Part shown: positions 1 to 64,000 of the stretch, piece by piece | Numbering within the stretch: the first letter of the stretch is position 1 | Layout: every line of letters starts with the position of its first letter | Assembly: GCA_044449065.1 (NCBI GenBank) | Contig: JBIOHP010000005.1 | Span: forward strand, 107,374-171,373 | DNA: 64,000 nucleotides | Source: Bacteroidota bacterium | GTDB taxonomy: Bacteria; Bacteroidota; Ignavibacteria; UBA10030; SZUA-254 | Direction of reading: 5' to 3' | Notes under the pieces: generated by a model | Seen by the model: only the letters and a program-made list of their open reading frames with translations | The model's database searches: none | Told to the model about the DNA's origin: nothing | Translations under genes and position numbers: made by a program

Positions 1-179
1 GTTGTACCAACTACCAGGATATTTACTCCCGTTATCGGCTGTTGGGTTATTTGCATAACGACCTTCCCGGAAATTATCCCTTCGTTCTTCTCATCACCAA
101 ATGCAAACAAATGAATACTGAACCAAAATAACATAACGGCAAGGAGCTCAAATCGTTTCATATTATAGAAGAAAGATTC

Positions 180-1103
180 TTAATGATAGATAGATGAGAG
201 CGCATCCGGCAAGGAAGGATATTTGAAGACAAACCCATTAGCCGATAATTTCGATGGGATTGCTTTTTGTCCCGTCAACAGCATCTCTGCCATTTCGCCA
301 AAGATAATTTTTAATATAAATCCGGGAACGGGAAACAATGAAGGACGGTGCATTGCTTTACCTAACTCGTTTGAAAATTGCTTCATGGTTACCGGGTTGG
401 GCGCCGTCATATTGATCGGACCTGAAACCGTTTTTTGCTCCAATGCGAATATCATGCATCGTACCACATCTTCGATATGAATCCAGGGCATCCATTGCCT
501 GCCATTTCCGATGGGACCCCCTACGAAGAGCTTAAACGGCAGTTCCATTTTTTTTAACGCGCCGCCGTTTTTCCCAAGAACAATTCCCGTCCTTAAAATT
601 ACAAGCCGGACTCCAAAAGACTCGACCCTACGCGCTTCCTGTTCCCAGCGGCGGCATGCACCAGAAAGAAAATCATTCCCCGAAGCCTTCTCCTCAGTCA
701 CATCACCGGATTCAACACTCCCGTAATATCCAACCGCGGAAGAATTAATCAACACTTGAGGTTTCGTCTTTGCTTTGAGGATAGATTCTACGATCGCTTT
801 CGTTGCGTTCACTCTGCTGTTGATTATTTTTGTTTTCTGTTTTGGGCTCCAGCGTTTTCCTGCAATCGATTCTCCGGCGAGATTAATTACGGCATCAGCT
901 CCATCTACGTTTTTCCGCCAACTCCCATTCGTTCCCCCATCCCATAATTCGACCGATAATAATGCATTAGCGGATGATGTTAACTCTGAGGATACATGCA
1001 ATGGATCTCGTGATAGAAGAGTAACGTTATGTTTTCGTTGGAGCAACTCTTTTACCAATGCTGTTCCGAAGAAACCTGTTCCACCCGCGATTATAATTTT
1101 CAT
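180..1103 (-). CDS. TIGR01777/YfcH-like NAD-dependent epimerase/dehydratase family protein (SDR fold with C-terminal DUF1731-like region)
   Basis: N-terminal Rossmann motif MKIIIAGGTGFFGTAL and the overall SDR-epimerase layout. The track ORF starts at a GTG at 1121. The ATG at 1103 (MKIIIAGG) is the more likely start. Confidence 0.75.
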   Translation of the reverse strand: MKIIIAGGTGFFGTALVKELLQRKHNVTLLSRDPLHVSSELTSSANALLSVELWDGGTNGSWRKNVDGADAVINLAGESIAGKRWSPKQKTKIINSRVNATKAIVESILKAKTKPQVLINSSAVGYYGSVESGDVTEEKASGNDFLSGACRRWEQEARRVESFGVRLVILRTGIVLGKNGGALKKMELPFKLFVGGPIGNGRQWMPWIHIEDVVRCMIFALEQKTVSGPINMTAPNPVTMKQFSNELGKAMHRPSLFPVPGFILKIIFGEMAEMLLTGQKAIPSKLSANGFVFKYPSLPDALSSIYH

Positions 1104-1238
1104 TACTGCACCGTTATACACATAATTTCCACATGGATAAAAGATGTTGTAAGATTTAAAATACCGAATCTTTTTATTTAAGTCGGAGGAATTATAATAT
1201 TTTCCGTATTTTATAATCGATTATATAGCAACGATAAG

Positions 1239-2060
1239 ATGCCTCAAAATATCCATAAAATCAAAGATTTAGAAAATAAAGATTTACATCCGTATAAAAC
1301 ACTTCGCCGCCCGCTTGAACATTTAAAGAGCGGGATTTTTGTCGCTGAGGGAGAGAAAGTTGTGAAGAAACTGCTGAGTTCTCAGCTCCAATTGGTTTCG
1401 CTTCTTGTGACTCCGGACTGGTTTTCAAAATTAGAAAGCGATTTATCGTTGCTGAAGGATGAAATTAAGATTTTTATCGCCGATAAAACCCTTTTAGAAA
1501 CAATCGTCGGATGCAATCTTCATCAGGGGATCATGGCGATAGCGCGAGTGCCGGCAAACCGTACGCTCAATGAAATTATTCGTTCGTTAGCAAAACCAGC
1601 CATGTTTGTAGCGCTTGACGGATTGGTGAGCGCGGAGAATGTGGGTGTGATTGTTCGCAACTGTGCAGGTTTCGGAGTTGACGCAATCATCGTTGGCGAA
1701 ACATCAAGCAGCCCATACCTGCGGCGTGCGGTAAGAAATTCGATGGGGACGGTGTTTGATATTCCAATCGTCCATGTCGATAATCTTCAATCGACATTGA
1801 ACGATCTACGAACCATCTATAACTGCAACGTCGCCGCAGCGCATCCGGCAGGCGCGCAATCGATCTATGATGCGGATTTTTCCGGGAATGTCTGCATCGT
1901 TCTCGGGAACGAAGGCGACGGCTTATCGCAAAAGATTCTTGATGCTTGTTCAACTTATGTTTCCATACCAATGAACAACAAAGTCGATTCATTGAATGTC
2001 GGCAGCGCAAGTGCCGTACTCCTCTATGAGTCATCCCGTCAGCGCAAACAATCTCATTGA
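1239..2060 (+). CDS. SpoU/TrmH-family RNA 2'-O-methyltransferase
   Basis: C-terminal SPOUT motifs IVLGNEGDGLS and SIPMNNKVDSLNVGSASAVLLYE. ATG at 1239. Confidence 0.8.
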   Translation: MPQNIHKIKDLENKDLHPYKTLRRPLEHLKSGIFVAEGEKVVKKLLSSQLQLVSLLVTPDWFSKLESDLSLLKDEIKIFIADKTLLETIVGCNLHQGIMAIARVPANRTLNEIIRSLAKPAMFVALDGLVSAENVGVIVRNCAGFGVDAIIVGETSSSPYLRRAVRNSMGTVFDIPIVHVDNLQSTLNDLRTIYNCNVAAAHPAGAQSIYDADFSGNVCIVLGNEGDGLSQKILDACSTYVSIPMNNKVDSLNVGSASAVLLYESSRQRKQSH

Positions 2061-2061
2061 T

Positions 2062-2649
2062 ATGATTACGAAAGAAATCATTACCGCAGCCCTCTCCCGG
2101 CGTCAACGCAAGGTGATATCGTCTGAAGAGTATCCACTCTATAAAAGAGCGGCAGTTCTCATCACGCTCGTCCCTATAGACGATGAATTCAGTATACTGC
2201 TAACCGTCCGAACCGACGAAGTTGAAACGCATAAGGGACAAATATCCTGCCCCGGTGGAATGCGGGATGATGGCGATAACGATTTAACGCAGACAGCGCT
2301 GCGCGAGACAGAGGAAGAATTAGGAATACCACGAACGAGTATTGAAATTCTCGGTGTCAGCGACGATCAGGCAACACCGACAAAATTTATTATCACTCCC
2401 GTGGTAGGTTGTTTGGATGAACTGCCATCTTTAACACTCAATACGAATGAAGTCGCTGAAGTATTTACCGTGCCGCTCTCAGTTTTCATTGAAAAGAAAA
2501 ATGCGCGAAACGAAGAGCGTGAATTCCAAGGGAAAATTCACACGGTTTGGTATTTTCAGTACGGGAAACACATGATCTGGGGTGCGACGGCAATTTTACT
2601 GGTAAATTTTGCCGAGATCATCATGAAAGCTAATACATCGGGGCAATGA
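2062..2649 (+). CDS. Nudix hydrolase (CoA pyrophosphatase-like)
   Basis: Nudix box GGMRDDGDNDLTQTALRETEEELGI. An ATG at 2062 (MITKEI) follows the upstream gene's stop directly. The track ORF from 1996 overlaps the previous gene. Confidence 0.7.
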   Translation: MITKEIITAALSRRQRKVISSEEYPLYKRAAVLITLVPIDDEFSILLTVRTDEVETHKGQISCPGGMRDDGDNDLTQTALRETEEELGIPRTSIEILGVSDDQATPTKFIITPVVGCLDELPSLTLNTNEVAEVFTVPLSVFIEKKNARNEEREFQGKIHTVWYFQYGKHMIWGATAILLVNFAEIIMKANTSGQ

Positions 2650-2675
2650 GCCACACGGCTCCGATACTCCGGGGG

Positions 2676-3098
2676 CTATTCGACTTCTACCAATTCTTTA
2701 TTTGAAAAGAAATAACTAATTTCGATGAGGGCGTTTTCAGGAGAGTCGGATCCGTGAATGATATTTTCACCTTTGTTATCCGCGTATAATTTGCGGATTG
2801 TACCCGCAGCCGCCTCTTTGGGATCTGTGGCGCCGATCAATACCCTGAAATCCGCAACAGCATTTACTTTTTCCAGCACAATGGGAACACAGGCGCCCGA
2901 ACTCATGAATTCCACAAGTGAATCGTAAAATGGTCGCCCGTTATGCACGGCATAGAATCTACCGGCGGATTGTTTGGTCAGGCGCGTTTTCTTCATTGCG
3001 ACTACCTTGAACCCTCCCTTTTGAATATGGGCAATAACCGCGCCGATAAGATTTTTCCGGACACAATCGGGTTTTAAAATTGCTAATGTTCGTTCCAC
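2676..3098 (-). CDS. ndk: nucleoside-diphosphate kinase
   Basis: [11 protein letters not shown]...[12 protein letters not shown], the NDK active-site His region, at the canonical ~140-aa length. Confidence 0.93.
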
Positions 3099-3141
3099 TA
3101 TTTTTTCTTTCTATTGATTAGTTTTATTTATCAGGGAAAAA

Positions 3142-3558
3142 TCAACTCTTCCGCTTTTTAACGGTTGATTCTTTCTTCTTCGCAGCTTTGCCTCCAACTA
3201 TAGGATAACCAAGTTTAATCCATTCCCGCCAACCGCCGTCCATCGATAGGACATTCTTATAACCCATCAAACGGAGATTATCGGCTGCAAGAACCGAACG
3301 AAATCCGCCGCCGCAATACAAAATTATTTCCGATTCCTTATCCGGAACAGAATTTTCAATATCTCTCTCAATAATTCCTTTACCGAGATAAATCGAATTC
3401 GGAAGACGCCCGGCTGCCCATTCACTCTCTTCACGGATATCGACAAGGATAAAATCATCGCCGTTATCCATTCTCCGTTTCACGGTTTTGGGATTTGTTT
3501 CCCGAACTTTCTTTCGGCGCCGGTCAACGAGTTTGAGAAATGCGGGGGAGTGTTTCAT
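3142..3558 (-). CDS. rhodanese-like sulfurtransferase domain protein
   Basis: Single rhodanese domain with the catalytic Cys loop YCGGGFRS. Its start overlaps the sucD stop by 4 nt. Confidence 0.75.
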
Positions 3559-4526
3559 TTACGGCCCTTTTTCTTTTTCGTTAAAGAAGATTTTTTTGAT
3601 GAAATAATCACCGTTTTTTTCTTCGCATTTTTGGGAAGTACTTTCTGCACCATCGCTCCGATATCCGCCGGGCTATCGACGACATGGATTCCTGCTTTTT
3701 TCATTGCTTTCATTTTCTCCTCGGCAGTGCCTTTACCGCCGGAAATGATGGCTCCGGCGTGTCCCATCCGGCGCCCAGGAGGAGCAGTCCGGCCCGCAAT
3801 GAATCCGATCACCGGTTTGGTGAAATTCTTCCGCACATATTCCGCGGCTTCCTCCTCCGCGGTTCCACCAATTTCTCCGATCATGATGACCGCATCGGTG
3901 CCGTCGTCCTCTTTGAAGAGCTTCAACGCATCGAGAAAGCGTGTTCCGACCACAGGATCGCCCCCGATTCCCATGCAGGTCGATTGTCCCAACCCGCGTT
4001 CCGTCACCTGCCAAACGGCTTCGTAGGTCAGAGTTCCACTACGTGAAATCAATCCAACGGTACCCGGACTGTGAATAAAACCGGGCATGATGCCGATTTT
4101 ACATTGACCCGGGGTGATGATGCCCGGGCAATTCGGACCAATCATGCGCGCGCCGGTGCTTTTTAAATATTCATACACTTTTACCATATCGCGGGCAGGG
4201 ATGCCTTCGGTAATGGCAACGATTAATTTTATACCCGCTTCGGCAGATTCCATAATCGCTTCGGCTGCAAACGACGCAGGCACAAAAATGATCGACACGT
4301 TGGCTCCTTCCTTCTTCACAGCATCGTCAACCGTATTGAACACAGGAACCGATTTTTTAAACGGATATTGCTCATTGCCTTTATAAGACAAACCGCCTTT
4401 GCCGGGAGTAACACCTGCTACAACTTTTGTGCCGTATAGAATCATCTGCTGCGTGTGAAACGTGCCCTCGCCGCCGGTAATTCCTTGGACTACTAACCGC
4501 GTATTTTTATCGACTAAGATGCTCAT
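3555..4526 (-). CDS. sucD: succinyl-CoA synthetase alpha subunit with an unusual Lys-rich C-terminal tail
   Basis: [25 protein letters not shown], the CoA-binding motif, and the phosphohistidine region MGHAGAI. The protein ends with about 26 extra residues, [25 protein letters not shown]. Confidence 0.9.
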
Positions 4527-4783
4527 AATGTTTTATTAATGTGGGTTCTAATTTGATATTAATTTTAACGATAGCAATTTTAAAACTCCCGATCCCCGGT
4601 GGTTTTCAATCAGAAGAAATTACTCTCTTCATTGAAACCGTTCACTTACCGCCGCAGCTTAAAAGTTTACCAGAGAGCTCCGCACCGCGATTGAAAAATA
4701 ATGATTGAACTAATTGTGAAGTAAGAACGGGAGAATATATTCAATACGCCGAGGTTGGAATACCACCCCGGTGTTTGTAAATC

Positions 4784-4972
4784 TTACTTTAATCGCGCTA
4801 ACGGTTTTTGCGAATTTTCTTCCGGCACATCCGGATTTTCCCGGGACGCCTTCCGGAATTCGCGCCATCCCTTTCCTAAACCCGCCGCAAACTCGGGTAT
4901 TTTCTTTCCGCCGAAAAAAATGAGTATCACGAACAATAACAATAATATTTCAGGGGTCCCTAAATTTCCCAT
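4784..4972 (-). CDS. tatA: twin-arginine translocase TatA/E family protein
   Basis: MGNLGTPEILLLLFVILIFFGGKKIPEFAAGLGKGWREFRK, the typical TatA TM-hinge-amphipathic helix pattern, 62 aa. Confidence 0.8.
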   Translation of the reverse strand: MGNLGTPEILLLLFVILIFFGGKKIPEFAAGLGKGWREFRKASRENPDVPEENSQKPLARLK

Positions 4973-4975
4973 CTC

Positions 4976-5716
4976 TTATTTCCTATCAACCAACAGATTC
5001 TCCGGAATCATTTCCAGAGGAATAAAACTTTTAATGAGCGATGTGAATATCTTCTGACCATCGGTGTGACGCAAAACCGCATCGGAGGCGCGTTCGGGAT
5101 GCGGCATCATTCCCATTACATTGCCGGCGATATTCATAATGCCGGCGATGTTGCGTGATGAACCGTTTGGATTTGCGGCATCAGTCAGTGTTCCGTCCAA
5201 TTCGCAATATCTGAACAATACCTGCCCGTTTTCTTCGAGCATATCGAGCGTCTTGTCATCCGCATAATAGTTGCCTTCGCCATGCGCAATGGGTAACTGG
5301 AGGATATCTCCTTGCCGGCATACCGATGTAAATCTTGAATGAATATTCTCAACTCTCAGATTAACGAACTTGCAGGCGAATGATAAATTTGCATTCCGCA
5401 ACAATGCTCCCGGCAAGAGCCCTGCTTCACAGAGCGTTTGGAAGCCGTTGCAAATTCCGATAACGACGCCCCCGGAATTGGCAAACCGGATAACTTCTTT
5501 CATGATCGGCGAAAAACGGGCAATAGCGCCGCAGCGAAGATAATCCCCGTAAGAGAATCCCCCCGGCAAAATGACGATATCGGAATTCTCCAGAGAAGAA
5601 TTCTTATGCCAGAGAAAGGCGACGTCTTGATGGAAAATATCCTTGAAAACATAATATGCGTCATGATCGCAATTAGAACCGGGAAAAACAACTAAGCCGA
5701 CCTTGAGCCGATCCAT
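4976..5716 (-). CDS. purQ: phosphoribosylformylglycinamidine synthase subunit PurQ (glutaminase)
   Basis: N-terminus KVGLVVFPGSNCDHD and a class I glutamine amidotransferase Cys/His layout. It lies adjacent to purS. Confidence 0.9.
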   Translation of the reverse strand: MDRLKVGLVVFPGSNCDHDAYYVFKDIFHQDVAFLWHKNSSLENSDIVILPGGFSYGDYLRCGAIARFSPIMKEVIRFANSGGVVIGICNGFQTLCEAGLLPGALLRNANLSFACKFVNLRVENIHSRFTSVCRQGDILQLPIAHGEGNYYADDKTLDMLEENGQVLFRYCELDGTLTDAANPNGSSRNIAGIMNIAGNVMGMMPHPERASDAVLRHTDGQKIFTSLIKSFIPLEMIPENLLVDRK

Positions 5717-5717
5717 C

Positions 5718-5966
5718 TTACATCGATTCCAAAGTATAGGTATAATCTTCCATCACCGGATTAGCGAGAAGTTTTTTGCACGCCTCCTCGGTCACCCGCC
5801 GCGCTTCTTCCTTCGTTCCTCCGCTCACTTTCATCTCGATATATTTACCCATTCTCACCTCAGTTGTACTTGCCATACCGAGATTTTGAAGGGCATGATG
5901 GACTGCTTTCCCCTGGGGATCAAGAATGGATGATCGCAGGGTGATAATAATTTTCGCTAAATACAC
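5718..5966 (-). CDS. purS: phosphoribosylformylglycinamidine synthase subunit PurS
   Basis: 82-aa protein with IITLRSSILDPQGKAV...MGKYIEMKV, PurS-like, immediately upstream of purQ. Confidence 0.85.
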   Translation of the reverse strand: MYLAKIIITLRSSILDPQGKAVHHALQNLGMASTTEVRMGKYIEMKVSGGTKEEARRVTEEACKKLLANPVMEDYTYTLESM

Positions 5967-5980
5967 GCGGTCGCTTCCTA

Positions 5981-6745
5981 TTACACATCAACGCTGGTTA
6001 ATTCAGAATCTTCTTCCCTGTTTTTGGAGAAGGGGCGGAGTACCCGCTTAATGGTTTCAACGATCAGCCGTAAGGGACCCGTTGCAACATAAAATACAAA
6101 AAATGGAAATAACGCGCTCCCCTGCGTGAGGATGATCGCCGTGACTCCAACCACCATTACCGTAAATCGCAGCGGATGTTGAAGAAGCCCGCGCTTAGAC
6201 AATTTTGGCAGGGCGTCATACTTAATATTGCTGACCATGAGCAGGGAGAGAATCACAACCATCGGGGCTAAAAGCCAGACCACATCGCTGTTGATCCCGA
6301 TTTCCGGCGTGTAATATCTGAGAACAAACGCGCAAATCATCATTGCAGTAGCCGGAATGGGAAGTCCTTTGAAATATTCTTTATCATAACTAACCAACTG
6401 AGAATTAAACCGCGCCAGTCGCATTGCCCCGAACGCCATCGGCATGGCGCTGATCAGCGTGCCCGTGCCGTTCATTGTATGGAGAAAAATAGTGTAGACT
6501 AAAAACGAGGGAGCAACGCCGAAGGATACGACATCGCAGAGAGAATCGAGTTCAACGCCAAAATCGCTGAAAGATTTCGTTATGCGCGCCATCATTCCAT
6601 CCAGGACGTCGAATATCCCGGCGGAGACGATAAGCCAAGCAGCCATATCGTACTCGCCGCGCGCCGTGCTCAACAACGAGAGAAAACCGCAAAAAATATT
6701 CAGGATCGTAAACAAGCTTGGTACAACAGCCCGTGTAATTTTCAT
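5981..6745 (-). CDS. pssA: CDP-diacylglycerol--serine O-phosphatidyltransferase (CDP-alcohol phosphatidyltransferase family)
   Basis: CDP-OH phosphotransferase motif DVLDGMMARITKSFSDFGVELDSLCD. It is a multi-TM protein and sits next to psd. Confidence 0.85.
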   Translation of the reverse strand: MKITRAVVPSLFTILNIFCGFLSLLSTARGEYDMAAWLIVSAGIFDVLDGMMARITKSFSDFGVELDSLCDVVSFGVAPSFLVYTIFLHTMNGTGTLISAMPMAFGAMRLARFNSQLVSYDKEYFKGLPIPATAMMICAFVLRYYTPEIGINSDVVWLLAPMVVILSLLMVSNIKYDALPKLSKRGLLQHPLRFTVMVVGVTAIILTQGSALFPFFVFYVATGPLRLIVETIKRVLRPFSKNREEDSELTSVDV

Positions 6746-6783
6746 TTTATGAGTTTCCTTAGTTAGACATCAGTTAATTAAGG

Positions 6784-7452
6784 TTATGCTTTGGGATATT
6801 TGGCTAAAATTGTCTCGCCCGCTTTTACCCGTTCATTTAAATGCACCATAATGATGGAAGTTTTGGGCATCATGACATCCACTCTTGAGCCAAATTTTAT
6901 CATTCCAAACCGTTCGCCCATTTTCACCTGTTGACCGGGTTGCACTTCCGCAACTATTCGTCGGGCAACCGCACCGGCAACCTGCTTAAACATAACTCTT
7001 GTATCTCCATCCGCAAGACCAATATGCGTGCGTTCATTGCGTTCCGACGATTTATCCTCAAACGCCGCCAGATACTCTCCTTTAACATAACTATAATATT
7101 GAACGATCCCGCTGATCGGGAATCGGTTTACATGGACATCCAGGGGAGACATGAAGATACTCACCTGGAGTGCCGTTTCTTTCAAATATTCCGGTTCAAA
7201 AATTTCTTTAATGACGATCACCTTGCCATCTGCCGGAGAGAGAATTATCCGGTTCTCAACCGGCGGACGCCGCTCAGGATCCCTGAAAAAATTCAACACC
7301 AAAATGGTGACCATGGCCAGCAATACTAATATACTATATTTTATGGGATCGTTATTAATAAAGATCACCGTAAGCGACCCAATTATCAATAATCCTATAA
7401 AATATTTCCAAAGAACATCATAGCCGTATCGTGTAAGCATTATCCTGCACAA
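6784..7452 (-). CDS. psd: phosphatidylserine decarboxylase proenzyme
   Basis: C-terminal GERFGMIKFGSRVDV, which contains the self-cleavage GS site. Membrane anchor at the N-terminus. Confidence 0.85.
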   Translation of the reverse strand: MCRIMLTRYGYDVLWKYFIGLLIIGSLTVIFINNDPIKYSILVLLAMVTILVLNFFRDPERRPPVENRIILSPADGKVIVIKEIFEPEYLKETALQVSIFMSPLDVHVNRFPISGIVQYYSYVKGEYLAAFEDKSSERNERTHIGLADGDTRVMFKQVAGAVARRIVAEVQPGQQVKMGERFGMIKFGSRVDVMMPKTSIIMVHLNERVKAGETILAKYPKA

Positions 7453-7811
7453 TTTGTTCTAACAATTTGAAAGGTTTTGGTTGGATAATGAATTGCGATG
7501 GCTACCGATCACAAGGGTAAAACCCATATAATCGAATTGCAGGTGTAACGAGGTAAAAAAGAACGATAAAATTGGCTTTATTTGAATATTTTCGTCTTTC
7601 ACGTGATAATATGATAGCAAAAAACGTGTTTAAAGTCAAAAATTCGTCATTTCCATCGGATTGATTAAATTTGGCGAGCATGGGACTTAAACGATTTTCT
7701 TCCTTTCCCCAGGGAATCCCTGGATTTCATTCCGGGACAAACTCAGCAGTTGAATTGTTGATAAAAAATCATCATTTTACGAATTAAAATTATCAATACA
7801 GCCATTTATTG

Positions 7812-9893
7812 ATGCCGGCACAGACAACTATAAAATCTTCGAAATCGAGATATAGCGATTCGAAGCTTATCCTGCGATCCACTATAGCTCTTTTTGCGAT
7901 TGTATGTATCGTCACTACAATTAACGTTAACGACAGCACTCTACTAAAACCGGTCGCTTTTACTCTGGGAACCTGGGCTCTCGCCGTATTCGTATTGTAT
8001 CTGATCTTCAGTGGAAGGAAGAGCGCATTTTCGTTTTCGATAGTTCATTTTTTCATCCTCGCCTATCTGGGGGCGGGTCTTCTATCCATTGTTCGCGCGA
8101 TTAATACCCACCAGAGTTTCGAAGCTATGGCGCAGCAAGTTTGCTGCGCCATCATATTCTTCATCGTTTTTGAAACCCTAACGGAGAAAGATTCGCTTGA
8201 TGAAATAACAAAGCTGACTCTCCTTGTTACAGGGCTTGTCTGCGCAATCGGAATCCTCGAGGTTATATCTCCATCATTTTTTTCCCTCGTGGCAATTTCC
8301 AATCAACAGGAATATTTTTCGACGTTTGGGAATTCAACGTATTTCGCCGGTTACCTGGTGATGATTCTTCCGGTAGCGATAGCAACGTTGATAAATATTT
8401 CCGGGTGGAACAGAACAAAATTCGCCCTCATGATTCTTGTGATCAGTATTCTTTATTTGTTGGTGATGACAGAATCGCGCAGCGCCTGGATCGGCGCGCT
8501 TGTCTCTATGGGTTTGTTCTTCCTGATCAATTATTCGAAAAGCAGCATACGATGGATGTTCCTTGGCGGGTTATGCGCTGCCGCAATTGCAACCTATTTT
8601 CTTTTCCCTGAACTGATTCAACGGCGGCTTTCAACAATATCACTCAATAATCCTGAATCCTCCCTTGCCCGAAGATTATTTTTCTATGAAGGAGCGATTC
8701 GGGCATTTTTAGCGTCGCCGGTCATCGGTAATGGTGTGGGAAATTTCTCTATCGTTCTCCCAAAATTCCGATCGACAAATTATTGGATGTTCAAATCCGA
8801 AGATATCGTACCGCACGCCCACAATGAATATTTAGAAATCTTATCGGAAACGGGTATTATCGGGTTCACAGTTTTTATCATTATCCTTGTTCTTACGTTT
8901 AAATCCATTGGACGCTTCGTCAAGAATCAATCCGGTGAAAGAAGGACATTGCTCATTGGTTATCTTGGTTCTCTCATAGGTGTATTAATAGATAACATGG
9001 GCAGCTTGAATTTACGGACGATTCCGGTCATAATGGGTTTTTGGATGTTCCTTGCCCTTGCATTACGCACATCGGAGATCAAAATAATTACAGTTCCATT
9101 TCGTTTATCCAGGGGGCTTTGGAAATTACGCTACTCACCTTTTATTGGTTATGGAGTTTATTTGCTGTGGGCGATTCCAGGAATCATTGATCGCTATATC
9201 ACCGATAAAAGTTTCTTTGAGGGCTTGCAATCCGATTATCAAGGGACAATGGAAATTGCGAATGAGAAATTTAGCGACGCTGTAAAACGCAGCCCCGATA
9301 ACGCTCCGGCAAGATTTTATTATTCATCAACCCTCATGTTAACAAGTCATTTTCAGGAAGCAGTTGAAAACTGCACAGTTCTGCTGAAAACATATCCCTA
9401 TTACCCAAAAGCAAAACTTATCCGCGCTGTTTCGGCATTCAGTCTCAATGATACAACTATGGCTTTGAAAGATATAGCAGACGAGATGAAGCTGGAGACA
9501 GAACCCCTCACGTTATATTACGCATCATTTTTTGCTTACAGGATGGATAAGCCCGCTGTTGAGTACCGGTACGTTTCGGAATTGATCCGGAACAGTCTGT
9601 TGAGCAAGAATCCTGATTACGTAAGCCAGGCAATCGAACGGTATTCTATCCTTAATGTCGGAATGCAGGATACCCTCGCCTGCGATAGTATGTTCACGCA
9701 ACTCTGCGCAAAGTTTCCGAAGAATGGAGATATACTCTCATCGATAGCGGAAGGGTATGCAGAGATGGGAAAATTTAATAAAGCTATGGAAATACTCAAC
9801 CGCGCGTTAGCTATTGACGGGTTAGAAGATAAAATAAAAGATCGTCTCAGCGCTTTATCGGCTAAATTGAAAGCCGTTGAAGCACCCCGATGA
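7812..9893 (+). CDS. O-antigen ligase (Wzy_C) family membrane protein with C-terminal TPR repeats
   Basis: About 12 TM segments, the O-antigen ligase motif HAHNEYLEILSETGIIGF, and a C-terminal soluble TPR-like region. The track ORF starts at a TTG at 7809; the adjacent ATG is at 7812. Confidence 0.75.
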   Translation: MPAQTTIKSSKSRYSDSKLILRSTIALFAIVCIVTTINVNDSTLLKPVAFTLGTWALAVFVLYLIFSGRKSAFSFSIVHFFILAYLGAGLLSIVRAINTHQSFEAMAQQVCCAIIFFIVFETLTEKDSLDEITKLTLLVTGLVCAIGILEVISPSFFSLVAISNQQEYFSTFGNSTYFAGYLVMILPVAIATLINISGWNRTKFALMILVISILYLLVMTESRSAWIGALVSMGLFFLINYSKSSIRWMFLGGLCAAAIATYFLFPELIQRRLSTISLNNPESSLARRLFFYEGAIRAFLASPVIGNGVGNFSIVLPKFRSTNYWMFKSEDIVPHAHNEYLEILSETGIIGFTVFIIILVLTFKSIGRFVKNQSGERRTLLIGYLGSLIGVLIDNMGSLNLRTIPVIMGFWMFLALALRTSEIKIITVPFRLSRGLWKLRYSPFIGYGVYLLWAIPGIIDRYITDKSFFEGLQSDYQGTMEIANEKFSDAVKRSPDNAPARFYYSSTLMLTSHFQEAVENCTVLLKTYPYYPKAKLIRAVSAFSLNDTTMALKDIADEMKLETEPLTLYYASFFAYRMDKPAVEYRYVSELIRNSLLSKNPDYVSQAIERYSILNVGMQDTLACDSMFTQLCAKFPKNGDILSSIAEGYAEMGKFNKAMEILNRALAIDGLEDKIKDRLSALSAKLKAVEAPR

Positions 9894-10057
9894 CTCGATT
9901 AAGAGGTGCCAACGACCAAAATTCATCGAATTTCGTTTGCAAGAGAACAAAATTTTTAATACCTTTATATGCATCGGATGCGAAATGGTACCATGCCATT
10001 GAAATTTATCCTCCAGAATAATACACCGGTGTACGTCGATATCAATGAATTTTTAAT

Positions 10058-10130
10058 TGCCCGGTGGTGTAATTGGCAACACACTTGACTCTGGATCAAG
10101 GAAGTCTAGGTTCGAGTCCTAGCCGGGCAG
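10058..10130 (+). tRNA. tRNA-Gln (anticodon CUG)
   Basis: Hand-folded cloverleaf. 7-bp acceptor stem TGCCCGG/CCGGGCA, D-arm GTGT..ACAC, anticodon stem CTTGA/TCAAG with loop CTCTGGA (anticodon CTG), T-arm CTAGG-TTCGAGT-CCTAG, discriminator G. CCA is not encoded. Confidence 0.8.
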
Positions 10131-10134
10131 CAAT

Positions 10135-10163
10135 AAAGGGCGCTTTTTGAGCGTCCTTTGTCT
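10135..10163 (+). terminator. rho-independent terminator after tRNA-Gln
   Basis: AAAGGGCGC-TTTTTGA-GCGTCCTTTG hairpin with one G-U wobble, followed by a T-rich run. Confidence 0.6.
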
Positions 10164-10320
10164 TTAGATGTAAAAAATCTTACCGGTATCGTTCAATCCG
10201 CCCCCGACCTTCTCAGAATATTTGAATTTTCCTTAAATCTTTCCTACATTTTTCAGTAACAGAAGATTGTAAAAACCTTTATTCCAATGAATTCCACAAG
10301 CGATTATAAAGGGCACACCA

Positions 10321-10797
10321 ATGGACGAAACAATTAAATTTAATCTCAACGGCAAAGAAACCAGCTTCACAGGCGATAGCAGCCGCATGCTCTTATGGGT
10401 ATTGCGAATAAATCTCGGGTTAACCGGAACCAAGTATGGATGCGGTGAAAGTTTTTGCGGCGCGTGCACGGTGATTGTTGAGAATGAGGCGGTGCGTTCA
10501 TGTCAAACTCCGGTTAAATTTGTCAACGGAAAAAAGGTTCTCACCATCGAAGGATTATCGAACAATGGTAAACTGCATCCGTTACAGACAGCTTTTATCC
10601 AAAACGACGCCATGCAATGCGGATACTGCACCCCGGGTATGATAATGAACGCCTACGCGTTTCTGAAAAAAAATCCCAAGCCCTCGTCGTCGGATATTCT
10701 AACGGGAATGGACGATAATTTTTGCAGGTGCGGAGCGCACACGCGTATCGTTAGAGCAATCCGGGACGCTGCGAAATCGATGGAAGGAGGAATGTAA
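10321..10797 (+). CDS. (2Fe-2S)-binding small subunit of a xanthine-dehydrogenase-family molybdenum-cofactor-dependent hydroxylase (IorA/CoxS-like)
   Basis: Plant-type ferredoxin motif CGESFCGACTV plus the second cluster motif CGYCTPGMIM, 158 aa. Confidence 0.85.
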   Translation: MDETIKFNLNGKETSFTGDSSRMLLWVLRINLGLTGTKYGCGESFCGACTVIVENEAVRSCQTPVKFVNGKKVLTIEGLSNNGKLHPLQTAFIQNDAMQCGYCTPGMIMNAYAFLKKNPKPSSSDILTGMDDNFCRCGAHTRIVRAIRDAAKSMEGGM

Positions 10798-10798
10798 T

Positions 10799-12949
10799 AT
10801 GGAAAACCAACAATCGTTAGATTTCGAACTACCCTACGGGACGCCCAATCTTACGTTAGACCGGCGCCAATTTCTAAAAATTACGGGAAGTGGAATTTTC
10901 CTTCTGTTCACCATCGGGGATTTATCGCTTCTTGCACAGGAAAGGTTACGCAGAAATCTCCCCACCGATTTTAACGCGTTTCTTAATATAGGAGAAAACG
11001 GACGCGTCGCGTGTTACACCGGAAAGATTGAAATGGGACAGGGTGTTGTTACTTCCCTCGCCCAAATGCTGGCTGATGAATTAGACGTAACATTGGAAGC
11101 AATCGATATGGTCATGGGAGACACCGAACTTTGTCCATGGGATATGGGGACTTTCGGATCGATGTCGACACGATTTTTTGGTCCAGCTCTGCGATCCGCT
11201 GGCGCTGAAGCAAGAAGCGTTCTTTTAGAATTAGCATCCGAAGAACTCAAAGTTCCTTCGAAGAACCTGGTAACAAAGAATGGGATTGTTTTCGACAAAA
11301 CCAACAAAGACCATCAGATTACCTACGCCAATCTTGCAAAAGGGAAAAAGATTGTAAAACATGCTACCGGAAAATCGGTTTTGAAATCGGTTTCGGAATT
11401 TACGGCAATAAACAAGTCCACTCTCCGGGTTGACGCCGAGGTAAAGGTTACCGGAAAAGCAAAATATGCCGGGGATGTTCAACTCCCTGGGATGCTGTAC
11501 GCAAAAATACTCCGTCCCCCTGCTCATGGCGCCAAGTTTATCGATGTTGACGTCTCCGAAGCGAAAAGCGTACCGGGCGTCCAAATCGTCCGCGATGGCG
11601 ATCTTGTAGCCGCCCTGCATAAATATCCCGACGCCGCGGAGTTTGCCCTTTCTAAAATCAAGGCGAAATTCGATAACTCCAAATCGGACCTTACCGATAA
11701 AAATATTTTCGATCATCTGTTAAAAGTCGCCCCGGAAGGAAAAGCTATAGCGCAAGAAGGCGATCTTGAGAAAGGGAAAAAAGAATCGGGTTCAATCATA
11801 GACGAAACATATTTGAATGATTATGTAGCGCATTCGCCGATGGAGCCGCATACCGCAGTGGTAAGCATCGAGGGATCCTCGGCAACAGTTTGGGCGTCGA
11901 CACAAACGCCATTCAGCGCGAAGGATGAAGTCGCCAAAGAACTTGGCTTTTCTCCCGAGAACGTTCGTGTGAAGCCATCGTTTGTTGGCGGCGGCTTTGG
12001 CGGAAAATCCCGAAACCTGCAGGCGGTTGAAGCCGCTCGCCTTGCAAAACTAAGCGGGAAACCGGTGCAGGTCGCATGGACAAGAGAAGAAGAATTCTTT
12101 TACGATTCGTTTCGCCCGGCGGCAATTGTGAAAATTCATTCCGGTGTGACCAACGAAGGAAAAATTGGTTTTTGGGATTATAATGTGTATTTCGCAGGCG
12201 AACGCGGCGCGGAGCATTTTTATAATATCCCGAATCATAAGACGACCTCCTTCAATTCCTCGTGGATGGGATCGCCGGATTCTCATCCGTTCGCGACCGG
12301 ACCCTGGAGAGCGCCGGGGAACAACACCAATACATTCGCCAGAGAATCACAGATCGATATCATGGCTGCAAAAGCGGGTGTGGATCCGCTGGAATTCCGC
12401 ATGAACAACCTGACCGACCCGAAAATGAAGAACGTGCTGCAAACCGCAGCGAAAAAATTCGGATGGATTCCGGGAAAAGCCCCAAGCGTCAGAGGTTGGG
12501 GCATCGCGCTTGGAGTAGACGCGGGCACCTCCGTCGCGACGATTGCAGAGGTTGCGGTCGATAAGAAAACCGGAAGCGTTAAAGTGAAGCGCGTGGTGTG
12601 CGCGCAGGATATGGGATTGGCAATTAACCCGGAAGGCGCCGCGATTCAAATGGAAGGATGCATCATGATGGGGCTTGGATACGCCCTTTCGGAAGGGATC
12701 CATTTCGAGGCGGGAAAAATATCCGATATTAATTATGATACGTATGAGCTTCCGAGGTTTTCCTGGCTGCCAGAGATAGAGACAGTTATTATTGATAATA
12801 AAAATTCCGATCCCCAGGGCGGCGGCGAACCCGCGATAGTTACGATGGGAGCCGTGATCGCGAATGCAATTTTCGATGCAACGGGCGCCCGGTTATTCCA
12901 GCTTCCGATGAACGAAGAGCGAATTAAAAAGGCGCTGGAGAAGGGTTAA
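10799..12949 (+). CDS. molybdopterin-binding large subunit of an aldehyde oxidase/xanthine dehydrogenase family enzyme (IorB-like) with a Tat signal
   Basis: Twin-arginine signal RRQFLKITGSGIFLL. Aldehyde oxidase/XDH a/b-hammerhead and MoCo-binding regions, 716 aa. A GGAGG ribosome-binding site lies upstream and the start is tightly coupled to the small subunit. Confidence 0.8.
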   Translation: MENQQSLDFELPYGTPNLTLDRRQFLKITGSGIFLLFTIGDLSLLAQERLRRNLPTDFNAFLNIGENGRVACYTGKIEMGQGVVTSLAQMLADELDVTLEAIDMVMGDTELCPWDMGTFGSMSTRFFGPALRSAGAEARSVLLELASEELKVPSKNLVTKNGIVFDKTNKDHQITYANLAKGKKIVKHATGKSVLKSVSEFTAINKSTLRVDAEVKVTGKAKYAGDVQLPGMLYAKILRPPAHGAKFIDVDVSEAKSVPGVQIVRDGDLVAALHKYPDAAEFALSKIKAKFDNSKSDLTDKNIFDHLLKVAPEGKAIAQEGDLEKGKKESGSIIDETYLNDYVAHSPMEPHTAVVSIEGSSATVWASTQTPFSAKDEVAKELGFSPENVRVKPSFVGGGFGGKSRNLQAVEAARLAKLSGKPVQVAWTREEEFFYDSFRPAAIVKIHSGVTNEGKIGFWDYNVYFAGERGAEHFYNIPNHKTTSFNSSWMGSPDSHPFATGPWRAPGNNTNTFARESQIDIMAAKAGVDPLEFRMNNLTDPKMKNVLQTAAKKFGWIPGKAPSVRGWGIALGVDAGTSVATIAEVAVDKKTGSVKVKRVVCAQDMGLAINPEGAAIQMEGCIMMGLGYALSEGIHFEAGKISDINYDTYELPRFSWLPEIETVIIDNKNSDPQGGGEPAIVTMGAVIANAIFDATGARLFQLPMNEERIKKALEKG

Positions 12950-13047
12950 TATCCTTTTCTGAAGCGATTCTATTTCATGAGAGGGATACTTTTCTATTAT
13001 GTAGTGGGGTGAGGTTCTGGTGATAAAAAAAGGGGGCGTCCAAGTTG

Positions 13048-13208
13048 TGACCTACACCGTTGAACGAGATGGAGAGACTATGTGAAAACTCCAATTCATC
13101 TTTCAGTCAAGATTCGATTTATCGCAATGTGCACCGATATAAGGAGATCGCGACGCGGTGAAACTGCTCGCGATGACTTTTCACACAGCATCTGAATCTC
13201 GTTTTTCC
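13048..13208 (+). repeat. structured intergenic repeat unit, copy A (includes an extra ATCGCGA...TCGCGAT hairpin)
   Basis: Shares cctaca(c/g)cgttgaacgagat...tgtgaaaactc...aggagat...ttttcacaca with copy B at 13300-13425. The long-range arms TGTGAAAA and TTTTCACA are complementary. Confidence 0.5.
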
Positions 13209-13209
13209 A

Positions 13210-13278
13210 GGCGGTCATGATCCACACCATGACCGGAATAAAATGAAAAAGTTGTCATGAAATGGTTCATGACACCCC
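13210..13278. repeat. palindromic repeat (GGTCATG..CATGACC and GTCATGAA..TTCATGAC arms); a second copy at 16221..16410 carries an insertion
   Basis: ggcggtcatgatccacaccatgaccggaataaaatgaaaaagttgtcatgaaatggttcatgacacc recurs at 16221-16236 plus 16356-16410, with only a few mismatches. Confidence 0.6.
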
Positions 13279-13299
13279 GGCAAAGTAACTTTTAGGATG

Positions 13300-13425
13300 T
13301 AACCTACAGCGTTGAACGAGATTTAGAATCTGTGTGAAAACTCTGATTCCCCGTTTAAATAAGATTCAAAGTTTTGCAATTTGCATCGATATGAGGAGAT
13401 TTTTCACACAAATTGCTTAGTGTGG
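13300..13425 (+). repeat. structured intergenic repeat unit, copy B
   Basis: Aligns with copy A with indels. The stem arms tctgtgtgaaaactc and gagatttttcacacaaa are retained. Confidence 0.5.
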
Positions 13426-13446
13426 GGCGCGTAGTGTGGTTGTTAA

Positions 13447-13480
13447 AGGGCTCTCGATATCGGAAGCCTTTTTAATTCAG
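13447..13480 (+). terminator. candidate rho-independent terminator downstream of the tandem repeats
   Basis: aaagggctctcgatatcggaagccttttt is an imperfect GC-containing hairpin followed by TTTTT. Confidence 0.4.
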
Positions 13481-13605
13481 AACTATTGCAGGAAGTATTT
13501 CTTTAAAATTAAAGGTCGGTCGCCCGGCTTGGTCTCTTTTTTCTAATGAAATATAGCAAACGATACTAGCTCCATAACGCGGGTCCGGGACACAACCCAA
13601 ACAAC

Positions 13606-14496
13606 TTAAGGATTTTTTCCTCTTTCGTTTTGATCCATACTCTTGATAAGTTCATCAACCTCCTCAATCGAAGGCCGGTCATCGCTCAGAAAGTAATTGG
13701 TTGGGAACTCCACGATTTTCAGGTACGCTGCTTTTTCCCCTTCCTCATCCTGGATATCTTTCAGAGTGATGGCAAATCTGTGGTGATCGCGCAAATAGGT
13801 GTAATCTGAAAATGGCGTATCGAAATACGAGACCTCGAAATCTTCAACATCCTTCAACGAATCATCGCGAACATCCGTTTCCAGTTCGACTGCATTTTCG
13901 CCAAACGATTTCAGCGAAATATGAATCTTGTGAGTATCTTTTTTCGCCTCGTCGTTTGAGATAAGTAGAGCGTTGTACGATTCACCTTTTTTCAAGATGA
14001 AGCTTGCAAATGTCTGCTTCGCATTCGCCTCAATCAGTTGTTCCTCAGATTGAACAATCTCTTGCGCGAATGAAATCAAATCATCGAGCGCTTTACGCCG
14101 TTCGTGAGGATCGTGGAGCTTATCGGCCTGCCCCGCAAACACATCGAAAAACACGCGCGGATTAAAATGACCTTTGGCATTATCGTAAAAGAGCCTGAGT
14201 GTCGCGATGCGCGAGCGGAGATCGAGCTTGGAATTCAAGACACTCGACAGCAATATTTTGTAGCTTTCCGTTTTAAAATTCAGCTCAAATTCTTCCCGCT
14301 GGTGCAAGAGTTGAAAAACATCCTCCCGTAACTTTATTTGAGATTCAAGTTGGCGGCTTCTCTCCTGCTGCCAGGAACTGAATATCCCGATCGCGGTTGC
14401 CAGGACGGTGACGAGACCGGTTAATTGAGCGAAAGAAATTCCCCGTCGTTTGCTCTCAGATTTATCTTCGAGTTGTTCTTGTGTATTTTTCTCCAT
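13606..14496 (-). CDS. hypothetical membrane-anchored protein (N-terminal TM, charged coiled-coil-like remainder)
   Basis: Long ORF with a TM segment LTGLVTVLATAIGIFSSW near the N-terminus. No recognisable catalytic motif. Confidence 0.5.
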   Translation of the reverse strand: MEKNTQEQLEDKSESKRRGISFAQLTGLVTVLATAIGIFSSWQQERSRQLESQIKLREDVFQLLHQREEFELNFKTESYKILLSSVLNSKLDLRSRIATLRLFYDNAKGHFNPRVFFDVFAGQADKLHDPHERRKALDDLISFAQEIVQSEEQLIEANAKQTFASFILKKGESYNALLISNDEAKKDTHKIHISLKSFGENAVELETDVRDDSLKDVEDFEVSYFDTPFSDYTYLRDHHRFAITLKDIQDEEGEKAAYLKIVEFPTNYFLSDDRPSIEEVDELIKSMDQNERGKNP

Positions 14497-14946
14497 ACCA
14501 GTAATCTTAGCTTATTGTATGATTTGATCATTTTGAGCAGGCCGCCCTACGCATAGGTTTTTGGGCCGCTGCTGGCTCCAGATTGGACAAATTTACGTAT
14601 TTATTCCTTCTAGTCCAATTCAGATCACTCACGCCACGAATCGCTACGTGATTTGGTAATTGAGAGAGGTTAAATGCCAAAATTCAATATTCCCCGAATC
14701 CTACAAATTTAGCTCCAAATATCGTTTTGTATCTTATAGATAAGATCAATAAAATCAATGCCTTGGAATTCCAAGAACAAACTTCAAACGGAGGGAGCGA
14801 ATTAAGGGGAACTGTTAATAATGAAGTATTGTTAATCACGCTTGTAAGATTCTTTATCAGATAAAACTATCTGATAACAGGTCTTCACAAAAATACACCC
14901 CAGATTATCTTAACTCATTTTATCAACGCTTAATCCAGGAGTCCTT

Positions 14947-15360
14947 ATGCGAAGATTTATAATATTGTTCGCCGTCGCATTGTTCGTAACGGCAATTGCA
15001 GTTCAGGCGGGAGAAACATCCACGCGTTTCAAAAAACAGCATCTGAAGCAGACGGAGGAGAATCTCGTCAGCGTCTTGAACAACAACAGCAGTCCCTCCA
15101 TGCAGGCGTCTGCTGCGCAAACCATCAGGGAATTGGAATGGTCATTTCCCGAGGAATCGTTTGATTCTTTTGTTGAACCGTTAATGCGCATTGTAAAAGA
15201 TGAAACTTCAGACACGCAGGTACGCATTCTGGCGGCAATTGCGCTGGACGGGCTTCACTCAGATACCGGAGACGGCGCCATCGAAAGCGTCGCAAAAGGA
15301 GCCGGCGATAAGAGCGTAAAGACCTTGTGCGCAGCATTGTTAGTCAAGTCCGGCAAATAG
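14947..15360 (+). CDS. hypothetical small secreted protein (signal peptide, HEAT-like helical repeats)
   Basis: Signal peptide MRRFIILFAVALFVTAIAVQA in a clean 137-aa ORF. Confidence 0.5.
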   Translation: MRRFIILFAVALFVTAIAVQAGETSTRFKKQHLKQTEENLVSVLNNNSSPSMQASAAQTIRELEWSFPEESFDSFVEPLMRIVKDETSDTQVRILAAIALDGLHSDTGDGAIESVAKGAGDKSVKTLCAALLVKSGK

Positions 15361-15531
15361 AGGGAAAATAATCACGAGCCGTTAACCCCTTCTGACTAAA
15401 CAAATGCCTCTTCCGGTTAATATTTACCTAAGCGGGATCTTTATGTAGGGCTTCTGCCTCCTGGTAGAAGCATCAAGACCGTCCCTTGCATGGTAATGAA
15501 GATACCGGGTATCGTAGTTGACATCTCCTTA

Positions 15532-16089
15532 TCACATAATGAGGGGAATGAACATTTTTGTCCGCTGCATGTAGCGGGCGTATTCATCGCCAAACTTTTT
15601 GAGCATTTCATGCTCTTCTGTTTTTGCCGTCGCTACCAGAGCCCATAGATTCACCACCGCGCACGCTGCTGTTGCCGGGGTCATTTCCTTGAAAAAAATA
15701 CCGGCGCCGAGGAGTACGAGCGACGCATAGAGCGGATGACGGATATAACGATAAATGCCTGCAGTAACGAGCGCCGTTGTATTTTCGATCTGACCCTCCG
15801 GCTTGCCTGCTGTGCGCAAGGCGTTGAATCCGTAGAGAGGTAGCGGAATTGCTCCAAAAAGAATCACCCAGGAAATGAGTTGATTCCACGCCCAGGGATG
15901 CACAAACCACACAGGCGCGCACAACAAGGTAAGGATGAGGATGCTTTCAAATGAAAAGAACCGGTAAACGCCATGATAGCGACCAGCCCTGAGGGAGAAA
16001 AACCATGAAATAATGCTATTCGTGATGGTGCCAACTGCCAGAATAACAACAAATACTGTAGTTTTCATGGGAAATTTAAAATGAAACAA
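15532..16089 (-). CDS. isoprenylcysteine carboxyl methyltransferase (ICMT)/phospholipid methyltransferase family membrane protein
   Basis: Multi-TM protein with the ICMT-family C-terminal motif RYIRHPLYASLVLLGAGIFF...E. Confidence 0.7.
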   Translation of the reverse strand: MFHFKFPMKTTVFVVILAVGTITNSIISWFFSLRAGRYHGVYRFFSFESILILTLLCAPVWFVHPWAWNQLISWVILFGAIPLPLYGFNALRTAGKPEGQIENTTALVTAGIYRYIRHPLYASLVLLGAGIFFKEMTPATAACAVVNLWALVATAKTEEHEMLKKFGDEYARYMQRTKMFIPLIM

Positions 16090-16236
16090 TCATAAATTAA
16101 CAATAATAATATGAACGAGATGAATCTCGTTCTACAAGTTACTTTTTGGGTGCCCCCACTTCGATCTCAAGTGATAAAGTCACTCTTGCACGAGACTTCG
16201 TCTTGCGCTACATTTTTCTAGGCGGTCATGGTCCAC

Positions 16237-16355
16237 GAGTCTGTCCGAGAACTCGTAGTAGCGGGTCACCTGACCCGCGCCCATGCCCAATTGGATTCGA
16301 AATAGCCGCCGATCTGGTGATCGGCTACTACAAAACATGGTTCTCGGACAGACTC
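16237..16355. mobile_element. MITE-like 119-bp element with perfect 16-bp terminal inverted repeats, inserted inside another palindromic repeat
   Basis: Terminal inverted repeats GAGTCTGTCCGAGAAC / GTTCTCGGACAGACTC. Internal nested palindromes GCGGGTCAcCTGACCCGC and TAGCCG..CGGCTA. It interrupts the 16221..16410 copy of the repeat seen uninterrupted at 13210..13278. No ORF. Confidence 0.55.
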
Positions 16356-16476
16356 CCACACCATGACCGGGATAAAATGAAAAGGTGTCATGAAATGATT
16401 CATGACACCCTGGCATGGTGCCAATTGCCAGAATAACGACAAACACTGTAGTATTCATTGGAAATTATTCCTAGTG

Positions 16477-17136
16477 CTAATCGTTAATCATGGCAATCGC
16501 TCTCACCGGAGATCCATCGGCATGTTCAATATTCAACGGTAAACATTGAAACGAAAAAGCTTTATCCGGAAGTTTGTCTAAATTGGTAAGATTTTCGACC
16601 AAAATTATTTCTTTTTCCAACAGAATGTGATGGTTGGGCAGGTTTTCGGATGTGACATCTTCCGCGGAGAAAACCCTATCCACCGAAAAAGAGTCGATGC
16701 CAATACCCTTCAGGTTGAATTTTGTTAGCCAACGCGCCGCTTCCTGGGTCGGAATAGGGCAATTCTCAAAATAGTCGTCCCTATTCCATTTATACTGCCA
16801 GCCGGTAAAAAAGAGGATGAAATCCACCCGTGATATTTTTGTTTCAAACTTCTTCAAGAAATTCACATCAATTTCTTTTCTATCCCGGCAGGGAATTACA
16901 ATTGCGCTGCCGATAAATTTATCGATTGGGAACAGGTCTAATGATTTTGTATTTTTTACTATGTGGCATGGAGCGTCGATATGCGTCCCCGAGTGCAGTA
17001 CCATCGTCATTTTAAGCTCGGCAAAGTCATTTTTTTCAACGGTATTGAGAACTTCAAATGCAGGCCGAAGAGTATCGGGGTATACCGTAATTTTCTCATT
17101 CAGAATATGAGTAAGGTCAATAAGTTTATTTTGCAT
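16477..17136 (-). CDS. cyclase family protein (kynurenine formamidase-like)
   Basis: Conserved HSGTHIDAPCHI motif of the putative cyclase/arylformamidase fold, 219 aa. Confidence 0.75.
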   Translation of the reverse strand: MQNKLIDLTHILNEKITVYPDTLRPAFEVLNTVEKNDFAELKMTMVLHSGTHIDAPCHIVKNTKSLDLFPIDKFIGSAIVIPCRDRKEIDVNFLKKFETKISRVDFILFFTGWQYKWNRDDYFENCPIPTQEAARWLTKFNLKGIGIDSFSVDRVFSAEDVTSENLPNHHILLEKEIILVENLTNLDKLPDKAFSFQCLPLNIEHADGSPVRAIAMIND

Positions 17137-17201
17137 AGTTTATCTTTATTTATTTCACGCTACCAGTGGTCAACATGGTTCGATCAAATTTTGACGGCGA
17201 C

Positions 17202-18239
17202 TTAGGAGCTCTTTGCTCCTTTGATCAGCGAAGTCCCAAACGGCGTATCAATTCTTGCAATCTTTTTTAAGCCGGCTGCATTCATCCACGAGCGAATTTC
17301 AGATTCGGTGTAAGTGTCTCCCGCGCGCGTGCCGACAAGCATATTCAAGGAAAAGAACGCGCCGTGCTGAGGGCGTAACCGGTCTTCGTCCATAATAAAA
17401 TCGACGACAACGAGTTGTCCGTTGGGATTAAGAGATTTCGCGCATTTCTTCAAGAGCCGACGATTTTCTTTCTCCGAGTTGCTATGAATGATCGCAGAGA
17501 GAAATACGATATCAAATCCCCTGCCGATATCATTTTTCAAATAGTCTCCCACTCTATAATCAATTTCGGATGAAAGCTTCGCCTGCTTCACATATTTCCT
17601 GGTGAGCGGGATGACGTTAGGCAAATCGAACACTGCGGCGGAAATCCCTTTCCTTGCTCTGACAAATGCCATGCTGAATGCTCCGGAGCCGCCCCCTACA
17701 TCGAGTATGCGGTTGACTCCTGTGAGATCGATGTACGAAACAACTGCCGGCGCTTGCATGACCGCGCGGTCATGCATCGCGGCAATAAACGCCTCCAGCC
17801 ATGTGGATTTGCGATCGTTGGTGTGCGGGCGGATTGCTGCGGTCGTCCCTTCACGCACAGCCCGGGTAAGCGTGCTCCACGTGTCCCACAACGAGACCGT
17901 ATGCATGAACCCCGCCATATACTCGGGCTTGCCCTTCACGAGCAGATGCGCAGCGGCAGGCGTGTTGGAAAATTTCCCGCCTTTTTTAATAAGCAATTCC
18001 ATTGCGCAGAGGGCGTTCATCAACCGATCCGTTGCGCGAGGGTTCGTTTTCAGATTTTTGGCTACTTCAGCGGAGGTCCTTGCCCTATCGCCAAGCGCTG
18101 TAAAAATCCCCAGCTCATACGCGGTGAGGAAGATCCGGCTCGATTGGAAGCCGGTGGCAATCTCCCTAATCTTGATAGGAGTGAAAAGATCGGAGTTCGG
18201 TGTATTCAATTTATGTGTGGTCATATTCAGAAGTATCAA
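17202..18239 (-). CDS. class I SAM-dependent O-methyltransferase (dimerisation domain plus O-MT family 2 catalytic domain)
   Basis: SAM-binding motif LDVGGGSGAFSMAFVRA, followed by a DLPNV-type motif and an N-terminal winged-helix dimerisation region. Confidence 0.75.
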   Translation of the reverse strand: MILLNMTTHKLNTPNSDLFTPIKIREIATGFQSSRIFLTAYELGIFTALGDRARTSAEVAKNLKTNPRATDRLMNALCAMELLIKKGGKFSNTPAAAHLLVKGKPEYMAGFMHTVSLWDTWSTLTRAVREGTTAAIRPHTNDRKSTWLEAFIAAMHDRAVMQAPAVVSYIDLTGVNRILDVGGGSGAFSMAFVRARKGISAAVFDLPNVIPLTRKYVKQAKLSSEIDYRVGDYLKNDIGRGFDIVFLSAIIHSNSEKENRRLLKKCAKSLNPNGQLVVVDFIMDEDRLRPQHGAFFSLNMLVGTRAGDTYTESEIRSWMNAAGLKKIARIDTPFGTSLIKGAKSS

Positions 18240-18476
18240 ATTTTGATGAAGAATTTAAATGATTACGTTCTCTGAATCTACCAATTTAGCATGACTTTCT
18301 CAATCTTAATGAGAGGGATCGTACTGCCTGAATCCATCATCGACAAGAAAAACATTTCGTTTTTAAAAATTGACAATTTTCCGCGCCTTTTGTACTTTGT
18401 TTTTAAGCAAGGTACATTCTGCCACCTAACATGTTGTTTTATCCGATAGTTATGTTCTTAAGAAGCGTACTAGAAT

Positions 18477-19631
18477 ATGAATAACCCCGGAGTTGCATCC
18501 CCGTTTAAAGCTCCCGTGCAGGAGTTGCTTCAATCCGCCGACATTCAAATCGAAGGTTCCCGTCCGTGGGATATCCAGGTAACCAATATTGGATTCTATG
18601 GAAGGGTGATCCGGGAACTGGCTCTTGGTTTGGGCGAATCGTACATGGACGGATGGTGGGATTGCGAGCATCTCGATCAGTTCTTTTACCGGCTGCTATC
18701 CGCTAACCTGCAGGAAAAAGCCGGCAAGAATAAAAAGATGATTGCGTTCAATCTCCTTTCCCGGCTCACGAATTTGCAGACGCCGCCTCGTTTACGAAAG
18801 AGCGTCGGTGTGTCCTATGAGCGGGGCGTGGAGCTTTATGCCGCCTTTCTGGATCCCTTTTATCAATACTCATGCGCCTATTTTAAGAACACCGACGACC
18901 TTGCAACAGCCCAGAAGCAAAAGATGGATCTGATCTGCAGGAAACTGCGCCTGGAAGCGAGTGATCAGGTTCTTGATATCGGCTGCGGATGGGGCGGGCT
19001 CGCAAAATTCATCGCGGAAAAGGTCGGCTGCAAGGTTACCGGCATCAACATTGCGCAGGAGCAAATCGCGTTCGCCCGCGATTTTTGCCGGGGGACGAAT
19101 GTTGAAATACTCGAGCTCGATTACCGTAACCTACTACAGGAAGAGTTTCAAAAAAAATTTAATAAGATTGTGAGCGTCGGAATGATAGAACATGTCGGCT
19201 ATAAGAACCACCGCGTGTATATGCAAGCCGTGAATAATTGTCTGAAACACGACGGCATGTTCCTGCTCCAAACGATTGGAAGCAACATTTCTGCAAAAGC
19301 TGCAGATAAAAATCTTTGGATCGAAAAATATATTTTCCCCAATGCTATAGTGCCATCGATACCGCAACTCGCCTCCGCCTCGGAAGGTCTTTTTATCATT
19401 GACGACATCCATAGTTTTGGGTCATACTACGACTTGACACTGATGGCATGGGCTAACAACTTTGAAAACAATTGGGCAAATCTTCGTTCGCATTACGATG
19501 AACGATTTCACAGGATGTGGAGGTATTTTCTGTTATCATGCGCCGGAGCGATGCGTGCGGGTTATAACCAGCTCTGGCAAATTGTGTTCAGGAAAATCGG
19601 CACACAGGGCTTGTACGAACCGGAACGATAA
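18477..19631 (+). CDS. cfa: cyclopropane-fatty-acyl-phospholipid synthase family protein
   Basis: VLDIGCGWGGLAKFIAEKVGCKVTGINIAQEQIAFAR and downstream CFA synthase motifs, 384 aa. Confidence 0.85.
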   Translation: MNNPGVASPFKAPVQELLQSADIQIEGSRPWDIQVTNIGFYGRVIRELALGLGESYMDGWWDCEHLDQFFYRLLSANLQEKAGKNKKMIAFNLLSRLTNLQTPPRLRKSVGVSYERGVELYAAFLDPFYQYSCAYFKNTDDLATAQKQKMDLICRKLRLEASDQVLDIGCGWGGLAKFIAEKVGCKVTGINIAQEQIAFARDFCRGTNVEILELDYRNLLQEEFQKKFNKIVSVGMIEHVGYKNHRVYMQAVNNCLKHDGMFLLQTIGSNISAKAADKNLWIEKYIFPNAIVPSIPQLASASEGLFIIDDIHSFGSYYDLTLMAWANNFENNWANLRSHYDERFHRMWRYFLLSCAGAMRAGYNQLWQIVFRKIGTQGLYEPER

Positions 19632-19644
19632 ACAGCGTCTAAAT

Positions 19645-19672
19645 AAAAGGGCGCTCATTGAGCGCCCTTTTG
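19645..19672. terminator. bidirectional rho-independent terminator between convergent genes
   Basis: AAAAGGGCGCTCA-TTGAGCGCCCTTTT is a perfect GC-rich stem flanked by A and T runs. It sits between cfa (+) and the T9SS protein gene (-). Confidence 0.75.
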
Positions 19673-19710
19673 TATTACTTCCCTTCGAATTCTGCTCGAG
19701 ATATTTGATA

Positions 19711-21672
19711 CTATTTGATTAAAAGCATTTTCTGCGTTTGTGTAAACGCTTTGGTCGGATCAGAAGCGCTGACAGCGTTGAGGCGGTAATAATAGACGCC
19801 GCTTGCGACTCCGCCGGCATTCCAGCTTGCAGATTTTACTCCCGCGCCCTGCATCCCATTTACCAACGTTGTGACTTCCTGACCGAGTGCGTTATATATT
19901 TTTACAGTCACATAACTCGCTGTTCCCAATTGATAACTAATTACCGTTGTGGGATTGAAAGGATTGGGATAGTTTTGAGCCAACGCATATCGCGACACAA
20001 CCTGCGGATGGCTCATCACCCCGAGAACAACAGCAGGATTCAGGACAACATTAACGGACTGAACGCTGTTTACGTTATCAACGGTAATATTTCCAATTTG
20101 GGAAGTCCCGAAGTCGAGCAGTCCGCTGACTACTGTATAATTTCCGGGGGTTAATCCGTCAATCTGGAAGGAACCATCCAGATCGGTGATTGCGCCGCCG
20201 GCAATATTTCCGCTCTGGTCCGTAGCATAGACAAGAGCGCCGTCTAATACCGCTCCTGTATTGCCGGCTACACTTCCTATGACCGATAAACTATCGCGCA
20301 CATGATGGAGATTTTGAAGCTTGAAGTTGATATTTCCCACCACGCCGCTGTCAGTCACCACAACGGAATCGGCTTGCTTCCAATCGAACGTGGGCGTGCC
20401 GTCGTAACGGAAAAAGGACGGTTTATATCCCATTGACCATGCCAGAAGAATATATTTTCCGGGAATTACATTCGTGAAGCTGTAATCACCGGTTGTGGTA
20501 TCCGTGCCGACAAAATATTTCGTATGCATCCCTTTATTTCCATGCGTATTGTACGCATAGACATACGCGTTTAACGGGATGGCGCCGGAAGAATCTTTAA
20601 CGCTGCCGCTCATTCCATTTGCATAGACAGGTTTTGCGCCGAGAATGAAATTAATATCGGTAACATTCCCGGTAATTGGAATTCTATCGGCGGCGTTAAA
20701 CGTGGTTTTATTATTCCAAAATTGCGGCATCAATGAATCAATCCATGGATCGGCATAAATGACGACGGTATCGTTGGCGTTGAACATAAACTTATAGTTG
20801 CCGAGTGAATCTGTCTTTGTCCAGAATGATCCCCGTCCCCAATTGTTCCAACTGTTCGGAGGGTTAATCCAGCCATGATCTCCTCCGCCCCAGGGAGGCA
20901 GAGGTATCGGCCACCTGTGATTAATAATAAATGCAGTCATTAACGCTCGCTGCGGGTTGCCCGATCCGTCTTTCACGGAGCCCGTGAGCGAATAGAAAAC
21001 CGGAGGCGTTATCTTCTTTAGACCGATATTAAACGTAAGGGAATCATTCGCATTGAGGGTCACTTTGGTTGCCTGGAGAATCGAGGATACATTGTCGTAA
21101 AATTCTCCAACATATCCCTTCGCCCCCGAAAAGATGTAATACTGCCCTGCCCGAAGTTTAATTGTAAAGAACCCGTTGCTATCTGTCTGCGCCTGCGGCA
21201 TGAAGGGCATCATTCCAGAAGCTGGAATAAAATTGACCATACCGCCGGCAATCGGCAGTTTGGTAGAATCATCGACGAGTGTGCCGCTAATTTTCCCGAA
21301 GGTGATAACAGGCGGAATTGTTTGAACTTCAATGTTGTTCGATGAATCGCTCTCGCTATGGTTGATGAGCGCGGTGACATAATAGGAGTAGGTATTCCCA
21401 GTCTGCACAAAAAAATCGTAAAAGCTCGTATCTATCGTTGTGAATATTCTATTATAATGGTGAACTGTATCATTGAGTCCGCCATTCTTTTTATAGATAT
21501 TGAATCTCACCGAATCGCCCTTCAAAGCATAGTGCCAGGTCAGATTTATGGACGAAAAATGTCCCATACCGCCTATCGTGCCGACAAGATTCGTCGGCGG
21601 AACCGGTTGAGAAAAAGCCGGGATGCTTACCAGGAATAGAAGCGCAACAGCAACAAACATGATAAATTTCAT
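19711..21672 (-). CDS. secreted protein with carboxypeptidase-regulatory-like/Ig-like beta domains and a T9SS C-terminal sorting domain
   Basis: Signal peptide MKFIMFVAVALLFLVSIPAFSQ. C-terminal T9SS signature YALAQNYPNPFNPTTVISYQL...KIYNALGQEV. Confidence 0.75.
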   Translation of the reverse strand: MKFIMFVAVALLFLVSIPAFSQPVPPTNLVGTIGGMGHFSSINLTWHYALKGDSVRFNIYKKNGGLNDTVHHYNRIFTTIDTSFYDFFVQTGNTYSYYVTALINHSESDSSNNIEVQTIPPVITFGKISGTLVDDSTKLPIAGGMVNFIPASGMMPFMPQAQTDSNGFFTIKLRAGQYYIFSGAKGYVGEFYDNVSSILQATKVTLNANDSLTFNIGLKKITPPVFYSLTGSVKDGSGNPQRALMTAFIINHRWPIPLPPWGGGDHGWINPPNSWNNWGRGSFWTKTDSLGNYKFMFNANDTVVIYADPWIDSLMPQFWNNKTTFNAADRIPITGNVTDINFILGAKPVYANGMSGSVKDSSGAIPLNAYVYAYNTHGNKGMHTKYFVGTDTTTGDYSFTNVIPGKYILLAWSMGYKPSFFRYDGTPTFDWKQADSVVVTDSGVVGNINFKLQNLHHVRDSLSVIGSVAGNTGAVLDGALVYATDQSGNIAGGAITDLDGSFQIDGLTPGNYTVVSGLLDFGTSQIGNITVDNVNSVQSVNVVLNPAVVLGVMSHPQVVSRYALAQNYPNPFNPTTVISYQLGTASYVTVKIYNALGQEVTTLVNGMQGAGVKSASWNAGGVASGVYYYRLNAVSASDPTKAFTQTQKMLLIK

Positions 21673-22007
21673 AAGGACCTCATAGTATGTAAATAAATTT
21701 AATCAACTATTAAATATGAAAATTCGTTGGGAAAATTCAAAACGATCTCATGCGAATTATCACATCGAACACTAATATTGACACACATTTATGAAATTGG
21801 GTTTAATTTTTAAGAATTTTCAGCCCTTTATTCTTGTGATATTCGTCACATAAATTTTCGGCAAGGCATAAAGTCATGATTTTAATGAAGTAACTACGGC
21901 ATCCTTACATAATCGGGTAATTGAGATACAGCGATAAAATAACAGACGCCAAATTAAACATCTTTCGAAAATTCAATTTATCCACCACAAGTCTTTAACC
22001 GATTGCT

Positions 22008-23744
22008 TCACCTCGAAGTACCGACGTTATCCGTTCCTGCGCGAAACGAATAATACCGTGGAATCCATTGCGCCTTCTTAATAAGCATTTCAAGTTCATG
22101 GTCGCTCACTAATCTGCCCAAGCCGGAATCCCTTGCTTCTATCGCCACAGCTTTGGCAACTTGAGCGGAAACGTTTCGAATATCACCAAGATCCGGCAGA
22201 AGCATATTTTGCTTCCGCATATCCCCGGTAACCATTCCGCTGATTGCCTCGCTCGCCCTTAGAAACATCTTTGTCGTAATCTTTGCAGAATTGCTCACCA
22301 GAGCGCCCAAGCCAAGACCCGGAAAAATAAACATATTATTGCACTGTGAAGTTTTGAATTTTTTTCCACAATACTCAAAGGGCCTATACGGACTCCCGGT
22401 GGCAATTAATCCTTTCCCCTGGGTTGCGATGGCAACTTCTTCAGGTGTGCACTCCGATTTGGAGGTAGGATTGGACAAGGCAAAAATAATGGGTCGTTCG
22501 TCATTAACTGCCATCTGCTTCAATATTTCCGCATTGAAAAGTCCGGGGGTTGCTGTGCCGCCGATGAGAACCGTGGTCCGGGAATTTTGTATGATATCCA
22601 TTAATCCGATTTTATTGGGGGAATCTAATTTCCACCCCGCAACCACGGAACGTTTTTGGGCAAAGGACATCTGCGATGATGTTAATCCCGGAGTATCTTC
22701 CAATAACAATCCGGTAATATCGTATGCATAAATCTTGCTCCGTACATCTTCAACGGATAATCCTTCATTTACCAGCATGGTACGGATATTGGAAGCAATT
22801 CCGGCGCCGGCTTGCCCCATACCGACGACAAGAAAGCGTTGATCGGCGAACCGTTGGTTTTTGATTTTCATCGCTGTCATCAACGCCGCTGCGGTCACCG
22901 CGCCTGTCCCTTGAATATCATCGTTAAAGGAAAGGATTCTGTCCCGATAGCGTTCTAATAAATTAAATGCTTTGTGCTTGGCAAAATCTTCCCATTGCAA
23001 TAAGGCGTTTGGAAAATTCCGCTTTACGCCGAGAACAAATTTTTCGATGAACTCGTCGTATTCATCTCCTATCAATCGTTTGTTGCGATATCCCAGGTAG
23101 AGAGGATCGTTCAGCAGCCGATCGGTGTTCGTCCCGACGTCCAAACAGATTGGTAAGCAGCATGCGGGATGTAATCCTCCTGCCGCAACATACAGATTTA
23201 TTTTTCCGACCGGGATTCCCATGCCATCGGAACCCAGATCGCCGAGACCGAGAATCCTCTCGCCGTCCGTAACAACGATCAAATTCACCTGTGGCAGCGA
23301 TACATCCTGAAATATTTTATCGATGTTGGCAATATTATCCGGACTAATATAAATCCCGCGAAACTCGCGCGTAATATGGCTCAACATCATGCACGCTTTG
23401 CCAACCGTTGGCGTATAGACAATAGGAAGCATCTCGATGAGATTATCGGCAAGAAGACTATAAAAAAGGGTTTCGTTTCTGTTAAGCAAACTTTGAAGAA
23501 AAATATATTTTTCGATGTCGTCCTGTTTGCGTATGAACATTTCGTAACTGCGCTGCCGTTGCACCACGATATCGGAGATATTGGAGCGGAGTAACCCGCT
23601 TAAACCGAGGTTATGGCGTTCTTCCTGGCTGAAGGCGGACGCTTTGTTCAGAAAAGGATCATTCAGGAGCTGTTGACCGCGCGTGTAGACTTCAAAATAT
23701 TCTTCGCAGGTCAGGGGATCAATTTTTAAGGAAAAGGTTTTCAT
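22008..23744 (-). CDS. NAD(P)-dependent malic enzyme
   Basis: Malic enzyme signatures FNDDIQGTGAV and VVGMGQAGAGIA, 578 aa. Confidence 0.88.
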   Translation of the reverse strand: MKTFSLKIDPLTCEEYFEVYTRGQQLLNDPFLNKASAFSQEERHNLGLSGLLRSNISDIVVQRQRSYEMFIRKQDDIEKYIFLQSLLNRNETLFYSLLADNLIEMLPIVYTPTVGKACMMLSHITREFRGIYISPDNIANIDKIFQDVSLPQVNLIVVTDGERILGLGDLGSDGMGIPVGKINLYVAAGGLHPACCLPICLDVGTNTDRLLNDPLYLGYRNKRLIGDEYDEFIEKFVLGVKRNFPNALLQWEDFAKHKAFNLLERYRDRILSFNDDIQGTGAVTAAALMTAMKIKNQRFADQRFLVVGMGQAGAGIASNIRTMLVNEGLSVEDVRSKIYAYDITGLLLEDTPGLTSSQMSFAQKRSVVAGWKLDSPNKIGLMDIIQNSRTTVLIGGTATPGLFNAEILKQMAVNDERPIIFALSNPTSKSECTPEEVAIATQGKGLIATGSPYRPFEYCGKKFKTSQCNNMFIFPGLGLGALVSNSAKITTKMFLRASEAISGMVTGDMRKQNMLLPDLGDIRNVSAQVAKAVAIEARDSGLGRLVSDHELEMLIKKAQWIPRYYSFRAGTDNVGTSR

Positions 23745-23949
23745 AGGTAGTGTTGAATGTGATGATAAATTTAAGTCAGGGTTAAAATAATATTAATTTA
23801 CGAATTTTTTAAGCTACGTTCAACATGAACGATACTTCGTCCCGCTACACAAGGCGGAACCAGGAAATGCTTCATCAAAATTAAAAAGCCGACCCAAAGT
23901 TTGAGTCGGCTTTCTTGTTGTCTTATTGATCTACTCTATACTATACTAC

Positions 23950-26900
23950 TTATTTCATTACTATGAATTTCTTAACATCCGAAAAATTATTTGCCTGCAA
24001 CCGATAGAAGTATACGCCGCTGGGCAGGTTGGTTGCGTTAAACGATACCGATTTGTATCCCTCATTTTGAAATTCGTTTACCAATGTCGCTACTTTTTGA
24101 CCCAGGAGATTAAAGATGCTCAGATTTACCCTGCTCTCTTTCGGCAACTGATATTGTATAATCGTTGCCGGGTTAAATGGATTGGGATAGTTTTGCTGCA
24201 ATGCATAATCTTTTGGCACCGATGCTTTTGTTGTAGTCATGGGTTTTACGAGAGATCCACCAGGATTCGTATTAGCTCCAGCGACCGAGAGCATATCTGA
24301 TAGATGTTGAATGACTCTGGGATTAAATCTGCCAATATCGGGCGTAAGATCGCTCAATGCCTGAACGGCTTCCGATAAATTTCCCTGCGAGTAGAGTGCA
24401 ATGATTTTCTGTGTTTTACAATATGTCCACAGATCGTTATTGGATGTATTGGAGGCAATATCATCCGCGAGTGACGCCGCATTGAGATAATCTTTCTTAT
24501 TCATTTTCTCTTGAATGCGGAACGATGAAATTAGCGATTTATATTTTCCCGGACGGGCCGCTCCTTCCAGATGATTCAGAAAATCTTCCCAGGGAACGCT
24601 GATTAAAGATTCATACCGCTTACCGGGACCGGCAAGCTCTGATAATTCATGGAGGGCGATAGACGCAGAATCTGGACTGTGTTTAACCAGGTACTTCAGA
24701 TATTTTAAATATTTTACCGTATCATTGTCAGATCTGCCGCCGTTAATGGTAGGTGATTCACTACCGGGGTTGATATGAGTATACGCAGTTTGACCAGGTG
24801 TATAAACCGAACTGCACAGGGGATACGATACATTAACCGGACCGGATAAGGCGCCTGAGGGGGGTGCGCACGGCAGTATTGTATTTCCCCAATATGTGTT
24901 ATTAGCATAAATTCCCAAATTTGTCGCATCGTTAACAAAATAGCCGGAAAAACTGTAACCGGTGTTATAAATATTATTATACCCGCCATTCTTTATTTCA
25001 GGAATCGGTACCCACACGCAGGGATTCATATTGAAAAGACTCAATTGATCCATTTCGCCATCGCATTGCCAGTAACCTCCTGCCGGGATATAATGACCAA
25101 TCAATATTTGACCGCTTTCGTGAACATTTATTTCACCGGCGTTTTGAAACAGAGTGTTGTTACCCGCAGCAAATCCATCCGGGGAAAGGTATGCGATGCT
25201 GTTGATTCCGGAGATATCAATACCATTCCCGTAATTATATTGAATACGCGAATTTCCCATGAAGAGAATAGAATTACACATTGAAATTCCGGGACCGGCG
25301 TTTCCCGTTCCGTTGCTATCGATCTTGGATTGATAAATATCCGCTCTGGCAGATATTAGAGATAATCCTTCCTGCCTGTTTTTTGATATTAGGGAGTACC
25401 GGATGTTTGCGGCGGAATTATTTACATCATTGTTTGATATATCAATTCCCTGTTGGCTGCAATTTTTTATCGTACAGTATTCAATAATTGATTGACCATC
25501 CGGATTCATTAGCCATAATCCCTTTGTTCCATATTGGATATCACAATAGGAGAAGGTATGAGGTCCACTCTTATCTCGGAGTAATATATTATACCAATCC
25601 CCGGGGGCAGGTGATGAATTAGCAGAAGTGAATGTGATATGTTGACTTGAAGTACCGGTTGCGTTCAGAGTGCCATCAACTAATATTGAAGCATTATGAC
25701 CGATTTTTACTACTGAACCTGATTCGATAGTTAAATTCGTATATTGTTGTACAGTTAAGCCATTATTCAATATTATGTTTCCACCTTTAATTGAAACCCA
25801 ACCCCATGCAAATGGATCATCTCCTATCTGAAGATCACCATTTACATTGAAAGTGTTGCCGTTGTCTATGAATAATCCTGAAGAGTACGTGCCCCCATAC
25901 ATCATAAAAAGTGTGCCACCCGGAACTATAAATTGGTTAGCACTTGATAACACACAGTTCCCCACAAGTTGGAACTGTAAAAATATATTATTATCAAGAC
26001 CGGAAATATCCGGCATGATATCGTTTGGTAAATCGGTGCCTTGTACTATAATATCACTTTCGTTATCCTTGAAATGGTTTCCTTGAATGATGTGGTTCCA
26101 ATGTCCATTAACATCATTTTCTATGAGATATAAACCATGAGTCGCGTTCTGGATAATCGAATTTCTTATTATTAGACTATCGTTTTGATTATGATACGAA
26201 GCAGCAATTCCTGACCAATGCTCACGGTAATTTCCATACCCAATACCCTCAAATTTTATACTATCATTGATACCATTCCCTCCGGCTGAGACAAATTTAC
26301 CACTACTTAACGAGATTGATGCGTCTTTAATGATATCCCATGTAGAACCCGGGCTGATATTAATATTTTTCGGTAAGTCAAAAGTTAGCGAACCATTGAC
26401 GAAGACATTCCCCGAAAGTATTCCATCTGGTACTTCATTAGCAGAAGAGAAAAAATAATTATATAATGGTGGAGCGTTAATTTGATAATTTACGTTAAAT
26501 GATACTTTGTGATCATTCGGATTTACTGAAAATGCGTTTAATGAAATACCGGTCATTAAACTATCTATAGAATTGGTATTTGGATCGCTGTTCTGATTAA
26601 GATCCGTACCGTGCTGGGGATAAAAATCGTTTGGATCACCGGGTGTGTACCTGATTCTCGGATAATTTTTCACCGTTAATATTAGATTCTTAAGTGCCTC
26701 ATTGCCTAATCTTCCGGTTCCAAAATAGTAACTTGCTGAATCCCAGTTTAATGCTGAAAAACTTGAATAATGCCAGATTAAAGCTCCTCCCGTGAATCCT
26801 TGAGGTGGATTGATTCCACCGGCAAATCTATTAAATCCTTCGCGCTGCCGATTTTCTACAACAAAATATTCGCTATGTTGGTAATTATTATTTCTTCCTG

Positions 26901-28056
26901 CATCCCCATAGACCGTGATAAGAGCCACCGTATTCACGCCGGAGACTGGCACGGCGTCAAGAGGAGCCAAGGAGATATTTGTTGTGTTTGCATTAATACG
27001 AACAATTGATGCTTGCGGAATCCAACCTGCCCATAATTTATGAATTGGATTGGTATGGGGAGGACAAATGTGATATATCGGTTGAAGACTGCCCCAATGC
27101 ATTATTTCGTACGAGCCACCTTGGATATGAGTAAAGCCCATTAAGTGACCGTATTCATGACAATACCCAAAGAGTGGGGAGAGTATACTGGTCGAATAAG
27201 TCGCTCTACTTTCTTTCTCAGAGAAGACAATATATGTGCCAGGCACGTCGTCCGCATATCCCCCAAAATGCGCATAGGTATAATCAAAACCTCCGGCGCC
27301 TATGATTACTATCTTTCCTATATGGTTATTCTTGAAAGAATCTATATCAAAATCGATATATTCAGGGTTACCAACAGTATGCAATGCTCTCAACTTTGCA
27401 ATGACATCCCCGTACGGATTGTTATTTTCATAGGTGGATCGTGAGTTAGGTAAATTTATCCAATGTATATAATGTTTGCCGCCTATATTATCAATATTGT
27501 TGACTATTCCTGTATGGTATTTATCCGAACCGCCATTGTGTGTGGGGTATGGTGTGATAATGTGATTTCCATAGCTTACCTCCTTCCAGTACTCCTTAAC
27601 GCTCCCATACAATGTCATGTCCATAGTAATTGGTCTTCCATATTCATCAGAGCCGGCATTTCCTTGATGGCTAAGCCAATCAGGGTTCCGCTGACCAACC
27701 CAGGTATTATCCGAAAAAAATTGATCCCAATAATCTTCATAAACATATTTACGAATTTCCATAAACATATTGCCCAGACTGTCTTTTTCCCATCCGAGAC
27801 TTCCCACTGAGTTCGCGCTGACATTATTCGCAGGATCATTAATCTCTACGATAGTGCTCGGCGGTTGTCCGGAGGGCAATCTGCCATCCGAAAAATCTAC
27901 ATAGACAAGGACGAGATTGGGATTAGGGTCGTAAGTAAAGTTTGTTTTGCTCATTTGTTGGGTGAAATCCATACGGCAGAAGCCATCGATACCGGCTGAG
28001 AGGCAAAACCACTGCAGAAGAAGGATGCAGACGGATATTGAAACAATGTATCGCAT
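23950..28056 (-). CDS. giant T9SS cargo protein: N-terminal metzincin-type zinc metalloprotease domain, parallel beta-helix repeats, C-terminal T9SS sorting domain
   Basis: Signal peptide. The HEYGHLMGFTH motif fits the HExxHxxGxxH pattern. The central region is Asn/Gly/Ser-rich and beta-helix-like. The C-terminus reads YALQQNYPNPFNPATIIQYQL...IFNLLGQKV. Confidence 0.75.
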   Translation of the reverse strand: MRYIVSISVCILLLQWFCLSAGIDGFCRMDFTQQMSKTNFTYDPNPNLVLVYVDFSDGRLPSGQPPSTIVEINDPANNVSANSVGSLGWEKDSLGNMFMEIRKYVYEDYWDQFFSDNTWVGQRNPDWLSHQGNAGSDEYGRPITMDMTLYGSVKEYWKEVSYGNHIITPYPTHNGGSDKYHTGIVNNIDNIGGKHYIHWINLPNSRSTYENNNPYGDVIAKLRALHTVGNPEYIDFDIDSFKNNHIGKIVIIGAGGFDYTYAHFGGYADDVPGTYIVFSEKESRATYSTSILSPLFGYCHEYGHLMGFTHIQGGSYEIMHWGSLQPIYHICPPHTNPIHKLWAGWIPQASIVRINANTTNISLAPLDAVPVSGVNTVALITVYGDAGRNNNYQHSEYFVVENRQREGFNRFAGGINPPQGFTGGALIWHYSSFSALNWDSASYYFGTGRLGNEALKNLILTVKNYPRIRYTPGDPNDFYPQHGTDLNQNSDPNTNSIDSLMTGISLNAFSVNPNDHKVSFNVNYQINAPPLYNYFFSSANEVPDGILSGNVFVNGSLTFDLPKNINISPGSTWDIIKDASISLSSGKFVSAGGNGINDSIKFEGIGYGNYREHWSGIAASYHNQNDSLIIRNSIIQNATHGLYLIENDVNGHWNHIIQGNHFKDNESDIIVQGTDLPNDIMPDISGLDNNIFLQFQLVGNCVLSSANQFIVPGGTLFMMYGGTYSSGLFIDNGNTFNVNGDLQIGDDPFAWGWVSIKGGNIILNNGLTVQQYTNLTIESGSVVKIGHNASILVDGTLNATGTSSQHITFTSANSSPAPGDWYNILLRDKSGPHTFSYCDIQYGTKGLWLMNPDGQSIIEYCTIKNCSQQGIDISNNDVNNSAANIRYSLISKNRQEGLSLISARADIYQSKIDSNGTGNAGPGISMCNSILFMGNSRIQYNYGNGIDISGINSIAYLSPDGFAAGNNTLFQNAGEINVHESGQILIGHYIPAGGYWQCDGEMDQLSLFNMNPCVWVPIPEIKNGGYNNIYNTGYSFSGYFVNDATNLGIYANNTYWGNTILPCAPPSGALSGPVNVSYPLCSSVYTPGQTAYTHINPGSESPTINGGRSDNDTVKYLKYLKYLVKHSPDSASIALHELSELAGPGKRYESLISVPWEDFLNHLEGAARPGKYKSLISSFRIQEKMNKKDYLNAASLADDIASNTSNNDLWTYCKTQKIIALYSQGNLSEAVQALSDLTPDIGRFNPRVIQHLSDMLSVAGANTNPGGSLVKPMTTTKASVPKDYALQQNYPNPFNPATIIQYQLPKESRVNLSIFNLLGQKVATLVNEFQNEGYKSVSFNATNLPSGVYFYRLQANNFSDVKKFIVMK

Positions 28057-28145
28057 GATAATCTCCTAAATTGTATGTGATATTATTGAATTGAATGAAC
28101 TGAAGCTATTGCAATCTTACCGAATAGTAGTTTTAATTTTTCTCC

Positions 28146-29807
28146 TTATCTGATATAACTCATCTTTTTTGATTGCGCATAGTTCTTGGTTTTTATCTGG
28201 TAGAAATAAACCCCGCTGGGCTGGTTTGCCAAATCGAATTCCAGGGTATACTTTCCCGGGGCTTGATGTTCTTTATGGAATCGTTCTATTTCCTGACCAA
28301 GAATATTGAAGATTGCAATTTCAACATCTGTGATTTCAGGGAGAAAATAATCGATTCTGGTTATAGGATTAAATGGATTAGGATAATTATCAGATAGTGA
28401 ATATGATAAAGGGAGAATTATATTGTCGATGCGTACTTCGGTAATAATTCCCAAACTCCCATTTCTTCCTGTATGCTTCGCTTTTATCCATCCCTGAGTT
28501 GTCCAATATGAAATGATCGCACCGCCCATATTGTCTGAGGCGAGAGAAGGAAAATAGGCATTCGAGGGATCGGAGATTACGGTGAAAGAATCGGGCCAAA
28601 GCGGGCTGCCGGAAGTATCGAATTTTTGCGCATGACCGCTGACAAAAAAATATAAACCTAATTCCCCTTTGGAAGAAAACGTCATTGGAAATTCTTCACC
28701 GTGGATATCTAAACCATAATTCCGCCAATGTCCTCCATTTTTATCTATTCTTTGAGCGCGAGTTCTCCCGACCCCGGATGTATCCTGAAACGACCAAACG
28801 AAAAATACCCCCCCTAAATGATCTGGTATCAATGGATTCAATATACCAGCGTATCCACCGTTTGTTGGTTCAAAATGAATTTTGTATTGGGCATTCCACA
28901 ATGAATCCCCACTGTTCGAGATTTTTGTTATCTGTCCCAAAGTATAAGATTTTCCAAGACTATCTATGCCGGATCCAACATAAATATTATAGTAGCCGAC
29001 ACTATCTCTTTCTGAACCCAACATACCACGTCCTGTTATAATTGTTGGTGATATTATATTACCATCCAGATCGATCTCCTTCATACCACTTGTTGATTGA
29101 ATGTAAACCCGGGAGCCAATCCGTTTAACGTAGTCGAACTGGATTTGGCCCATCACTGAGACGGTATCATATCCTTTTTGCCAGAGCTTGTTGCCGTTAG
29201 CATCATAGCGGGCGCCCCACACCGTCTCCAAATTTGTCGAGCCCGTGTCCCCGAAGTTGTCTTCCTCAACTATAAAGATAACGCCGCTGGCTCCATCGGT
29301 TACGCCGTAAGCGTATTTTCGACCTCCTTGCAGCGGTCCAAAATTTATTCCTCCGGCATGCCACCGCACATTTCCATTCTTATCCACACGCTGAGCATAG
29401 AGAGCCCCATTATAGCAATAAGTCCCAGTTTCGTATGTGACACAGTGAGCGCCATGCACATCAGCCCACCAAAATATAACTCCTCCGTCGTTGTCGGATA
29501 TCAGCGGGATATATTGGTATTGTGAACCAGCAGAGTCGTATTGTGCCAACACCGGTTGAGACCAAATATTTTTACCATAGGGATCGAGCTTTTGGAGATA
29601 AATATAATCATTGAGGATCCCGGAAATGATGCAGCTCCCATCGTCATACGATACTATCTGTGAATATAAACCAGGAGTAACGATCAACCCGCTATCGGCA
29701 ACTGGGGAGGTAGACCACTGCCCATAACATTGCGCCTGCAATAAAAACCATAGCAATGCGCCTGCATTAAAAAAACTTAGCTTGGTAAATCGTATTTTTA
29801 TTCGCAT
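28146..29807 (-). CDS. secreted beta-propeller-like protein with a T9SS C-terminal sorting domain
   Basis: Signal peptide at the N-terminus. C-terminus YSLSDNYPNPFNPITRIDYFLPE...IFNILGQEI. Confidence 0.7.
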   Translation of the reverse strand: MRIKIRFTKLSFFNAGALLWFLLQAQCYGQWSTSPVADSGLIVTPGLYSQIVSYDDGSCIISGILNDYIYLQKLDPYGKNIWSQPVLAQYDSAGSQYQYIPLISDNDGGVIFWWADVHGAHCVTYETGTYCYNGALYAQRVDKNGNVRWHAGGINFGPLQGGRKYAYGVTDGASGVIFIVEEDNFGDTGSTNLETVWGARYDANGNKLWQKGYDTVSVMGQIQFDYVKRIGSRVYIQSTSGMKEIDLDGNIISPTIITGRGMLGSERDSVGYYNIYVGSGIDSLGKSYTLGQITKISNSGDSLWNAQYKIHFEPTNGGYAGILNPLIPDHLGGVFFVWSFQDTSGVGRTRAQRIDKNGGHWRNYGLDIHGEEFPMTFSSKGELGLYFFVSGHAQKFDTSGSPLWPDSFTVISDPSNAYFPSLASDNMGGAIISYWTTQGWIKAKHTGRNGSLGIITEVRIDNIILPLSYSLSDNYPNPFNPITRIDYFLPEITDVEIAIFNILGQEIERFHKEHQAPGKYTLEFDLANQPSGVYFYQIKTKNYAQSKKMSYIR

Positions 29808-30222
29808 GACACCGCCTCAAATATTACCAAAAGTTACGGAAAGATATTTGGAAAGTCAAGTAATTTCATGGAAAATTAAAAATATTTTTCACAGGAAGGC
29901 ATTTCCAATAAATCTAACTTTATAATTAACATAACTTTATGCCATGCCACAACAACGAACAGGAAATGCTTAAATATGAGGGAGTAACAGATAAGAGACA
30001 AATCGTTAAATCTCAAACGAGATTGAAACATACGCTCTTAAAGTGGAATGAACCACGTTGCAAAGAATTTGCCCGGTTGGTGCGTATATTTTTTCAATTT
30101 AATTACTCAATTTAAATACTCGCCGCGTTGTTGATACTTCCCAAAATTTCTCTTACATTGAAGAGAATTTAATTGATACATTATTTTGTTGCCATATACG
30201 TGAAGGAAACAACAATCCATCT

Positions 30223-31509
30223 ATGACAGTGGAACCATCGATACAATTACAGGAAGAGAATAACCGGCTGCGTAAGGCAGTGCAGGAGTTATCGGTCCTG
30301 AACGATCTCGCGCGCGATATCAGCTCAACCATGAGTCTTGACGAGGTGATCCAGAATATCGTCAAGCGGTCGGTGCGCGCCCTCCATTGCCAGCAGGGCA
30401 CCATTACGCTCGTCAACGAAGAGGTGCGCGATGAAATGAAAACATTCATCCGCACCAACGATTCCACCGCCAACCATGAGCAATTTCATCTCAATCAGAA
30501 CATCCTCGGCTGGATGATGCTGAATAAAAAACCGATGGTCTCGAACGACATCAGCACCGACGCGCGTTTTCAGGGCATTAAGGTCGATTCGGGCATGAAG
30601 TCGATCCTCTGCGTTCCCCTCCTCATCAAAAACGCCCTGATAGGTATCCTGACAGTTTTTAATAAAAAAGATAATACGGAATTCGGCGAGGATGATAAGC
30701 GCCTGCTAGCGATTATTGCCGCGCAATCGGCGCAGGTGTTGGAAAATGCGCGTCTGTACGACCAGGAGAAGAGCTTACTTGCCATGCAGGAACAGATGAA
30801 GCTTGCTCAAAAAATCCAGTACGATCTTCTCCCTAAAAAATCTCCGGAAATCCCCGGCTTTGATATCGTGGGAGCCACGTTTCCGGCTCAATCAATAGGC
30901 GGCGATTATTTTGATTTTATTCCGTTAGAATCCCAGCGGTGGGCGATTTGTCTCGGCGATGTTACCGGCAAAGGATTGCCGGCTTCATTATTGATGGCAA
31001 ACGTGCAAGCGACATTGCGCGGGCAGGCAATCGTCAGCACGCCGCCAAGCGAATGCCTTTCCCGCTCGAACCGGCTCCTGTACGACAGCACCAGCCCGGA
31101 AAAATTTGTGACCCTTTTTTACATCGTCATCGATCCGAACAATGATCACGTGGTGTTTTGCAATGCGGGACATGACCATCCGTATCTCCTAACCTCGACG
31201 GATCAAATTATCCGGCTGAAGACCGGCGGTCTCATGCTGGGAATTATGCCGTCGTATCCGTTCAAAGAAGAAACCATTTCATTCAAACCCGGAGATACGC
31301 TGGTGATGTATTCCGACGGCGTTCCCGAGGCAAGGAATAATGTCGGCGACTTCTTTGGGGATGAAGCGCTAGAAAAAATATTAATCGAACACCGATCACA
31401 ATCACCCGCTCATATTCTTAGTTCTGTTATCGAAGCCGTGAAGAAACATGCGGGAACCCATCCGCAATCGGACGATATTACGATCGTTGTCATAAGACGG
31501 ACTCCCTAA
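30223..31509 (+). CDS. GAF-domain-containing PP2C-type (SpoIIE/RsbU family) serine phosphatase
   Basis: N-terminal GAF-like region. PP2C/SpoIIE motifs GDVTGKGLPASLLMANVQATLR and MYSDGVPEA. Confidence 0.8.
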   Translation: MTVEPSIQLQEENNRLRKAVQELSVLNDLARDISSTMSLDEVIQNIVKRSVRALHCQQGTITLVNEEVRDEMKTFIRTNDSTANHEQFHLNQNILGWMMLNKKPMVSNDISTDARFQGIKVDSGMKSILCVPLLIKNALIGILTVFNKKDNTEFGEDDKRLLAIIAAQSAQVLENARLYDQEKSLLAMQEQMKLAQKIQYDLLPKKSPEIPGFDIVGATFPAQSIGGDYFDFIPLESQRWAICLGDVTGKGLPASLLMANVQATLRGQAIVSTPPSECLSRSNRLLYDSTSPEKFVTLFYIVIDPNNDHVVFCNAGHDHPYLLTSTDQIIRLKTGGLMLGIMPSYPFKEETISFKPGDTLVMYSDGVPEARNNVGDFFGDEALEKILIEHRSQSPAHILSSVIEAVKKHAGTHPQSDDITIVVIRRTP

Positions 31510-31736
31510 AAATCAAGAACTCCAAATCAGTTCCCCGCTGAAGTAGTCCCCTCCCCCGCCCGCCGTTAGTATCAAGGTTCAGTCTGAACCGGCGGGAAAG
31601 TTGAAATCTTTCTTCCACTCCATTTATTACCCGCTATTACACTTTAAGAATAATTTAATGAGGGAGATTACGAATAGTTAATCTCCTATGTTGAATAATT
31701 TCAAGAACCTAAGTTGTTCACCGACGAATCCCTTCT

Positions 31737-31863
31737 CTAGCAGGGTGTTGAAAAAGTATCGAATTAGGACGGGTCATTCCGAACTTGTTTCGGAATCTGT
31801 TCATTTTTAGACCCTGAAACAAGTTCAGGGTGACTCGGATTGGGTTTTTCAACACCTTGCTAG
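31737..31863. repeat. 127-nt composite palindromic element (MITE-like, or a structured RNA)
   Basis: 19-20-nt terminal inverted repeats, CTAGCAGGGTGTTGAAAAAG / GTTTTTCAACACCTTGCTAG, with one G-T position. They enclose two internal hairpins, ATTCCGAA-cttgt-TTCGGAAT and CCCTGAA-acaag-TTCAGGG, whose loops are complementary to each other. Confidence 0.55.
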
Positions 31864-32141
31864 TAAGCAAAAAATAGATTCCCACATCCCTTGGAATTCT
31901 TCATACTTCTTGTTAGATTTCAGACATAATCCTCTGATTTATAAAGATTTATAGCATCATTCAACAAGATACCGGACGCTCGACCTTATAATTGACGCAT
32001 CAACACTAAGCAGGATGTGCCAAATAAGATAGTTACAGGGCAATAGTTGCCCTCGTTACCCTGAAAGATCGTTAAAACATTCGAAACGAATAGAGTAAAA
32101 GTGGGGTTTAATATCAGTGTAACGATTAAGGAAGTATTGTT

Positions 32142-32900
32142 ATGTACATGAGATTGGTTGAAATGAAAGTTGATCCGGTAAAATTACCGGAAATGCGGGA
32201 ATTCTACGAACGGACGGCAATTCCCGCCCTTCATGCGGTGAGAGGATGTTTGTTCGCAACTCTCATACAAAGCAATGAACATATCGGAGAGTGCATATCA
32301 ATGACGCTATGGAATACTCAAGCTGAGGCGGAAGAATATGGGAAAAGCCGCATCTATTCAACCCTTGCAGAGAAGATTCGAACGTATTTATCCCATTCCA
32401 ATGAATGGAAAATTGAGCTTTCAAAAGATTTAACACTTGAAATGGTTCCAATACTTGAAGAACCTATTGTGAAATCGTATCCAATAGGAGCATTTGAAAA
32501 TGGGATAAACACGCCATCCGATACGCCGCAATTATTATACGTCAGGATAGTTGGACCTAAAATTCGACAAGGCATGTTGGAGGAATTCAAACAAATTTAT
32601 GCGAGGGAAATATTGCCTGTCTTAAAAAAAGTGCGCGGCTGCCGCTATGCTTTTGTTACCGTGGGTGGAAAAGATAAATCCGACGTCATGTCGGTGACGG
32701 TCTGGGATAGCCAAGCTGCCGCTGACGAGTACGAGGCAAGCGGACTCTTCGATCAGTTAAAAGAAAAGTTGATGCACACCTTCACAGAATTATACCAATG
32801 GAAAATGGGTCTCGATAAAGACACGGATACAAAAACTTTCACAAGCGACGATATGACCGTGAAACATTATCAAGTGGTTACGGGCGAAAGCTTCCGGTAG
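32142..32900 (+). CDS. tandem ABM (antibiotic-biosynthesis-monooxygenase-like) domain protein
   Basis: Internal duplication: residues ~1-110 and ~135-250 share ...PEMREFYERTAIPALHAVRGCLFATL...MTLWNTQAEAEEY versus ...LEEFKQIYAREILPVLKKVRGCRYAFV...VTVWDSQAAADEY. Confidence 0.6.
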   Translation: MYMRLVEMKVDPVKLPEMREFYERTAIPALHAVRGCLFATLIQSNEHIGECISMTLWNTQAEAEEYGKSRIYSTLAEKIRTYLSHSNEWKIELSKDLTLEMVPILEEPIVKSYPIGAFENGINTPSDTPQLLYVRIVGPKIRQGMLEEFKQIYAREILPVLKKVRGCRYAFVTVGGKDKSDVMSVTVWDSQAAADEYEASGLFDQLKEKLMHTFTELYQWKMGLDKDTDTKTFTSDDMTVKHYQVVTGESFR

Positions 32901-33079
32901 CGCAACACCGCATAATCCCGATTGCCTTTATCATTAGATACCCGCACCGGGCGTAAAAACCCGACGGTGAATCAACAGAATCGAACTTCTCATTGTTATT
33001 ACTTGTTATAAGTTAAATCATTACAATCATTAAACATACGTACGGTTATGGTCGGCCAAATCCCGAAGGGATCACTTTC

Positions 33080-33285
33080 GTGACAATATCCCAGTATAAG
33101 ATTTTAGAAAAACCCAGCCACAAAGACGGCGGGCAAGTCGGCGAAGGCGGCATGTCCCAAAATCACCCACGCGCGTTTTTTGCAAGTGGTTATGATTTTG
33201 CGGATCTCCCGTTGTTTGGATTCCGCTTTGACAACGGGATTCCAAAAAGCGGAACCGTTGAGCGAAGCGAGAACGGGAGCCCACT
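33080..33285 (+). promoter_or_regulatory. kinase leader element L1 (variant A): a uORF of about 69 codons ending in ATGA at the K1 start
   Basis: Degenerate copy of the kinase 5' end (GTG-TISQYKILEK), then the conserved block cccagccacaaagacggcgggcaagtcggcgaaggcggcatgtcccaaaatcacccacgcgcgttttttgcaagtgg...ggatctcccgttgtttggattccgctttgacaacgggattccaaaaagcggaaccgttgagcgaagcgagaacgggagcccactATG. Confidence 0.7.
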
Positions 33286-36015
33286 ATGATTGGGCAGACG
33301 ATATCTCACTACAAAATTCTTGAGAAATTGGGAGAGGGCGGAATGGGTGTTGTCTACAAAGCCCAGGATACAAAACTTGATCGCTTCGTCGCGTTAAAAT
33401 TCTTATCTCCTCATCTTGCCTCTTCGGAACAGGATAAGTCCCGTTTCACCCAGGAGGCGAAAGCCGCAGCGGCGCTCAATCATCCGAATATTTGCACGAT
33501 CATCGATATTCAGGAAAATGACGGCGTCATGTTTATCGTAATGGAATTTGTTGATGGTCAGACATTGCGCGAGAAAAAGGCATCCATCACGTTTAAACAG
33601 GCAATCGATATTGGAATTCAGATAGCGGAGGGTTTAGGCGCGGCTCATGATAAAGGCATCGTGCACAGGGATATCAAACCCGAAAACATCATGATCCGAA
33701 GGGATGGCATCGCGCAAATAATGGACTTTGGACTTGCGAAACTTCGCGGCAGCGTTACGCGGCTGACAAAAGAGGGGAGCACAATCGGCACGGCAGGATA
33801 TATGTCGCCGGAACAAGTGCAGGGACAGGATATCGACCACAGGTCGGATATATTTTCGTTTGGAGTTTTACTGTATGAACTTATCACCGGTCAGCTTCCG
33901 TTTAAGGGCGTACATGAAACTGCATTGATGTATGAAATTGTGAATATGGAAGCGCCGCCGATGTCTTCGATTAAACCGGACATAGAGGCAACCCTCGACG
34001 CGATTGTTCTGGAATGTTTAGAAAAAGATCCCAACGAACGAACGCAATCTGCCAAGCAGGTATCCATAGATTTAAAACATTTTAAACGCGAGTCAACGCG
34101 ACAGCGGGTCAGCCGCATCACAACGGCAAAGCCGGTACAATCATATTCAAATGTTAAGCAACCGGAACCGCAGAACATCCAGCTTTCCAAATCCACCGGA
34201 TTGGCAGGTAAAATACCCTGGTTAATTTCCATCGTCTGCCTGATTGGGTTCTCAGTATTTGCCGGTCTTTATTTGAAGCGCCAGAATATTGATCCCCAGA
34301 TGGTACAGTCATATATTCTCCCGCCCGAAAATTCCAGTTTTGCCACCCATTCCGGAAACACGGGAGAAGGACACCTTGCGCTTTCACCGGACGGAAGCAT
34401 GCTCGCCTTCGTGTGCGCTGATAGTGCGGGCAAAACTCACTTAATGGTCCGCCCTTTAAATTCTATCGATGCAAAAGAACTTCCTTCGACCCAGGAGGCG
34501 GGCTATCCGTTCTGGTCGCCGGATAATAGATACATTGGTTTTTTCCAGGGTGGAAAACTGAAAAAAATTGAAGCGTCCGGCGGACCTTCGTTGACGATAT
34601 GCGACGCAGCGGACGGACGCGGCGCATCATGGAATCAAGATGGAATAATCATACTGGCGCCAAACCCGGCCGGACCAATTTATCAGGTATCCGAGGCAGG
34701 CGGAACCCCTGTCGCCATCACAAAATTTGACACCACAAGACATACCCACTCGCACCGCTGGCCCTTCTTCCTGCCGGATGGAAAACATTTCCTCTATTTT
34801 TCACGATCAAGTTTTGGCGGCGTTGAACGGGAAGAGGACGCTCTTTATACCGCCTCCCTGGACGGAAAAGATAATAAACGACTTATACCTGCAAAGGCAA
34901 ATGTGGCATACGTTTCGGGTATGTTGATCTATTTAAGCGATAAAACGCTAATGGCGCAACGCTTCCAACCTGATAAACTTGAACTTATCGGGGAAGCCAA
35001 GCCGATAGCCGAACCTATTGAGTATGACCTGGATTATAATAGAGCGATTTTTACTGTGTCCCAGAATGGCATCCTCTGTTATCAATCACGAAGCACAAAA
35101 GTGGGCTGGCAGTTGGAATGGCTTGACCGCAAAGGCAATTTGGTGGGTAAAATTGGCGAACCTGCCCAGATAGGATCTGCGGCGCTATCACCCGACGAAA
35201 AAAAAATCGCCTATGATGTCTATGATCCTCAATCAAAAAATAAGGATATATGGATTTATGAGCTCGCGCGGGGAATTAAAACAAGATTTACCTTCGATCC
35301 CTCTGTAGACGAATTGCCAAATTGGTCGCCCGATGGCAGCAAGATTATATTTCATTCAGATCGAAAGGGACACTATGATTTGTACCAAAAAACAACTGAC
35401 GGAGAAGGGAGCGAGGATGTACTCCTTGAATCTCCAGAAGCGAAATTTCCTTACGATTTCTCGAGCGACGGTAAATATTTCACCTACTCAGCCAACGATT
35501 CCCATACCGGATCGGACATCTGGATTCTTCCACTCACCGGCGACAGAAAACCAATCAGATTAGTGCAATCGGAATTCGATGATGATGTTTCACACTTTTC
35601 AAGGGATATGCGGTGGATTTCCTACCGGTCGAATGAATCAGGCAACTACGAACTTTATGTCCGACCATTTCTGGATGCTGAAGGGAAAATAGCAACTACC
35701 CAGGCGCGTAAATGGCAAATATCCGTGAATGGAATCGCGGTCAATTCAAGTGAGGAATGGAGCAAAAATGGGAAGGAATTTTATTACCTCTCCCAGGATA
35801 ATAAATTTATCGCGGTTGAGGTCAGGACAAACGGATCATCGTTCGAGATTGGCAACTCAAACGAATTGTTTGACGTCAAATCGAATACCGCTATTTCTTT
35901 TGTCGATGCAAGCGCTGACGGAAATAAATTTCTTTTCATCGTCACTGTAGGCGGAGAGGTTCATCCTCCCATTACACTGGTGACAAATTGGGATAAGGAA
36001 CTTAAGAACCAATGA
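33286..36015 (+). CDS. receptor Ser/Thr protein kinase K1: Hanks-type kinase, TM helix, PD40/TolB-like beta-propeller
   Basis: Gly-loop LGEGGMGVVYKA, VALKFL, HRDIKPENIM, DFG and GTAGYMSPE. TM helix IPWLISIVCLIGFSVFAGLYL. Repeated SPDG/FSPDG propeller motifs, 909 aa. Confidence 0.9.
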   Translation: MIGQTISHYKILEKLGEGGMGVVYKAQDTKLDRFVALKFLSPHLASSEQDKSRFTQEAKAAAALNHPNICTIIDIQENDGVMFIVMEFVDGQTLREKKASITFKQAIDIGIQIAEGLGAAHDKGIVHRDIKPENIMIRRDGIAQIMDFGLAKLRGSVTRLTKEGSTIGTAGYMSPEQVQGQDIDHRSDIFSFGVLLYELITGQLPFKGVHETALMYEIVNMEAPPMSSIKPDIEATLDAIVLECLEKDPNERTQSAKQVSIDLKHFKRESTRQRVSRITTAKPVQSYSNVKQPEPQNIQLSKSTGLAGKIPWLISIVCLIGFSVFAGLYLKRQNIDPQMVQSYILPPENSSFATHSGNTGEGHLALSPDGSMLAFVCADSAGKTHLMVRPLNSIDAKELPSTQEAGYPFWSPDNRYIGFFQGGKLKKIEASGGPSLTICDAADGRGASWNQDGIIILAPNPAGPIYQVSEAGGTPVAITKFDTTRHTHSHRWPFFLPDGKHFLYFSRSSFGGVEREEDALYTASLDGKDNKRLIPAKANVAYVSGMLIYLSDKTLMAQRFQPDKLELIGEAKPIAEPIEYDLDYNRAIFTVSQNGILCYQSRSTKVGWQLEWLDRKGNLVGKIGEPAQIGSAALSPDEKKIAYDVYDPQSKNKDIWIYELARGIKTRFTFDPSVDELPNWSPDGSKIIFHSDRKGHYDLYQKTTDGEGSEDVLLESPEAKFPYDFSSDGKYFTYSANDSHTGSDIWILPLTGDRKPIRLVQSEFDDDVSHFSRDMRWISYRSNESGNYELYVRPFLDAEGKIATTQARKWQISVNGIAVNSSEEWSKNGKEFYYLSQDNKFIAVEVRTNGSSFEIGNSNELFDVKSNTAISFVDASADGNKFLFIVTVGGEVHPPITLVTNWDKELKNQ

Positions 36016-36202
36016 TTGGTCAAACCATCTCACAATACACTATTATTGAAAAGCTGGGAGAGGGCGGCATGTCCCAAACTTTCCCACGAGCGCAGCGAGT
36101 GGAAGAAAGTTTGAGGATCTCCCGTTGTTTGGATTCCGCTTTGACAACGGGATTCCAAAAAGCGGAACCGCTGGAACACAGTGGAAGCGGGAGGCGTGGA
36201 CT
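36012..36202 (+). promoter_or_regulatory. kinase leader element L2 (variant B, lacking the 27-nt CCCGCC..GGCGGG hairpin insert)
   Basis: The uORF ATG overlaps the K1 stop (ATGA at 36012-36015). The uORF MIGQTISQYTIIEKLGEGGMSQTFPRAQ... ends in ATGA at the K2 ATG (36203). Confidence 0.7.
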
Positions 36203-38899
36203 ATGATTGGGCAGACAATATTTCACTACAAAATTCTTGAGAAATTGGGAGAGGGCGGTATGGGCATTGTTTATAAAGCCCACGATATAAAGCTGGATCG
36301 TTTTGTTGCTCTAAAATTCCTTCCCCAGCATCTCGCCGCTTCACAGCAGGATAAGAGCCGGTTTGCTCAGGAAGCAAAAGCCGCAGCAGCGCTCAATCAT
36401 CCTAATGTATGTTCCATTATCGACATTCAGGAATATGATGGACCCTCCTCCGCCGGGGCTCCGGCGGGCAAGCAGATGTTTATTGTTATGGAGTTTGTGG
36501 ATGGCGTCACCCTGCGGGAGAAAAAACAATCCATCAGTTTCAAACAGGCAATTGATATCGGCGTTCAAATCGCCGATGGGCTCGCAGCCGCGCATGAGAA
36601 GGGCATCGTCCACCGGGATATAAAACCGGAAAACATCATGATTCGAAAAGACGGCATCGCTCAGATTATGGATTTCGGGTTGGCAAAACTCCGGGGGAAT
36701 ATCACCCGGCTGACAAAGGAAGGCAGCACAATCGGCACGGCGGGGTACATGTCACCTGAACAAGTTCAGGGACAAGACACGGATCATCGTTCGGATATCT
36801 TTTCATTCGGCATTCTTCTGTATGAACTTTTTACGGGAGAATTGCCCTTCAAAGGAATCCATGAAACAGCGTTAATGTATGAAATTGTGAATGTTGAACC
36901 GGCGCCGATGTCATCTGTGAAACCGGAAATTGACCCATCTCTTGACGCCATCGTTCTGGAATGTTTAGAAAAAGATCCGAATGAGCGGACTCAGTCGGTA
37001 AAACAAGTCTCTGTTGATCTGAAACATTTCAAACGTGAAACGAGCCGTGAGCGCTTAACCCGGACAATTAAAACAAAACCGCTACAAAAAGACACTGGCA
37101 TTGGTAATACTGACCGGAGCGAATCAGTACAAACACCCCGCCGCAATTGGATCTGGCATGGTATTTACGGATCATTATTACTTGTACTTTTAATATATGT
37201 GTGGAAGCCATGGAACAAAGACCCAGCCGCTCTTCCTCCTCCCATGCATTTTAATGTGGACGTGCCACCTCGAGCTCCTTTGATAGGAGGCAGCGACGAT
37301 ATCACTATCTCTCCGGACGGAAAAAAAATTGTTTACGCCGGCTCGAATCCCTCCAATCCACAATTGTTCCTTCGGAAAATTGATCAACTGGATGTTCAGG
37401 GAATCCCTAACACGGAAGGAGCAGATGAACCGGTCTTTTCACCTGACGGACAATGGATTGCTTATGTTCAGAGCGACAAGATCAAGAAGGTTTCCATCCT
37501 CGGCGGCGCCCCCGAAATGTTATGTGGAACTCAAGGTTTACCCAGAGGTCTGTGGTGGGCTGAAGATAATAATATTTACTTTGGACACATCAGCCGGGCT
37601 TTATTTAAAGTACCTTCCGCAGGCGGTACACCAACCCGGATCACTACCCTCGACAGTGCAAATGGTGAAATCAGTCACCGGTACCCCCAGCTTCTGCCGG
37701 ATGGAAAAACCATACTCTTCACCATTAAACCGAATAACATATCTTCATTCAGCGACGCCATGATTGCCGTTCAACGATTGGGAACAAACGAGAAGAAAAT
37801 ATTAATCCACGGCGGAACCTACGGTCGTTTTCTCCCATCCGGGTACCTGGTTTATGTTCGTGAAAATACAATTTTTGCGGCGCGATTTGATCCGGATCGG
37901 CTTGAGATTCAAGGATCACCCCAGCCCATAACTCAGGGCGGGTGGCTCAACGAAGGTTCCGGAAGCGCTGGAATCAGTGTTTCAACTGCAGGAAATCTCA
38001 TCTATGTTCCAGAGGGCTTGATTGATTTAAAAAATACCGCTCTCGTTTGGATGGATCGTCAGGGAAAATCGTACCCGCTGCTTGATTCACTGGGTTCCTA
38101 TGGCGGAGTAACGGTTTCACCTGATAACCAAAAAATAGCTTTGAACCTACAGGCGGCAAATGATGATATATGGATTTATCAAATAGCCCGTGGGACACTC
38201 ACACGCCTAACATTCGGGGGCGGTAATAATAATTTCCCAATTTGGACTCCTGATAATAAGTATGTGGTATATAATGCTGAAAAAGGAAAATCTCCCAATA
38301 TCTACAGAAAACCCTGGGATGGAAGCGGGGAAGAAGAACGCCTGACGACAAGTGATGAGGCGCAATTTCCTTCTTCGATTAGCCCTGATGGTAAACTCCT
38401 TGCTTTCATCCAGAATTCCGATATATGGATATTACCGCTTGAGGGTGACCGGAAACCCTGGCGCTTTATCCAGTCGCAAGCCACTGAAGCAACTCCTATG
38501 TTTTCTCCCGATGGCCGTTGGATGGCATATGCATCAAACGAATCCGGAAAATTTGAGGTCTATGTTGTACCCTTTCCTAAACACGAAGGGAAGTGGCAGA
38601 TATCAAACGGCGGCGGCAATGGACCCATTTGGTCAAGAAATGGAAAAGAATTGCTCTATGGAAGCGGCACGTCTATGATGGCTGCCGAAATTACTCCTGG
38701 GCAATCATTCGATTTTTCCGTCCCCAAAAAAATATTGGAACTAACTTCGTCAAATGCTGTCGCATACGATGTAACCTCCGATGGAAACCGTTTCATTGTT
38801 GGTTTGGCTCGTAGGGGCATTTTTACGATTAATCATTTTAACATCATTCTTAACTGGACTACGGAGTTAAAAGAAAAATTTGCAGAGAATAAAAATTAA
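36203..38899 (+). CDS. receptor Ser/Thr protein kinase K2: kinase, TM, PD40 beta-propeller
   Basis: MIGQTIFHYKILEKLGEGGMGIVYKA, HRDIKPENIM, DFG. TM helix WIWHGIYGSLLLVLLIYVW. PD40 repeats. The track ORF is extended 78 nt upstream from a TTG. ATG at 36203. Confidence 0.9.
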   Translation: MIGQTIFHYKILEKLGEGGMGIVYKAHDIKLDRFVALKFLPQHLAASQQDKSRFAQEAKAAAALNHPNVCSIIDIQEYDGPSSAGAPAGKQMFIVMEFVDGVTLREKKQSISFKQAIDIGVQIADGLAAAHEKGIVHRDIKPENIMIRKDGIAQIMDFGLAKLRGNITRLTKEGSTIGTAGYMSPEQVQGQDTDHRSDIFSFGILLYELFTGELPFKGIHETALMYEIVNVEPAPMSSVKPEIDPSLDAIVLECLEKDPNERTQSVKQVSVDLKHFKRETSRERLTRTIKTKPLQKDTGIGNTDRSESVQTPRRNWIWHGIYGSLLLVLLIYVWKPWNKDPAALPPPMHFNVDVPPRAPLIGGSDDITISPDGKKIVYAGSNPSNPQLFLRKIDQLDVQGIPNTEGADEPVFSPDGQWIAYVQSDKIKKVSILGGAPEMLCGTQGLPRGLWWAEDNNIYFGHISRALFKVPSAGGTPTRITTLDSANGEISHRYPQLLPDGKTILFTIKPNNISSFSDAMIAVQRLGTNEKKILIHGGTYGRFLPSGYLVYVRENTIFAARFDPDRLEIQGSPQPITQGGWLNEGSGSAGISVSTAGNLIYVPEGLIDLKNTALVWMDRQGKSYPLLDSLGSYGGVTVSPDNQKIALNLQAANDDIWIYQIARGTLTRLTFGGGNNNFPIWTPDNKYVVYNAEKGKSPNIYRKPWDGSGEEERLTTSDEAQFPSSISPDGKLLAFIQNSDIWILPLEGDRKPWRFIQSQATEATPMFSPDGRWMAYASNESGKFEVYVVPFPKHEGKWQISNGGGNGPIWSRNGKELLYGSGTSMMAAEITPGQSFDFSVPKKILELTSSNAVAYDVTSDGNRFIVGLARRGIFTINHFNIILNWTTELKEKFAENKN

Positions 38900-38917
38900 T
38901 TTCTCACCAATTATCCG

Positions 38918-39132
38918 ATGATCGGAAAAACTATCTCACACTACAGGATTCTCGAGAAGCCCCGCCATAAAGACGGCGGGCAAGTTGGCGAGGGCGGAAT
39001 GTCCCAAAATCACCCACGCGCGTTTTTTGCAAGTGGTTGTGATTTTGCGGATCTCCCGTTGTTTGGATTCCGCTTTGACAACGGGATTCCAAAAAGCGGA
39101 ACCGTTGAGCGAAGCGAGAACGGGAACCCCCT
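38918..39132 (+). promoter_or_regulatory. kinase leader element L3 (variant A)
   Basis: uORF MIGKTISHYRILEKPRHKDGGQVGEGGMSQNHPRAFFASGCDFADLPLFGFRFDNGIPKSGTVERSENGNPL, with its stop overlapping the K3 ATG. Confidence 0.7.
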
Positions 39133-41805
39133 ATGATTGGACAGTCAATATCTCATTACAAAATCCTTGAGAAGCTGGGAGAAGGCGGGATGGGGATCGT
39201 CTATAAAGCAGAGGATACTAACCTCAAAAGAATTGTCGCATTGAAATTTTTACCCAGCCATCTTTCTGCATCGGAAGCCGACAAAGCGCGATTTATACAG
39301 GAAGCACAGGCGGCATCCTCGCTTAATCATCCCAATGTCTGCACTATTCACGATATCCAGGAACACGACGGGCAAATGTTCATCGTGATGGAATTTGTCG
39401 ACGGTCAAACATTACGGGAAAAAAAATCATCCATTACCATGAAACAGGCAATCGATATCGGCATCCAGATCGCTGATGGGCTTGCCGCCGCACATGAGAA
39501 AGGGATTATCCACCGGGATATCAAACCCGATAATATCATGGTCCGGAAGGATGGCATCGTTCAAATTATGGATTTCGGGTTGGCCAAGCTCAGAGGTGTC
39601 TCGAAATTAACGAAAGAAGGAAGCACAATCGGAACTGCAGGGTACATGTCGCCTGAACAAGTGCAGGGTTTAGAGACGGATCATCGTTCGGATATATTTT
39701 CTTTCGGTGTACTTTTATTCGAGCTTTTAACGGGACAACTCCCATTTAAAGGTGTCCATGAAACAGCGATTGCATACGAAATTGTAAACGTCGATGCTCC
39801 CCCTATGTCATCCATTAAACCTGAAATCGATTCAGCGCTTGATGCTATTGTTCTGGAATGTCTTGCAAAAGAACCTTCGGAACGATCCCAATCAATTGCG
39901 GAAGTTGCTAAAGATCTGCGGCGGTACAAACGGGAATCAAGCAGGCAGCATCTGAGCAGGTCATTCCCCGCGCAATCTGCAATACGTCAGATAGGCGCCG
40001 TGACTTCTGCCCCCACTGTTGCGATCACTCCTCAACGAAGCATTCTTCCGTGGGGAATTGCAGGGATGCTTCTCATTGTAACATCCATATTGCTATTTCG
40101 TCAATATTTCGCCTCGGCTGAACGTCAGCCCCTATTAATAGCTTCCATCGCTCCGCCCGATAGCGTATACATTCACTCGTACGGTCAGGCAGCAGGTCCC
40201 CCGGCAATTTCACCTGACGGCAGGACAATCATGTATTGTGGAGTGGCTTCTAACGGAATTACCCAGATTTATGTTCGTTCGCTTCATGAAAATGTTACGC
40301 GAGCACTGGATGGAACAAACTACGCGCAATATCCATTCTGGTCGCCGGATGGAAAACAGATCGGATTCTTCGCCGGAGGGAAAATCAAGAAGATAGAGGT
40401 CGATGGCGGTTCTCCTGTAACGGTTTGTGTTGCCATCAATCCCCGCGGCGGGACATGGAGCAGCGCTGGAGTGATTCTCTTCGCCCCCGATTACCAATCG
40501 CCGATCTCCCGGGTATCCGCCGATGGCGGGATTCCGGAGCCATTAACGAAATTAGACACCTCGCGCAATGAAGTATCGCATCGATGGCCCTTTGCTTTGC
40601 CTGATGGAAAACACTTTCTCTATTTTTCGCGTATAGCTAACAATTCCGGTCCCGCGGAGGGTCATGCCGTCTATGCTTCGTCGCTCGATGGAAAAGATAA
40701 CAGGTTGGTTCTCCGCACCAATTCCAATGCCGTCTACGCCGCCGGGTACTTGCTTTTTGTCCGGGGATCGACATTGATGGCGCAACAATTCGATCAATCC
40801 TCCGTGCAGCTAAAGGGCGATCCCGCTCCATTGGCGGAAGGTGTCATTGATGATCCCGGATTTAATCAATCGGTTTTTTCCGCATCGCAAACGGGGATCC
40901 TGATTTACCAGCCAGGAAATGTACGAGCCGGAGCAAAATTATTAATCACCGATCTCAACGGTAAAATAATTTCAACCCTAGGTGAGAGCATAGAAAACTT
41001 TCGCGTCCGTTATGCTCCTGACGGAGAGCATATCATTGCCAGCATTTTCGATCCTAAGTTGTTGCGATTAAATATCTGGGAATATGATCTCCATACCGGC
41101 GGTAGGAACCGGATCACCTCAGGCACCGGCGAAGATAACGCGATCCCCTCTCCGACCAGCGATGATATTATTTATTCTTCCCAGCGAACCGGCGTTTGGA
41201 ATTTGTACGAAAAATCGATGAGTGGTCAGGGTGGTGATTCAGCCCTTCACCCATCCCCAAGCTATGATTTATCTCTTGATTGGTCGCGCGACGGTTCCCT
41301 TGTATTATTTTCGAGAGTAGAACCATCTAAAACCCAAGCAGATTTGTGGATCATGCAAATGAAGAATGCACATGAACAATATCCGGTGGTAAACACGGAG
41401 TTTGACGAAGTTGGGGGGCGGTTCTCACCCGATGGTAAATGGATCGCTTATGTTTCGAACGAGAGCGGCGACTACGAAGTTTATATAAAATCAGCCGTGA
41501 AAACGGAAACTCAAAGTTGGAAGATTTCATCAGCAGGCGGATACTTTCCCTGCTGGGCAGGCAGCAGCAATGAATTGTGTTATGTGAGCAGTGAGAATAA
41601 AATGATGCTTGTCACTCTCCGGTACAAAGATAAGATGGTCGAGGTTGCGAGTATCCATTCTTTATTTAGTGTACCCGCATTTTTGGAGAGTTATGATATC
41701 TCCCCCAATGGAAAAACGATGGTAATCAATCGCAGTCTTGAAATGCAAAAATCGGCGCCGCTGACTATGCTCGTCAACTGGCAGGAGGAGTTGAAACAGA
41801 AATGA
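39133..41805 (+). CDS. receptor Ser/Thr protein kinase K3: kinase, TM, PD40 beta-propeller
   Basis: LGEGGMGIVYKA, HRDIKPDNIM, DFG, TM helix ILPWGIAGMLLIVTSILLF, PD40 repeats, 890 aa. Confidence 0.9.
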   Translation: MIGQSISHYKILEKLGEGGMGIVYKAEDTNLKRIVALKFLPSHLSASEADKARFIQEAQAASSLNHPNVCTIHDIQEHDGQMFIVMEFVDGQTLREKKSSITMKQAIDIGIQIADGLAAAHEKGIIHRDIKPDNIMVRKDGIVQIMDFGLAKLRGVSKLTKEGSTIGTAGYMSPEQVQGLETDHRSDIFSFGVLLFELLTGQLPFKGVHETAIAYEIVNVDAPPMSSIKPEIDSALDAIVLECLAKEPSERSQSIAEVAKDLRRYKRESSRQHLSRSFPAQSAIRQIGAVTSAPTVAITPQRSILPWGIAGMLLIVTSILLFRQYFASAERQPLLIASIAPPDSVYIHSYGQAAGPPAISPDGRTIMYCGVASNGITQIYVRSLHENVTRALDGTNYAQYPFWSPDGKQIGFFAGGKIKKIEVDGGSPVTVCVAINPRGGTWSSAGVILFAPDYQSPISRVSADGGIPEPLTKLDTSRNEVSHRWPFALPDGKHFLYFSRIANNSGPAEGHAVYASSLDGKDNRLVLRTNSNAVYAAGYLLFVRGSTLMAQQFDQSSVQLKGDPAPLAEGVIDDPGFNQSVFSASQTGILIYQPGNVRAGAKLLITDLNGKIISTLGESIENFRVRYAPDGEHIIASIFDPKLLRLNIWEYDLHTGGRNRITSGTGEDNAIPSPTSDDIIYSSQRTGVWNLYEKSMSGQGGDSALHPSPSYDLSLDWSRDGSLVLFSRVEPSKTQADLWIMQMKNAHEQYPVVNTEFDEVGGRFSPDGKWIAYVSNESGDYEVYIKSAVKTETQSWKISSAGGYFPCWAGSSNELCYVSSENKMMLVTLRYKDKMVEVASIHSLFSVPAFLESYDISPNGKTMVINRSLEMQKSAPLTMLVNWQEELKQK

Positions 41806-42016
41806 TCGGAAAAACCGTTTCCCATTATAAGATTATCGAGAAGCCCCGCCACAAAAACGGCGGGCAAGTCGGCGAGGGCGGAATGTCCCAAACTTTCCCA
41901 CGAGCGCAGCGAGTGGATGAAAGTTTGAGGATCTCCCGTTGTTTGGATTCCGCTTTGACAACGGGATTCCAAAAAGCGGAACAGCTGGAACGCAGTGGAA
42001 GCGGGAGGCGTGGACT
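41802..42016 (+). promoter_or_regulatory. kinase leader element L4 (variant B)
   Basis: The uORF ATG overlaps the K3 stop (ATGA). Sequence ...cccgccacaaaaacggcgggcaagtcggcgagggcggaatgtcccaaactttcccacgagcgcagcgagtggatgaaagtttgaggatctcccgttgtttggattccgctttgacaacgggattccaaaaagcggaacagctggaacgcagtggaagcgggaggcgtggactATG. Confidence 0.7.
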
Positions 42017-44392
42017 ATGATTGGGCAGACAATATCTCATTACAAAATTCTTGAGAAATTGGGTGAAGGCGGCATGGGCATCGTCTATAAAGCCCAGGAT
42101 ACCAGACTTGATCGAATTGTCGCATTGAAATTTTTACCCGTCCATCTGACTTCGAATGAAGCCGAGAAAGCGCGTTTTTTGCAGGAAGCAAAAGCCGCAG
42201 CGACGCTCAATCATCCTCACGTCTGCACTATCTATGGTATTAGCGAGCATGATGATCACGAGGGTGGTATTCAGCAATTTATTGAGATGGAATATGTGGA
42301 CGGCGAAACGCTCCGCAAAAAAATACCACTTGCCAAAACCGACGATGCGTATAAGTATGCAATACAGATCGGCGATGCGTTGCAGGAAGCGCATTCAAAA
42401 GGAATTGTTCACCGTGACGTGAAATGCGAAAATATCATGGTGAATTCAAAGAATCAAATCAAAGTAATGGATTTCGGCCTGGCGAAGCTCAAAGGATCGT
42501 TAAAGCTCACAAGGACCTCGAGCACGGTCGGCACGCTTGCGTATATGGCGCCGGAACAGATTCAAGGCGGTGATGTGGACGCGCGATCCGATATTTTCTC
42601 ATTCGGTATTGTTCTGTTCGAGATGCTGACGGGCAAGACGCCCTTCCGGGGTGAACATGATGCGGCGATGATGTACTCCATTGTGAATGAAGAACCAGAG
42701 ACGGTTGCGAAATATAAACCAGACGTCTCACCCGAGGTGGAACGGATTATCAAACGAGCTCTCGAAAAAGACCCCGATGACCGGTATCAATCGGCGGCGG
42801 ATATGGTAAGTGAGATCCGGCGCGTCCAGAGGCAATCAACGAGAATCCTTCGTCCTTCAATGGTTGATATGCCGACGCTCCATCCAACTTTTTCTCATGA
42901 GAACCCGGTTGCGAAGTCCACCCCATCATCGAAGAAGAAAACAATTCTCATTTCTGCACTAATAGGGGCAGCACTTATTATTGCCCTTGCAGTCTACCTA
43001 TTAATGGGGCATCAACAAGCAATCGGATCGCTGGCGGTGCTGCCATTCGAGAATGTCGGCGCTTCGCCGGATCAAGAATATCTTTCCGATGGTATCACAG
43101 AAAATATTATCAACAACCTGACAAAAATATCCTCCCTCAGAGTTGTTCCGCGCAGTACGGTTTTCCGTTTTAAGGGAAAAGAACTCGATGTTCAGGATAT
43201 CGGTTCTAAGTTAAATGTTAATGCCGTGCTCACAGGACGAATCACCCATCGCGGACAATCTCTCGATGTTCAAGTAGACCTGATTGATATCAAAAGGGAA
43301 TCGCAATTGTGGGGCAACAATTATCAATCCTCTGAAGCGGAAATTCTCTCGCTCCAGGAGCAAATCACCAAGGACGTTTCGTCAAAATTAGGATTAGGAC
43401 TCTCCACAGATCTTCGCGAGGGACTCGCAAAACGCTCAACCGATAACACACAAGCATATCAATTATATCTCCAGGGACGTTACTGGTGGAATAAACGCAC
43501 GAGTGAGTCTATAGATCGCGCCATCAATTTCTTCAATCAGGCAATTGCGCTCGATTCTACGTACGCTCTCGCTTATGCAGGTTTGGCAGATTGTTACATC
43601 ATCCAATCTCAGTACTCCGGAATACCGACACGGATAACTATTCCCCTGACAAAAAATGCCGCCCGGAAAGCCCTCGAACTCGATAATTCATTGGCAGAAG
43701 CGCACACTACGCTCGCATTTTGCCTTTACGAAGCATGGAAATACGATGAGGCAGAAAAAGAATTTAAACAGGCAATCGCTCTTAATCCCAAGTATCCGAC
43801 GGCTTATCACTGGTACAACATAATGCTCGTAAGAACCGGACGAGCTGATGAAGCATGGAAAATTATTCAGCAAGCTCACGATCTTGATCCATTTTCACCG
43901 GTTATTACATTAAATGTGGGCGCTATATTTTTCCTGCGCGGGCAATTTGAAGAAGCACTCACCTATCTTAAAAAAAGCATTGAGCTTGACCCGTCATTCG
44001 CCCCGGGATATGCCTGGATTGGATTAACCTATGACCGCATGAATAACGTAACAGAGGCTCTTCCTCAACTCGAAAAAGCATTAGAGCTATCCGGCCGATC
44101 GGCTGAATGCATTTCGTATCTCGGATATTTTTATGGTAAAAGAGGAATGCGTGATAAAGCAATCGAGTTATTAAAAGAAAACGAAGAACGGTATAAAGCA
44201 GGCACCGGCGCTGCCTACAATATCGCTCGTATCTATGCAGGGCTTGGCGACAAGGATAATGTTTTAAAATGGCTCGAACAGGACGTCGCCGATCAAAGCA
44301 CCTGGACCGGAGAACTCAAAACCGATTATGTGTGGGATAGCGTTAAAACCGATCCGCGTTTTATTGCATTATTACATAAAGTTGGATTATAG
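42017..44392 (+). CDS. receptor Ser/Thr protein kinase K4: kinase, TM, periplasmic alpha/beta module (LPFxN...YxSDGxTExxI), TPR repeats
   Basis: LGEGGMGIVYKA, HRDVKCENIM, DFG. TM helix ILISALIGAALIIALAVYLL. Then AVLPFENVGASPDQEYLSDGITENIINNL followed by TPR-like repeats, 792 aa from the ATG at 42017. Confidence 0.88.
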   Translation: MIGQTISHYKILEKLGEGGMGIVYKAQDTRLDRIVALKFLPVHLTSNEAEKARFLQEAKAAATLNHPHVCTIYGISEHDDHEGGIQQFIEMEYVDGETLRKKIPLAKTDDAYKYAIQIGDALQEAHSKGIVHRDVKCENIMVNSKNQIKVMDFGLAKLKGSLKLTRTSSTVGTLAYMAPEQIQGGDVDARSDIFSFGIVLFEMLTGKTPFRGEHDAAMMYSIVNEEPETVAKYKPDVSPEVERIIKRALEKDPDDRYQSAADMVSEIRRVQRQSTRILRPSMVDMPTLHPTFSHENPVAKSTPSSKKKTILISALIGAALIIALAVYLLMGHQQAIGSLAVLPFENVGASPDQEYLSDGITENIINNLTKISSLRVVPRSTVFRFKGKELDVQDIGSKLNVNAVLTGRITHRGQSLDVQVDLIDIKRESQLWGNNYQSSEAEILSLQEQITKDVSSKLGLGLSTDLREGLAKRSTDNTQAYQLYLQGRYWWNKRTSESIDRAINFFNQAIALDSTYALAYAGLADCYIIQSQYSGIPTRITIPLTKNAARKALELDNSLAEAHTTLAFCLYEAWKYDEAEKEFKQAIALNPKYPTAYHWYNIMLVRTGRADEAWKIIQQAHDLDPFSPVITLNVGAIFFLRGQFEEALTYLKKSIELDPSFAPGYAWIGLTYDRMNNVTEALPQLEKALELSGRSAECISYLGYFYGKRGMRDKAIELLKENEERYKAGTGAAYNIARIYAGLGDKDNVLKWLEQDVADQSTWTGELKTDYVWDSVKTDPRFIALLHKVGL

Positions 44393-44468
44393 AAATTATG
44401 ACCGGAAGTATAGGTTCAAGCAAGTATGGTGTTATCAACAATACGCGAGAGAAAAATAGGAGAAGTTT

Positions 44469-46598
44469 ATGATAGGTCAAAGTATTTCACACTACAAGAT
44501 TTTAGAAAAACTCGGAGAAGGCGGAATGGGGGTCGTCTATAAAGCGCAGGATTTAAAACTCGACCGTGTCGTTGCCATTAAATTTCTCCCTTCCCATCTT
44601 TCTGCTTCCGCAGACGATAAGGCGAGATTTCTGCAAGAGGCAAAAGCGACCGCAGCGTTAAATCATCCCAATATCCTCAATGTTTATGAGATTGATGAAC
44701 GGGAAGGCGGGATGTTTTTCGTTATGGAATACATAGATGGAAAGACTTTGAAATCTCATATCGCGAATCTAAAATCGGGAGATGGTATTTCTGTGAAGCA
44801 AGCTATCGACTGGACCATCCAGATTGCTCAGGGGCTAAAGGCGGCTCATGAAAAAGGCATCTTCCATCGCGACATCAAAACCGAGAACATCATGCTCACT
44901 ATGGATGGCAATCCAAAGATCATGGATTTTGGAATTGCCAAACTGAAAAATAGTACGGGTCTTACAAAGACAGGCACTTCGCTGGGAACGCTGAGTTATA
45001 TGTCGCCGGAGCAGGCGCAAGGGATGTCGGCAGATCACCGCTCGGATATTTGGGCGCTCGGCATTGTTTTTTATGAAATGTTGACGGGCGAGGTTCCCTT
45101 TAGAAGCGAGCATGAGGCAGGATTGATTTACCTAATTATGAATGAGCACGCGGTGGCGCCGAGTTCCCATGATAAGAGGATTCCACACGTAATAGATTCA
45201 TTTATGATGGAACTCCTCGAGAAAGACCGGGAACGAAGATTACAATCAATGAACGAAGTAGTTCTCCGAGTTCGCGAAATCAGCGGCGAAATTGAAAATA
45301 CAGGCAAAACCGGTAAGACGAAAGCAATTGCTCTCCTCCCCTTTGAAAATATCAGTCCCGATAAAGACAGCGATTATTTCAGCGATGGTCTTACCGAAGA
45401 ATTGATTCTAAGTTTATCACGGTTGAAAGATATACGGGTTGTTTCAAGAACAAGCACCATGCAATACAAGGGAACGCGGAAAGATATTAAGACGATTGGC
45501 AGAGAACTTGGCGCCCGGTACATCCTTGAAGGGAGCGTAAGAAAATTCCAGGACGATTTGCGAATTACGGTGCAATTAGTGGACGTCGAAACTGACGCCC
45601 AGCTCTGGGCTGCAAAATACAAAGGCAAGCTCGCGGATGTGTTTGATATTCAAGAACAAGTGTCGGAACAAATCGTTGATGCGTTAATGGTGAAATTAAC
45701 TCCGGTTGAAAAAGTCGTTCTTGCGAAACGATCCACCGATAATCCGGAAGCGTTCGATCTCAATCTCCGGGCAAGAAATTTCCTTACGCGCTATACTAAG
45801 AACGATATTAACGCTGCCATTCAACTGTTCAACCGTGCGATCGAACTGGATGTGAGATACGCCGCGGCGTATGCCGGAATGAGCGAGTCTTACGGCTCCC
45901 TCTATTTTTTTTACGAGAGAAATAATCTCTGGCTTGATAAATCCATTGAAGCAGGACTGAAAGCCCTCGCGTACGATCCCACACTCTCTGAGGCGTATGC
46001 TTCGCTGGCGCTTGCCTACTTCAATCAGAAATCTATCGATGAAGCCGTAAAGGCAGGACACAAAGCCATCGAACTTGATTCGAATAATCATATCGCTTAT
46101 TGGATTTTGGGCAGAATATATCATAGTACCGATCGTGACCGCGAGTCGGTCGGATTGTTTAAAAAAGCAATATCACTTAATCCGGAGTTCTACTCCGCCT
46201 ATGGCGATCTCCGTATGGTCTATGAGCGCCTTGGCGAGATGGACAATTGGAAGGAAACCCTGCAACAAAGCGCACAGATGTTTCCGCGTTATCTATCAAA
46301 ACACCCCGAAGATGCGCGCGCGCATATGTATTATGGTCTCACTCTCGGGATGGCTGAGCGAATCGGCGAGGCAAAACAAGAGGCGGCAAAAGCGCTTGAG
46401 CTTAACCCATCCGATCCACTCATGTTATATAACGCCACCTGCTTTTATGCCCGGCTCGGTGAAAAGCAGTTAGCGGTAAATACCTTGAAAAATGCCGTTA
46501 CCGCCGGATATGAGAATTTTGAGTGGATTAAGCGCGATCCTGACTGCGAGACTCTCCGCAACGAGCCAGGCTATCTTGAATTGATGAAAGGAAAATAA
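44469..46598 (+). CDS. Ser/Thr protein kinase K5: kinase fused directly (no TM helix) to an LPFxN-type alpha/beta module plus TPR repeats
   Basis: LGEGGMGVVYKA, HRDIKTENIM, DFGIAK. No hydrophobic segment between the kinase and AIALLPFENISPDKDSDYFSDGLTEELI. It has its own GGAG-containing upstream region rather than the shared leader. Confidence 0.88.
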   Translation: MIGQSISHYKILEKLGEGGMGVVYKAQDLKLDRVVAIKFLPSHLSASADDKARFLQEAKATAALNHPNILNVYEIDEREGGMFFVMEYIDGKTLKSHIANLKSGDGISVKQAIDWTIQIAQGLKAAHEKGIFHRDIKTENIMLTMDGNPKIMDFGIAKLKNSTGLTKTGTSLGTLSYMSPEQAQGMSADHRSDIWALGIVFYEMLTGEVPFRSEHEAGLIYLIMNEHAVAPSSHDKRIPHVIDSFMMELLEKDRERRLQSMNEVVLRVREISGEIENTGKTGKTKAIALLPFENISPDKDSDYFSDGLTEELILSLSRLKDIRVVSRTSTMQYKGTRKDIKTIGRELGARYILEGSVRKFQDDLRITVQLVDVETDAQLWAAKYKGKLADVFDIQEQVSEQIVDALMVKLTPVEKVVLAKRSTDNPEAFDLNLRARNFLTRYTKNDINAAIQLFNRAIELDVRYAAAYAGMSESYGSLYFFYERNNLWLDKSIEAGLKALAYDPTLSEAYASLALAYFNQKSIDEAVKAGHKAIELDSNNHIAYWILGRIYHSTDRDRESVGLFKKAISLNPEFYSAYGDLRMVYERLGEMDNWKETLQQSAQMFPRYLSKHPEDARAHMYYGLTLGMAERIGEAKQEAAKALELNPSDPLMLYNATCFYARLGEKQLAVNTLKNAVTAGYENFEWIKRDPDCETLRNEPGYLELMKGK

Positions 46599-46602
46599 AT
46601 AC

Positions 46603-46817
46603 GTGATAGGTCGGATAATATCACACTACGACATCATTGAAAAATCCCGCCATAAAGACGGCGGGCAAGTCGGCGAGGGCGGCATGTCCCAACATCACTC
46701 GCGAATTGTTTTTACCAGTGATTGTGATGTTGCGAATCTCCCGTTGTCTGGATTCCGCTTTGTCAACGGGATTCCAAAAAGCGGAACCGTTGAGCGAAGC
46801 GAGAACGGGAACCCACT
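46603..46817 (+). promoter_or_regulatory. kinase leader element L5 (variant A, GTG-initiated degenerate uORF)
   Basis: GTG-IGRIISHYDIIEKSRHKDGGQVGEGGMSQ..., with the stop overlapping the K6 ATG (ATGA). Confidence 0.65.
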
Positions 46818-49202
46818 ATGATTGGGCGAACAATTTCTCATTACAAAATTCTCGAGAAGCTTGGTGAAGGCGGGATGGGCATCGTCTATAAAGCCAGCGA
46901 CACGAAGCTCGACCGTATTGTCGCGCTGAAATTTTTACCCCAGCACCTGACGGAAAATGACGCTGAAAAAGCCCGCTTTATGCAGGAAGCAAAAGCTGCC
47001 GCCACATTGAACCATCCTCACGTTTGCACGATCTATCGCGTCGATGAATTCGAGGGCCAACAATTCATCGAAATGGAATACGTAGATGGTGTGACCCTTC
47101 GTCAAAAATTGCCCATTCAGAAACAAACTGACGCAATCAGTTATGCTATACAGATTGGGGACGCTCTTCAAGAAGCCCACGGCAAAGGAATTGTTCATCG
47201 CGATATCAAAGCCGAAAACATCATGATCAACTCCAAGAACCAGATCAAGGTGATGGATTTCGGTCTGGCAAAACTTAAAGGATCGATGAAGTTGACAAAA
47301 ACATCGAGCACGGTAGGAACACTTGCTTATATGGCGCCGGAACAAATTCAGGGCGGTGAAGTCGATGCGCGAAGCGACCTGTTCTCCTTCGGTATATTGA
47401 TATTCGAAATGCTGACCGGGAAAACTCCCTTCCGCGGCGAGCATGAAGCGGCGGTTCTCTATTCCATTGTTAACGAAGTTCCGGACTCAGTTCTAAAACT
47501 CAGGCCCGACCTATCTCCTGAACTTGATCGGATAATCGGACGCGCCATAGAAAAGGACCCGGAGGATCGATATCAATCAGCCGCAGATCTTGTAAGCGAG
47601 TTAAAAAGAGTCCAAAAACAATCCTCGAAAGTTTCAAGATCGATAACCCACGAGATAAAACCTCCCGTTGCTGAGGAATTTCGTCCCTCATTTTCCCAGT
47701 CGGTTCCTTCATCCCAACCTAAAAAGGGAAGCCGGATATTCATGATGACTGGAATTGTACTTGTTTGCCTGATTGCGGCAGTGATCGCATACTTTTCATT
47801 CTTTGGCAAGCATCAATCAATTGATTCAATCGCCGTGCTCCCCTTTACGAATGTGAGCGCCGACCCCAACTCAGAATACTTAAGCGACGGAATCACGGAA
47901 AGCTTAATCAACTCGCTGTCTCAATTATCCAATCTCACCGTAATGTCGAGAAGTTCTGTGTTTCATTACAAAGGGAAAGAAATCGATCCGCAGAAGGCAG
48001 GTAAAGAGTTGGGCGTGAAGGCAGTACTTACGGGCAGGGTCGCTCAACGTGGCAATAATCTCCAGATCAGCACGGAGCTTGTAAACGTTTCGAATAACAG
48101 TCATATTTGGGGCGAGCAATATAACAAAAATCTTTCCGACATACTTGCCGTGCAGGAAGAGATATCGAAAGAGATTTCTCAGCAACTGAGCGTGAAATTG
48201 GTCGGTGAAGATGAAAAAAAACTTACCAAACATTCCACGGAAAACACGGAAGCGTATCAACTCTATCTGAAAGGAAGATTTTATTGGAATAAACGCAAAG
48301 CGGACGATCTCCAAAAAGCTATCGACTATTTTAATCAGGCAATCGAGAAAGACCCCGGCTATGCGCTTGCCTATGCCGGATTGGCTTCCACCTATGCAAT
48401 CTTTCCGGAATATTCAGGATTACCGGCAAAAGACTACCTCCCAAAAACCGAAGCGGCTGCGCGGAAAGCCCTTGAACTTGACCCGACCCTCGCTGAGCCG
48501 CATGCCGCATTAGGTTTAAACAGGTATGCCCACCAATGGGATTGGAAAGGCGCCGAGCAAGAATTGAAGCAAGCAATTGAGCTTAATCCGAATTACCCAA
48601 CTGCTCATCACTGGTACTCCATTTGCCTGAGACAACAGGGCAAATTTGAGGAATCGTTAGCTGAAATACAACGCGCGCAAGAACTCGATCCTCTTTCACT
48701 TATTATCAATGTGAATGTTGCAGAGGTTCTTCTTGTCATGGAGCGCTATGATCTCGCATTAGAACAGTTTAAAAAAACGCTCGATCTGGATCCTAATTTT
48801 CCCGGAGCGCTTCAGGGTCTCGGCATTGAGTATATGCTCCAAGGCAAATATGATGAGGCAATTTCCGAGCTGCAAAAAATCAGGCAGATTATGGACCCTA
48901 ACAATCCTTTTGCGCTTGGAGATTTAGGTTATGCGTATGCGAAAGCAGGCAGGAAAGATGATGCAATCAAAACGATAAACCAATTACTTGGATTAACAAA
49001 ACGCGGCTATACACTCTCAGATCAAATCGCTCTTGTGTATGCAGGATTAGACGATAACGATAAGGCGTTTGAGTGGCTCCAGAAAGCGTATGACGAGCAA
49101 GGCATAGGTCTTGGTTATCTTAAAATTTCGAAAGCATGGGATAATCTCCATTCCGATCCGCGTTTCACAGCAATGCTGAAGAAGATAGGTTTAGTTCAAT
49201 AA
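46818..49202 (+). CDS. receptor Ser/Thr protein kinase K6: kinase, TM, alpha/beta module, TPR
   Basis: LGEGGMGIVYKA, HRDIKAENIM, DFG, TM helix IFMMTGIVLVCLIAAVIAYF, AVLPFTNVSADPNSEYLSDGITESLINSL, TPR repeats. Confidence 0.9.
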   Translation: MIGRTISHYKILEKLGEGGMGIVYKASDTKLDRIVALKFLPQHLTENDAEKARFMQEAKAAATLNHPHVCTIYRVDEFEGQQFIEMEYVDGVTLRQKLPIQKQTDAISYAIQIGDALQEAHGKGIVHRDIKAENIMINSKNQIKVMDFGLAKLKGSMKLTKTSSTVGTLAYMAPEQIQGGEVDARSDLFSFGILIFEMLTGKTPFRGEHEAAVLYSIVNEVPDSVLKLRPDLSPELDRIIGRAIEKDPEDRYQSAADLVSELKRVQKQSSKVSRSITHEIKPPVAEEFRPSFSQSVPSSQPKKGSRIFMMTGIVLVCLIAAVIAYFSFFGKHQSIDSIAVLPFTNVSADPNSEYLSDGITESLINSLSQLSNLTVMSRSSVFHYKGKEIDPQKAGKELGVKAVLTGRVAQRGNNLQISTELVNVSNNSHIWGEQYNKNLSDILAVQEEISKEISQQLSVKLVGEDEKKLTKHSTENTEAYQLYLKGRFYWNKRKADDLQKAIDYFNQAIEKDPGYALAYAGLASTYAIFPEYSGLPAKDYLPKTEAAARKALELDPTLAEPHAALGLNRYAHQWDWKGAEQELKQAIELNPNYPTAHHWYSICLRQQGKFEESLAEIQRAQELDPLSLIINVNVAEVLLVMERYDLALEQFKKTLDLDPNFPGALQGLGIEYMLQGKYDEAISELQKIRQIMDPNNPFALGDLGYAYAKAGRKDDAIKTINQLLGLTKRGYTLSDQIALVYAGLDDNDKAFEWLQKAYDEQGIGLGYLKISKAWDNLHSDPRFTAMLKKIGLVQ

Positions 49203-49247
49203 TATGAAACTCACATTATAAAAGGACAGGAATAAGCGAGGTCAACT

Positions 49248-49682
49248 ATGACAACGGTTAGAAATATCATACAAGCTAAGGGGAGCAACGTCTGGGCGAT
49301 TGGTCCCACGGCTTCCGTGTTTGAAGCCCTCAAATTGATGGCGGAAAAAAATGTTGGGGTATTACTTATCAGGGAAGGAGAAGCGGTGGTGGGGATATTA
49401 TCGGAGCGCGATTACGCCCGCAAGATTGCCCTAAAGGGATTGACTTCGCACAAGGTGTTAGTTAAAGAAATCATGACAGCGAAGGTCATATCCATCGCGC
49501 CAGAACAATCCATCGACGACTGTATGGCTATTATGCTGGAAAAACATATCCGCCATCTTCCTGTCATGGAAAACAACCTTTTAAGAGGGATCGTCTCGAT
49601 CGGCGATGTGGTTAAAGCTATTGTCGCTGAACGGGAGCAAACAATTGAACACCTGACAAACTACATAACCGGAAACCGGTAG
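49248..49682 (+). CDS. CBS-domain pair protein
   Basis: 144 aa with two CBS motifs (…GVLLIREGEAVVGILSERD… and …HLPVMENNLLRGIVSIGD…), inserted between K6 and leader L6. Confidence 0.75.
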   Translation: MTTVRNIIQAKGSNVWAIGPTASVFEALKLMAEKNVGVLLIREGEAVVGILSERDYARKIALKGLTSHKVLVKEIMTAKVISIAPEQSIDDCMAIMLEKHIRHLPVMENNLLRGIVSIGDVVKAIVAEREQTIEHLTNYITGNR

Positions 49683-49685
49683 GCA

Positions 49686-49900
49686 ATGATCGGTCAAACA
49701 ATTTCCCATTATAAGATTCTTGAAAAGCCCCGCCACAAAGACGGCGGGCAAGTCGGCGAGGGCGAAATATCCCAAAATCACCCACGCGCGTTTTTTGCAA
49801 GTGGTTGTGATTTTGCGGATCTCCCGTTGTTTGGATTTCGCTTTGACAACGGGATTCCAAAAAGCGGAACCGTTGAGCGAAGCGAGAACGGGAGCCCCCT
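49686..49900 (+). promoter_or_regulatory. kinase leader element L6 (variant A)
   Basis: uORF MIGQTISHYKILEKPRHKDGGQVGEGEISQNHPRAFFASGCDFADLPLFGFRFDNGIPKSGTVERSENGSPL, with its stop overlapping the K7 ATG. Confidence 0.7.
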
Positions 49901-52285
49901 ATGATTGGGCAGACAATATCTCATTACAAAATTCTTGAGAAATTGGGTGAGGGTGGAATGGGCATCGTCTACAAGGCAGAAGACACGCGTCTTCACCGGA
50001 TGGTGGCTATAAAGATATTGCCGACTCACCTCGCCGTTCACGGCGAGGAGCGTGAACGCTTTACCCTTGAGGCGCAAGCGGCTTCAGCGATTAACAATCC
50101 GAACATCTGTACGATTTATGAAATTGATGAAACGAACGATGATACGTTTATCGTGATGGAATATGTCGAAGGGAGTACGGTTCGCGAATGGATTCAGAAG
50201 AAACTCAGTGAAACGGAAGGATTCCGCAAGACGGGACTAACAGAAGCGATTCACCTTGCTATCCAGATTGCCGAGGGACTTGATAAGGCGCACGAAAAGG
50301 GAATCGTTCACCGCGATATTAAGTCGGAGAACGTGATGGTCACCCCGGATGGCCGCGCGAAGATCATGGATTTTGGATTGGCGAAACTTCGCGGCGTCAG
50401 TAAGCTTACAAAAGTAGGCAGCACGGTCGGAACACTTGCCTATATGTCTCCCGAGCAGATCGAAGGACTCGAAACAGACCACCGCACAGACATTTTCAGT
50501 TTCGGCGTCCTGCTCTATGAAATGATCACGGGGAAACTTCCGTTTCTCGCCGCCCACGAAGCGGCAATCATGTACGAGATCATCAATGTGGTGCCGCAGC
50601 AACCCTCGCAGGTGCGCCAGACCGTCGACTTGGAGCTCGACCGGATAGTCATGAAGTGCATGGAAAAGAATCGTGACGAACGATATCAATCGTTGAAAGA
50701 AGTTGTCGTTGATCTTCGACGATTTAGCCGAGACTCCTCAGGTAAAACGATGGCTCGTCCGGCTACCATGAGTGATCACGCCCACCAGAACAAGAGTGCT
50801 TCTTCACCACGGTCATCAAGAACGAATATTGCAGCGATTGCAGGCAGCGTAATTCTTATAAGCGCTTCACTCTCATATTACTACTTCACACACCACCCAT
50901 CCTCAATCGATTCGCTCGCAGTGCTTCCGTTCGTCAACGCCAGCCCCGATTCAAGCATGGAATATCTCAGCGATGGAATCACCGAGTCTCTCATCAATTC
51001 TCTCTCGCAACTCCCGGACTTAAAAGTGATGTCGAGGAATTCGGTTTTTCGTTATAAGGGAAGCAATGCCGATCTTCAAACGATCGGACGGGAAGTCGGC
51101 GTCCATGCGATACTATTGGGGCGCGTGTTGGAACGTGGGGATAATCTCAGCATCAGTGCCGAGCTGATCAATGTATCGGATAACAGCCATCTCTGGGGCG
51201 AGCAGTACAACAGGAAATCTGCAGACCTCCTCGCCGTTCAGGAAGAAATAACACGCGATATTTCAGATAAATTGAAGCTTCGCCTCGCCGACAAGGACGA
51301 AAAACATTCCGCCAAAGCATCAACCGAGAACACGGAAGCATACCAATTGTACCTGAAAGGTCGTTATCACTGGAACAGGCGTTCCGCCGACGAGCTCCGG
51401 AAAGCGATTGATTACTTCCAGCAGGCGGTTGAATCAGACCCAAATTATGCCCTCGCCTATTCAGGAATTGCAGATGCATACGGAGTCCTCGGGTGGTTTG
51501 AATATGGCATAGTGTCTCCGCGCGATGCGTTCCCCAAAGCCAAAGCCGCAGCGCTCAAAGCCGTGGCAATCGATCCGGGGCTGGCTGAAGGATATGCCTC
51601 TCTTGCCTTTGCGTACCAGCACGATCATGACACACTTGCCGCGTCTCAGAACTACAAACGGGCGATTGAACTTAATCCTTCATATCCGACCGCCCATCAT
51701 TGGTATTCCGAGGAGTTGATGAGCGAGGGGAAAAAGGATGAATCTATCGAAGAGATAAAGCGCGCGCTCACCCTCGATCCGCTTTCGTTGATTATTACCC
51801 GCGATGTGGGCTGGATGTATTACTTCGCCCGCCGGTACGACGAAGCGAGTGTATACATTCAAAAATCGTTGGATCTCGATTCGAATTTTTCGCGGGGCCA
51901 TCTTCTCCTTGGTCTGTGCCGCATCCAGCAGGGAGCGCTTGGCGATGCCATAACCGAATTCAAAACAGCTTCGAAATTCTCGAACGAGACTATCAGTACC
52001 GCCCTCCTTGCCTATTGTTATGCTAAAGCTGGAAAAACCACCGAGGCAAAAGATATTCTCCGGAGTATGCTTTCACTTTCCTCATCGAAGTATGTTTCGC
52101 CCGGCGCAATTGCGCTGGTCTATATGGGCCTCGGAGATCGGGAAAAGATTTTCGAGTGGCTTAACAAAGCTGTCGACGATCAATCGGGAATTTTTGGTTT
52201 TGTAAAGGTTGATCCGCTCTTTGATGGCATCAGGAATGATCCCCAATTCGTCGCATTGCTGCACAAGGGAGGGATCCCTCTATGA
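49901..52285 (+). CDS. receptor Ser/Thr protein kinase K7: kinase, TM, alpha/beta module, TPR
   Basis: LGEGGMGIVYKA, HRDIKSENVM, DFG, a TM helix, AVLPFVNASPDSSMEYLSDGITESLINSL, TPR repeats. Confidence 0.9.
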   Translation: MIGQTISHYKILEKLGEGGMGIVYKAEDTRLHRMVAIKILPTHLAVHGEERERFTLEAQAASAINNPNICTIYEIDETNDDTFIVMEYVEGSTVREWIQKKLSETEGFRKTGLTEAIHLAIQIAEGLDKAHEKGIVHRDIKSENVMVTPDGRAKIMDFGLAKLRGVSKLTKVGSTVGTLAYMSPEQIEGLETDHRTDIFSFGVLLYEMITGKLPFLAAHEAAIMYEIINVVPQQPSQVRQTVDLELDRIVMKCMEKNRDERYQSLKEVVVDLRRFSRDSSGKTMARPATMSDHAHQNKSASSPRSSRTNIAAIAGSVILISASLSYYYFTHHPSSIDSLAVLPFVNASPDSSMEYLSDGITESLINSLSQLPDLKVMSRNSVFRYKGSNADLQTIGREVGVHAILLGRVLERGDNLSISAELINVSDNSHLWGEQYNRKSADLLAVQEEITRDISDKLKLRLADKDEKHSAKASTENTEAYQLYLKGRYHWNRRSADELRKAIDYFQQAVESDPNYALAYSGIADAYGVLGWFEYGIVSPRDAFPKAKAAALKAVAIDPGLAEGYASLAFAYQHDHDTLAASQNYKRAIELNPSYPTAHHWYSEELMSEGKKDESIEEIKRALTLDPLSLIITRDVGWMYYFARRYDEASVYIQKSLDLDSNFSRGHLLLGLCRIQQGALGDAITEFKTASKFSNETISTALLAYCYAKAGKTTEAKDILRSMLSLSSSKYVSPGAIALVYMGLGDREKIFEWLNKAVDDQSGIFGFVKVDPLFDGIRNDPQFVALLHKGGIPL

Positions 52286-55005
52286 TCGGACAAACTATTT
52301 CGCATTACAAAATTCTTGAGAAGTTAGGTGAAGGCGGCATGGGCGTCGTCTATAAAGCCCAGGATACAAAACTTGATCGCTTTGTCGCGCTGAAGTTCCT
52401 CCCCTCCCAACTCAATGCCTCCGAACAGGACAAGGCGCGGTTCACGCAAGAGGCGAAATCCGCGGCAGCGCTGAACCATCCGAATGTCTGTTCGATCATC
52501 GACATACAGGAACACGATGGAACGATGTTTATCGTGATGGAGTTTGTGGATGGCCAGACCCTCCGCGACAAAATGAAGACCGCCGGAAGTGCGATTGAAG
52601 GTTCTACACTTCCCTTGAAACAGGCGATCGATATCGGAATCCAGATATCAGATGGGCTTGCTGCGGCGCATGAAAAAGGAATTGTACACCGGGACATCAA
52701 ACCGGAAAATATCATGATCCGCAAAGACGGCATCGCGCAGATTATGGATTTCGGATTGGCAAAACTTCGCGCGAGCGGCAGCAAGATAACCCGTCTTACA
52801 AAAGAAGGCAGCACGGTAGGCACAGCAGGATATATGTCGCCGGAGCAGATTCAGGGACAGGACACCGACCCCCGCTCGGATATTTTCTCTCTGGGAGCGC
52901 TGTTGTACGAACTATTTACGGGGGAATTACCCTTTAGAGGAGTTCATGAAACCGCGTTAATGTACGAAATCGTCAACGTTGACCCGGCGCCATTGTCGGC
53001 GGTGAAACCGGAAATCGATTCTTCACTCGATGCAATTGTCTTAGAGTGCCTTGCCAAATATCCCTCGGAACGGTTCCAGTCTGTCGCAGAGGTTGGCAAG
53101 GAACTGAGGAGATTCAAGCGCGAATCATCACGGCAAAAAGTTAGCAGAATAACCTCTGCCCGCCCGGCATACGTTCAATCCGCAACCATTCCGGTAATGG
53201 CGCCAACGCCTGCTCCTGTTCAGATTCAACAACAGACCCGTCTGCCCTGGATTGTGAGTGGACTCCTTTTTCTTGTTGCTGTGGCGTCAATCATTTTTCA
53301 TTTCCTTACTCCCCCTTCACATGTGGAAAATCGAGTCACGAGATCATTGATTTTACCCCCCGCGAAAACAAATTTTAATATGCAGGTCGGCGGGCACCTT
53401 GCCATCTCCCCCGATGGCAATAGCATCGCATTTGTTGGAACCGATTCCAGCGGCGTCGACCACGTTTGGGTCCGTCCAATCAATTCGTTAACGGCTATCT
53501 CGCTCTCTGGAACAGAAGGCGCAACATACCCCTTCTGGTCCCCCGACAGCCGCACAATAGGATTCTTTGCGGGCGGCAAGCTCAAGAAGATCGAAGCAAC
53601 AGGCGGACCTGTTCTTACGATCTGCGATGCTTCCGATGGGCGCGGGGGAACATGGAATGAGGCGGGCATTATCGTGTTTTCCGCTGGTCCGAGCGATCCG
53701 CTCTCCAAGGTATCATCAGCCGGAGGAATCCCGGCGAGGATAACTGTATTGGATACTTCCCACCATGAAAATAGTCACCGCTGGCCCTGGTTTCTACCCG
53801 ATGGAAAACATTTTCTCTATACGACTCAATCTCAGACGACAGGCGGAACGGATAATGACGCAATCAGAATTTCAACCATCGATTCCTCCATGAACAAAAC
53901 ATTGATCCCTGGCAATTCGAATACGTGTTTTGTTAATGGGCATATTTTATTTATCCGGCAAGGGACATTGATGGCGCAACCATTTGATCCCGGAAAACTC
54001 GAAATGACCGGTGACGCTATTCCAATCGCGGAACAAATCCAATATGGAGCGGCGCGCAGCAGGGGGATGTTTTCCTCATCGTTGAACGGAGTGCTTATTT
54101 TTCAGAGCGGCGAAAATCAAACGCAACGGGTTGCCATATTCGACCGCACCGGCAACCGGACGCATCTTGTTACCGATCTCAATGCGTCTAATCCGAAGTT
54201 TTCACCGGACCAAAGTCACATCGTCTACCATATTATTGATCCCCAGTCCCGCAACGCCGATATCTGGGTTCACGAACTTTCGAGGGGAGTGAGTTCCCGA
54301 TTAACATTTAACCCTGCGTTTGAAATACAACCGTTTTGGTCTCCTCACGGGGACACCGTTGTTTTCGGCTCCAACCGGAAGGGCGTGTACAATCTCTACA
54401 TCAAAAGCGCAAACGGTGCAGGCGATGAACAACTCATTTTGGAATCGAACCGCGACAAGTATGTCAGCGACTGGTCGCGCGATGGACGGTATTTGGCATT
54501 CACCACGACCGGAGATCCAAAAACAAAAGCTGATCTCTGGGTGCTTCCGTTTTTTGGCGACCGGAAACCGATACCTTTTGTCCAAACTGAGTTCAATGAA
54601 GGAAACGGCAGTTTTTCCCCGGATTCTCGCTGGATTGCCTATCAATCCGATGAAAGCGGAAGAAGTGAAATCTATGCCCGCTTACTCGATGGTTCCGGAG
54701 GAAAGTTCCAGATATCGACAAATGGCGGTAGAAAACCGTTCTGGAAATTAGATGGCAGGCAGCTCTTTTTCACCTCAACCGACAGAAAATTACAGGTTGC
54801 GTACATTAAGGAAAACGCATCTTCCCTTTTTGTCGACAGTGTAGCCACATTGTTTGATTTTGAATCGCGCGGTATCATAGCTAACAATATCGACGATGTT
54901 AGCAACGACGGCAAGCAAGTTCTCGCCCTAGTTACGGACTCCAAACAAACTTCGACGCCCATTACACTTGTCGTGAACTGGGACGAGGAGTTGAGGAAGA
55001 AATGA
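52282..55005 (+). CDS. receptor Ser/Thr protein kinase K8: kinase, TM, PD40 beta-propeller (no leader; its ATG overlaps the K7 stop)
   Basis: LGEGGMGVVYKA, HRDIKPENIM, DFG, TM helix LPWIVSGLLFLVAVASIIF, PD40 repeats. ATGA overlap with K7 at 52282-52285. Confidence 0.9.
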   Translation: MIGQTISHYKILEKLGEGGMGVVYKAQDTKLDRFVALKFLPSQLNASEQDKARFTQEAKSAAALNHPNVCSIIDIQEHDGTMFIVMEFVDGQTLRDKMKTAGSAIEGSTLPLKQAIDIGIQISDGLAAAHEKGIVHRDIKPENIMIRKDGIAQIMDFGLAKLRASGSKITRLTKEGSTVGTAGYMSPEQIQGQDTDPRSDIFSLGALLYELFTGELPFRGVHETALMYEIVNVDPAPLSAVKPEIDSSLDAIVLECLAKYPSERFQSVAEVGKELRRFKRESSRQKVSRITSARPAYVQSATIPVMAPTPAPVQIQQQTRLPWIVSGLLFLVAVASIIFHFLTPPSHVENRVTRSLILPPAKTNFNMQVGGHLAISPDGNSIAFVGTDSSGVDHVWVRPINSLTAISLSGTEGATYPFWSPDSRTIGFFAGGKLKKIEATGGPVLTICDASDGRGGTWNEAGIIVFSAGPSDPLSKVSSAGGIPARITVLDTSHHENSHRWPWFLPDGKHFLYTTQSQTTGGTDNDAIRISTIDSSMNKTLIPGNSNTCFVNGHILFIRQGTLMAQPFDPGKLEMTGDAIPIAEQIQYGAARSRGMFSSSLNGVLIFQSGENQTQRVAIFDRTGNRTHLVTDLNASNPKFSPDQSHIVYHIIDPQSRNADIWVHELSRGVSSRLTFNPAFEIQPFWSPHGDTVVFGSNRKGVYNLYIKSANGAGDEQLILESNRDKYVSDWSRDGRYLAFTTTGDPKTKADLWVLPFFGDRKPIPFVQTEFNEGNGSFSPDSRWIAYQSDESGRSEIYARLLDGSGGKFQISTNGGRKPFWKLDGRQLFFTSTDRKLQVAYIKENASSLFVDSVATLFDFESRGIIANNIDDVSNDGKQVLALVTDSKQTSTPITLVVNWDEELRKK

Positions 55006-55216
55006 TCGGTCAAATAATTTCACATTATAAGATTCTTGAAAAGCCCCGCCACAAAGATGGCGGGCAAGTCGGCGAAGGCGGAATGTCCCAAACTTTCCCA
55101 CAAGCGCAGCGAGTGGATGAAAGTTTGAGGATCTCCCGTTGTTTGGATTCCGCTTTGACAACGGGATTCCAAAAAGCGGAACAGCTGGAACGCAGTGGAA
55201 GCGGGAGGCGTGGACT
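55002..55216 (+). promoter_or_regulatory. kinase leader element L7 (variant B)
   Basis: The uORF ATG overlaps the K8 stop. uORF MIGQIISHYKILEKPRHKDGGQVGEGGMSQTFPQAQRVDESLRISRCLDSALTTGFQKAEQLERSGSGRRGL, with its stop overlapping the K9 ATG. Confidence 0.7.
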
Positions 55217-57589
55217 ATGATCGATCAAACGATATCTCATTACAAAATTCTTGAGAAGTTAGGTGAAGGCGGCATGGGAGTGGTCTACAAAGCTGAAGAT
55301 ACGAATCTCAAGCGCATCGTCGCCCTGAAATTCTTGCCTCATCATCTCACGACCAACGACGCAGAAGGCGCGCGGTTTATCCAAGAGGCACAGGCGGTTG
55401 CCGCGCTCAATCATCCGAACATCTGCGCGATTTATTCTTTCGGCGAGCATGAAGGCACCCACTTTATCGAGATGGAATTGGTGGAGGGAGTCACTCTGCG
55501 TCATAAGCTGCCGATCCAGAAGCAGGCCGACGCCGTGAGCTACGCAATTCAAATCGGCGAGGCACTGCAAGAAGCACACAGTAAGGGGATCGTGCACCGC
55601 GATGTTAAAGCTGAAAATATCATGACGAATACCAAGAACCAGATTAAGGTTATGGACTTTGGCTTGGCGAAGCTCAAGGGATCGTTGAAGCTCACCAAAA
55701 AGTCGAGCAGGATCGGCACGCTCGCTTATATGGCGCCTGAGCAGATTCAAGGCGGAGAAGTGGATGCGAGGAGCGACCTGTTTTCGTTCGGTATTGTGGT
55801 GTTTGAAATGCTCACGGGCAGGACGCCATTCCGCGGCGAGCACGAGGCTGCGACGATTTATTCGATCGTGAACGAGCCGCCGGAGTCACTCTTGAAACTC
55901 CGGCCGGACGTTTCGCCGGAGCTTGAGCGGATCGTTCACCGCGCAGTTGAAAAAGACCCTGAGGACAGGTATCAATCGGCCGCGGATATGGTGAGCGAAC
56001 TGCGGCGTGTGCAGAAGCAATCGACGAAAGTTTCGAGAACGATGGAGAAGGGGATTGCTCCGGCATTGACATCCGAAACGAGGCTCGGTGCAGCAGCGGC
56101 ATCGGATGTGGCGACTTCGCCGAATCGAACCCGGCAATTCATGATCGCCGGAATTGTCCTCGCGGTCATCGCCGCCGTGATCGTTGGGTATTTATTGTTC
56201 TCAACCAAGCGTCAGACAATTGACTCGCTTGCGGTTCTGCCGTTTGTCAACGTCTCGACCGATCCCGAAAAGGAATATCTCACTGAAGGCGTCACGGAAA
56301 ATATCACTAATAAACTTTCACAGTTTTCCGGACTTCGGGTCATTCCGAGGAGTTTGGTTGCGCGCTATAAAGGAGCAGACGTTGATCCCCGCGCCGCCGG
56401 TGCGGATCTGAAAGTCGGCGCAGTGTTGACGGGAAGAATTATTCAGCGCGGTGACTCACTCGATATTCAGACCGAGCTGATCGATGTGCACAATGTTTCG
56501 CAAATTTGGGGTGAGCACTATAACCGCCCATCGTCCGATTTAGTGGAGATCCAAGATGATATCATCAAGAATATTTCTGGAAAAATCAAAGGGGAAGCAA
56601 GCGCGGAAGAAAACAACCGCCTCATTCATTCCCGGGCAGTCGATCCCGAAGCGTACAAACTTTATTTGCAGGGGATGTATTTTTGGAACAAACGCTCTGC
56701 TGAAGGCAACAGAAAAGCGATCGAATATTTTGAGAACGCTGTTGGGAAAGACCCCACCTATGCGCTCGCGTATATCGGCATCGCGGACGCGTACATATTG
56801 GCGGCTGTCTTAAGCAGTCATCCTGCCGATTTTCGTGAGCGCATAAAGGCGGCGGCGTTGAAAGGGTTGGAGTTGGACAGCGCTTTGCCCGAAGCGCATG
56901 CTGCGCTGGGCGATGAACTGGCCTATTTTGAATTCGATCTTAAAGGCGCGGAACGGGAGCTTCGCCGGGCAATTACGCTCAATCCAAATTATGCGACCGG
57001 TCATCATTGGCTCGGAGAATTTCTTGTCGCCGTGGGTAAATACGACGAGGGACTTGCGGAATACCGGCGCGCAATGGAACTCGATCCGGTATCGCTCGCC
57101 ATCAGCTCCGACTACGCGTATGGCTTGTATTTTGCCCAACAATTTGACCGCTCTATCGAAGAGTTGAAAAAGATTATTGAAACCGATCCGAATTTTGTTC
57201 GCGCGCATTTCTATATCACTCTTCCGTATCTCATGAAGGGGATGCCGAAGGCAGCGTTCGACGAATTCATCAAAGGGATGGTTGCAGAGGGAGACAGCGC
57301 CGCAACAATTGCGGCGATACAACATGCTTTTGCCGTCTCCGGTTACAATGGGGTTGTAAAACTGCAGTTGGAACTAGCGGACACACTACCCATCGCTACT
57401 GCAATCTTTGACGCCGCAAGATGCTATGCCTTTCTTGGCGATAAGAATAGCGCTCTGGCGACATTGGAGAAAGAATACGAGGAAAGGCAATATAGCGCCC
57501 TAGGAATACTCGTCGAACCGATGTTTCACAATCTGCGAAAAGAACCAAGGTTTATCGCCCTGTTCAACAAGCTGGAAAACAACAAGTGA
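55217..57589 (+). CDS. receptor Ser/Thr protein kinase K9: kinase, TM, alpha/beta module, TPR
   Basis: LGEGGMGVVYKA, HRDVKAENIM, DFG, TM helix FMIAGIVLAVIAAVIVGYLLF, AVLPFVNVSTDPEKEYLTEGVTENITNKL, TPR repeats. ATG at 55217; the track ORF is TTG-extended. Confidence 0.9.
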   Translation: MIDQTISHYKILEKLGEGGMGVVYKAEDTNLKRIVALKFLPHHLTTNDAEGARFIQEAQAVAALNHPNICAIYSFGEHEGTHFIEMELVEGVTLRHKLPIQKQADAVSYAIQIGEALQEAHSKGIVHRDVKAENIMTNTKNQIKVMDFGLAKLKGSLKLTKKSSRIGTLAYMAPEQIQGGEVDARSDLFSFGIVVFEMLTGRTPFRGEHEAATIYSIVNEPPESLLKLRPDVSPELERIVHRAVEKDPEDRYQSAADMVSELRRVQKQSTKVSRTMEKGIAPALTSETRLGAAAASDVATSPNRTRQFMIAGIVLAVIAAVIVGYLLFSTKRQTIDSLAVLPFVNVSTDPEKEYLTEGVTENITNKLSQFSGLRVIPRSLVARYKGADVDPRAAGADLKVGAVLTGRIIQRGDSLDIQTELIDVHNVSQIWGEHYNRPSSDLVEIQDDIIKNISGKIKGEASAEENNRLIHSRAVDPEAYKLYLQGMYFWNKRSAEGNRKAIEYFENAVGKDPTYALAYIGIADAYILAAVLSSHPADFRERIKAAALKGLELDSALPEAHAALGDELAYFEFDLKGAERELRRAITLNPNYATGHHWLGEFLVAVGKYDEGLAEYRRAMELDPVSLAISSDYAYGLYFAQQFDRSIEELKKIIETDPNFVRAHFYITLPYLMKGMPKAAFDEFIKGMVAEGDSAATIAAIQHAFAVSGYNGVVKLQLELADTLPIATAIFDAARCYAFLGDKNSALATLEKEYEERQYSALGILVEPMFHNLRKEPRFIALFNKLENNK

Positions 57590-57623
57590 ACGGCAACATG
57601 TTTCTTCAAACGTTCCATACGCT

Positions 57624-57838
57624 ATGATGAGCCACACGATTTCCCACTACAAGCTTCTCGAGAAGCCCCGCCATAAAGACGGCGGGCAAGTCGGCGAGGG
57701 CAACATGTCCCAAACTTTCCCACGAGTGCGGCGAGTGGATGGAAGTTTGAGGATCTCCCGTTGTTTGGATTCCGCTTTGACAACGGGATTCCAAAAAGCG
57801 GAACAGCTGGAACGCAGTGGAAGCGGGAGGCGTGGACT
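57624..57838 (+). promoter_or_regulatory. kinase leader element L8 (variant B)
   Basis: uORF MMSHTISHYKLLEKPRHKDGGQVGEGNMSQTFPRVRRVDGSLRISRCLDSALTTGFQKAEQLERSGSGRRGL, with its stop overlapping the K10 ATG. Confidence 0.7.
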
Positions 57839-60520
57839 ATGATTGGGCAAACAATATCTCATTACAAAATTCTTGAGAAGTTAGGCGAGGGCGGGATGGG
57901 CGTAGTGTACAAAGCCGAAGATACCAAGCTCAAGCGGGTCGTCGCGTTGAAGTTTTTACCGGAACATCTTTCTGCATCCTCGGTGGACAAGGAAAGATTT
58001 ATCCAGGAAGCACAGGCGGCTTCAGCTCTGAATCATCCCAATGTTTGCACGATACACGACATTCAGGAACACGATGGAAAAATGTTCATTGTTATGGAAT
58101 TCGTTGACGGGCAAACACTACGGCAAAAGAAGGATTCAATATCCCAGAAACAAGCAATTGAAATTGGAATTCAGATTGCCGATGGTCTTGCCGCCGCGCA
58201 TGAAAAAGGAATTGTTCACCGCGATATCAAGCCCGAAAACATTATGATACGAAAAGATGGCTCTGCCCAGATCATGGATTTCGGACTGGCAAAACTCAGA
58301 GCAAGCGGGAGTAAAATTACCCGCCTTACAAAGGAAGGCAGCACAGTCGGAACCGCGGGCTATATGTCGCCGGAACAGGTACAAGGACATGAAGTTGATC
58401 ATCGCTCTGATATTTTTTCTTTCGGTGTTTTGCTCTATGAACTGATAGCAGGTCAGCTTCCATTCAGGGGCGTGCATGAAACAGCGTTGATGTACGAGAT
58501 TGTCAATGTCGATCCTGCGCCAATTTCAACGATTAAACCGGAAATTGATCCCAACCTCGATAGTATAATTCTTGATTGCCTTGAGAAAGACCCTAAAGAA
58601 CGCTGCCAATCAGTTGCCGAAGTTGCCAGGGATCTCCGCCGGATAAAGCGTGAATCGAGCCGGCAGCGCGCCAGCCGCATAACTTCAGTACGACCAATTT
58701 CGCCCAAACAAACGCCTATAGTTACGCCTTCTGCCGCGATGCAAACGAAACGCCAGATAGTGTGGCCCCTGCTCTGCGGTATCCTGGGTGTTGCTCTCCT
58801 CGCATCGATCTGGATTCTGGTGAGTAGAGGGAAATCGTCACATCCCATTATACGGTTGGGAATAACATTACCGAAGGGCGAATCGGTGGAGTCGCAATAT
58901 TTCTCGGCTATTGCAATTTCTCCGGATGGTACGCAAATTGTTTATAGGACGAATGGGAGATTGTATAAGCGAAGCATGGATAGCTTCACTCCGGAAGCTA
59001 TTCCCGGCACAGAGAACAGTGAAAATCCATTCTTCTCTCCCAACGGTAAATGGATCGGTTTTTTCTCAGACGGGAAACTTAAAAAGGTATCGTTAAGCGG
59101 AGGGACACCGTTGGACGTGACCGATCAAATGGGAAATCGCGGCGCGGTCTGGACGAAGGATGGAAAAATCATTTTTGCACCCACAGCGCGGCAAGGGCTT
59201 TTTTGCATCAATGAGGACGGCAGCGACCGCCGGCAGCTTACCACTGTTGATAGCACGAAGAATGAGCGCACTCATCGGTGGCCCCAGATCATGCCCGATG
59301 GAAAAACCATATTGTTTACCATAGGCACAATGGACAGCCCCGATTATTATGAGGACGCAACGATAGGCGCTGTAAACATCGAAACCGGTGAGCGGAAAGT
59401 TGTCATGAAAGGAGCGAGCACGACCTACTATCTGGGCACCGGAGATCTTCTCTATTCACATGCAGGGATTTTGTTCGCTGTGCCATTCGATTCTAAGAAC
59501 ATTGAAGTCAAAGGAACCGCATTCGCGGTGCTGGACAATGTCTCCGGCGACCCGACAACAGGAGCAACCAATTATTCAATTTCCGATAATGGAACGCTTG
59601 CATATGTTCCGGGTTCAACAAATCTTCTCAATCGAACCCTGGCTCTTATCGATCGAAATGGAACAACTTCCATTCTCCCGGCTCCGAGCCAGAATTATAT
59701 GGAACCACGCATCTCTCCGGATGGTAAACAGGTTGCCGTGGTTATCGGGTCTGCAAAAGATTACGATATCTGGCTGTATGATATGCAACGACATACGATG
59801 AGCCGATTTACCTTCGGGGGAATTAACCGTTCTCCTGTTTGGTCGCCCGATAGCAAGCGCATCGCGTATTCATACAATGAAACCGGAAATCGGAAAATTA
59901 TCATCCGACAAGCGGACGGCGGCGGGACGCCTGAAGAAATTAAAATGACCTATGATCGAACCTATGTACTGTGCTGGTCGCGGGACGGTTCGTCGATTAT
60001 CTTTAATGGGATCCGCGCTTCTACAGGGTACGATATACTTGTTCTTCCCGTAAGGGGAAATCACCAGCCATGGGCTTTTCTTGATACTCGGTTCGATGAA
60101 CGGGAAGCGTCCCTTTCACCCGATGGCAGATGGATCGCCTTTACCTCAAATGAGACCGGCTCACAACAAATTTACGTTCGACCGTTTCCCCATGGCAACG
60201 GAAAATGGCAGATCTCAACCGATCAGGGAGGAGATGCAAATTGGTCACCGGATGGGAAAACGCTCTTTTATCAAAGTCAATCCGAGCTTAGGGCTGTTTC
60301 GATCATCGGCACTACCTCGTTGGTTGTTGGAGAATCAAAAGTTCTTGTGAGAGATTTTCAGAGAATCTTTGTGGAAAGCGGAATTAATTACGATCCCACT
60401 CCGGATGGGAAATATTTTCTATGCACGAAACCTGCAGAAGGGGATGATATGCTGCGACAGATCAATATAGTGTTAAACTGGTTCGATGAAATTCAATTAA
60501 AGGCAGGCGCAAACAAATGA
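57839..60520 (+). CDS. receptor Ser/Thr protein kinase K10: kinase, TM, PD40 beta-propeller
   Basis: LGEGGMGVVYKA, HRDIKPENIM, DFG, TM helix IVWPLLCGILGVALLASIWILV, PD40 repeats (SPDG motifs), 893 aa from the ATG at 57839. Confidence 0.9.
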   Translation: MIGQTISHYKILEKLGEGGMGVVYKAEDTKLKRVVALKFLPEHLSASSVDKERFIQEAQAASALNHPNVCTIHDIQEHDGKMFIVMEFVDGQTLRQKKDSISQKQAIEIGIQIADGLAAAHEKGIVHRDIKPENIMIRKDGSAQIMDFGLAKLRASGSKITRLTKEGSTVGTAGYMSPEQVQGHEVDHRSDIFSFGVLLYELIAGQLPFRGVHETALMYEIVNVDPAPISTIKPEIDPNLDSIILDCLEKDPKERCQSVAEVARDLRRIKRESSRQRASRITSVRPISPKQTPIVTPSAAMQTKRQIVWPLLCGILGVALLASIWILVSRGKSSHPIIRLGITLPKGESVESQYFSAIAISPDGTQIVYRTNGRLYKRSMDSFTPEAIPGTENSENPFFSPNGKWIGFFSDGKLKKVSLSGGTPLDVTDQMGNRGAVWTKDGKIIFAPTARQGLFCINEDGSDRRQLTTVDSTKNERTHRWPQIMPDGKTILFTIGTMDSPDYYEDATIGAVNIETGERKVVMKGASTTYYLGTGDLLYSHAGILFAVPFDSKNIEVKGTAFAVLDNVSGDPTTGATNYSISDNGTLAYVPGSTNLLNRTLALIDRNGTTSILPAPSQNYMEPRISPDGKQVAVVIGSAKDYDIWLYDMQRHTMSRFTFGGINRSPVWSPDSKRIAYSYNETGNRKIIIRQADGGGTPEEIKMTYDRTYVLCWSRDGSSIIFNGIRASTGYDILVLPVRGNHQPWAFLDTRFDEREASLSPDGRWIAFTSNETGSQQIYVRPFPHGNGKWQISTDQGGDANWSPDGKTLFYQSQSELRAVSIIGTTSLVVGESKVLVRDFQRIFVESGINYDPTPDGKYFLCTKPAEGDDMLRQINIVLNWFDEIQLKAGANK

Positions 60521-60658
60521 TAGGGCTCTGTGATATACAGCATAATGGAGTAACAAAAATATATTTAATATATTATTATAAACAGAGACCATATTGGTTG
60601 ACAATGAGCGTTCAACATGACAAAATGAGAAATATCAGAGAAAAGGATCGGTGATGCT

Positions 60659-61003
60659 ATGCCTTACGGACATCAACTTTTAACTCTCATCAAGCAATCG
60701 GATACCATGGATCGTGTTTGCAAAGATCGGCTGCAATCAGGCGATTGGATGCTCATCCAAACCCGGAATTCACGCTACTCTATTCATATTGGCGGCGATG
60801 GCTGGTGTGAGATATCAGGGGGATGGTTCGATAGGAAGGGAAAATCACACGCGAGAGTTCGGATAAACGGATGCACCTGGGGCGGCTCGGCGATCAATTT
60901 ACAGGTTGCGGCTGCGTGCGGACTTTGCATTGAATTCAGCAACCGCGTTGTAACAAGTCCCATACAACGGATAATTTTCTTTCCCGGGTTCACGATGAAT
61001 TAA
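60659..61003 (+). CDS. hypothetical small protein (114 aa)
   Basis: Clean ATG ORF with a strong terminator immediately after it (61034-61069). No recognisable motif. Confidence 0.45.
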   Translation: MPYGHQLLTLIKQSDTMDRVCKDRLQSGDWMLIQTRNSRYSIHIGGDGWCEISGGWFDRKGKSHARVRINGCTWGGSAINLQVAAACGLCIEFSNRVVTSPIQRIIFFPGFTMN

Positions 61004-61033
61004 GTTCAATAGAAGAAAATCGATGAAATGAAT

Positions 61034-61069
61034 ATGAAAAGCCGGAAGATATCCGGCTTTTCATATTTT
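61034..61069 (+). terminator. rho-independent terminator
   Basis: ATGAAAAGCCGGA-agat-ATCCGGCTTTTCAT stem of about 13 bp, followed by ATTTTA. Confidence 0.75.
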
Positions 61070-61330
61070 ACTTCGACCCATCAGAATGCATCTCCCCCCT
61101 CCCGATTTCAACCCATCAAAACATTTGATGTATTCCAACCCAATACCCTCATAATGGCTAATATCATGGTAACGATATCATGAAAAGTGCAGCTACTTGA
61201 TGTATTTTTTATTATCTATAACAATGAAGGGATTCAAAACGGTTGTAAATTGTGAAAATATTCGGCAAATTAGTGTCAGCAGTTAATTTTCTCGCATGAT
61301 CTACAATTATTTGGCTTTGGAGAATCTACT

Positions 61331-64000
61331 ATGAAATCTTTGCTTACGTATGTGTTGCTCGCCTGTTTTTTTCTTCCGGGTTATGCTTATAGTCAGAGTG
61401 ACCATACCCCTCCTGAAATGAAAGACCTGCGATACCGGGAATCGCAGCAATACAAAGCAATGATGAGAAGAACACTTGACGGGGTTGCGTCTGAAGACCG
61501 CATCGATGTAAAGTATTACAGGTTAGATATTCAGATCACCACTTCGCCTCAATACCTCGAAGGCAGCGTGTTGATGACCGCGCAAAACCTCGTGGACAAC
61601 CTTACTTCCATAACGCTCGATCTTATGCAAGCCATGACGGTTGATTCCGTGAAGGTAGGCGGGACTCTGGTAAGTTTCACCCAGCATCCCTCAAATTTCG
61701 ATATTCAACTTGACAGAACATACAATCATGGCGAGGCGATGACGATGGAAACATTCTACCAGGGTCATCCGGGAAGCAGCGGTTTTGGAAGCTTTGAATA
61801 TTCATCCCATGGCGGCTCTGCAACACCCTGGGTTTGGTCCCTCAGCGAACCGTTTGGCGCTAAAGATTGGTGGCCCTGCAAAGATCATCCCTCGGATAAA
61901 GCAGATTCAGCCGATATCATCGTAACGGTGAGCAACCAGTTCAGGGTGGGATCGAACGGGAAATTAATTTCAACGCAGGATAATGGCGACGGCACCGCCA
62001 CATACCATTGGCATGAACATTATCCGATTTCAACTTATTTAATTTCGGTCACCGTAACGAATTTTTCAACCTTCTCCAATTGGTTTCACTATACTCCGAC
62101 TGATTCCATGGAAGTTCTTAATTATGTCTTACCGGAACATTTATCATCGGCAACGTCCTTGCTGCCAAACGCGGTTGACGGATTGCGAATATATTCAAAT
62201 CTATTCGGGTTGTACCCCTTCATTCAGGAAAAGTACGGGCACTGCGAATTTGGCTGGGGGGGCGGCATGGAACATCAAACGATGACCTCGCTGGGGGGAT
62301 TCGATGAAAGTCTTGTGATGCATGAACTCGCCCATCAATGGTTCGGCGATATGATAACCTGCCGCACCTGGCCCGATATCTGGCTGAACGAGGGGTTTGC
62401 CACGTTTTGTGAATTGCTTTATGAGGGAGTTAAATACGGTCAACCATATTATTCATCGGGTATTAACAGCGATATGACCAGCGCAAGAAGCGCCGTTGGA
62501 ACTGTTAGCGTGAGCGATAGCGGAGCCACACTCTTCGATTGGAATCTTGTTTACGCAAAAGGCGCGGTAGTTCTTCACATGCTCCGGCATGCAATCGGGG
62601 ACACGTCGTTTTTTCATGGTATGCGTAATTATGCGAACAATCCCGCCTTACGATTCGGGACTGCATCTACGGCTGATTTTCGCGGAGAATGCGAAGCTGC
62701 TTCAGGGCAGGATTTAAATTATTTTTTCAACGAATGGATTTACGGAGAAAAATATCCAACATATTACAAATGGTCCAATATTGATACGACAACCACCGGC
62801 TGCAGCGTAGCAATTCACCTCGCCCAAACGACCGGCACGTCAAACCCGACCTTCTTCACCATGCCTGTGGATTTGAAGTTCATCGGTACGGGCTGGGACT
62901 CAACCATCACCGTTTTGAACATCGCGGCTTCCCAGGATTTTACATTTGATCTCCCCAAGGTTATTACCTTGGTGCAGCTCGATCCGCAAAACGGGATATT
63001 GAAAACTGTTCACGACGACGATTACACTATTGGACCGGATTCCCTTGATTTCGGGGACGTCATCTATAGCCAGCAAAAAACAGATACTATAACAGTTACT
63101 AATACGGGCGCTAATACATTTAACGTGTCTTCTGTAATCTCCGATCTCCCTGATTACAAGATAACACCCACAAGCGCAGCTATCCCTTCAGGATCTAAGA
63201 AATCCTTCGCAATAGCATTTACACCGACCGCTTTTGGAACAAGAACGGGTCATTTAACATTCGCAATCAATAATTTTAACATTGCATTCCCGACCGTAAT
63301 AGGAATAACTGGACATGGCACGGCATCATCAACATTATTTTCACCATCGCCTGACTCTTTATATGTTGGGGACGCCCTCATGGCAAAATCCAGATTAGAC
63401 AGTATTACCATAACAAATACCGGGGGAGATTCGTTGTTAATCGCTTCGGCAGCATCAGATATAAGTTGTTTTACGGTCACGCCATCCGCAGATACTATTC
63501 TTCCCATACAGAGCAAAAAGTTTTATGTGACATTTACACCAACCTCCATCGGAATGCAAACAGGACACATAACATTTATTCACAACGGCACAAGCTCACC
63601 CAACCGTGTTCCGGTTTCTGGCTTCGGAGATTCGTGGCGTTTTTTCATGTACTACAATCCGAGTTGGAATCTTCTTTCCGTGCCGTGTAAACTCGGTAAT
63701 TATCAGAAAGATTCGGTATTTCCGGGCGGCAGCTCACTTGCATATACCTACCTTTACCCGACCGGTTACGTTTCACAGGAATCGTTACGCAATGGCGTGG
63801 GTTACTGGTACAAGTTTCCCATTGATAAACCAATCACCATAACCGGCGTTCCGCTCATACTCGATACGATCAAGGCGGTGAAAGGATGGAATCTCATTGG
63901 TTCCATTTCAAATGCCATAGGAGTGAACCAAATTTATTCCGATCTTCCGGGTACTATAACATCAAGCTTTTTTGGATATCGGAACGGATATGTAATCGTT
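61331..64000 (+). CDS. secreted M1-family (aminopeptidase N-like) zinc metallopeptidase fused to Ig-like (choice-of-anchor-D-like) repeats; 3' end runs off the window
   Basis: Signal peptide MKSLLTYVLLACFFLPGYAYS. GAMEN-like motif GGMEHQTMTS. HELAHQWFGD...WLNEGFATF matches the HExxHx18E pattern. Tandem domains such as FGDVIYSQQKTDTITVTNTGANTFNV follow. Hand translation shows no stop through 64000. Confidence 0.75.
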   Translation, partial: MKSLLTYVLLACFFLPGYAYSQSDHTPPEMKDLRYRESQQYKAMMRRTLDGVASEDRIDVKYYRLDIQITTSPQYLEGSVLMTAQNLVDNLTSITLDLMQAMTVDSVKVGGTLVSFTQHPSNFDIQLDRTYNHGEAMTMETFYQGHPGSSGFGSFEYSSHGGSATPWVWSLSEPFGAKDWWPCKDHPSDKADSADIIVTVSNQFRVGSNGKLISTQDNGDGTATYHWHEHYPISTYLISVTVTNFSTFSNWFHYTPTDSMEVLNYVLPEHLSSATSLLPNAVDGLRIYSNLFGLYPFIQEKYGHCEFGWGGGMEHQTMTSLGGFDESLVMHELAHQWFGDMITCRTWPDIWLNEGFATFCELLYEGVKYGQPYYSSGINSDMTSARSAVGTVSVSDSGATLFDWNLVYAKGAVVLHMLRHAIGDTSFFHGMRNYANNPALRFGTASTADFRGECEAASGQDLNYFFNEWIYGEKYPTYYKWSNIDTTTTGCSVAIHLAQTTGTSNPTFFTMPVDLKFIGTGWDSTITVLNIAASQDFTFDLPKVITLVQLDPQNGILKTVHDDDYTIGPDSLDFGDVIYSQQKTDTITVTNTGANTFNVSSVISDLPDYKITPTSAAIPSGSKKSFAIAFTPTAFGTRTGHLTFAINNFNIAFPTVIGITGHGTASSTLFSPSPDSLYVGDALMAKSRLDSITITNTGGDSLLIASAASDISCFTVTPSADTILPIQSKKFYVTFTPTSIGMQTGHITFIHNGTSSPNRVPVSGFGDSWRFFMYYNPSWNLLSVPCKLGNYQKDSVFPGGSSLAYTYLYPTGYVSQESLRNGVGYWYKFPIDKPITITGVPLILDTIKAVKGWNLIGSISNAIGVNQIYSDLPGTITSSFFGYRNGYVIV

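Follow-up and report, generated by a model that had tools for sequence, protein, structure and literature searches.

A structured leader with a predicted coupling uORF recurs in a ten-gene Ser/Thr kinase array of an Ignavibacteria-like bacterium

Organization of the kinase array

The window, by which we mean the whole 64-kb stretch of DNA analyzed, holds ten paralogous Ser/Thr kinase genes (K1 to K10), all on the + strand, between positions 33286 and 60520. K1 (33286-36015) encodes a kinase domain, one membrane helix (residues about 310-330) and two TolB-like beta-propellers, an architecture that we call P-type and to which K2 (36203-38899), K3 (39133-41805), K8 (52282-55005) and K10 (57839-60520), the array's final gene, also belong. 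K4 (42017-44392) is T-type, its kinase domain being followed by a membrane helix (307-329), an alpha/beta module (338-457) and a TPR solenoid (464-788); K6 (46818-49202), K7 (49901-52285) and K9 (55217-57589) are T-type kinases too, as is K5 (44469-46598), which has no membrane helix. Between K7 and K8 there is no leader; the stop of K7 overlaps the ATG of K8 (ATGA), coupling K8 directly to K7.

All ten proteins match Pfam Pkinase (PF00069) far above its gathering score (E 1e-53 to 1e-57), and GEGGMG, VA[LI]K, HRD[IV]KxxN and DFG with a [SA]PE activation segment are present in 10/10. An earlier note on this DNA had described ten + strand kinases with intact catalytic motifs, with which ORF coordinates, Pfam and a motif check agree; of the motifs that it listed, GxGxxG, VAxK, HRDxKxxN and DFG hold for every gene, while SPE does not hold for K4, K6 and K9, which have APE instead. 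By prediction all ten Ser/Thr kinases of the array are catalytically competent and of the Hanks type (PknB-like), which we consider probable together with the rest of the reading developed below.

About 1.8 kb upstream of the array lies a gene for a GAF-SpoIIE (PP2C-type) phosphatase (30223..31509, +; Pfam SpoIIE E 5e-55, GAF_2 E 2e-16), which its proximity makes a candidate counter-acting phosphatase, and the 5′ border is formed by a gene for a 252-aa ABM-domain protein (32142..32900, +; Pfam ABM E 3.5e-13). A 144-aa CBS-pair protein is encoded within the array (49248..49682, +; Pfam CBS E 3e-25, two stretches). At the other end, a relic kinase start read directly from the sequence (ATGATAGGG, that is MIG...; 60517..60654, +) overlaps the K10 stop and then runs into unrelated sequence; it is probably what remains of a lost eleventh gene. 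The neighbors in the window are housekeeping genes, the phosphatase and T9SS cargo, and a search of the 64 kb for transposase, integrase and reverse transcriptase genes found none.

Sensor domains of the two kinase types

The sensor assignments of the earlier note were sound: K1, K2, K3, K8 and K10 carry beta-propellers made of PD40 repeats (Pfam E 5e-19 to 4e-35), and K4, K5, K6, K7 and K9 carry TPR repeats plus the alpha/beta module (Pfam, motif). The note's gene order, P,P,P,T,T,T,(CBS),T,P,T,P, was correct as well, although the 'two alternating sensor architectures' do not strictly alternate. The P-type sensor matches solved TolB by sequence (E 3e-14) and shares the PD40 beta-propeller of TolB (TIGR02800), but it scores 88.7 bits against an equivalog cut-off of 343 and is joined, in one protein, to a kinase domain and a membrane helix. 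Its propeller region, of about 560 residues, has room for two propellers.

The alpha/beta module of the T-type is marked by the motif LPFxN...Y(L/F)(S/T)(D/E)G(I/L/V)TE and has weak Pfam matches to TolB_N (K4), LpoB (K5) and FlgO (K6). The T-type sensor also gives CadC/HilA matches, which are sub-threshold (42–58 bits for the CadC profile against a cut-off of 400), and its combination of alpha/beta module and TPR repeats matches the periplasmic sensor fold of CadC, an alpha/beta subdomain plus a helical bundle. Recognizing the 'TolB_N+TPR' sensor as a CadC fold is a useful refinement. In Ignavibacteria-like and other environmental bacteria, receptor Ser/Thr kinases whose sensors are TPR repeats or propellers are common, and unstudied. 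K5 has a maximum hydropathy of 1.15 and no transmembrane segment, as does its orthologue L6_1 (79% identity), and is probably a cytoplasmic, soluble version of the CadC-like type. The other nine would then be single-pass receptor kinases, five with paired TolB-like PD40 propellers and four with CadC-like sensors, facing the periplasm; this too we hold to be probable. Judging from this architecture, each paralogue probably senses its own periplasmic ligand and phosphorylates cytoplasmic targets. Domain shuffling was not seen within the window. In the related MAG L008, the gene L8_3 joins a T-clade kinase to a P-type sensor and is a likely case of shuffling.

Age of the array

Kinase cores are conserved much more than sensors. 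The ectodomains are 21–51% identical between paralogues; to orthologues in related MAGs, ectodomain identity is 70–73% for K4, 79% for K5 (paired with L6_1), 63% for K6 (L8_6), 49% for K2 (L8_1) and 42% for K3 (L8_7). Other MAGs also have arrays like this one; that of L008 is ordered P,P,P,T,T,T,P,T and lies behind the same ABM gene (1204-1962, 252 aa, PF03992). Since related MAGs carry orthologues of individual paralogues, the duplications predate these genomes, and there has been no lineage-specific expansion. The earlier note had proposed such an expansion and had itself named orthologue sets in relatives as grounds for abandoning it; such sets are largely what we find.

The same note had suggested that the kinases are lineage-specific receptors for defense, surveillance or envelope stress, whose identical N-termini mark a shared core under recent diversification. 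The contrast between conserved cores and diverged sensors is what such a history would leave, and a role in sensing the envelope would be in keeping with periplasmic sensors of the TolB-like and CadC-like kinds. The PADLOC profiles PD-T4-6 and mad6 match the kinases at E 1e-70 to 1e-97, but these matches are confined to residues 1–330 and reflect the generic Hanks kinase fold, no other defense genes are adjacent, and nothing specific to a defense role was found. The 21 N-terminal residues are indeed nearly identical among the kinases; orthologues in other genomes have them too, and a trait shared by the whole family across many MAGs does not identify a signaling core particular to this array. 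With ancient paralogues, each having closer orthologues elsewhere, we regard the expansion and defense proposal as decidedly unlikely. The region is better described, with some confidence, as an old, conserved, co-directional kinase cluster set among housekeeping genes on the chromosome of a Bacteroidota/Ignavibacteria-like MAG. By itself the array adds little, being one conserved instance of an old and ordinary family.

Leader cassettes ahead of eight kinases

Eight of the ten kinases are preceded by a leader cassette of 191–215 nt, always on the + strand. A cassette comprises a displaced kinase start (MIGQTISHYKILEK..GEGGM), a 17-bp hairpin, P1, and a terminal U-loop hairpin, P2, which in the window contains a nested small hairpin; a Shine-Dalgarno-like GGGAG and a fresh start close it. 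Variant A is found in leader 1 (33080..33285; P1 33152-33211, 79.9 bits), with a 69-aa upstream ORF (uORF) that begins at GTG and a degenerate small hairpin, H0; in leader 3 (38918..39132; P1 38999-39058, 83.6 bits), with a 72-aa uORF and H0; in leader 7 (49686..49900; P1 49767-49826, 82.4 bits), whose 72-aa uORF starts 3 nt past the CBS stop; and, in diverged form, in leader 6 (46603..46817; P1 46684-46743, 69.4 bits), with a 72-aa uORF beginning at GTG, H0, and three extra compensatory pairs in P1. Variant B is found in leader 2 (36012..36202; P1 36069-36124, 76.2 bits), with a 64-aa uORF and as the only copy without H0, and in leaders 4 (41802..42016; P1 41883-41938, 78.1 bits; H0 present), 9 (55002..55216; P1 55083-55138, 74.7 bits) and 10 (57624..57838; P1 57705-57760, 74.5 bits), each with a 72-aa uORF. 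The uORF ATG overlaps the K3 stop in leader 4 and the K8 stop in leader 9. In leader 2 it overlaps the K1 stop, and the uORF TGA overlaps the K2 ATG. In leader 1 the terminal hairpin has a nested insert, and the uORF TGA overlaps the K1 ATG. The 76-nt spacer between K4 and K5 has no P1 and holds a short 24-aa ORF (44398..44472, +) whose TGA overlaps the K5 ATG.

The leader accounts for a recurrent annotation error, in which a kinase receives a 26-residue N-terminal extension and 'hypothetical' genes of 64–72 aa are called in front of it. The K2, K4, K9 and K10 ORFs that begin at a TTG 78 nt upstream read the leader in another frame, and orthologues lack the extension; the true start of K2 is the ATG at 36203, not the TTG at 36125. 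The NCBI-deposited form of K4 is the TTG-start ORF. One leader uORF, P0123, lies on a second contig of the source MAG. Exact-protein look-ups of P0123 and of K1 returned no record.

P1 as a structured RNA

Across 16 distinct P1 sequences from 7 sources, 98.5% of cells are paired, and 9 of the 17 pairs have changed on both sides; this covariation comes from few independent lineages, the eight window copies being near-duplicates. Shuffled sequences reached the observed values in 0/500 cases for four of five measures and in 2/500 for pair types, and slid controls paired at 34–44%. The pairing is also specific to one strand, as G-U pairs occur in the sense strand only and a covariance model scores the sense strand at 52–86 bits against at most 20 bits for the antisense. 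P1 thus appears, from its sequences, to pair in the compensatory, strand-specific way of a structured cis-acting RNA element. Rfam 15 gave no match to the leader at gathering thresholds over the whole window, nor at E<=1 over 32800-61500. We regard P1 as a well-supported structured RNA motif, absent from Rfam, previously undescribed and tied to one gene family.

Folding predicts sequestration of the ribosome-binding site (RBS) only in the window's variant A. In leaders L013, L020 and L009, from other genomes, the Shine-Dalgarno is predicted to be free just 3′ of P2, so RNA unfolding is no conserved feature. Occlusion of the RBS by P2 was dropped as a general mechanism because the folds of other genomes' leaders contradict it.

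An in-frame uORF ending on the kinase start

We compared 16 leaders from six source genomes; five of these leaders lack P1, and the set comes in 11 different lengths (98–215 nt). In 16/16 the old start lies at a distance of 2 mod 3 from the real ATG. No stop codon interrupts the uORF frame in any of the 16, and its TGA overlaps the kinase ATG (ATGA); the other frames contain stops, both of them in 15/16. Additional inserts in other genomes' leaders measure 24, 30 and 48 nt, all multiples of three. Part of the leader sample was found via called ORFs, which biases it toward open frames. As read from the DNA, the leader has the layout of a coupled uORF, open throughout and ending on the main start. 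Coupling through overlapping stop and start codons, and through uORFs, is established (PMC12548453; PMC11260477). Since the cassette is always open and stops exactly on the kinase ATG, a hand-over of ribosomes is possible.

The genes of the array would in this way be chained translationally, either by stop/start overlap, as in the ATGA of K7/K8, or by an intervening cassette of 191–215 nt, which would retain the displaced ancestral start and the first 14–20 kinase codons as a uORF. Ribosomes from the old start may translate through the hairpins and reach the kinase by termination and reinitiation, and translation of the uORF may keep the spacer covered against polarity. An old start kept with its N-terminal codons as an in-frame uORF before a regenerated start is an unusual signature.

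Two other uses of the leader can be weighed against these observations. P1 and P2 could be intercistronic elements that set kinase stoichiometry, as processing sites, stabilizing 3′ stem–loops or attenuators/terminators, with the uORF incidental. REP-type stem–loops stabilize upstream mRNA segments in enterobacterial operons, the array does have stable hairpins with U-rich loops between its cistrons, and H0 resembles an intrinsic terminator when read on the minus strand. We think this unlikely: P1 also stands before K1 and K7, which follow non-kinase genes, no U run follows P1 or P2 on the sense strand, a promoter and terminator scan found no enrichment of such sites, and an incidental uORF would not stay in frame and end on the ATG over 11 lengths.

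The ORF of 64–72 aa could instead encode a small protein that is itself functional, such as a decoy mimicking the N-terminus of the kinase. Both NCBI and JGI annotate such ORFs as genes, and most differences in their first 14 residues are synonymous or conservative, but this pattern is also what recently displaced original starts would show. Variants A and B read the same invariant central nucleotides in different frames (−4, +1 and +3 indels) and so yield unrelated peptides, the changes in P1 are compensatory in RNA and non-conservative in protein, and the C-terminal halves are unrelated between genomes. The middle of the leader is, on this sequence evidence, not protein-coding, and a functional small protein is hardly credible.

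Spread of the cassette

Copies of the same variant, A or B, are 90–100% identical, and the DNA between the genes of this array is much better conserved than the genes themselves. This plateau begins near −175 and ends near +40, counted from the ATG, and gives way to 50–70% identity outside it; local homogenization at the DNA level thus reaches about 40 nt into the coding sequence, on top of the protein-level conservation of the N-terminus. The four-fold degenerate sites of the leader-adjacent coding sequences are 22–48% identical, that is, saturated. The cassette is probably much younger than the genes behind it and has been passed between them as copies. Gene conversion is the simplest route, for which the conserved N-terminal coding sequence on both sides could have served as homology arms. 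Such concerted spread of a leader across paralogues whose coding sequences diverged long ago adds to the interest of the locus.

The nested-hairpin core of the leader occurs nowhere else in the 64 kb, and the junctions of syntenic L008 have no P1. The 17 matches to P1 all have the same orientation and the same type of location, and the approximately 200 kb examined contains no others. Exact 21-mer scans with the leader core through genome and metagenome contigs found no further leader; they returned a small hairpin standing alone in L002, an unrelated Bacteroidota MAG, and otherwise only a Verrucomicrobia gene (L001, L003, L004) that matched by chance. A P1 scan of viral contigs gave one chance match, in GC-rich coding DNA. 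We traced the leader's distribution through its uORF peptides. A set of 5.8 billion proteins yielded only about 12 uORF clusters, so that the distribution as known is narrow.

These data bear on whether the leader has no regulatory role and is instead a non-autonomous, selfish repeat that invades kinase 5′ ends, whether of a REP- or MITE-like kind or as a cassette driven by homology. Near-identical copies beside genes with saturated silent sites are what this would produce, as are presence and absence that differ between syntenic genomes, a long, near-perfect 17-bp hairpin like that of a REP-like repeat, and small hairpins that are nested or variably placed, H0 being missing from leader 2 and at another site in L020, and the nested hairpin occurring alone in L002. 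Against it, the leader has no terminal inverted repeats and no target-site duplications besides the 60-nt N-terminal repeat, no transposase is nearby in the window, and 17/17 P1 matches keep to one orientation and site type. Within the window, the features of a transposon-type element (MITE, IS200/IS605-derived, REP) are not seen. P1 in L009, from another metagenome, shares 90–92% identity with variant A of the window, a similarity suggesting that the sequence, and not the pairing alone, is constrained. Under a selfish origin, only coupling-preserving copies would persist, and all survivors would be in frame. We hold a purely selfish leader to be possible, though doubtful; were it true, it would be a clean example of an element that survives in translationally coupled operons by preserving the coupling.

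Several more specific elements were considered and set aside. A translational bypassing or intron-like element restoring one kinase frame does not fit, as the gene downstream already possesses a complete start. A diversity-generating retroelement would need a reverse transcriptase, and the window has none. Retrons, omega-RNAs and IS200/IS605 ends were dropped on finding no reverse transcriptase or TnpB, no Rfam match and the wrong motifs. For integron attC cassettes, P1 and P2 lack the GTTRRRY core by inspection and the window has no integrase.

The reading that we favor, and consider rather probable as a whole, is that of a translationally chained receptor-kinase operon with a family-specific leader that spreads by gene conversion, the function of the leader being our suggestion. 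If the leader is functional, it offers a handle on the post-transcriptional co-regulation of a battery of sensor kinases. A bolder version can be put forward only tentatively: the P1 cassette may be a new family-specific, homology-guided, non-autonomous leader, which inserts in the first 20 codons by recombining with the conserved sequence that codes for the N-terminus, re-establishes the gene with its own RBS and start, and makes the displaced start a coupling uORF. Many paralogous sensor kinases would thereby come under one RNA-level control, shared, for example, via a common P1-binding protein or a small RNA.

Comparison with known systems

Compared with the PknB/Stk1 PASTA kinases (NF033483), the array kinases have no PASTA repeats in Pfam, and they score 315–340 bits against a cut-off of 450 for NCBIfam PknB_PASTA_kin, over residues 8–295 only. 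TolB (TIGR02800) is a soluble periplasmic protein with a TolB N-domain and one propeller, whereas the P-type propellers are anchored to a kinase via a membrane helix and are not a Tol-Pal component. In CadC/ToxR-like regulators (CadC/HilA) the output is a winged-helix DNA-binding domain, while here it is a Ser/Thr kinase; relative to CadC, the T-type has a longer helical part, formed by a canonical TPR array that TPR_END_plus caps, and K5 has no membrane anchor.

REP/REPIN and MITE-like repeats and the RPEs of Rickettsia are short, similar hairpins that tolerate transcription and, in the case of RPEs, in-frame translation as well. The leader resembles them in being a short, highly similar, hairpin-forming repeat. 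Unlike REP, REPIN and MITE elements, it is found only at the 5′ ends of one kinase family and in one orientation; unlike REP and MITE elements, it is flanked by a 60-nt coding repeat instead of short target duplications, with no RAYT or transposase in the window.

Further parallels are uORF-coupled leaders such as the B12 riboswitch-uORF of ppe2 in M. tuberculosis and the MS2 coat-lysis junction, in which an upstream frame also ends on or beside the main start and the leader also contains RNA structure (PMC12548453; PMC11260477). The array leader differs from ppe2 and MS2 in that no ligand-binding aptamer was recognized and occlusion of the RBS is not conserved, in that the cassette is repeated before eight paralogues, and in that its uORF opens by duplicating the first 14–20 codons of the main gene itself.

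Kinase array, sensors and relatives

ORF calling recovered the ten + strand Ser/Thr kinase genes that the earlier note had described (K1–K10, 33286–60520), and all ten encoded proteins match Pfam Pkinase with E values of 1e-53 to 1e-57. The catalytic motifs reported as intact are present in every protein as GEGGMG, VA[LI]K, HRD[IV]KxxN, DFG and [SA]PE, with the correction that K4, K6 and K9 have APE, not SPE. Pfam searches also bore out both sensor assignments: PD40 repeats were found in K1, K2, K3, K8 and K10 (P-type, a PD40/TolB-like beta-propeller), and TPR repeats in K4, K5, K6, K7 and K9 (T-type, CadC-like), where they are preceded by the LPFxN...YxSDGxTE module, itself weakly matching TolB_N, LpoB and FlgO. 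The stated gene order, P,P,P,T,T,T,(CBS),T,P,T,P, also holds, with the CBS-pair gene at 49248–49682 within the array, and none of the ten proteins reached an NCBIfam equivalog cut-off. A single hydrophobic helix lies near residue 305–325 in nine of the ten proteins and is absent from K5. Since neither K5 (44469–46598) nor its orthologue in another genome (L006 7867–9996, 75% identical) has a membrane helix, the CadC-like sensor of K5 is probably cytoplasmic, an unusual location given that the known examples of this domain are periplasmic.

Homologue searches with the two sensor types returned at least 8,000 scored homologues each, and the best among the matches listed were 60–75% identical and came from Bacteroidota, Ignavibacteria and Ignavibacteriota MAGs. 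Tandem kinases occur in other fetched contigs (three in L005/L006, three in L007 and five in the contig of protein P0004), and contig L008 holds at least eight, arranged P,P,P,T,T,T,P,T, which follow a gene for a 252-aa ABM protein just as the window array does. In ectodomain trees, window genes pair with genes of other genomes (K4 at 70–73%, K5 at 79%, K6 at 63%, K2 at 49% and K3 at 42%), while ectodomain identity among the window paralogues is only about 26–51%. The duplications therefore predate these genomes, and the lineage-specific expansion envisaged in the earlier note can largely be set aside, orthologues and similar arrays being present in related MAGs.

The P-type kinase domains share 75–85% mutual identity irrespective of genome and sometimes pair inside one genome in trees (K1–K2, and L8_1–L8_7 on L008), a pattern for which strong constraint, some homogenisation or a combination of the two could account. 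In separate kinase and ectodomain trees, the P clade, as well as K4, K6 and K9, shows agreement between kinase clade and sensor type, and domain shuffling within the window is therefore not indicated. On L008, one gene (L8_3, 7322–9958) joins a T-clade kinase domain, 62–72% identical to K4, K6, K9 and L8_4, to a divergent P-type propeller sensor and is likely a recombinant between neighbouring paralogues. One kinase of the large cluster on JGI contig Ga0645779_00013 (L013 2698–4580) is broken into three ORFs of 51, 318 and 257 aa and is either a frameshifted pseudogene or the product of a sequencing error.

The array is flanked by housekeeping genes, T9SS cargo and a GAF-SpoIIE (PP2C) phosphatase two genes upstream (30223–31509), and the window gene annotation lists no transposase, integrase or reverse transcriptase. 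A defence role, one of the functions suggested earlier, draws no support from PADLOC, whose PD-T4-6 and mad6 matches are limited to the generic kinase domain and are uninformative on defence. On contig L017, a SpoIIE/STAS/HATPase partner-switching set lies a few kb upstream of a P1 leader of the kind described below. In the ∼3 kb 3′ of the array (61000–64000), ORFs on both strands reach 88 aa at most, and there is no Rfam match; its short fragments, some on the minus strand resembling pieces of a larger broken gene, may represent a decayed gene or poor assembly.

A conserved leader cassette upstream of the kinases

Repeat searches and upstream alignment revealed a 191–215-nt element 5′ of eight kinases (all except K5 and K8) that is more conserved than the genes themselves. 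It exists as variant A (K1, K3, K6, K7) and variant B (K2, K4, K9, K10), and within-variant identity is 90–100% between positions of about −175 and +40, counted from the ATG, and 50–70% beyond; four-fold degenerate sites in the adjacent kinase coding regions are only 22–48% identical, which amounts to saturation. Judged by this contrast, the leader appears to have been copied recently across anciently diverged paralogues.

Each leader begins with a displaced start codon and kinase-like codons, MIGQTISHYKILEK, whose copies differ mainly by silent or conservative changes; in leaders 2, 4 and 9 (numbered by kinase) this displaced ATG overlaps the stop of the preceding kinase. There follow a small hairpin, H0, in place of a Leu codon in seven of the eight copies (CCCGCC-ACAAAGAC-GGCGGG), then GGCGAGGGCGGNATG, coding for GEGGM, the long hairpin P1, a second stem (CUCCCGUU...AACGGGAG) around a nested hairpin (UUCCGCUUU...AAAGCGGAA), and finally GGGAG followed by the real ATG. 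What separates variant A from variant B is a set of compensatory changes in P1 together with indels of −4, +1 and +3 nt.

The 24-nt H0 hairpin, CCCGCCACAAAGACGGCGGGCAAG, is read as PRHKDGGQV; it is found at 33115–33132 and in six other leaders and is missing from leader 2, while contig L020 has a degenerate copy (1186–1209) after codon 2, not codon 14. H0 behaves as a separate in-frame mini-insert, and on the minus strand it looks like an intrinsic terminator. A TTG 78 nt upstream opens the longest ORFs of K2, K4, K9 and K10 (36125–36202, 41939–42016, 55139–55216 and 57761–57838), adding MFGFRFDNGIPKSGTAGTQWKREAWT, a kinase-frame reading of the variant-B leader; K4 is deposited at NCBI in this 817-aa TTG-start form (P0001). 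These starts are probably mis-called, because orthologues are without the extension.

Structure of P1 and the terminal hairpin

A leader-peptide search showed that in the source MAG the upstream frames that run from the displaced starts (uORFs) carry 'hypothetical protein' annotations, one of them lying on a second contig (P0123, 28.9-kb), and it also returned about nine further related small ORFs in other metagenomes and MAGs. Comparison of the DNA showed a common plan in contigs L009, L013, L017, L019, L020 and L021 and in two L007 copies: a kinase-like start ending GGNATG (truncated in L007), P1, a terminal hairpin (CCGCC-GUUGUUU-GGCGG or a variant of it), and then a Shine-Dalgarno-like sequence ahead of the kinase ATG.

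Across 16 distinct P1 sequences, 98.5% of cells are paired, compared with 34–44% in slid controls, and 9 of 17 pairs show changes on both sides. The observed values were reached by 0 of 500 shuffles on four of five measures, and by 2 of 500 for pair types. G-U pairs occur only on the sense strand, on which the covariance model scores 52–86 bits, versus at most 20 bits antisense. This model found no P1 copies away from kinase starts in about 200 kb of sequence, and the leader has no Rfam match even at E ≤ 1. Selection acts on the nucleic acid, since the P1-spanning peptides are unrelated between variants (SQNHPRAFFASGCDF, SQTFPRAQRVDESL, SQNFLRTLSVSS) and the invariant P1 centre is read in different frames by variants A and B.

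By inspection, the terminal hairpin also has compensatory variants (CCCGCC/GGCGGG, CCCGAC/GUCGGG and CCCGCU/AGCGGG), and the complex leader 'core' of the window looks like this hairpin carrying an inserted small one. An unrelated Bacteroidota MAG (JAGWND010000007, L002 3955–4025) contains the window leader's nested hairpin, GGATTCCGCTTTGAACGGGATTCCAAAAAGCGGAAC, alone and with no kinase adjoining. An inverted repeat of 8 nt (ATGCCCGA...TCGGGCAT) flanks it there, and this small hairpin may itself be mobile. The P1 5′ arm (e.g. 49767–49790), GTCCCAAAATCACCCACG, resembles kinase codons 22–27, GTCTATAAAGCCCACGA (VYKAHD), so P1 may, on this resemblance only, have originated when the truncated 5′ end of a kinase gene underwent inverted duplication.

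Proposed spread of the leader in front of old genes

Junctions on L008 consist of ATGA overlaps or short unrelated spacers and carry no P1; relic starts are present on this contig (ATGATTGACCAG, ATGATCGACC). In the window, ATGATAGGG (MIG...) directly overlaps the K10 stop and is followed by unrelated sequence (60517–60654), apparently all that is left of an eleventh kinase, its orphaned start. Two nested displaced starts also lie 3′ of the third L007 kinase (14801–15000), where three successive kinase-like starts have no intact kinase after them and are set apart by two spacers: a P1 leader and CCCTCTCCCAAATTGGGAGAGGG, a different insert rich in hairpins. This pattern points to serial insertion and decay.

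In the window leaders, the left copy of the N-terminal codons has a variable 5′ end and a uniform 3′ end, and the right copy has a uniform 5′ end and a variable 3′ end, as recombination within the ∼60-nt N-terminal repeat would produce. The leader could have entered in this way through integration of a circular intermediate or through break repair copied from a donor locus. That it is simply a selfish repeat strikes us as rather unlikely.

Reading frame and coupling to the kinase

Leaders were examined from the window (eight), L006 (two, with a different spacer and no P1), L007 (three) and L009, L013, L019 and L020 (one each); the uORF upstream of the first L007 kinase (7055–7210) is a leader without P1. 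In 16/16 leaders the displaced start and the real ATG are separated by a distance of 2 mod 3, across 11 lengths of 98–215 nt; several loci were found via called ORFs, which brings some ascertainment bias, but the P1-to-ATG distance was not conditioned on. The uORF frame is stop-free in all 16, ending at the TGA of ATGA, and the other frames contain stops (both frames in 15/16). Extra inserts in L020 and L021 are 24, 30 and 48 nt long, each divisible by three. We take these regularities as good indirect support for translation of the uORF and for the importance of terminating at the ATG. The K4–K5 spacer is short, unrelated and without P1, and it too holds a 24-aa ORF (44398–44472) with a TGA that overlaps the K5 ATG; the 'stop on the start' rule therefore reaches a junction that has no P1.

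For the function of the leader we infer two plausible benefits: reinitiation or translational coupling would carry ribosomes from uORF to kinase, and the spacer would be shielded from polarity. Occlusion of the ribosome-binding site is not put forward as the mechanism, as it is predicted in window variant A only and not in the simpler leaders.

Relation to known systems

The kinase array is confirmed but ordinary: the locus is ancient and conserved, and its genes add members to kinds of kinase and sensor that are already known. Architectures that join a kinase to TPR or propeller domains form a long-known class (PMC1262709). The notable result is the leader cassette, a well-supported and previously undescribed RNA hairpin motif that is linked to a single family of kinases. 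The cassette combines this hairpin with a uORF for which the kinase gene's own start, now displaced, supplied the material; reinitiation or translational coupling is an established mechanism (PMC12548453), and coupling through a uORF has a precedent (PMC11260477).

Follow-up and report, generated by a model that had tools for sequence, protein, structure and literature searches.

The DNA analysed here, a stretch of 64,000 nt to which we refer as the window, contains an array of ten kinases with 27–55% mutual identity, eight of which carry a related leader (L1 to L8) at their 5' ends. Two leader variants occur, variant A in L1, L3, L5 and L6 and variant B in L2, L4, L7 and L8, which is the assignment made when the sequence was first read without database searches. 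Every leader is embedded in the 5' part of a kinase ORF, i.e. it differs from a plain 5' untranslated region. It starts with a truncated duplicate of kinase codons 1–14 or 1–20, reading MIGxTISHYKILEK...GEGGM, which is followed by a first hairpin (HP1, 48–54 nt), a GC hairpin (HP2) whose 3' side leads into GGAGG, and finally a new ATG with a new kinase N-terminus. The frame that opens at the original start (uORF) has a stop codon that overlaps or abuts the kinase start in all eight leaders of the window. Positions of the features in L3 and L4, and of HP1 in the other leaders, are given in the table.

Features of the kinase leaders, with positions counted from the first nucleotide of the window.
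Feature	Position	Strand	Remarks
uORF3, 72 aa	38918..39136	+	truncated kinase N-terminus duplicate, then inserted element; TGA overlaps K3 ATG (ATGA)
Dead copy of kinase codons 1–14 (MIGKTISHYRILEK)	38918..38959	+	differences to other leaders mainly at third codon positions
In-frame small GC hairpin insert, CCCGCC-ATAAAGAC-GGCGGG, encoding PRHKDGGQV	38960..38986	+	absent from L2
GEGGM remnant of dead N-terminus	38987–39001	+	directly 3' of the small GC hairpin insert
HP1 variant A, 52-nt imperfect hairpin	39002..39053	+	variable hairpin of the sequence-only reading; dispersed repeat family, 70.8 bits
5' arm of ancestral HP2 (CTCCCGTT)	39053..39060	+	anti-SD strand; also 5' arm of H1
Secondary insertion, ~46 nt	39059..39104	+	holds H2 (TTCCGCTTT/AAAGCGGAA); 3' arm of H1, CAACGGG, within H2 loop
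HP2 loop (GAGCGAAGCGAG) and 3' arm AACGGGA (39119–39125)	39105..39132	+	adjoins kinase start; weak SD-like GGGA
K3, Ser/Thr kinase with PD40 beta-propeller repeats	39133..41805	+	first ~15 codons near-identical across leader-bearing paralogs
uORF4, 72 aa	41802..42020	+	ATG overlaps K3 stop; TGA overlaps K4 ATG; frame of 49-nt core differs from uORF3
HP1 variant B, 48 nt	41886..41933	+	identical to copy in unrelated contig L106
49-nt H1/H2 core of L4	41933..41981	+	100% identity to L3 copy
AGCGGGAGG, 3' arm of HP2	42000..42008	+	overlaps SD-like GGGAGG; 8 nt 5' of K4 ATG (42017)
HP1 of L1, variant A	33155..33206	+
HP1 of L2, variant B	36072–36119
HP1 of L5, variant A, diverged	46687–46738
HP1 of L6, variant A	49770–49821
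HP1 of L7, variant B	55086–55133
HP1 of L8, variant B	57708–57755

The sequence-only reading had described the leaders as two variants that keep the same hairpins through compensatory changes, followed by two competing hairpins, H1 and H2, that expose or hide the ribosome-binding site of the kinase. All quoted elements were found in place: the variable hairpin at 39008–39046 (A) and 41892–41926 (B), the shared segment CTCCCGTTG...AAAGCGGAA at 39053–39101 and 41933–41981, and the kinase-proximal segments AACGGGA at −14 to −8 of the K3 ATG and AGCGGGAGG at −17 to −9 of the K4 ATG. The variable hairpin proved to be a genuine covarying structure. RNAalifold applied to the eight copies detected six pairs with changes on both sides, every one of them in this first hairpin, and in L5, a diverged A copy, a further compensated change lengthens the stem (CAACATCAC/GTGATGTTG). 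Thus, the claim that the arms differ and still pair holds, except for L1, in which one pair is broken (ATGAT). Membership in A or B cuts across the PD40 and TPR groups of kinases and is independent of kinase phylogeny. Identity between leaders is mosaic, amounting to 70% in the dead N-terminus, 97% in the core, 89% in live codons 1–15 and 73% in the following 24 codons.

Copies of HP1 were gathered by pattern search, which retrieved related loci mostly from short-read metagenome contigs, where repeats can yield chimeras. HP1 is a dispersed repeat, of which MAGs of Ignavibacteria-like bacteria and of Zixibacteria contain 129 unique copies. In the alignment of these copies pairing is retained in 98.9% of cells, and changes on both sides are seen in 239 cells, mostly in columns unconstrained by the search pattern; this level of covariation was matched by none of 500 shuffles. 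HP1 is an imperfect palindrome with strand asymmetry, and the family is multi-copy, dispersed and non-coding, with inverted-repeat ends. About 76 copies share the kinase architecture, while most of the remaining ones adjoin tRNA genes, and a single MAG can hold both types (e.g. DATDRF01 with L015, L039, L042 and L047). Since HP1 of variant B is identical to a copy in an unrelated contig (L106), A and B represent older subfamilies of the repeat. The pairing retained between them is therefore a difference between pre-existing repeats rather than the in-place evolution of a kinase regulator, and this view, if right, is a caution against taking “compensatory” differences between repeat subfamilies within one genome as evidence for a gene-specific riboswitch. 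The arms of HP2 likewise covary between genomes (TCCGCC/GGCGGA, TCCCGCT/AGCGGGA, TCCGAC/GTCGGA). One copy, L030, sits immediately 3' of a stop codon.

The sites occupied by the repeat share one property: a segment of the target is present on both sides of the element, and one gene copy is intact. Of the 36 rows inspected for tRNA contexts, 24 have a complete tRNA gene at a distance of up to about 600 nt, and the tRNA pieces duplicated beside the element measure 10–79 nt, are mainly 96–100% identical and derive from either end of the tRNA. Overall, the flanking direct repeats range from 10 to more than 80 nt and lack a fixed length. Junctions map to the anticodon stem-loop in several cases, but also to tRNA nt 10, 15 and 71 and to several kinase codons, and the tRNA-side copies occur on either strand relative to the tRNA genes. 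The kinase copies are intragenic by origin, and because the target is directly duplicated around the repeat, one intact gene survives. The element spans ~80–200 nt and has no ORF of its own, hence no encoded recombinase. No obvious transposase or recombinase was seen in ORF lists of the neighbours of seven odd copies, a scan of viral contigs gave no match, and a literature search returned nothing relevant to the element. An IS200/IS605-type insertion was dismissed, as no conserved tetranucleotide precedes HP1. Three loci, L042, L079 and L122, have identical upstream sequence and element followed by different kinase bodies; their reading as an insertion polymorphism is ambiguous, because an assembly chimera would produce the same pattern.

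The reading frame through the kinase leaders is conserved across the family. The distance from the original to the new ATG is 2 mod 3 in 67 of 75 leaders (p = 7.5e-24). As leaders often share ancestry, these are not independent events, and the corresponding test on distinct leader architectures (27/35; p = 1.4e-7) is only a partial remedy. An exact ATGA overlap ends 61 of the 75 uORFs, which follows from the frame alone, since ATGA is inherent in the kinase consensus (ATG ATY). The uORF frame is free of stops in 63 of 73 leaders, the other two frames in 12 and 23. By contrast, the peptide is unconserved: leaders with junction offset 52 read HP1 in another frame than those with offset 60, the frame of the core likewise differs between A and B, and these comparisons revealed no conserved regulatory codons. 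In L047 five consecutive mini-ORFs form a relay, each terminating by ATGA on the next start. In predicted folds of 45 short leaders, three of five SD bases are paired in about 30 and none in about 10; a separate unpaired GGAGG follows HP2 in about 10 of the 45, so that independent initiation is possible there. MFE folds of the leaders in the window are predicted to mask the SD-like segment, and most other genes in the window have no clear SD.

Taken together, we propose that the leaders are composite HP1–HP2 insertions in kinase 5' ends and that the kinase is reached by coupling of termination and reinitiation, an explanation we hold to be more probable than all its competitors combined, though by no means secure. 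The repeat would have entered the 5' end of a kinase ORF with direct duplication of its target, turning the original start and 14–20 codons into a short uORF. Ribosomes would load at the original start, often in coupling to the stop of the preceding kinase, translate across HP1 and HP2, melt the latter, halt at the UGA of the AUGA atop the regenerated kinase AUG, and reinitiate there. Because the 3' arm of HP2 is predicted to hide part of GGAGG and GC-rich structure lies immediately 5' of the start, kinase translation would probably depend mainly on these ribosomes. That ribosomes on the uORF would unwind the structure had been anticipated from the sequence and fits the finding that the uORF is kept free of stops until it terminates at the start codon of the kinase. 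The element may have spread among the paralogs through gene conversion. The short decoy frame, with its stop overlapping the rebuilt start of the kinase, thus points to a tolerated mobile insertion that ribosomes read through and not to a metabolite-sensing switch.

The strongest competitor is a selfish or neutral repeat without any role in expression, the kinase using its own SD and ATG and the frame being kept only against run-over or fusion by upstream ribosomes. The free GGAGG in some leaders would suit this, as would the same repeat at tRNA genes, where translation plays no part, and the additional small hairpin inserts gathered by the dead copies. However, both the frame and the place of the stop show strong conservation, as many as five mini-ORFs linked by ATGA remain open in a row, and GC-rich structure lies just 5' of the ATG in a genome mostly without SDs, which makes this explanation unlikely.

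Considerably less probable is the translational riboswitch or attenuator originally suggested, in which a ligand or signal would shift the leader between H1 and H2. The 49-nt core with these hairpins occurs eight times at ≤2 mismatches, with none expected by chance, and has three variable positions among its eight copies. Its identity of 97% next to about 73% in the kinases just downstream could speak for function, but would also result from recent spread or gene conversion. Forcing H1 raises the energy by 0.2–3.0 kcal/mol over the SD-masked MFE fold, and a substitution in L6 leaves one pair of H2 intact in the form of G-U. Folds that mask the SD and folds that leave it free are nearly isoenergetic, which supports the proposal, yet the RNAalifold consensus of the eight copies contains the first hairpin, H2 and the long-range pairing CUCCCGU:RCGGGAG and omits H1. 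This long-range pairing, described before as complementarity between the 5' arm of H1 and the SD-proximal segment, is well founded: CUCCCGYU with RRCGGGAG is the family-wide HP2. That H1 and H2 cannot form together is not implied by the topology, since their interleaved order (a-b-a'-b') also fits an H-type pseudoknot with loops of 6, 2 and 7 nt. None of the 136 related loci contains the core. It lies inside a ~46-nt insertion that interrupts the older HP2 and was seen in this genome only among the loci compared. No H1 or H2 pair shows changes on both sides among the eight copies, and a ninth copy, known solely as peptide, implies CAACTGG and with it an uncompensated loss of pairing in H1. Rfam returned nothing relevant at gathering threshold or at E≤10, none of the window leaders has a terminator-like site on the + strand, and the hairpin that does covary is not kinase-specific, as it also lies beside tRNA genes on either strand. 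The riboswitch is thus not supported, the H1/H2 core lacking comparative backing, and the 46-nt insertion may merely add H1 as a competitor for the anti-SD strand.

Similarly improbable is a role in the DNA itself, in which recombination at the repeat and at the direct repeats around it would reshuffle kinase 5' ends, make them uniform, or switch genes through inter-repeat deletion. The mosaic identity between leaders, the independence of A/B from kinase phylogeny and the exchanged kinase bodies of L042, L079 and L122 agree with this, as does the occurrence of the strand-asymmetric HP1 in either orientation relative to tRNA genes. The three loci may be assembly chimeras, though, and recombination accounts for the spread of the element but not for the conserved frame and ATGA overlap. 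About as unlikely is a REP-hairpin-like element for RNA processing or stability that segments or protects a polycistronic kinase mRNA. In its favour, the hairpins are long and stable and separate the genes of what is probably an operon, and the L030 copy lies directly 3' of a stop codon. Against it, they are part of a translated uORF and would be opened by ribosomes, and the duplicated targets are left unexplained. Three further candidates were discarded. For programmed frameshifting or bypassing there is no slippery site, and the kinase starts on a codon of its own; the differences are not confined to adenines as in DGR template/variable repeats; and the GA/GA motif does not have the geometry of a K-turn, its bulge not being adjacent.

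If insertion with termination-reinitiation handover is correct, a non-coding repeat can inhabit genes without intron or intein, by means of a rebuilt gene end. It would also account for the many small “hypothetical proteins” (MIGxTISHYKILEK...SQNHPRA) annotated in Ignavibacteria-like MAGs, and leaders with one to five coupled mini-ORFs would offer a natural test bed for reinitiation in bacteria with little use of SDs. More tentatively, and with less confidence than in the coupling itself, HP1–HP2 might be an undescribed small mobile element of FCB-group bacteria. Such an element would target “safe-haven” genes present in many copies, namely tRNA genes and a large family of kinases, and repair the damage by duplicating the target to the gene end; in protein genes it would add an RBS-masking hairpin and a stop/start overlap, expression proceeding via a relay of coupled mini-ORFs.

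Parts of this arrangement have counterparts in known systems. Coupling of termination and reinitiation at ATGA with an RBS-masking hairpin operates in MS2 coat-replicase and many operons; there as here the stop of the first ORF falls on the start of the second, and frame rather than peptide sequence matters, and the hairpin of the kinase leaders is likewise predicted to cover part of the SD. However, the upstream ORF in our case is not a gene but consists of the cut-off beginning of the very gene that follows, continued through an inserted repeat, and as many as five of them can form a chain. Leader-peptide attenuators and translational riboswitches likewise combine a short upstream ORF with alternative pairings (1:2 / 1:4) and a strand close to the RBS, but the kinase leaders have no regulatory codons, terminator or conserved aptamer, and their switching part is a private insertion. 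MITEs and REP/REPIN are classes of palindromic repeats, and Rickettsia palindromic elements sit in frame inside ORFs. HP1 resembles them as a small non-coding palindrome that is multi-copy, dispersed within and between genomes and tolerated in genes. Unlike MITEs, it has no short fixed target-site duplication but duplications of 10 to >80 nt that rebuild the target gene; it also differs from these classes in that HP1 is not translated into functional protein, and neither a GTAG motif nor a linked transposase was found. Finally, tRNA-targeting integrative elements carry a replacement gene segment and are bordered by attL/attR direct repeats. Here too, the element separates an intact copy of the gene from a displaced partial one, and several junctions fall within the anticodon stem-loop; in contrast, HP1–HP2 comprises only ~80–200 nt without integrase, duplicates either tRNA end, and also joins at other tRNA positions and within kinase codons.

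The ten tandem Ser/Thr kinases of the window (K1-K10) share only 27-55% pairwise identity and fall into a group with PD40 beta-propellers (K1, K2, K3, K8 and K10) and a TPR group (K4, K5, K6, K7 and K9). All but K5 and K8 are preceded by a leader of ~191-215 nt (L1-L8). These leaders are not plain 5' UTRs: a duplicate kinase N-terminus with its own start codon (MIGxTISHYKILEK, then GEGGM) comes first, hairpins follow, and the 3' end reads ...CTATGAT, where a second, complete kinase N-terminus starts. The short ORF in the leader (uORF) is open in all eight cases, comprises 64-72 aa and ends at the TGA of an ATGA motif over the kinase start, and in three of the eight the start, too, overlaps the stop of the kinase before it. 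Much of the array looks translationally chained. Three uORF peptides are on record as hypothetical proteins in a "Bacteroidota bacterium" MAG (NCBI ACHQQQ_04580, _04565 and _14405); the first two match uORF6 and uORF5, and the third belongs to a ninth leader on another contig.

Positions of features in the window and in related loci of other assemblies
Locus	Feature	Position	Remark
Window	K1-K10 array	33-60.5 kb	
Window	ATGA overlap K1-uORF2	36012-36015	
Window	In-frame small GC hairpin insert "PRHKDGGQV"	38960-38986 and equivalents	In 7 of 8 leaders
Window	ATGA overlap K3-uORF4	41802-41805	
Window	Small ORF between K6 and uORF6	49249-49683	CBS domain-like by eye; stop 2 nt 5' of uORF6 ATG
Window	ATGA overlap K7-K8	52282-52285	
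Window	ATGA overlap K8-uORF7	55002-55005	
L047	Tandem array of five mini-ORFs ahead of kinase	3969-4790	65, 48, 51, 54 and 47 aa
L009	GIY-YIG ORF between two kinase genes	1793-2080	95 aa; small hairpins on both sides
L054	Repeat inside rRNA operon spacer	5446-5493	
L036	Repeat inside rRNA operon spacer	1263-1310	
L120	Small GC hairpin insert downstream of HP1	HP1 at 5190-5241	- strand

A search with uORF3 revealed 27 small ORFs in other assemblies sharing ...GEGGM-SQNHPRA(F/L)FASGCDF(A/E)DP, a stretch that at the DNA level is the hairpin TCCCAAA-N4-CCCAC...AGYGG-N7/8-TTTG-N-GGATC (HP1, 48-54 nt). A census with a fixed sequence pattern detected 7 copies in the window, 49 loci in GTDB genomes and 78 metagenome loci, in total 129 unique instances with 111 distinct sequences, most related loci being short-read metagenome contigs. 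The GTDB carriers are Ignavibacteria and "Bacteroidota" MAGs, two Zixibacteria (one a 2.7-Mb chromosome) and some MAGs labelled Chitinophagales. In the alignment, standard pairs occupy 98.9% of the cells, as compared to 28-44% when partners were slid by 1-3 columns. Eight pairs change on both sides (239 cells), which was reached by none of 500 shuffles, and since most double changes fall in columns left free by the pattern (8-11 with 42-45, 19-20 with 30-31), the covariation is no product of the search. HP1 is strand-asymmetric, owing to a conserved non-complementary GA/GA and a bulge of 2-3 nt; a covariance model scored the window copies at 51.5-71 bits on the plus strand versus 12-21 bits on the minus strand. 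Scanning the window with this model yielded no copy beyond the eight leaders. The repeat had no match in Rfam, was absent from the viral contigs scanned, and no description of it was found within the limited literature searchable. What the leaders contain is thus a hairpin repeat of dispersed occurrence that sits in gene starts and comes with a conserved stop/start relay.

About 76 of the 129 copies have the architecture seen in the window, i.e. truncated N-terminus, HP1, a GC hairpin (HP2), ~8 nt and the ATG of the full kinase. The usual truncation point follows codon 20; others lie at 13, 49/52 and 76 nt, or at 81/84 nt in copies with an extra in-frame insert. Dead target copies and one live N-terminus contain additional small GC hairpins (CCCGCC..GGCGGGAC type), namely in L120, in the dead tRNA copies of L015, L034, L039, L043 and L103, and, as the in-frame "PRHKDGGQV" insert, in the window leaders. 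The two final bases of HP1 are also the first of HP2, whose arms covary (TCCGCC/GGCGGA, TCCCGCT/AGCGGGA, TCCGAC/GTCGGA, TCCCGAC/GTCGGGA). The 3' arm of HP2 enters GGAGG in most copies, with three of the five SD bases paired in the predicted fold; a separate, free GGAGG is present in ~10 of 45 short leaders. In L047 the five mini-ORFs are truncated kinase starts, each with a different HP1 stem variant, and the last four end in ATGA over the next start. The locus with the GIY-YIG ORF likewise carries HP1, and a link of this ORF to the spread of the element is only a guess.

Most non-kinase copies adjoin tRNA genes (Val, Pro, Gly, Arg, Ala, Ile, Glu) on either strand; 24 of 36 rows have a complete tRNA no farther than ~600 nt away, and contig ends cut several of the others. 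Here the element is flanked by a duplicated tRNA piece of 10-79 nt, mostly 96-100% identical, so that one intact tRNA copy remains; junctions lie at tRNA nucleotide 10, 15, 29-40 or 71. One copy resides in a 16S-tRNA-Ile spacer. The spacer copies in L054 and L036 lie 5' of tRNA-Ile or tRNA-Ala, and upstream of them the start of the tRNA is duplicated over 22 or 10 nt. As one MAG can hold copies at kinases as well as at tRNA genes, the element has moved between contexts.

Next to HP1, the window leaders share a 49-nt core, CTCCCGTTG...AAAGCGGAA, with eight copies at up to two mismatches versus none expected by chance. Variant A leaders precede K1, K3, K6 and K7 and variant B leaders K2, K4, K9 and K10, as the sequence-only reading had correctly assigned them; the sequences it quoted were likewise all found in place. 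The variants thus cut across the PD40 and TPR groups. Either the leaders arose later than the kinases or they were homogenised once the kinases had diverged; simple co-duplication with the kinases did not take place. Variant B HP1 is identical to the copy in an unrelated contig (L106), which makes A and B two older repeat subfamilies. The leaders resemble one another in a mosaic fashion (identity of the dead N-terminal copy 70%, core 97%, live kinase codons 1-15 89%, following 24 codons 73%), suggesting gene conversion as the way in which the element spreads between paralogs. One homology arm would be the dead N-terminus, the other the kinase domain. The first duplication at a new target could arise by a long staggered cut with selection, re-integration of a looped-out circle or template switching. 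L042, L079 and L122 are nearly identical through >500 nt of upstream sequence, the dead N-terminus and the element, yet continue into three different kinase bodies, L079 having one extra unit; this reflects either real exchange by recombination at the repeat or chimeras of metagenome assembly.

Reading frames were compared in 75 kinase-type leaders with both starts placeable. The ATG-to-ATG distance is 2 mod 3 in 67 of these 75, many of which share ancestry (p = 7.5e-24), and in 27 of 35 distinct architectures (p = 1.4e-7). Exact termination in the ATGA overlap is found in 61 of the 75, and leader lengths (140, 143, 146, 149 ... 191, 215 nt) vary mostly in threes. Between junction and kinase ATG, 63 of 73 distinct leaders have no stop in the uORF frame, the counts for the other two frames being 12 and 23. 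As frame and stop are kept while HP1 falls into different frames at junction offsets 52 versus 60, and likewise the core in A versus B, translation and the stop site are conserved rather than the peptide. We propose that ribosomes begin at the original start codon, read through the repeat, open HP2, stop at AUGA and start anew on the kinase. The original translational control would then still govern the interrupted gene, and translation of the array would run as a relay from one coupled ORF to the next.

The sequence-only reading had proposed a translational riboswitch or attenuator, in which mutually exclusive hairpins H1 and H2 of the core control the kinase RBS. Of this, the hairpin close to the RBS is borne out, as is a uORF whose translation would open it; the riboswitch or attenuator itself is not supported. 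Compared with simpler relatives (L097, GGATCCCGCTGAAACGCAGTGGAAGCGGGAGG; L021, GGATCCCGCTGAGCGAAGCGAAAGCGGGAGG), the window tails carry a ~46-nt insertion, TTGTTTGG...GGAAC[C/A]G, within the HP2 5' arm. It contains the whole core apart from the first bases of the latter, CTCCCG, which belong to that arm. Therefore, the proposed pairing of the H1 5' arm with the SD-proximal segment is ancestral HP2, whereas H2 came with the insert as its own hairpin, and H1 is a new competitor in the loop of H2. RNAalifold on the eight copies predicted HP1, H2 and long-range HP2, but not H1. Enforcing H1 costs only 0.2-3.0 kcal/mol, so SD-masked and SD-free states are both plausible in the model; the interleaved arms could also form a pseudoknot instead of excluding each other. 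None of the 136 related loci contains the core. Its eight copies vary at three positions, without a double-sided change in any H1 or H2 pair. The ninth copy, available as peptide only (FRFYNWIPKSG), implies CAACTGG, an uncompensated break of H1, as well as a compensated change in HP1. The leader is not followed by a terminator. No result supports ligand sensing.

The region directly 5' of the kinase ATG is GC-rich and structured, and GGGAGG of variant B stands out against the SD-poor background of the window. Most of its other genes (23 non-leader gene starts) have no clear SD and A/T-rich upstream regions, as in the Bacteroidota type of initiation.

Follow-up and report, generated by a model that had tools for sequence, protein, structure and literature searches.

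In the soluble Hanks kinase PknG of Mycobacterium and Corynebacterium, a C-terminal TPR domain has been proposed to link the detection of signals with phosphorylation (PMC8546545). PknS of Xanthomonas citri is a transmembrane (TM) kinase with periplasmic TPRs (PMC13147305). ATGA stop-start overlaps with termination-reinitiation coupling are likewise a known system (PMC6728339). The window analyzed here, a stretch of DNA of 64,000 nucleotides, contains an array of ten Ser/Thr kinases (K1 to K10), of which the fifth, K5, is the subject of this analysis. K5 belongs to a known kind, that of soluble Hanks kinases equipped with a TPR sensor, and re-uses an envelope fold in the cytoplasm in the style of CadC and HilA. 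We consider it probable that K5 is an active, soluble, cytoplasmic Hanks kinase with a TolB_N-like and TPR sensor, cotranscribed with K4 and outside the leader control of its neighbors. The features of the gene are as follows:

44469-46598, + strand: K5 ORF, 709 aa, predicted soluble Hanks-type Ser/Thr kinase.
44493-45248, + strand: kinase domain of K5, aa 9-260, catalytic motifs all intact.
45249-45323, + strand: linker of K5, aa 261-285, an amphipathic helix and then a disordered stretch.
45324-45692, + strand: TolB_N/LpoB/CadC-like alpha/beta domain of K5, aa 286-408 (match 285-383), starting AIALLPFENISPD.
45744-46586, + strand: TPR solenoid of K5, aa 426-706, including the TPR_END_plus C-terminal cap.

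The K5 ORF is intact and folds with confidence in AlphaFold2 (AF2), in a model (pTM 0.46) that gives no relative arrangement of the domains. Its kinase domain matched Pkinase (PF00069) at 193.2 bits over residues 9 to 260, against a cutoff of 31.7, and no other N-terminal Pfam match was found in K5. The domain has a bilobal kinase fold and is PknB-like: the nearest solved structures were PknB, StkP, and PknA, and PknG lay outside the top 60. The predicted order then runs through a linker of ~25 residues, at the position occupied by the TM helix in the paralogs, to an alpha/beta domain with the fold of TolB_N, LpoB, CsgG, and PelC-like domains, and on to the TPR solenoid (TPR matches at aa 497 to 650). 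The alpha/beta module and TPR region that a preliminary description had ascribed to K5 were thus both found, together with the Pkinase domain. The same sensor module is present in the TM paralogs K4, K6, K7, and K9, which display it outside the membrane.

Like PknG, K5 has no TM helix, and in both proteins a TPR domain comes after a kinase domain of the Hanks type. Unlike PknG, it has neither a rubredoxin-like domain nor an N-terminal docking segment or regulatory extension (the kinase domain starts at residue 9), it contains the additional TolB_N-like alpha/beta domain, and its kinase domain is nearest to PknB and keeps the activation-loop Thr residues. Judged from its sequence, K5 is not orthologous to PknG. 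PknB, PknS, and other receptor-type Hanks kinases have a single TM helix that K5 lacks, and its sensor module and kinase would therefore lie on the same side of the membrane. Whereas TolB_N, LpoB, CsgG, and PelC-like domains are located in the envelope, the K5 module directly follows a cytoplasmic kinase domain. This module matched the HilA/EilA model (E 1e-11). HilA is a soluble regulator. In the ToxR-like regulators CadC and HilA the output is a DNA-binding domain, whereas in K5 it is a kinase, and because the matches to the CadC/HilA models fall far below the equivalog cutoffs, they indicate domain homology only. Class III cyclase domains directly joined to the same module, with no TM segment, were also recovered (P0145, P0189); like K5, these adenylate/guanylate cyclases place a cytoplasmic catalytic domain ahead of the LPFxNxSxD...YFxDG alpha/beta module, and they carry a "TolB-like" domain and TPRs, but their catalytic domain differs from that of K5. 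When the alpha/beta module by itself served as the query, most of the homologs recovered were short fragments, and the search was informative only for these TM-less cyclase fusions.

The absence of a TM helix from K5, noted in the preliminary description, was borne out by hydropathy, by alignment, and by the predicted structure. K5 alone among the ten array kinases had no hydrophobic segment (Kyte-Doolittle, 19-residue window); its maximum (1.15) was located within the alpha/beta domain, whereas each of the other nine kinases had one such segment at approximately residues 304 to 343 (score, 1.55 to 2.85). Relative to K4, K6, K7, and K9, the alignment of K5 lacks ~59 columns, which correspond to the juxtamembrane and TM stretch of these paralogs. 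No TM helix was present in the AF2 model, which with hydropathy forms the basis for calling K5 TM-less.

The region between K4 and K5, together with the junction of K7 and K8, contains the following features:

44390-44392, + strand: K4 stop codon (TAG); K4 is the upstream TM kinase of the TPR class.
44393-44468, + strand: K4-K5 spacer, 76 nt; lacks a structured leader as well as promoter- or terminator-like sites.
44398-44472, + strand: K5 uORF, 24 codons, encoding MTGSIGSSKYGVINNTREKNRRSL and then a stop; the TGA overlaps the K5 ATG (ATGA).
44458-44462, + strand: AGGAG, Shine-Dalgarno (SD)-like, at -11 to -7, 6 nt before the K5 ATG, in unstructured RNA.
52282-52285, + strand: K7 stop overlapping the K8 start (ATGA); K8, like K5, has no leader.

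The earlier coordinates of the 76-nt spacer with its aggagaag motif hold, with AGGAG at 44458 to 44462; how much weight AGGAG carries before K5 is uncertain, as an SD-like motif precedes only about one-third of the window's other genes. The spacer had also been described as a unique upstream region, and this description was not confirmed: a uORF of 24 codons, beginning 5 nt past the K4 stop, occupies the spacer, and the spacer resembles the start of K5's own coding sequence. An ORF of at least 24 codons arose in only 0.5% of shuffled spacers. The similarity to the first 63 nt of the K5 coding sequence (z = 3.4; reached in 8 of 1,000 shuffles and 0 of 199 genomic controls) is modest, at p of approximately 0.01 uncorrected for ten comparisons, and the uORF peptide MTGSIGSSKYGVIN is degenerate. 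In this alignment aggagaag lies opposite cggagaag, the codons L-G-E-G of K5. Local alignments of the spacer with the decoy copies and 5′ coding sequences of the other kinases were not significant, K5's own excepted. Possibly the K5 uORF originated as a copy of the 5′ coding sequence of K5 itself and has since decayed. In the closest ortholog (87% identity), the gap to the upstream kinase is 9 nt, and the spacer is not conserved.

Leader-like structure in the spacer was sought in three ways, all negative: the leader core motif, present in eight copies in the window, is absent before K5; the hairpin covariance model gave no match in 44393 to 44468 at E ≤ 1; and the RNA of 44385 to 44500 folds like its shuffles (z = 0.04), whereas the K4 leader yields z = -2.6 (-81 kcal/mol). 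K5 had been singled out as the odd member of the array in part for want of the shared leader. The leader is indeed missing at K5; the singularity does not stand, since K8 is leaderless as well, its start at 52282 overlapping the K7 stop that ends at 52285. The K5 spacer resembles a reduced version of the uORF leader borne by most of its neighbors.

The suggestion that K5 is expressed independently found no support. Were K5 an independent transcription unit, its own promoter would lie in or just before the 76-nt spacer, and the well-placed SD and the missing shared leader would fit such an arrangement. Scans of this region for sigma-70-type and Bacteroidetes-type (TAnnTTTG) promoters returned nothing, neither a sigma-70-like nor a Bacteroidetes-type -7 motif, although these consensus patterns may not fit the lineage and so may miss its promoters. 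No terminator was found after K4, and the promoter and terminator scan counts were not above those of shuffles. Against a separate unit stand also the uORF, which bridges the spacer from 5 nt after the K4 stop, and the gaps between K5-type genes and their upstream kinases elsewhere, which measure between -4 and a few hundred nt, with 9 nt in the closest ortholog. We regard an independent promoter as unlikely.

To place K5 among its relatives, we compared it with K5-type kinases in the databases. None of the 120 closest relatives (66 to 100% identity) has a TM segment, and 85 of them are exactly 709 aa long. Of 106 TM-less kinases of 695 to 725 aa, 96, K5 among them, group in a single NJ clade free of TM kinases. 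These K5-type kinases occur in ~70 Ignavibacteria-like MAGs, usually within kinase arrays, and a kinase neighbor lies within 600 nt of 70 of the 105 genes. This proximity is the one observation in favor of a role that K5 may have as a regulatory partner of the membrane receptors. Across 107 orthologs, G16/G18/G21, K38, E57, H133-R134-D135-K137-N140, D153-F154-G155, and S179-P180-E181 are conserved invariantly or at ≥90%, and the activation-loop Thr/Ser residues are invariant or nearly so. R257 is likewise present in K5 and conserved across the family. The proposal of a soluble cytoplasmic paralog is supported by the TM-less state of the 120 closest homologs and of this near-monophyletic clade, and hydropathy, the AF2 model, and the lack of a signal peptide likewise favor a cytoplasmic location for K5.

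These data bear on the proposed decoy role, in which K5 would be a catalytically dead scaffold, or pseudokinase, titrating the proteins with which the membrane kinases interact. K5 does share its sensor-type module with the TM paralogs and sits between them in the array. Nevertheless, the Gly-rich loop (GxGxxG), the VAIK lysine K38, E57, HRDxKxxN, DFG, the activation-loop Thr/Ser residues, E181 of SPE, and R257 are retained family-wide, and the Pkinase match reaches 193 bits, so that a dead kinase is very improbable. Still less credible is a recently degraded receptor that has lost its TM helix and is becoming a pseudogene. The ~59 missing alignment columns would be expected of such a deletion, and K5 is the most divergent member of the TPR class (26 to 34% C-terminal identity); yet the TM-less, 709-aa architecture is retained in homologs down to 66% identity and in a single clade across ~70 MAGs, the catalytic residues are invariant, and the ORF is intact with a confident fold. 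Conservation among orthologs effectively refutes this possibility. By the same comparisons, K5 is a typical representative of a soluble-kinase family that is widespread, conserved, old, uniform in length (~709 aa), and TM-less, and it appears to be neither a broken receptor nor a decayed or decoy paralog. Finally, that K5 acts at or outside the membrane, by peripheral association or unrecognised export, with its alpha/beta-TPR module working in the envelope like its structural relatives, is hardly tenable: K5 has no signal peptide (the kinase domain starts at residue 9), lipobox, or TM segment, its N terminus is the ATP-dependent kinase domain itself, and the cyclase fusions and HilA show the module functioning in the cytoplasm as well.

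As a soluble cytoplasmic kinase, K5 would bind a cytoplasmic protein or ligand through its alpha/beta-TPR module, and the bound module would gate activation-loop autophosphorylation, by analogy with the TPR domains of PknG. K5 is most likely carried on the same transcript as K4. Its translation could begin at its own exposed SD or by termination-reinitiation after the uORF of 24 codons linking the K4 stop with the K5 ATG. Lacking the hairpins, K5 would therefore escape the leader-dependent translational control that we infer for the leader-bearing genes: its SD is exposed at ideal spacing and free of the hairpin pairing that involves the SD-like GGGAG in six of eight such genes. K5 indicates that a dedicated soluble branch of this receptor-kinase family is maintained in these bacteria. 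The branch employs in the cytoplasm a sensor fold of the envelope type, TolB_N-like with TPRs, and in this respect parallels HilA as compared with CadC. K5 and the TM kinases K4, K6, K7, and K9 form a natural matched pair for asking what this widespread, uncharacterised module senses.

The leader of the neighboring genes is more unusual than K5 itself. It consists of a uORF that copies the kinase N terminus, followed by a covarying hairpin, as at the two genes flanking K5:

41877-41938, + strand: hairpin 1 of the K4 leader; the K4 decoy uORF spans 41802-42020.
46678-46743, + strand: hairpin 1 of the K6 leader; the K6 decoy has a GTG start at 46603, 4 nt past the K5 stop.

The first 14 to 20 codons of each leader uORF re-encode the N terminus of its own kinase (the beta1 strand and Gly-rich loop), a stem after the hairpin pairs with the SD-like GGGAG, and the uORF stop overlaps the kinase ATG. 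A covariance model of hairpin 1 (R1) gave eight matches in the window (72 to 89 bits). No Rfam family was detected in 30000 to 64000 at E ≤ 1, and the exact leader core had no match in 78 loci and metagenome contigs; diverged copies of the leader were recovered by the covariance model only. Two explanations of the duplicated sequence were discarded. Adenine-specific mutagenesis of the type seen in DGRs was rejected, as the differences that separate the decoy from the real 5′ coding sequence are third-position and synonymous and not A-specific. Ribosomal bypassing between the two copies was set aside, as the uORF is open through to the ATGA overlap; it is further disfavored by the real copy's own ATG and by the SD-like motif in six of eight leaders.

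Tentatively, and with somewhat more doubt than confidence, we propose that (i) the shared leader is an undescribed cis-regulatory device of the kinase superfamily, (ii) K5 and K8 are cassette-free, and (iii) the array is one translationally coupled chain of ORFs. Purifying selection may act on the copied peptide itself, which would then serve as a nascent-peptide or micropeptide signal. Alternatively, a cassette of hairpins, SD, and replacement 5′ coding sequence, either mobile or evolving in concert, may insert into kinase 5′ coding sequences, in which case the old start may persist as a uORF that keeps translation coupled; K5, with a decayed copy and no hairpins, and K8, leaderless because its ATG overlaps the K7 stop, may be states without the cassette. 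The array holds genes with long structured uORF leaders alongside K5, whose uORF is minimal, and K8, whose start directly overlaps the preceding stop, and this contrast offers a ready comparison for leader control of kinase dosage. In contrast to known ATGA coupling, the upstream ORFs of the array are short leaders, mostly copies of the kinase N terminus, and their coupling would, if true, join all ten array genes into a single chain of coupled ORFs. An ATGA overlap is present at all ten kinase starts (the K5 uORF, eight long uORFs, and the K7/K8 junction), and the upstream ORFs of the ten kinases start -4 to +34 nt from the previous stop, with the exception of K1 (+179).

Ten Ser/Thr kinase genes (K1 to K10), all in the same direction, make up the kinase array of the window. 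The C termini are PD40 beta-propellers in K1, K2, K3, K8, and K10; in K4, K5, K6, K7, and K9 they consist of a TolB_N/LpoB-like alpha/beta domain with TPRs. Eight of the genes are preceded by a structured leader with an upstream ORF (uORF).

Features of the array (window positions; kinase starts are the true MIGQ... starts)
30223-31509, GAF and SpoIIE/PP2C-type phosphatase gene, upstream of the array
33286, K1 start; leader 33080-33285, hairpin 1 33146-33211
36203, K2 start; leader 36012-36202, hairpin 1 36063-36124
39133, K3 start; leader 38918-39132, hairpin 1 38993-39058
42017, K4 start; leader 41802-42016, hairpin 1 41877-41938
44469, K5 start; gene to 46598, 709 amino acids
46818, K6 start; leader 46603-46817, hairpin 1 46678-46743
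49248-49682, CBS-pair protein gene, between K6 and K7
49901, K7 start; leader 49686-49900, hairpin 1 49761-49826
52282, K8 start
55217, K9 start; leader 55002-55216, hairpin 1 55077-55138
57839, K10 start; leader 57624-57838, hairpin 1 57699-57760

K5 is soluble, its catalytic machinery is intact, and its alpha/beta-TPR module is cytoplasmic. A single hydrophobic segment is present in every one of the other nine kinases, near residues 304 to 343 (scores of 1.55 to 2.85; Kyte-Doolittle, 19-residue window), whereas the K5 maximum is 1.15 and lies inside the alpha/beta domain. When the five TPR-class kinases were aligned, about 59 columns with the juxtamembrane and transmembrane (TM) stretch were missing from K5, which runs from ...EIENTGKTGKTK directly into AIALLPFENISPD where its TPR-class paralogs hold that stretch. 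The AlphaFold2 model of K5, built on 107 orthologs (pLDDT 83.5), contains no TM helix and is divided as follows.

Residues 1-260, kinase region
Residues 261-278, amphipathic helix
Residues 286-408, alpha/beta domain
Residues 426-706, TPR solenoid

Residues 282 to 562 match the HilA/EilA and CadC models of NCBIfam (E about 1e-11), and the C terminus matches TPR_END_plus. HilA is soluble and stands to CadC, which has a TM segment, as K5 stands to its TM paralogs; a further precedent for cytoplasmic use comes from class III cyclases, in which the same alpha/beta-TPR module is fused without a TM segment. Soluble kinases of this kind are already known, and K5 adds a new one.

The preliminary interpretation was half right: K5 as a soluble, cytoplasmic protein was borne out, but its proposed roles as a decoy and as an independently expressed gene were not supported. 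Across the 107 orthologs, the Gly-rich loop, K38, E57, HRDxKxxN, DFG, and the SPE-motif E181 are invariant or nearly so, as are activation-loop residues T166, S171, and T174, with T168 present in at least 90%. Because these catalytic and activation-loop residues are conserved, K5 is very unlikely to be a pseudokinase. In PknG, the TPR domain is proposed to link signal detection to phosphorylation (PMC8546545); by analogy, the alpha/beta-TPR module of K5 would bind a cytoplasmic partner or ligand and gate autophosphorylation. The GAF-SpoIIE phosphatase and the CBS-pair protein are plausible candidate partners in a phospho-signalling locus.

Sequence comparisons show K5 to be an old, separate branch whose TM-less state is no accident. 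Public data contain the exact protein, recorded as a "MAG: Bacteroidota bacterium" protein kinase; Ignavibacteria-like MAGs are the source of its relatives. The best 120 database homologs share 66 to 100% identity, most (85) are exactly 709 amino acids long, and no hydrophobic window in any of them scores ≥1.4. K5-type genes were found in about 70 MAGs among the species-representative genomes scanned, often in tandem (two to four copies) and commonly adjoining TM kinases; a kinase neighbor lay within 600 nt of 70 of 105 such genes. A neighbor-joining tree was built from 169 kinase domains; in it, 96 of the 106 TM-less kinases of 695 to 725 amino acids formed one clade that included the window K5 and no TM kinase. 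The K5 kinase domain is 52 to 59% identical to those of all other window kinases; its C-terminal half is 26 to 34% identical to those of K4, K6, K7, and K9.

The K4 stop ends at 44392, leaving a 76-nt spacer (44393-44468) with AGGAG at 44458-44462; the coordinates given in the preliminary description are right. A TM helix in K5 and leader-like structure in this spacer, the two outcomes set beforehand as contradicting that description, were both looked for, and neither was found. The leader core motif, present in eight copies in the window, each before a kinase, is absent before K5; the covariance model gave no match to the leader hairpin in the spacer; and the spacer RNA is as stable as its shuffles (z = 0.04), compared with z = −2.6 and −81 kcal/mol for the K4 leader. 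The spacer thus lacks the leader but is not empty. It holds a mini-uORF of 24 codons that starts at ATG 44398, 5 nt past the K4 stop, and whose TGA overlaps the K5 ATG; such an ORF arises in only 0.5% of shuffled spacers. The spacer also resembles the first 63 coding nt of K5 itself (z = 3.4; 8 of 1,000 shuffles; 0 of 199 genomic controls), with aggagaag aligning to cggagaag, codons L-G-E-G of the K5 coding start. In the closest K5 ortholog (87% identity), the gap to the upstream kinase is only 9 nt, so the spacer is labile in evolution and particular to this one gene.

Scans of the spacer found neither a promoter-like nor a terminator-like site, and the mini-uORF bridges K4 to K5, so independent expression is unsupported. 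An exposed Shine-Dalgarno (SD) sequence accompanies the bridging uORF at the K5 start. K5 would share a transcript with K4, and its translation would begin at its own SD, by termination-reinitiation at ATGA (PMC6728339), or in both ways. It escapes the putative control by SD pairing in the structured leaders; this escape is the defensible core of "expressed differently," which is distinct from "independently transcribed."

Each of the ten kinases is preceded by an ORF that stops on the kinase ATG. In eight cases this is a long structured uORF; for K5 it is the mini-uORF, and for K8 it is K7 itself. Relative to the preceding stop, these ORFs start at −4 to +34 nt in nine of ten cases, the exception being the first gene, K1, whose upstream ORF begins 179 nt past the preceding gene. 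The decoys, uORF starts that copy the kinase N terminus, overlap the preceding kinase's stop (K1, K3, and K8; ATGA) before K2, K4, and K9, in the same manner as the real K8 start. The resulting ORF chain, almost without gaps from K1 to K10 (33286-60520), suggests one long translationally coupled operon. The ORF list gives K2, K4, K9, and K10 26 extra codons (MFGFRFDNGIPKSG...) from TTG at 36125, 41939, 55139, and 57761, solely because one leader subtype (B) is by chance free of stops in the frame of the kinase. These starts were rejected in favor of the conserved MIGQ/MIDQ ATG.

The preliminary observation was essentially right, with two corrections: the uORF, and K8, which is leaderless too, its ATG overlapping the K7 stop (ATGA, 52282-52285). 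Lack of a leader is not a trait of the K5-type class. Beyond the window, the hairpin model found 16 copies spread over 13 loci, at least six standing before K5-type kinases (L009 10552, L016 1548 and 6001, L022 8302, L043 1052, and L054 5570) and at least four before TM kinases. Decoy uORFs likewise occur ahead of kinases of either class (K5-type, at least 14 of 103; TM, at least 13 of 55).

The leader uORFs span 64 to 72 codons, opening with ATG in six and with GTG in K1 and K6; their first 14 to 20 codons copy the kinase N terminus (MIGxTISHYKIxEK..GEGGM), and their stops overlap the kinase ATG. After the decoy start come a 24-nt hairpin, hairpin 1, a long stem pairing the SD-like GGGAG, and the end cTATGAtt. 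The 24-nt in-frame insert ccccgccacaaagacggcgggcaa (a CCCGCC...GGCGGG hairpin; 33116-33139 and equivalents, e.g., 41844-41867 and 46645-46668) interrupts the decoy of seven leaders, separating EK from GEGG; the K2 leader lacks it. Similar small GC hairpins break up decoys at L078 and L079 in other genomes. The 3′ halves of subtypes A (K1, K3, K6, and K7) and B (K2, K4, K9, and K10) lie in different frames, both open to ATGA.

Hairpin 1 has a conserved base, UCCCAAA...UUUGAGGA, and a variable middle with compensating changes. The comparison covered 27 copies, three of them weak reverse-strand matches to those same hairpins: 96.9% of cells were paired (34 to 41% with partners slid), and 15 of 19 pairs had compensatory changes (matched by 0 of 500 shuffles), figures that are upper bounds because the alignment was fitted to the model. 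No Rfam family matched the leader hairpin. Outside the window, the motif is present at L006, L009, L014, L016, L018, L022, L032, L035, L043, L046, L048, L051, L054, L088, L113, L115, L142, and L154. It occurs in other Ignavibacteria-like MAGs and in environmental metagenomes, in every case directly ahead of a kinase start, and the metagenome copies lie between a decoy and the real start. In the consensus fold, GGGAG(G) pairs with CUCCCGU (e.g., K4 leader 3′ half, 41939-42016); GGGAA replaces GGGAG in K3 and K6, breaking the terminal pair, and the segment CUCCCGUUG could alternatively pair with CAACGGG. Short forms (L006 8280-8325; L016 1500-1548) use UCCCGAU as the partner, and the window form holds about 45 nt more than they do within this hairpin (the TTCCGCTTT/AAAGCGGAA stem).

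Among 356 codons in 23 decoy/real pairs across genomes, picked by peptide pattern and so biased toward conserved copies, 175 differ synonymously only and 49 change the residue. The decoy-hairpin junction follows codon 4, 10, 17, or 20, varying by copy. In leader-bearing genes, the real coding sequence is conserved even at synonymous sites over its first ~42 nt, or ~14 codons (33286-33327 in K1 and the equivalent 42 nt of K2, K3, K4, K6, K7, K9, and K10), with nucleotide identity of 0.89; K5, at 0.71, does not share this conservation. The conserved or homogenized unit therefore seems to stretch from hairpin 1 on into the coding region. Selection on the uORF peptide fits these data, as does a converting or mobile cassette that entered old 5′ coding sequences, and the leader system merits separate follow-up.

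At L077 2395-2900, downstream of the closest K5 ortholog, lies the 5′ remnant of a dead kinase gene (MISHYDIINKLGEG...), where there are long GC-rich inverted repeats. The ORF after it begins MLHSYTRIIVHLIWATKNRQ and resembles a Y1 (IS200/RAYT-like) transposase. On the minus strand of the window, 19711-21672 and 23950-28056 encode two large secreted-looking proteins with ...NYPNPFNP...-type C termini, similar to type IX secretion sorting domains.

Follow-up and report, generated by a model that had tools for sequence, protein, structure and literature searches.

A putatively coupled kinase junction and repeated, structured upstream-ORF leaders in an Ignavibacteria-type Ser/Thr kinase array

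Introduction

In bacterial operons, neighboring genes can be translationally coupled through overlapping stop and start codons (ATGA or TGATG), as in the trpE-trpD and trpB-trpA pairs of E. coli. Short upstream ORFs serve in leader-peptide attenuation at genes such as ermC, cat and cmlA, and in the arrest-peptide sensors secM-secA and mifM-yidC2. Operons can also hold intergenic repeat elements, among them the ERIC/IRU, REP/BIME and Correia elements, and tandem repeats change their copy number by unequal recombination or replication slippage. In Pseudomonas putida, the small upstream ORF cbrX is translationally coupled to the sensor kinase gene cbrA (PMC6591292).

Here we describe an array of ten paralogous Ser/Thr kinase genes, all on one strand, in a 64-kb window (the whole stretch of DNA analyzed) of an Ignavibacteria-type metagenome-assembled genome. 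Eight of the ten genes are preceded by a leader of 191–215 nt that contains an upstream ORF (uORF), and the remaining two, K5 and K8, have none. The junction between K7 and K8 is like trpE-trpD and trpB-trpA in that it is a 4-nt ATGA on a single strand with a Shine-Dalgarno (SD)-like sequence in the upstream ORF, and we find no difference between them. The leader uORFs meet their kinase starts through this kind of overlap, and in three leaders the preceding stop is overlapped as well. They depart from trp-type coupling in that the upstream ORF encodes an unconserved peptide across a conserved RNA structure, and its first codons repeat the downstream N-terminus.

The leaders resemble both the attenuators and the arrest-peptide sensors in placing a short uORF 5′ of a start region that a hairpin may partly sequester; a ribosome translating the uORF would be expected to remodel that structure. 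Unlike erm/cat-type attenuators, however, the leader uORFs read through all of the structure to the main ATG rather than ending within or before the first hairpin, and the leaders occur in 0–3 tandem copies. Unlike the arrest-peptide sensors, they have no conserved arrest peptide, and the only conserved part of the peptide mimics the kinase N-terminus. With ERIC/IRU, REP/BIME and Correia elements they have in common that they are repeated, hairpin-forming, transcribed intergenic sequences with many copies per genome, whereas the leaders accompany a single gene family, occur in the sense orientation only and are phased as ORFs with ATGA ends; the ends of the leader unit are direct copies of kinase 5′ coding sequence, and no terminal inverted repeats were seen. 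As in tandem repeats that change copy number, the leader units are bracketed by direct repeats, number 0, 1, 2 or 3 in related genomes and include near-identical neighbors, but the repeats in the window are too diverged for efficient RecA-dependent exchange, and nothing points to a programmed, high-frequency switch. Finally, both cbrX-cbrA and the leaders pair a small upstream ORF with a signaling kinase, the coupling of the leaders being one that we infer; cbrX-cbrA differs in its histidine kinase and its single locus, and a structured RNA core, a copy of the N-terminus and a multi-copy family are not described in the accessible part of that report (PMC6591292). Full-text literature searches returned no description of such leaders; as a family of structured mRNA leaders that are translated, they are apparently undescribed.

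Results

The window was compared with 85 related loci, a set of 238 non-redundant kinase starts. As these loci were gathered via K8/K7 homology and leader-peptide matches, the frequencies given below describe a biased sample; in it, leaders are borne by about one fifth of the Ser/Thr kinase genes of the family sampled from Ignavibacteria-type genomes. In a search of 5.8 billion proteins the top non-self homolog of K7 is 62% identical, too distant to represent the same species, and orthologs of K8 are 65–80% identical. A GAF-PP2C phosphatase is a neighbor of the kinase array. Positions in the window are collected in Table 1, where L1 to L10 denote leaders; three-digit numbers (L081 and the like) denote related loci.

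Table 1 Positions of leaders, structural elements and kinase junctions in the window
Feature	Positions	Strand	Basis or detail
L1, variant A, ahead of K1; GTG start, 5′ kinase copy truncated/disrupted	33080..33285	+	
L2, variant B, lacks the 24-nt GC hairpin insert; uORF ATG overlaps K1 stop	36012..36202	+	
L3, variant A	38918..39132	+	
L4, variant B; uORF ATG overlaps K3 stop	41802..42016	+	
Upstream spacer of K5, ordinary, 76 nt, no leader; AGGAG SD at 44458–44462	44393..44468	+	
L6, variant A, most diverged copy; GTG start 4 nt past K5 stop	46603..46817	+	
L7, variant A	49686..49900	+	72-codon uORF 49686–49904, ending in ATGA of K7 start
L9, variant B	55002..55216	+	uORF ATG overlaps K8 stop (ATGA); uORF stop overlaps K9 ATG (ATGA)
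L10, variant B	57624..57838	+	
Hairpin 1 of L7	49767..49821	+	R1 covariance model; covariation; minimum-free-energy (MFE) folds
Hairpin 1, other copies	33152–33206, 36069–36119, 38999–39053, 41883–41933, 46684–46738, 55083–55133, 57705–57755	+	
Middle domain of L7, H-type pseudoknot topology, CCCGTTG/CAACGGG crossed by TT(C/T)CGC/GCGGAA	49822..49870	+	
K7, Ser/Thr protein kinase with C-terminal TPR domain, 794 aa	49901..52285	+	ORF list; Pfam Pkinase 4e-53, TPR families
SD-like GGGAGGG within final K7 codons, 9 nt 5′ of K8 ATG	52267..52273	+	Sequence match; putative function
ATGA stop/start overlap of K7 with K8	52282..52285	+	Direct sequence reading
K8, Ser/Thr protein kinase with C-terminal PD40 beta-propeller, 907 aa, no leader	52282..55005	+	ORF list; Pfam Pkinase 2e-54, PD40

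The TGA of K7 (52283–52285) and the ATG of K8 (52282–52284) form a 4-nt overlap with no intervening sequence, and an earlier sequence-only reading was right that K8 starts in an ATGA overlap with the K7 stop and has no leader. The arrangement, with the SD-like sequence inside K7, suggests a translationally coupled junction. Leaderless ATGA overlaps of this kind are found at 22 of the 238 kinase starts in our biased sample, and taken alone the K7/K8 junction is ordinary; the leaders that surround it matter more. Nor do leaders and overlaps exhaust the junctions, for K5 (start at 44469) is a second kinase without a leader and follows an ordinary spacer with its own SD.

Each of the eight window leaders holds a uORF of 64–72 codons, and 45 uORFs were found in the window and related loci together. 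The ATGA at the kinase start closes the uORF in 8/8 cases in the window and in 35 of the 45 overall, the uORF end lies no more than 12 nt from the kinase start in 42, and leader length is 2 mod 3 in 38. At their 5′ ends, the uORFs of L3, L6, L7 and L10 begin 18, 4, 3 and 34 nt past the upstream stop, respectively. The proposal that precise deletion of a leader leaves an ATGA overlap thus fits L2, L4 and L9, where the uORF start overlaps the upstream stop, and fails for these four. Variants A and B share one conserved nucleotide core that is read in different frames as a result of −4, +1 and +3 indels (and a −24 deletion in L2), and in the peptide only the kinase-like N-terminus recurs, with no conservation in the remainder. 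Leaders of the same variant are mostly 95–99% identical (86–88% for L6), kinase bodies are 29–82% identical, and leader type does not track kinase phylogeny. A scan of 44000–61500 found no plus-strand intrinsic-terminator-like sites inside the leaders, and over the same interval sigma-70 promoter and terminator signals were near the shuffled expectation, with promoter-like sites at chance level. Rfam 15 matched one tRNA and nothing else in the whole window at gathering score, and nothing over 32900–61000 at E values up to 5.

The best-supported structural element of the leader is hairpin 1, whose copies in the window score 62–76 bits with covariance model R1 and are also seen in MFE folds. Over 33 distinct sequences it is 95.7% paired and shows compensatory changes in 13 of 17 pairs; no shuffle equaled this pairing or covariation, and slid controls were 31–47% paired. 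All 55 matches at E < 0.01 are sense-oriented, and they lie within about 230 nt 5′ of a kinase start wherever that start falls inside the locus; the rest of the 64-kb window gave no such match. Only the sense strand shows G-U pairs, evidence in favor of a role at the RNA level, and the hairpin contains a mostly conserved internal loop of G-A/A-G-type mismatches. Downstream of hairpin 1, a pseudoknot-like middle domain is present in all eight window leaders and in L014. Its outer stem covaries, with CCCGTTG/CAACGGG in the window and CCCGCTT/AAGCGGG in L014; the second stem is invariant and for that reason unproven. A last hairpin folds in 22/22 relatives (−11 to −26 kcal/mol), and in each of them its 3′ arm holds the first G's of a GGAGG or GGGAG SD-like sequence. 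In the window, the SD-like sequence of variant A is no more than a weak GGGA, and the last hairpin of variant B is weak and poorly defined. The evidence for this hairpin consists of single-sequence folds and visible stem variants, and RNAalifold was unsuccessful on its plain MAFFT alignment because loop lengths differ. Programmed frameshifting at the middle domain was considered and set aside, as no canonical slippery heptamer was found 5′ of it by eye; furthermore, variants A and B each open in their own frame, so frameshifting is unneeded.

The 5′ end of each leader copies the 5′ coding sequence of the kinases (MIG.TISHYKILEK...). Compared with its own kinase, a leader copy matches at 27–34 of 43 nt, where random pairs from the window match at 10.8 ± 2.9, and it is no closer to its own kinase (mean identity 0.71) than to the others (0.73). 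It had been stated that the first 45–60 nt of each leader nearly match the kinase start; the copy is indeed present in all leaders, but in the window its identity is only 63–79%, with longest exact runs of 5–13 nt, making it a poor substrate for recombination today. An in-frame 24-nt GC hairpin insert breaks the homology in 7/8 leaders, GC-rich mini-hairpins are inserted at variable places, and the length of the copy ranges from about 12 to about 90 nt. Among leader-preceded kinases, synonymous-site identity is 0.72–0.79 over nt 1–42 and about 0.3 beyond nt 85, a drop indicating that the leader module includes the kinase 5′ end.

In relatives, leader units form tandem multimers of two or three. 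Units 1 and 2 of L081 are identical at 139 of 140 positions and units 2 and 3 of L084 at 132 of 134, and in L084 the 5′ copy is identical to the real kinase start (56/56). Additionally, K5, leaderless in the window, has 87–88% identical orthologs with a leader in L081 and L082, and where the upstream 3′ ends are near-identical, the start ATGATCAATCAAAC that comes next belongs to a leader uORF in L081 and to a kinase in L082. These tandem units and the orthologs that differ in leader presence favor the general idea that leaders are gained and lost by recombination, but lend it no support for K7/K8. Leader presence varies among orthologs of K5 and K8, and the states of K1, K4 and K8 agree between the window and L085, where R1 detects hairpin 1 5′ of the K1-like and K4-like genes, as in the window, and the K8 ortholog is leaderless. 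With these concordant states and such short uninterrupted identity between window repeats, the suggestion that the array varies at present is unsupported. Long near-perfect flanking repeats, the mark of phase-variable loci, are lacking in the window and are found in L084 and L081.

The two closest orthologs of K8, in L083 (80% identity) and L085 (77%), both lack a leader, the former having a 34-nt spacer and the latter the same ATGA overlap as the window; R1 detects no hairpin 1 5′ of either. Orthologs in L004, L005 and L006 (65–70%) are also leaderless, and those in L084 (77%) and L086 (71%) have a leader, which in L086 resembles a degenerate window-type leader. Nucleotides 1–21 of K8 match L005, L085 and L086 at 19–20 of 21 positions and kinases of the same genome at 14–17, and are unlike the homogenized kinase starts of this genome (third-position identity 0.25). 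Nucleotides 22–63 are identical to K9 at 41 of 42 positions and to the L085 ortholog at 38 of 42; the likeness to K9 would likewise be compatible with a crossover or with conversion over a short tract. As the leaderless state is common to the nearest orthologs, the K7/K8 junction is most likely inherited and not a recent product of recombination. The opposing claim that it is a recombined junction is not supported: the nearest orthologs are leaderless, ATGA overlaps are found at other leaderless starts, and the first 21 nt are ortholog-specific. Two further candidates were rejected. A fresh chimera of leader copy and kinase start at the K8 5′ end looked promising with distant orthologs and was weakened by the matches to L085 (19/21 and 38/42), and the K7 tail (GGGAG..CCC.CTATGA) was considered as the 3′ remnant of a leader, but the closest K7 homologs in L081 and L082 (59–60%) have a tail of the same length and other sequence.

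Discussion

We favor a joint explanation, with a probability of roughly 0.6, in which K7/K8 is an inherited coupled junction and the leaders are functional relay uORFs whose units are duplicated and deleted by recombination. To the leader anatomy, covariation, uORF phasing, distribution and copy-number change in relatives described above, we add coupling, gating and a recombination mechanism, which we infer. The relay uORF opens at or shortly past the preceding stop by repeating the first kinase codons, spans hairpin 1, the pseudoknot-like domain (in this genome) and the last hairpin near the start region, and closes exactly on the ATGA at which the kinase begins. Ribosomes that end one ORF may start again on the uORF, unfold as they translate it a structure that would otherwise occlude the kinase start region, and then re-initiate on the kinase. 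Hairpin 1 would serve as a gate, with a trans factor or the stability of the fold setting how much translation passes. Since a copy of the conserved kinase 5′ end brackets each unit on either side, units could be duplicated or deleted over evolutionary time by slippage or unequal recombination. If the relay or gate idea is true, it would offer a general means of fixing, during translation, the stoichiometry within long arrays of paralogous sensor kinases. The leaders would also show cleanly, in nature, how the conserved coding ends shared by a gene family let cis-regulatory modules be gained, lost and multiplied.

For K8, a different history is possible, though we lean against it: the gene formerly had a leader, and recombination or slippage between the 5′ copy and the K8 5′ end deleted it precisely. 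Loss of L2, L4 or L9 in this way would yield a K8-type junction, as their uORF ATGs overlap the upstream stop, and unit gain and loss via such repeats is visible in relatives. Deletion between perfect repeats, such as the 56/56 pair of L084, would be scarless, and the absence of a scar at K7/K8 is therefore uninformative. The leaders of the L084 and L086 orthologs, the latter window-like, make it possible that ancestral K8 had a leader and later lost it, and the K8 5′ end looks mosaic, with divergent nt 1–21 next to nt 22–63 that are nearly those of K9. However, the closest orthologs are leaderless, one with the identical overlap, and L085 is nearly as similar over nt 1–63 as the mosaic model requires, so vertical descent explains the pattern. 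ATGA junctions are also frequent irrespective of leaders, and the exact runs of the window repeats are short. Any loss would predate the split from the L083/L085 lineages and hence gives no evidence of current variability.

The function of the leaders can be contested from two sides. They may be selfish or neutral DNA with no regulatory role, arising as partial tandem duplications of kinase 5′ ends or as a MITE-like, homing insertion that gene conversion has spread, and tolerated only where downstream translation persists. The tandem multiplication of units, the variable length of the 5′ copy and the variably placed mini-hairpins are what such DNA would show, and leaders that are far more alike than kinase bodies, of a type independent of kinase phylogeny, fit concerted evolution or spread. 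We nevertheless consider this improbable, because compensatory changes maintain hairpin 1 pairing across many genomes and the uORF phase and ATGA end are retained in 78% despite indels; the element is confined to one gene family and one orientation, has no transposon-type terminal inverted repeats or target-site duplications, and is conserved in presence at K1 and K4 between the window and L085. Alternatively, the leaders could be leader-peptide attenuators or a riboswitch, in which ribosomes stalled on a sensor peptide, or a small ligand bound by hairpin 1, would switch an SD-sequestering hairpin. A uORF combined with a hairpin that has SD-like G's in its 3′ arm suits this proposal, as does the mismatch loop of hairpin 1. 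In the MFE fold of an L001 leader, the glycine-loop codons form an alternative pairing with the last hairpin's 5′ arm, and L7 carries a matching change (GCGAAAT/ATTTCGC, against GCGGAAT/ATTCCGC elsewhere). Yet the uORF traverses every hairpin to the kinase ATG with no stop before the switch, the peptide is unconserved past its kinase-like N-terminus and differs between the A and B frames, a lone long hairpin is an unlikely ligand pocket, and Rfam gave no match up to E 5. We give this alternative equally little credence, and prefer relay uORFs with an inherited K7/K8 junction.

A bolder version of the relay idea appears unlikely to us. It would make the leaders a new class of self-propagating relay-uORF modules that spread among the paralogous kinase genes by gene conversion, with 0–3 tandem copies setting how much translation is handed on from kinase to kinase and hairpin 1 docking a trans regulator. 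Each module would then bring a replacement for roughly the first 45–60 nt of the kinase, the conserved 5′ coding sequence would provide homology arms, and the leaderless K7/K8 junction would represent the ungated state of the relay. The docking regulator might be linked to signaling by the neighboring GAF-PP2C phosphatase and the kinases.

Explanations of the integron attC, shufflon or diversity-generating retroelement (DGR) type appear unlikely, as the neighborhood has neither a recombinase nor a reverse transcriptase and every unit has the direct orientation. For genome annotation, the 45–72-codon "hypothetical proteins" at these positions are leader uORFs and not genes.

Translated leaders in the kinase array

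The array comprises ten Ser/Thr kinase paralogues (K1-K10) on one strand, spanning window positions 33286-60520. By kinase domain, K1, K2, K3, K8, and K10 form a PD40 group (75-82% identical) and K4, K6, and K9 a TPR group (75-80%), with K5 and K7 as outliers. The sensor domains are merely 25-52% identical, which indicates that the paralogues are old. The relatives of the contig are MAGs of Ignavibacteria and Kryptoniota type.

A leader of 191-215 nt lies ahead of eight of the kinases and is named after the kinase that follows; the eight align with a mean column identity of 86% and fall into variants A (L1, L3, L6, L7) and B (L2, L4, L9, L10). All eight are open reading frames (uORFs) whose stop forms an ATGA with the start codon of the kinase. 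The variants differ by -4, +1, and +3 indels, so that the conserved core is read in different frames, and L2, which carries a 24-nt deletion, still terminates in the kinase ATGA. A search with the L7 peptide returned similar small ORFs across many metagenomes, and 86 loci (cited below by three-digit L numbers) were collected by a K8 search of GTDB genomes and look-ups of K7/K8 homologues. In the window and these loci together, of 45 uORFs with a recognisable kinase-like N-terminus, 35 stop exactly at the kinase ATGA and 42 no more than 12 nt from the kinase start; the length of the leader is 2 mod 3 for 38 of the 45. What is conserved in the leaders is nucleotides rather than peptide. The leaders are not debris. 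The family is apparently an undescribed one, a translated, structured leader that is locked to the kinase ATG and mimics the kinase start, and it is best called a novel form of uORF-mediated translational coupling; no description of it was found in the literature searched. We consider it of more interest than the K7/K8 junction within it.

Features of the window and of related locus L014
Feature	Position	Description
GAF-SpoIIE gene	30223-31509	PP2C-type phosphatase
ABM-domain gene	32142-32900	
K1	33286-36015	
K2	36203-38899	
K3	39133-41805	
K4	42017-44392	
K5	44469-46598	
K6	46818-49202	
CBS-domain gene	49248-49682	144 aa
K7	49901-52285	protein kinase + TPR repeats
K8	52282-55005	protein kinase + PD40 beta-propeller
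K9	55217-57589	
K10	57839-60520	
24-nt GC hairpin insert	38961-38980, 41845-41864, 46646-46665, 49729-49748, 55045-55064, 57667-57686	CCCGCC-N8-GGCGGG + CAAG
Middle domain	49822-49870	equivalent in all 8 leaders
Middle domain, L014	near 5030-5080, 12800-12850, 17390-17440	
tRNA gene	10058-10130	

The sequence-only reading held that each leader begins with a near match to the 5' end of its kinase. A copy does open every leader, and 27-34 of its 43 nt agree with the kinase that follows (random pairs, 10.8 ± 2.9), but identity is just 63-79% with exact runs of 5-13 nt, and the own kinase is no closer than other kinases. In seven leaders the copy is interrupted in frame by a 24-nt GC hairpin, whose strict form is matched by six leaders and by no other site in the window; L1 has a CCAGCC variant, and L2 is without the insert. 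The insert swaps Leu for PRHKDGGQV, a peptide also found in leader ORFs of other metagenomes along with shorter (PPTSSGQV) and longer variants. The L1 copy (33030-33100) is disrupted: after the start ATGGTCGGCCAAA comes a ~22-nt insertion with an early stop and a small hairpin, TCCC-GAA-GGGA. The long uORF starts beyond this, at a GTG at 33080.

Leader RNA structure

In hairpin 1 (55 nt), TCCC and a stem of 8 bp are followed by CCAC, by a mismatch loop of G-A/A-G type that is mostly conserved, and by a short stem with its loop. Its positions are 96% paired, a figure somewhat favoured since the structure was derived from the same sequences, and the compensatory changes, found in 11 of the 17 seed pairs and in 13 of the 17 across 33 distinct model hits, are the stronger evidence. 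No shuffle or slid control approached these values. All 55 matches with E below 0.01 in the window and related loci are sense-oriented, they lie 26-232 nt 5' of the kinase ATG wherever the start falls inside the locus, and none occurs in the rest of the window outside kinase-upstream sites. G-U pairs are confined to the sense strand.

Relatives carry a second hairpin 3' of hairpin 1, TCC(C)GCY...RGC(G)GGA, which folds in 22 of 22 cases and whose 3' arm takes in the leading G's of a GGAGG or GGGAG. The window and L014 leaders have an extra middle domain with the topology of an H-type pseudoknot. The outer stem of this domain, CCCGYTK/MARCGGG, shows covariation between the two genomes, and its loop TTCCGC could pair with a downstream GCGGAA, a candidate pair that is invariant. 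Leaders of another class, shorter at 92-137 nt, are without hairpin 1; they have a hairpin in which GGCGGAC, from the glycine-loop codons, pairs with its complement GTCCGCC. Rfam gave no match to the leaders; the tRNA gene is its sole gathering-score match in the window.

In the minimum free energy (MFE) fold of an L001 leader, the glycine-loop codons of the 5' copy pair with a complementary segment downstream. L7 alone has GCGAAAT (49758-49764) in its glycine-loop copy and ATTTCGC (49835-49841) ~75 nt further 3'; at these places GCGG(A/C)AT is found in most of the other leaders and ATTCCGC in every one of them. The G-to-A and C-to-T differences are possibly a compensatory change in a long-range pairing, with hairpin 1 enclosed between its two strands. 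Together, the L001 fold and the L7 change offer slender hints of alternative leader folds. When L9 is folded together with the K9 start (54996-55240), the MFE structure pairs the start of the uORF, UGAUCGGUCA, with that of the kinase, GAUCGAUCA, by way of a GAUC palindrome that both copies contain; this may be chance.

The K7/K8 junction and leader turnover

K8 had been singled out as a leader-less junction that looks like a product of recombination between the repeats that flank each leader. The overlap is as described: the K7 TGA (52283-52285) overlaps the K8 ATG (52282-52284) with zero nt between the genes, and an SD-like GGGAGGG (52267-52273) lies 9 nt 5' of the ATG. A recombined origin was not established. 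Precise deletion would yield such a junction for L2, L4, and L9, the only leaders whose start codon overlaps the upstream stop as ATGA, but not for the others, and the second leaderless kinase, K5, has an ordinary 76-nt spacer with an AGGAG SD.

Several observations weigh against a recent event. ATGA overlaps without a leader are common, occurring at 22 of 238 kinase starts in the window and related loci (leaders at 53). The window and L085 share the leader state of K1 and K4 (present in both) and of K8 (absent from both). The closest K8 orthologues are leaderless, L083 (80% identity) with a 34-nt spacer and L085 (77%) with its start overlapping the stop of a K4-like kinase as ATGA, as are L004 (70%; 9-nt spacer) and L006 (65%; 6-nt spacer); L084 (77%) has a leader of the short class, and in L005 (67%) the gene stands alone. 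An older leader loss is unlikely but retains some appeal, as the L086 orthologue (71%) bears a degenerate window-like leader and deletion between perfect repeats would leave no scar. The first 21 nt of K8, which had appeared leader-like, match leaderless orthologues at 19-20 positions, and nt 22-63 are identical to K9 at 41 of 42 positions, yet also to L085 at 38 of 42; these alignments fit vertical inheritance, conversion of a short tract, and a crossover equally well. On balance the evidence is against a recent recombination product, and the junction is an ordinary one.

The general idea that leaders are gained and lost by recombination finds support in the comparison with relatives. L081 has three tandem 140-nt units 5' of a K7-like gene (units 1 and 2 identical at 139/140), L082 three tandem leader units, and L084 three units of 134 nt (the second and third identical at 132/134, their 5' copy 56/56 identical to the real kinase start); doublets occur in L001, L074, L026, and L050. 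K5 is leaderless in the window, while its 87-88% orthologues in L081 and L082 bear a long leader and a shortened leader. Past near-identical K7-like 3' ends, the same start ATGATCAATCAAAC belongs to a leader uORF in L081 and to a kinase ORF in L082. Within the window, synonymous-site identity of leader-preceded kinases is 0.72-0.79 at nt 1-42 and ~0.3 past nt 85, and same-variant leaders are mostly 95-99% identical (L6 pairs, 86-88%), with kinase bodies far more diverged; these values indicate that the exchanged or homogenised unit takes in the first 40-60 nt of the kinase. Leader type is independent of kinase phylogeny. RecA-dependent exchange requires ~20-30 bp of identity, and the window repeats, with exact runs of 5-13 nt, are thus poor substrates today; slippage at them should be possible, if rare. 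The databases searched contained no same-species sequence for comparison.

Array gene order is unconserved between the window and L083 or L085, the latter reading K1-like, leader, K4-like, ATGA, K8-like, and then three K5-like genes. Entire kinase units have been shuffled, duplicated, or lost between arrays. In L082 (8466-9200), a truncated kinase 5' fragment (ATGATCGGACAGAC...GGGGGGATGGGCATCGTTTAG) lies immediately 3' of the K5 orthologue, followed by an IS200-type Y1 transposase gene and the triple leader, and this array member may have been broken by the insertion sequence.

A probable termination/re-initiation relay

The uORFs start -4 to +34 nt relative to the upstream stop and their stops overlap the kinase ATG, so that the array reads as a termination/re-initiation chain. 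A scan found no plus-strand terminator-like sites within any leader. Ribosomes would pass from kinase to uORF to next kinase, the 5' copy providing the uORF with the kinase's own initiation region, and K7/K8 would be the same relay with the spacer absent. The structured core would block the kinase start region until a uORF-translating ribosome opens it, and the glycine-loop codons of the 5' copy could pair with the complementary segment downstream. Hairpin 1, with its conserved internal loop, would be the obvious site for control of throughput, set either by a trans factor or by fold stability alone.

The CBS-domain gene, between K6 and L7, is the sole non-kinase gene within the array, and the L7 uORF starts 3 nt past its stop. 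The GAF-SpoIIE and ABM-domain genes lie just 5' of the array. In L084 a GAF-SpoIIE gene is immediately 5' of the first leader triplet and an ABM gene lies beyond the array, and a SpoIIE gene precedes P0165, a 74% K8 homologue; it seems likely that a phosphatase partner is conserved across these kinase arrays.
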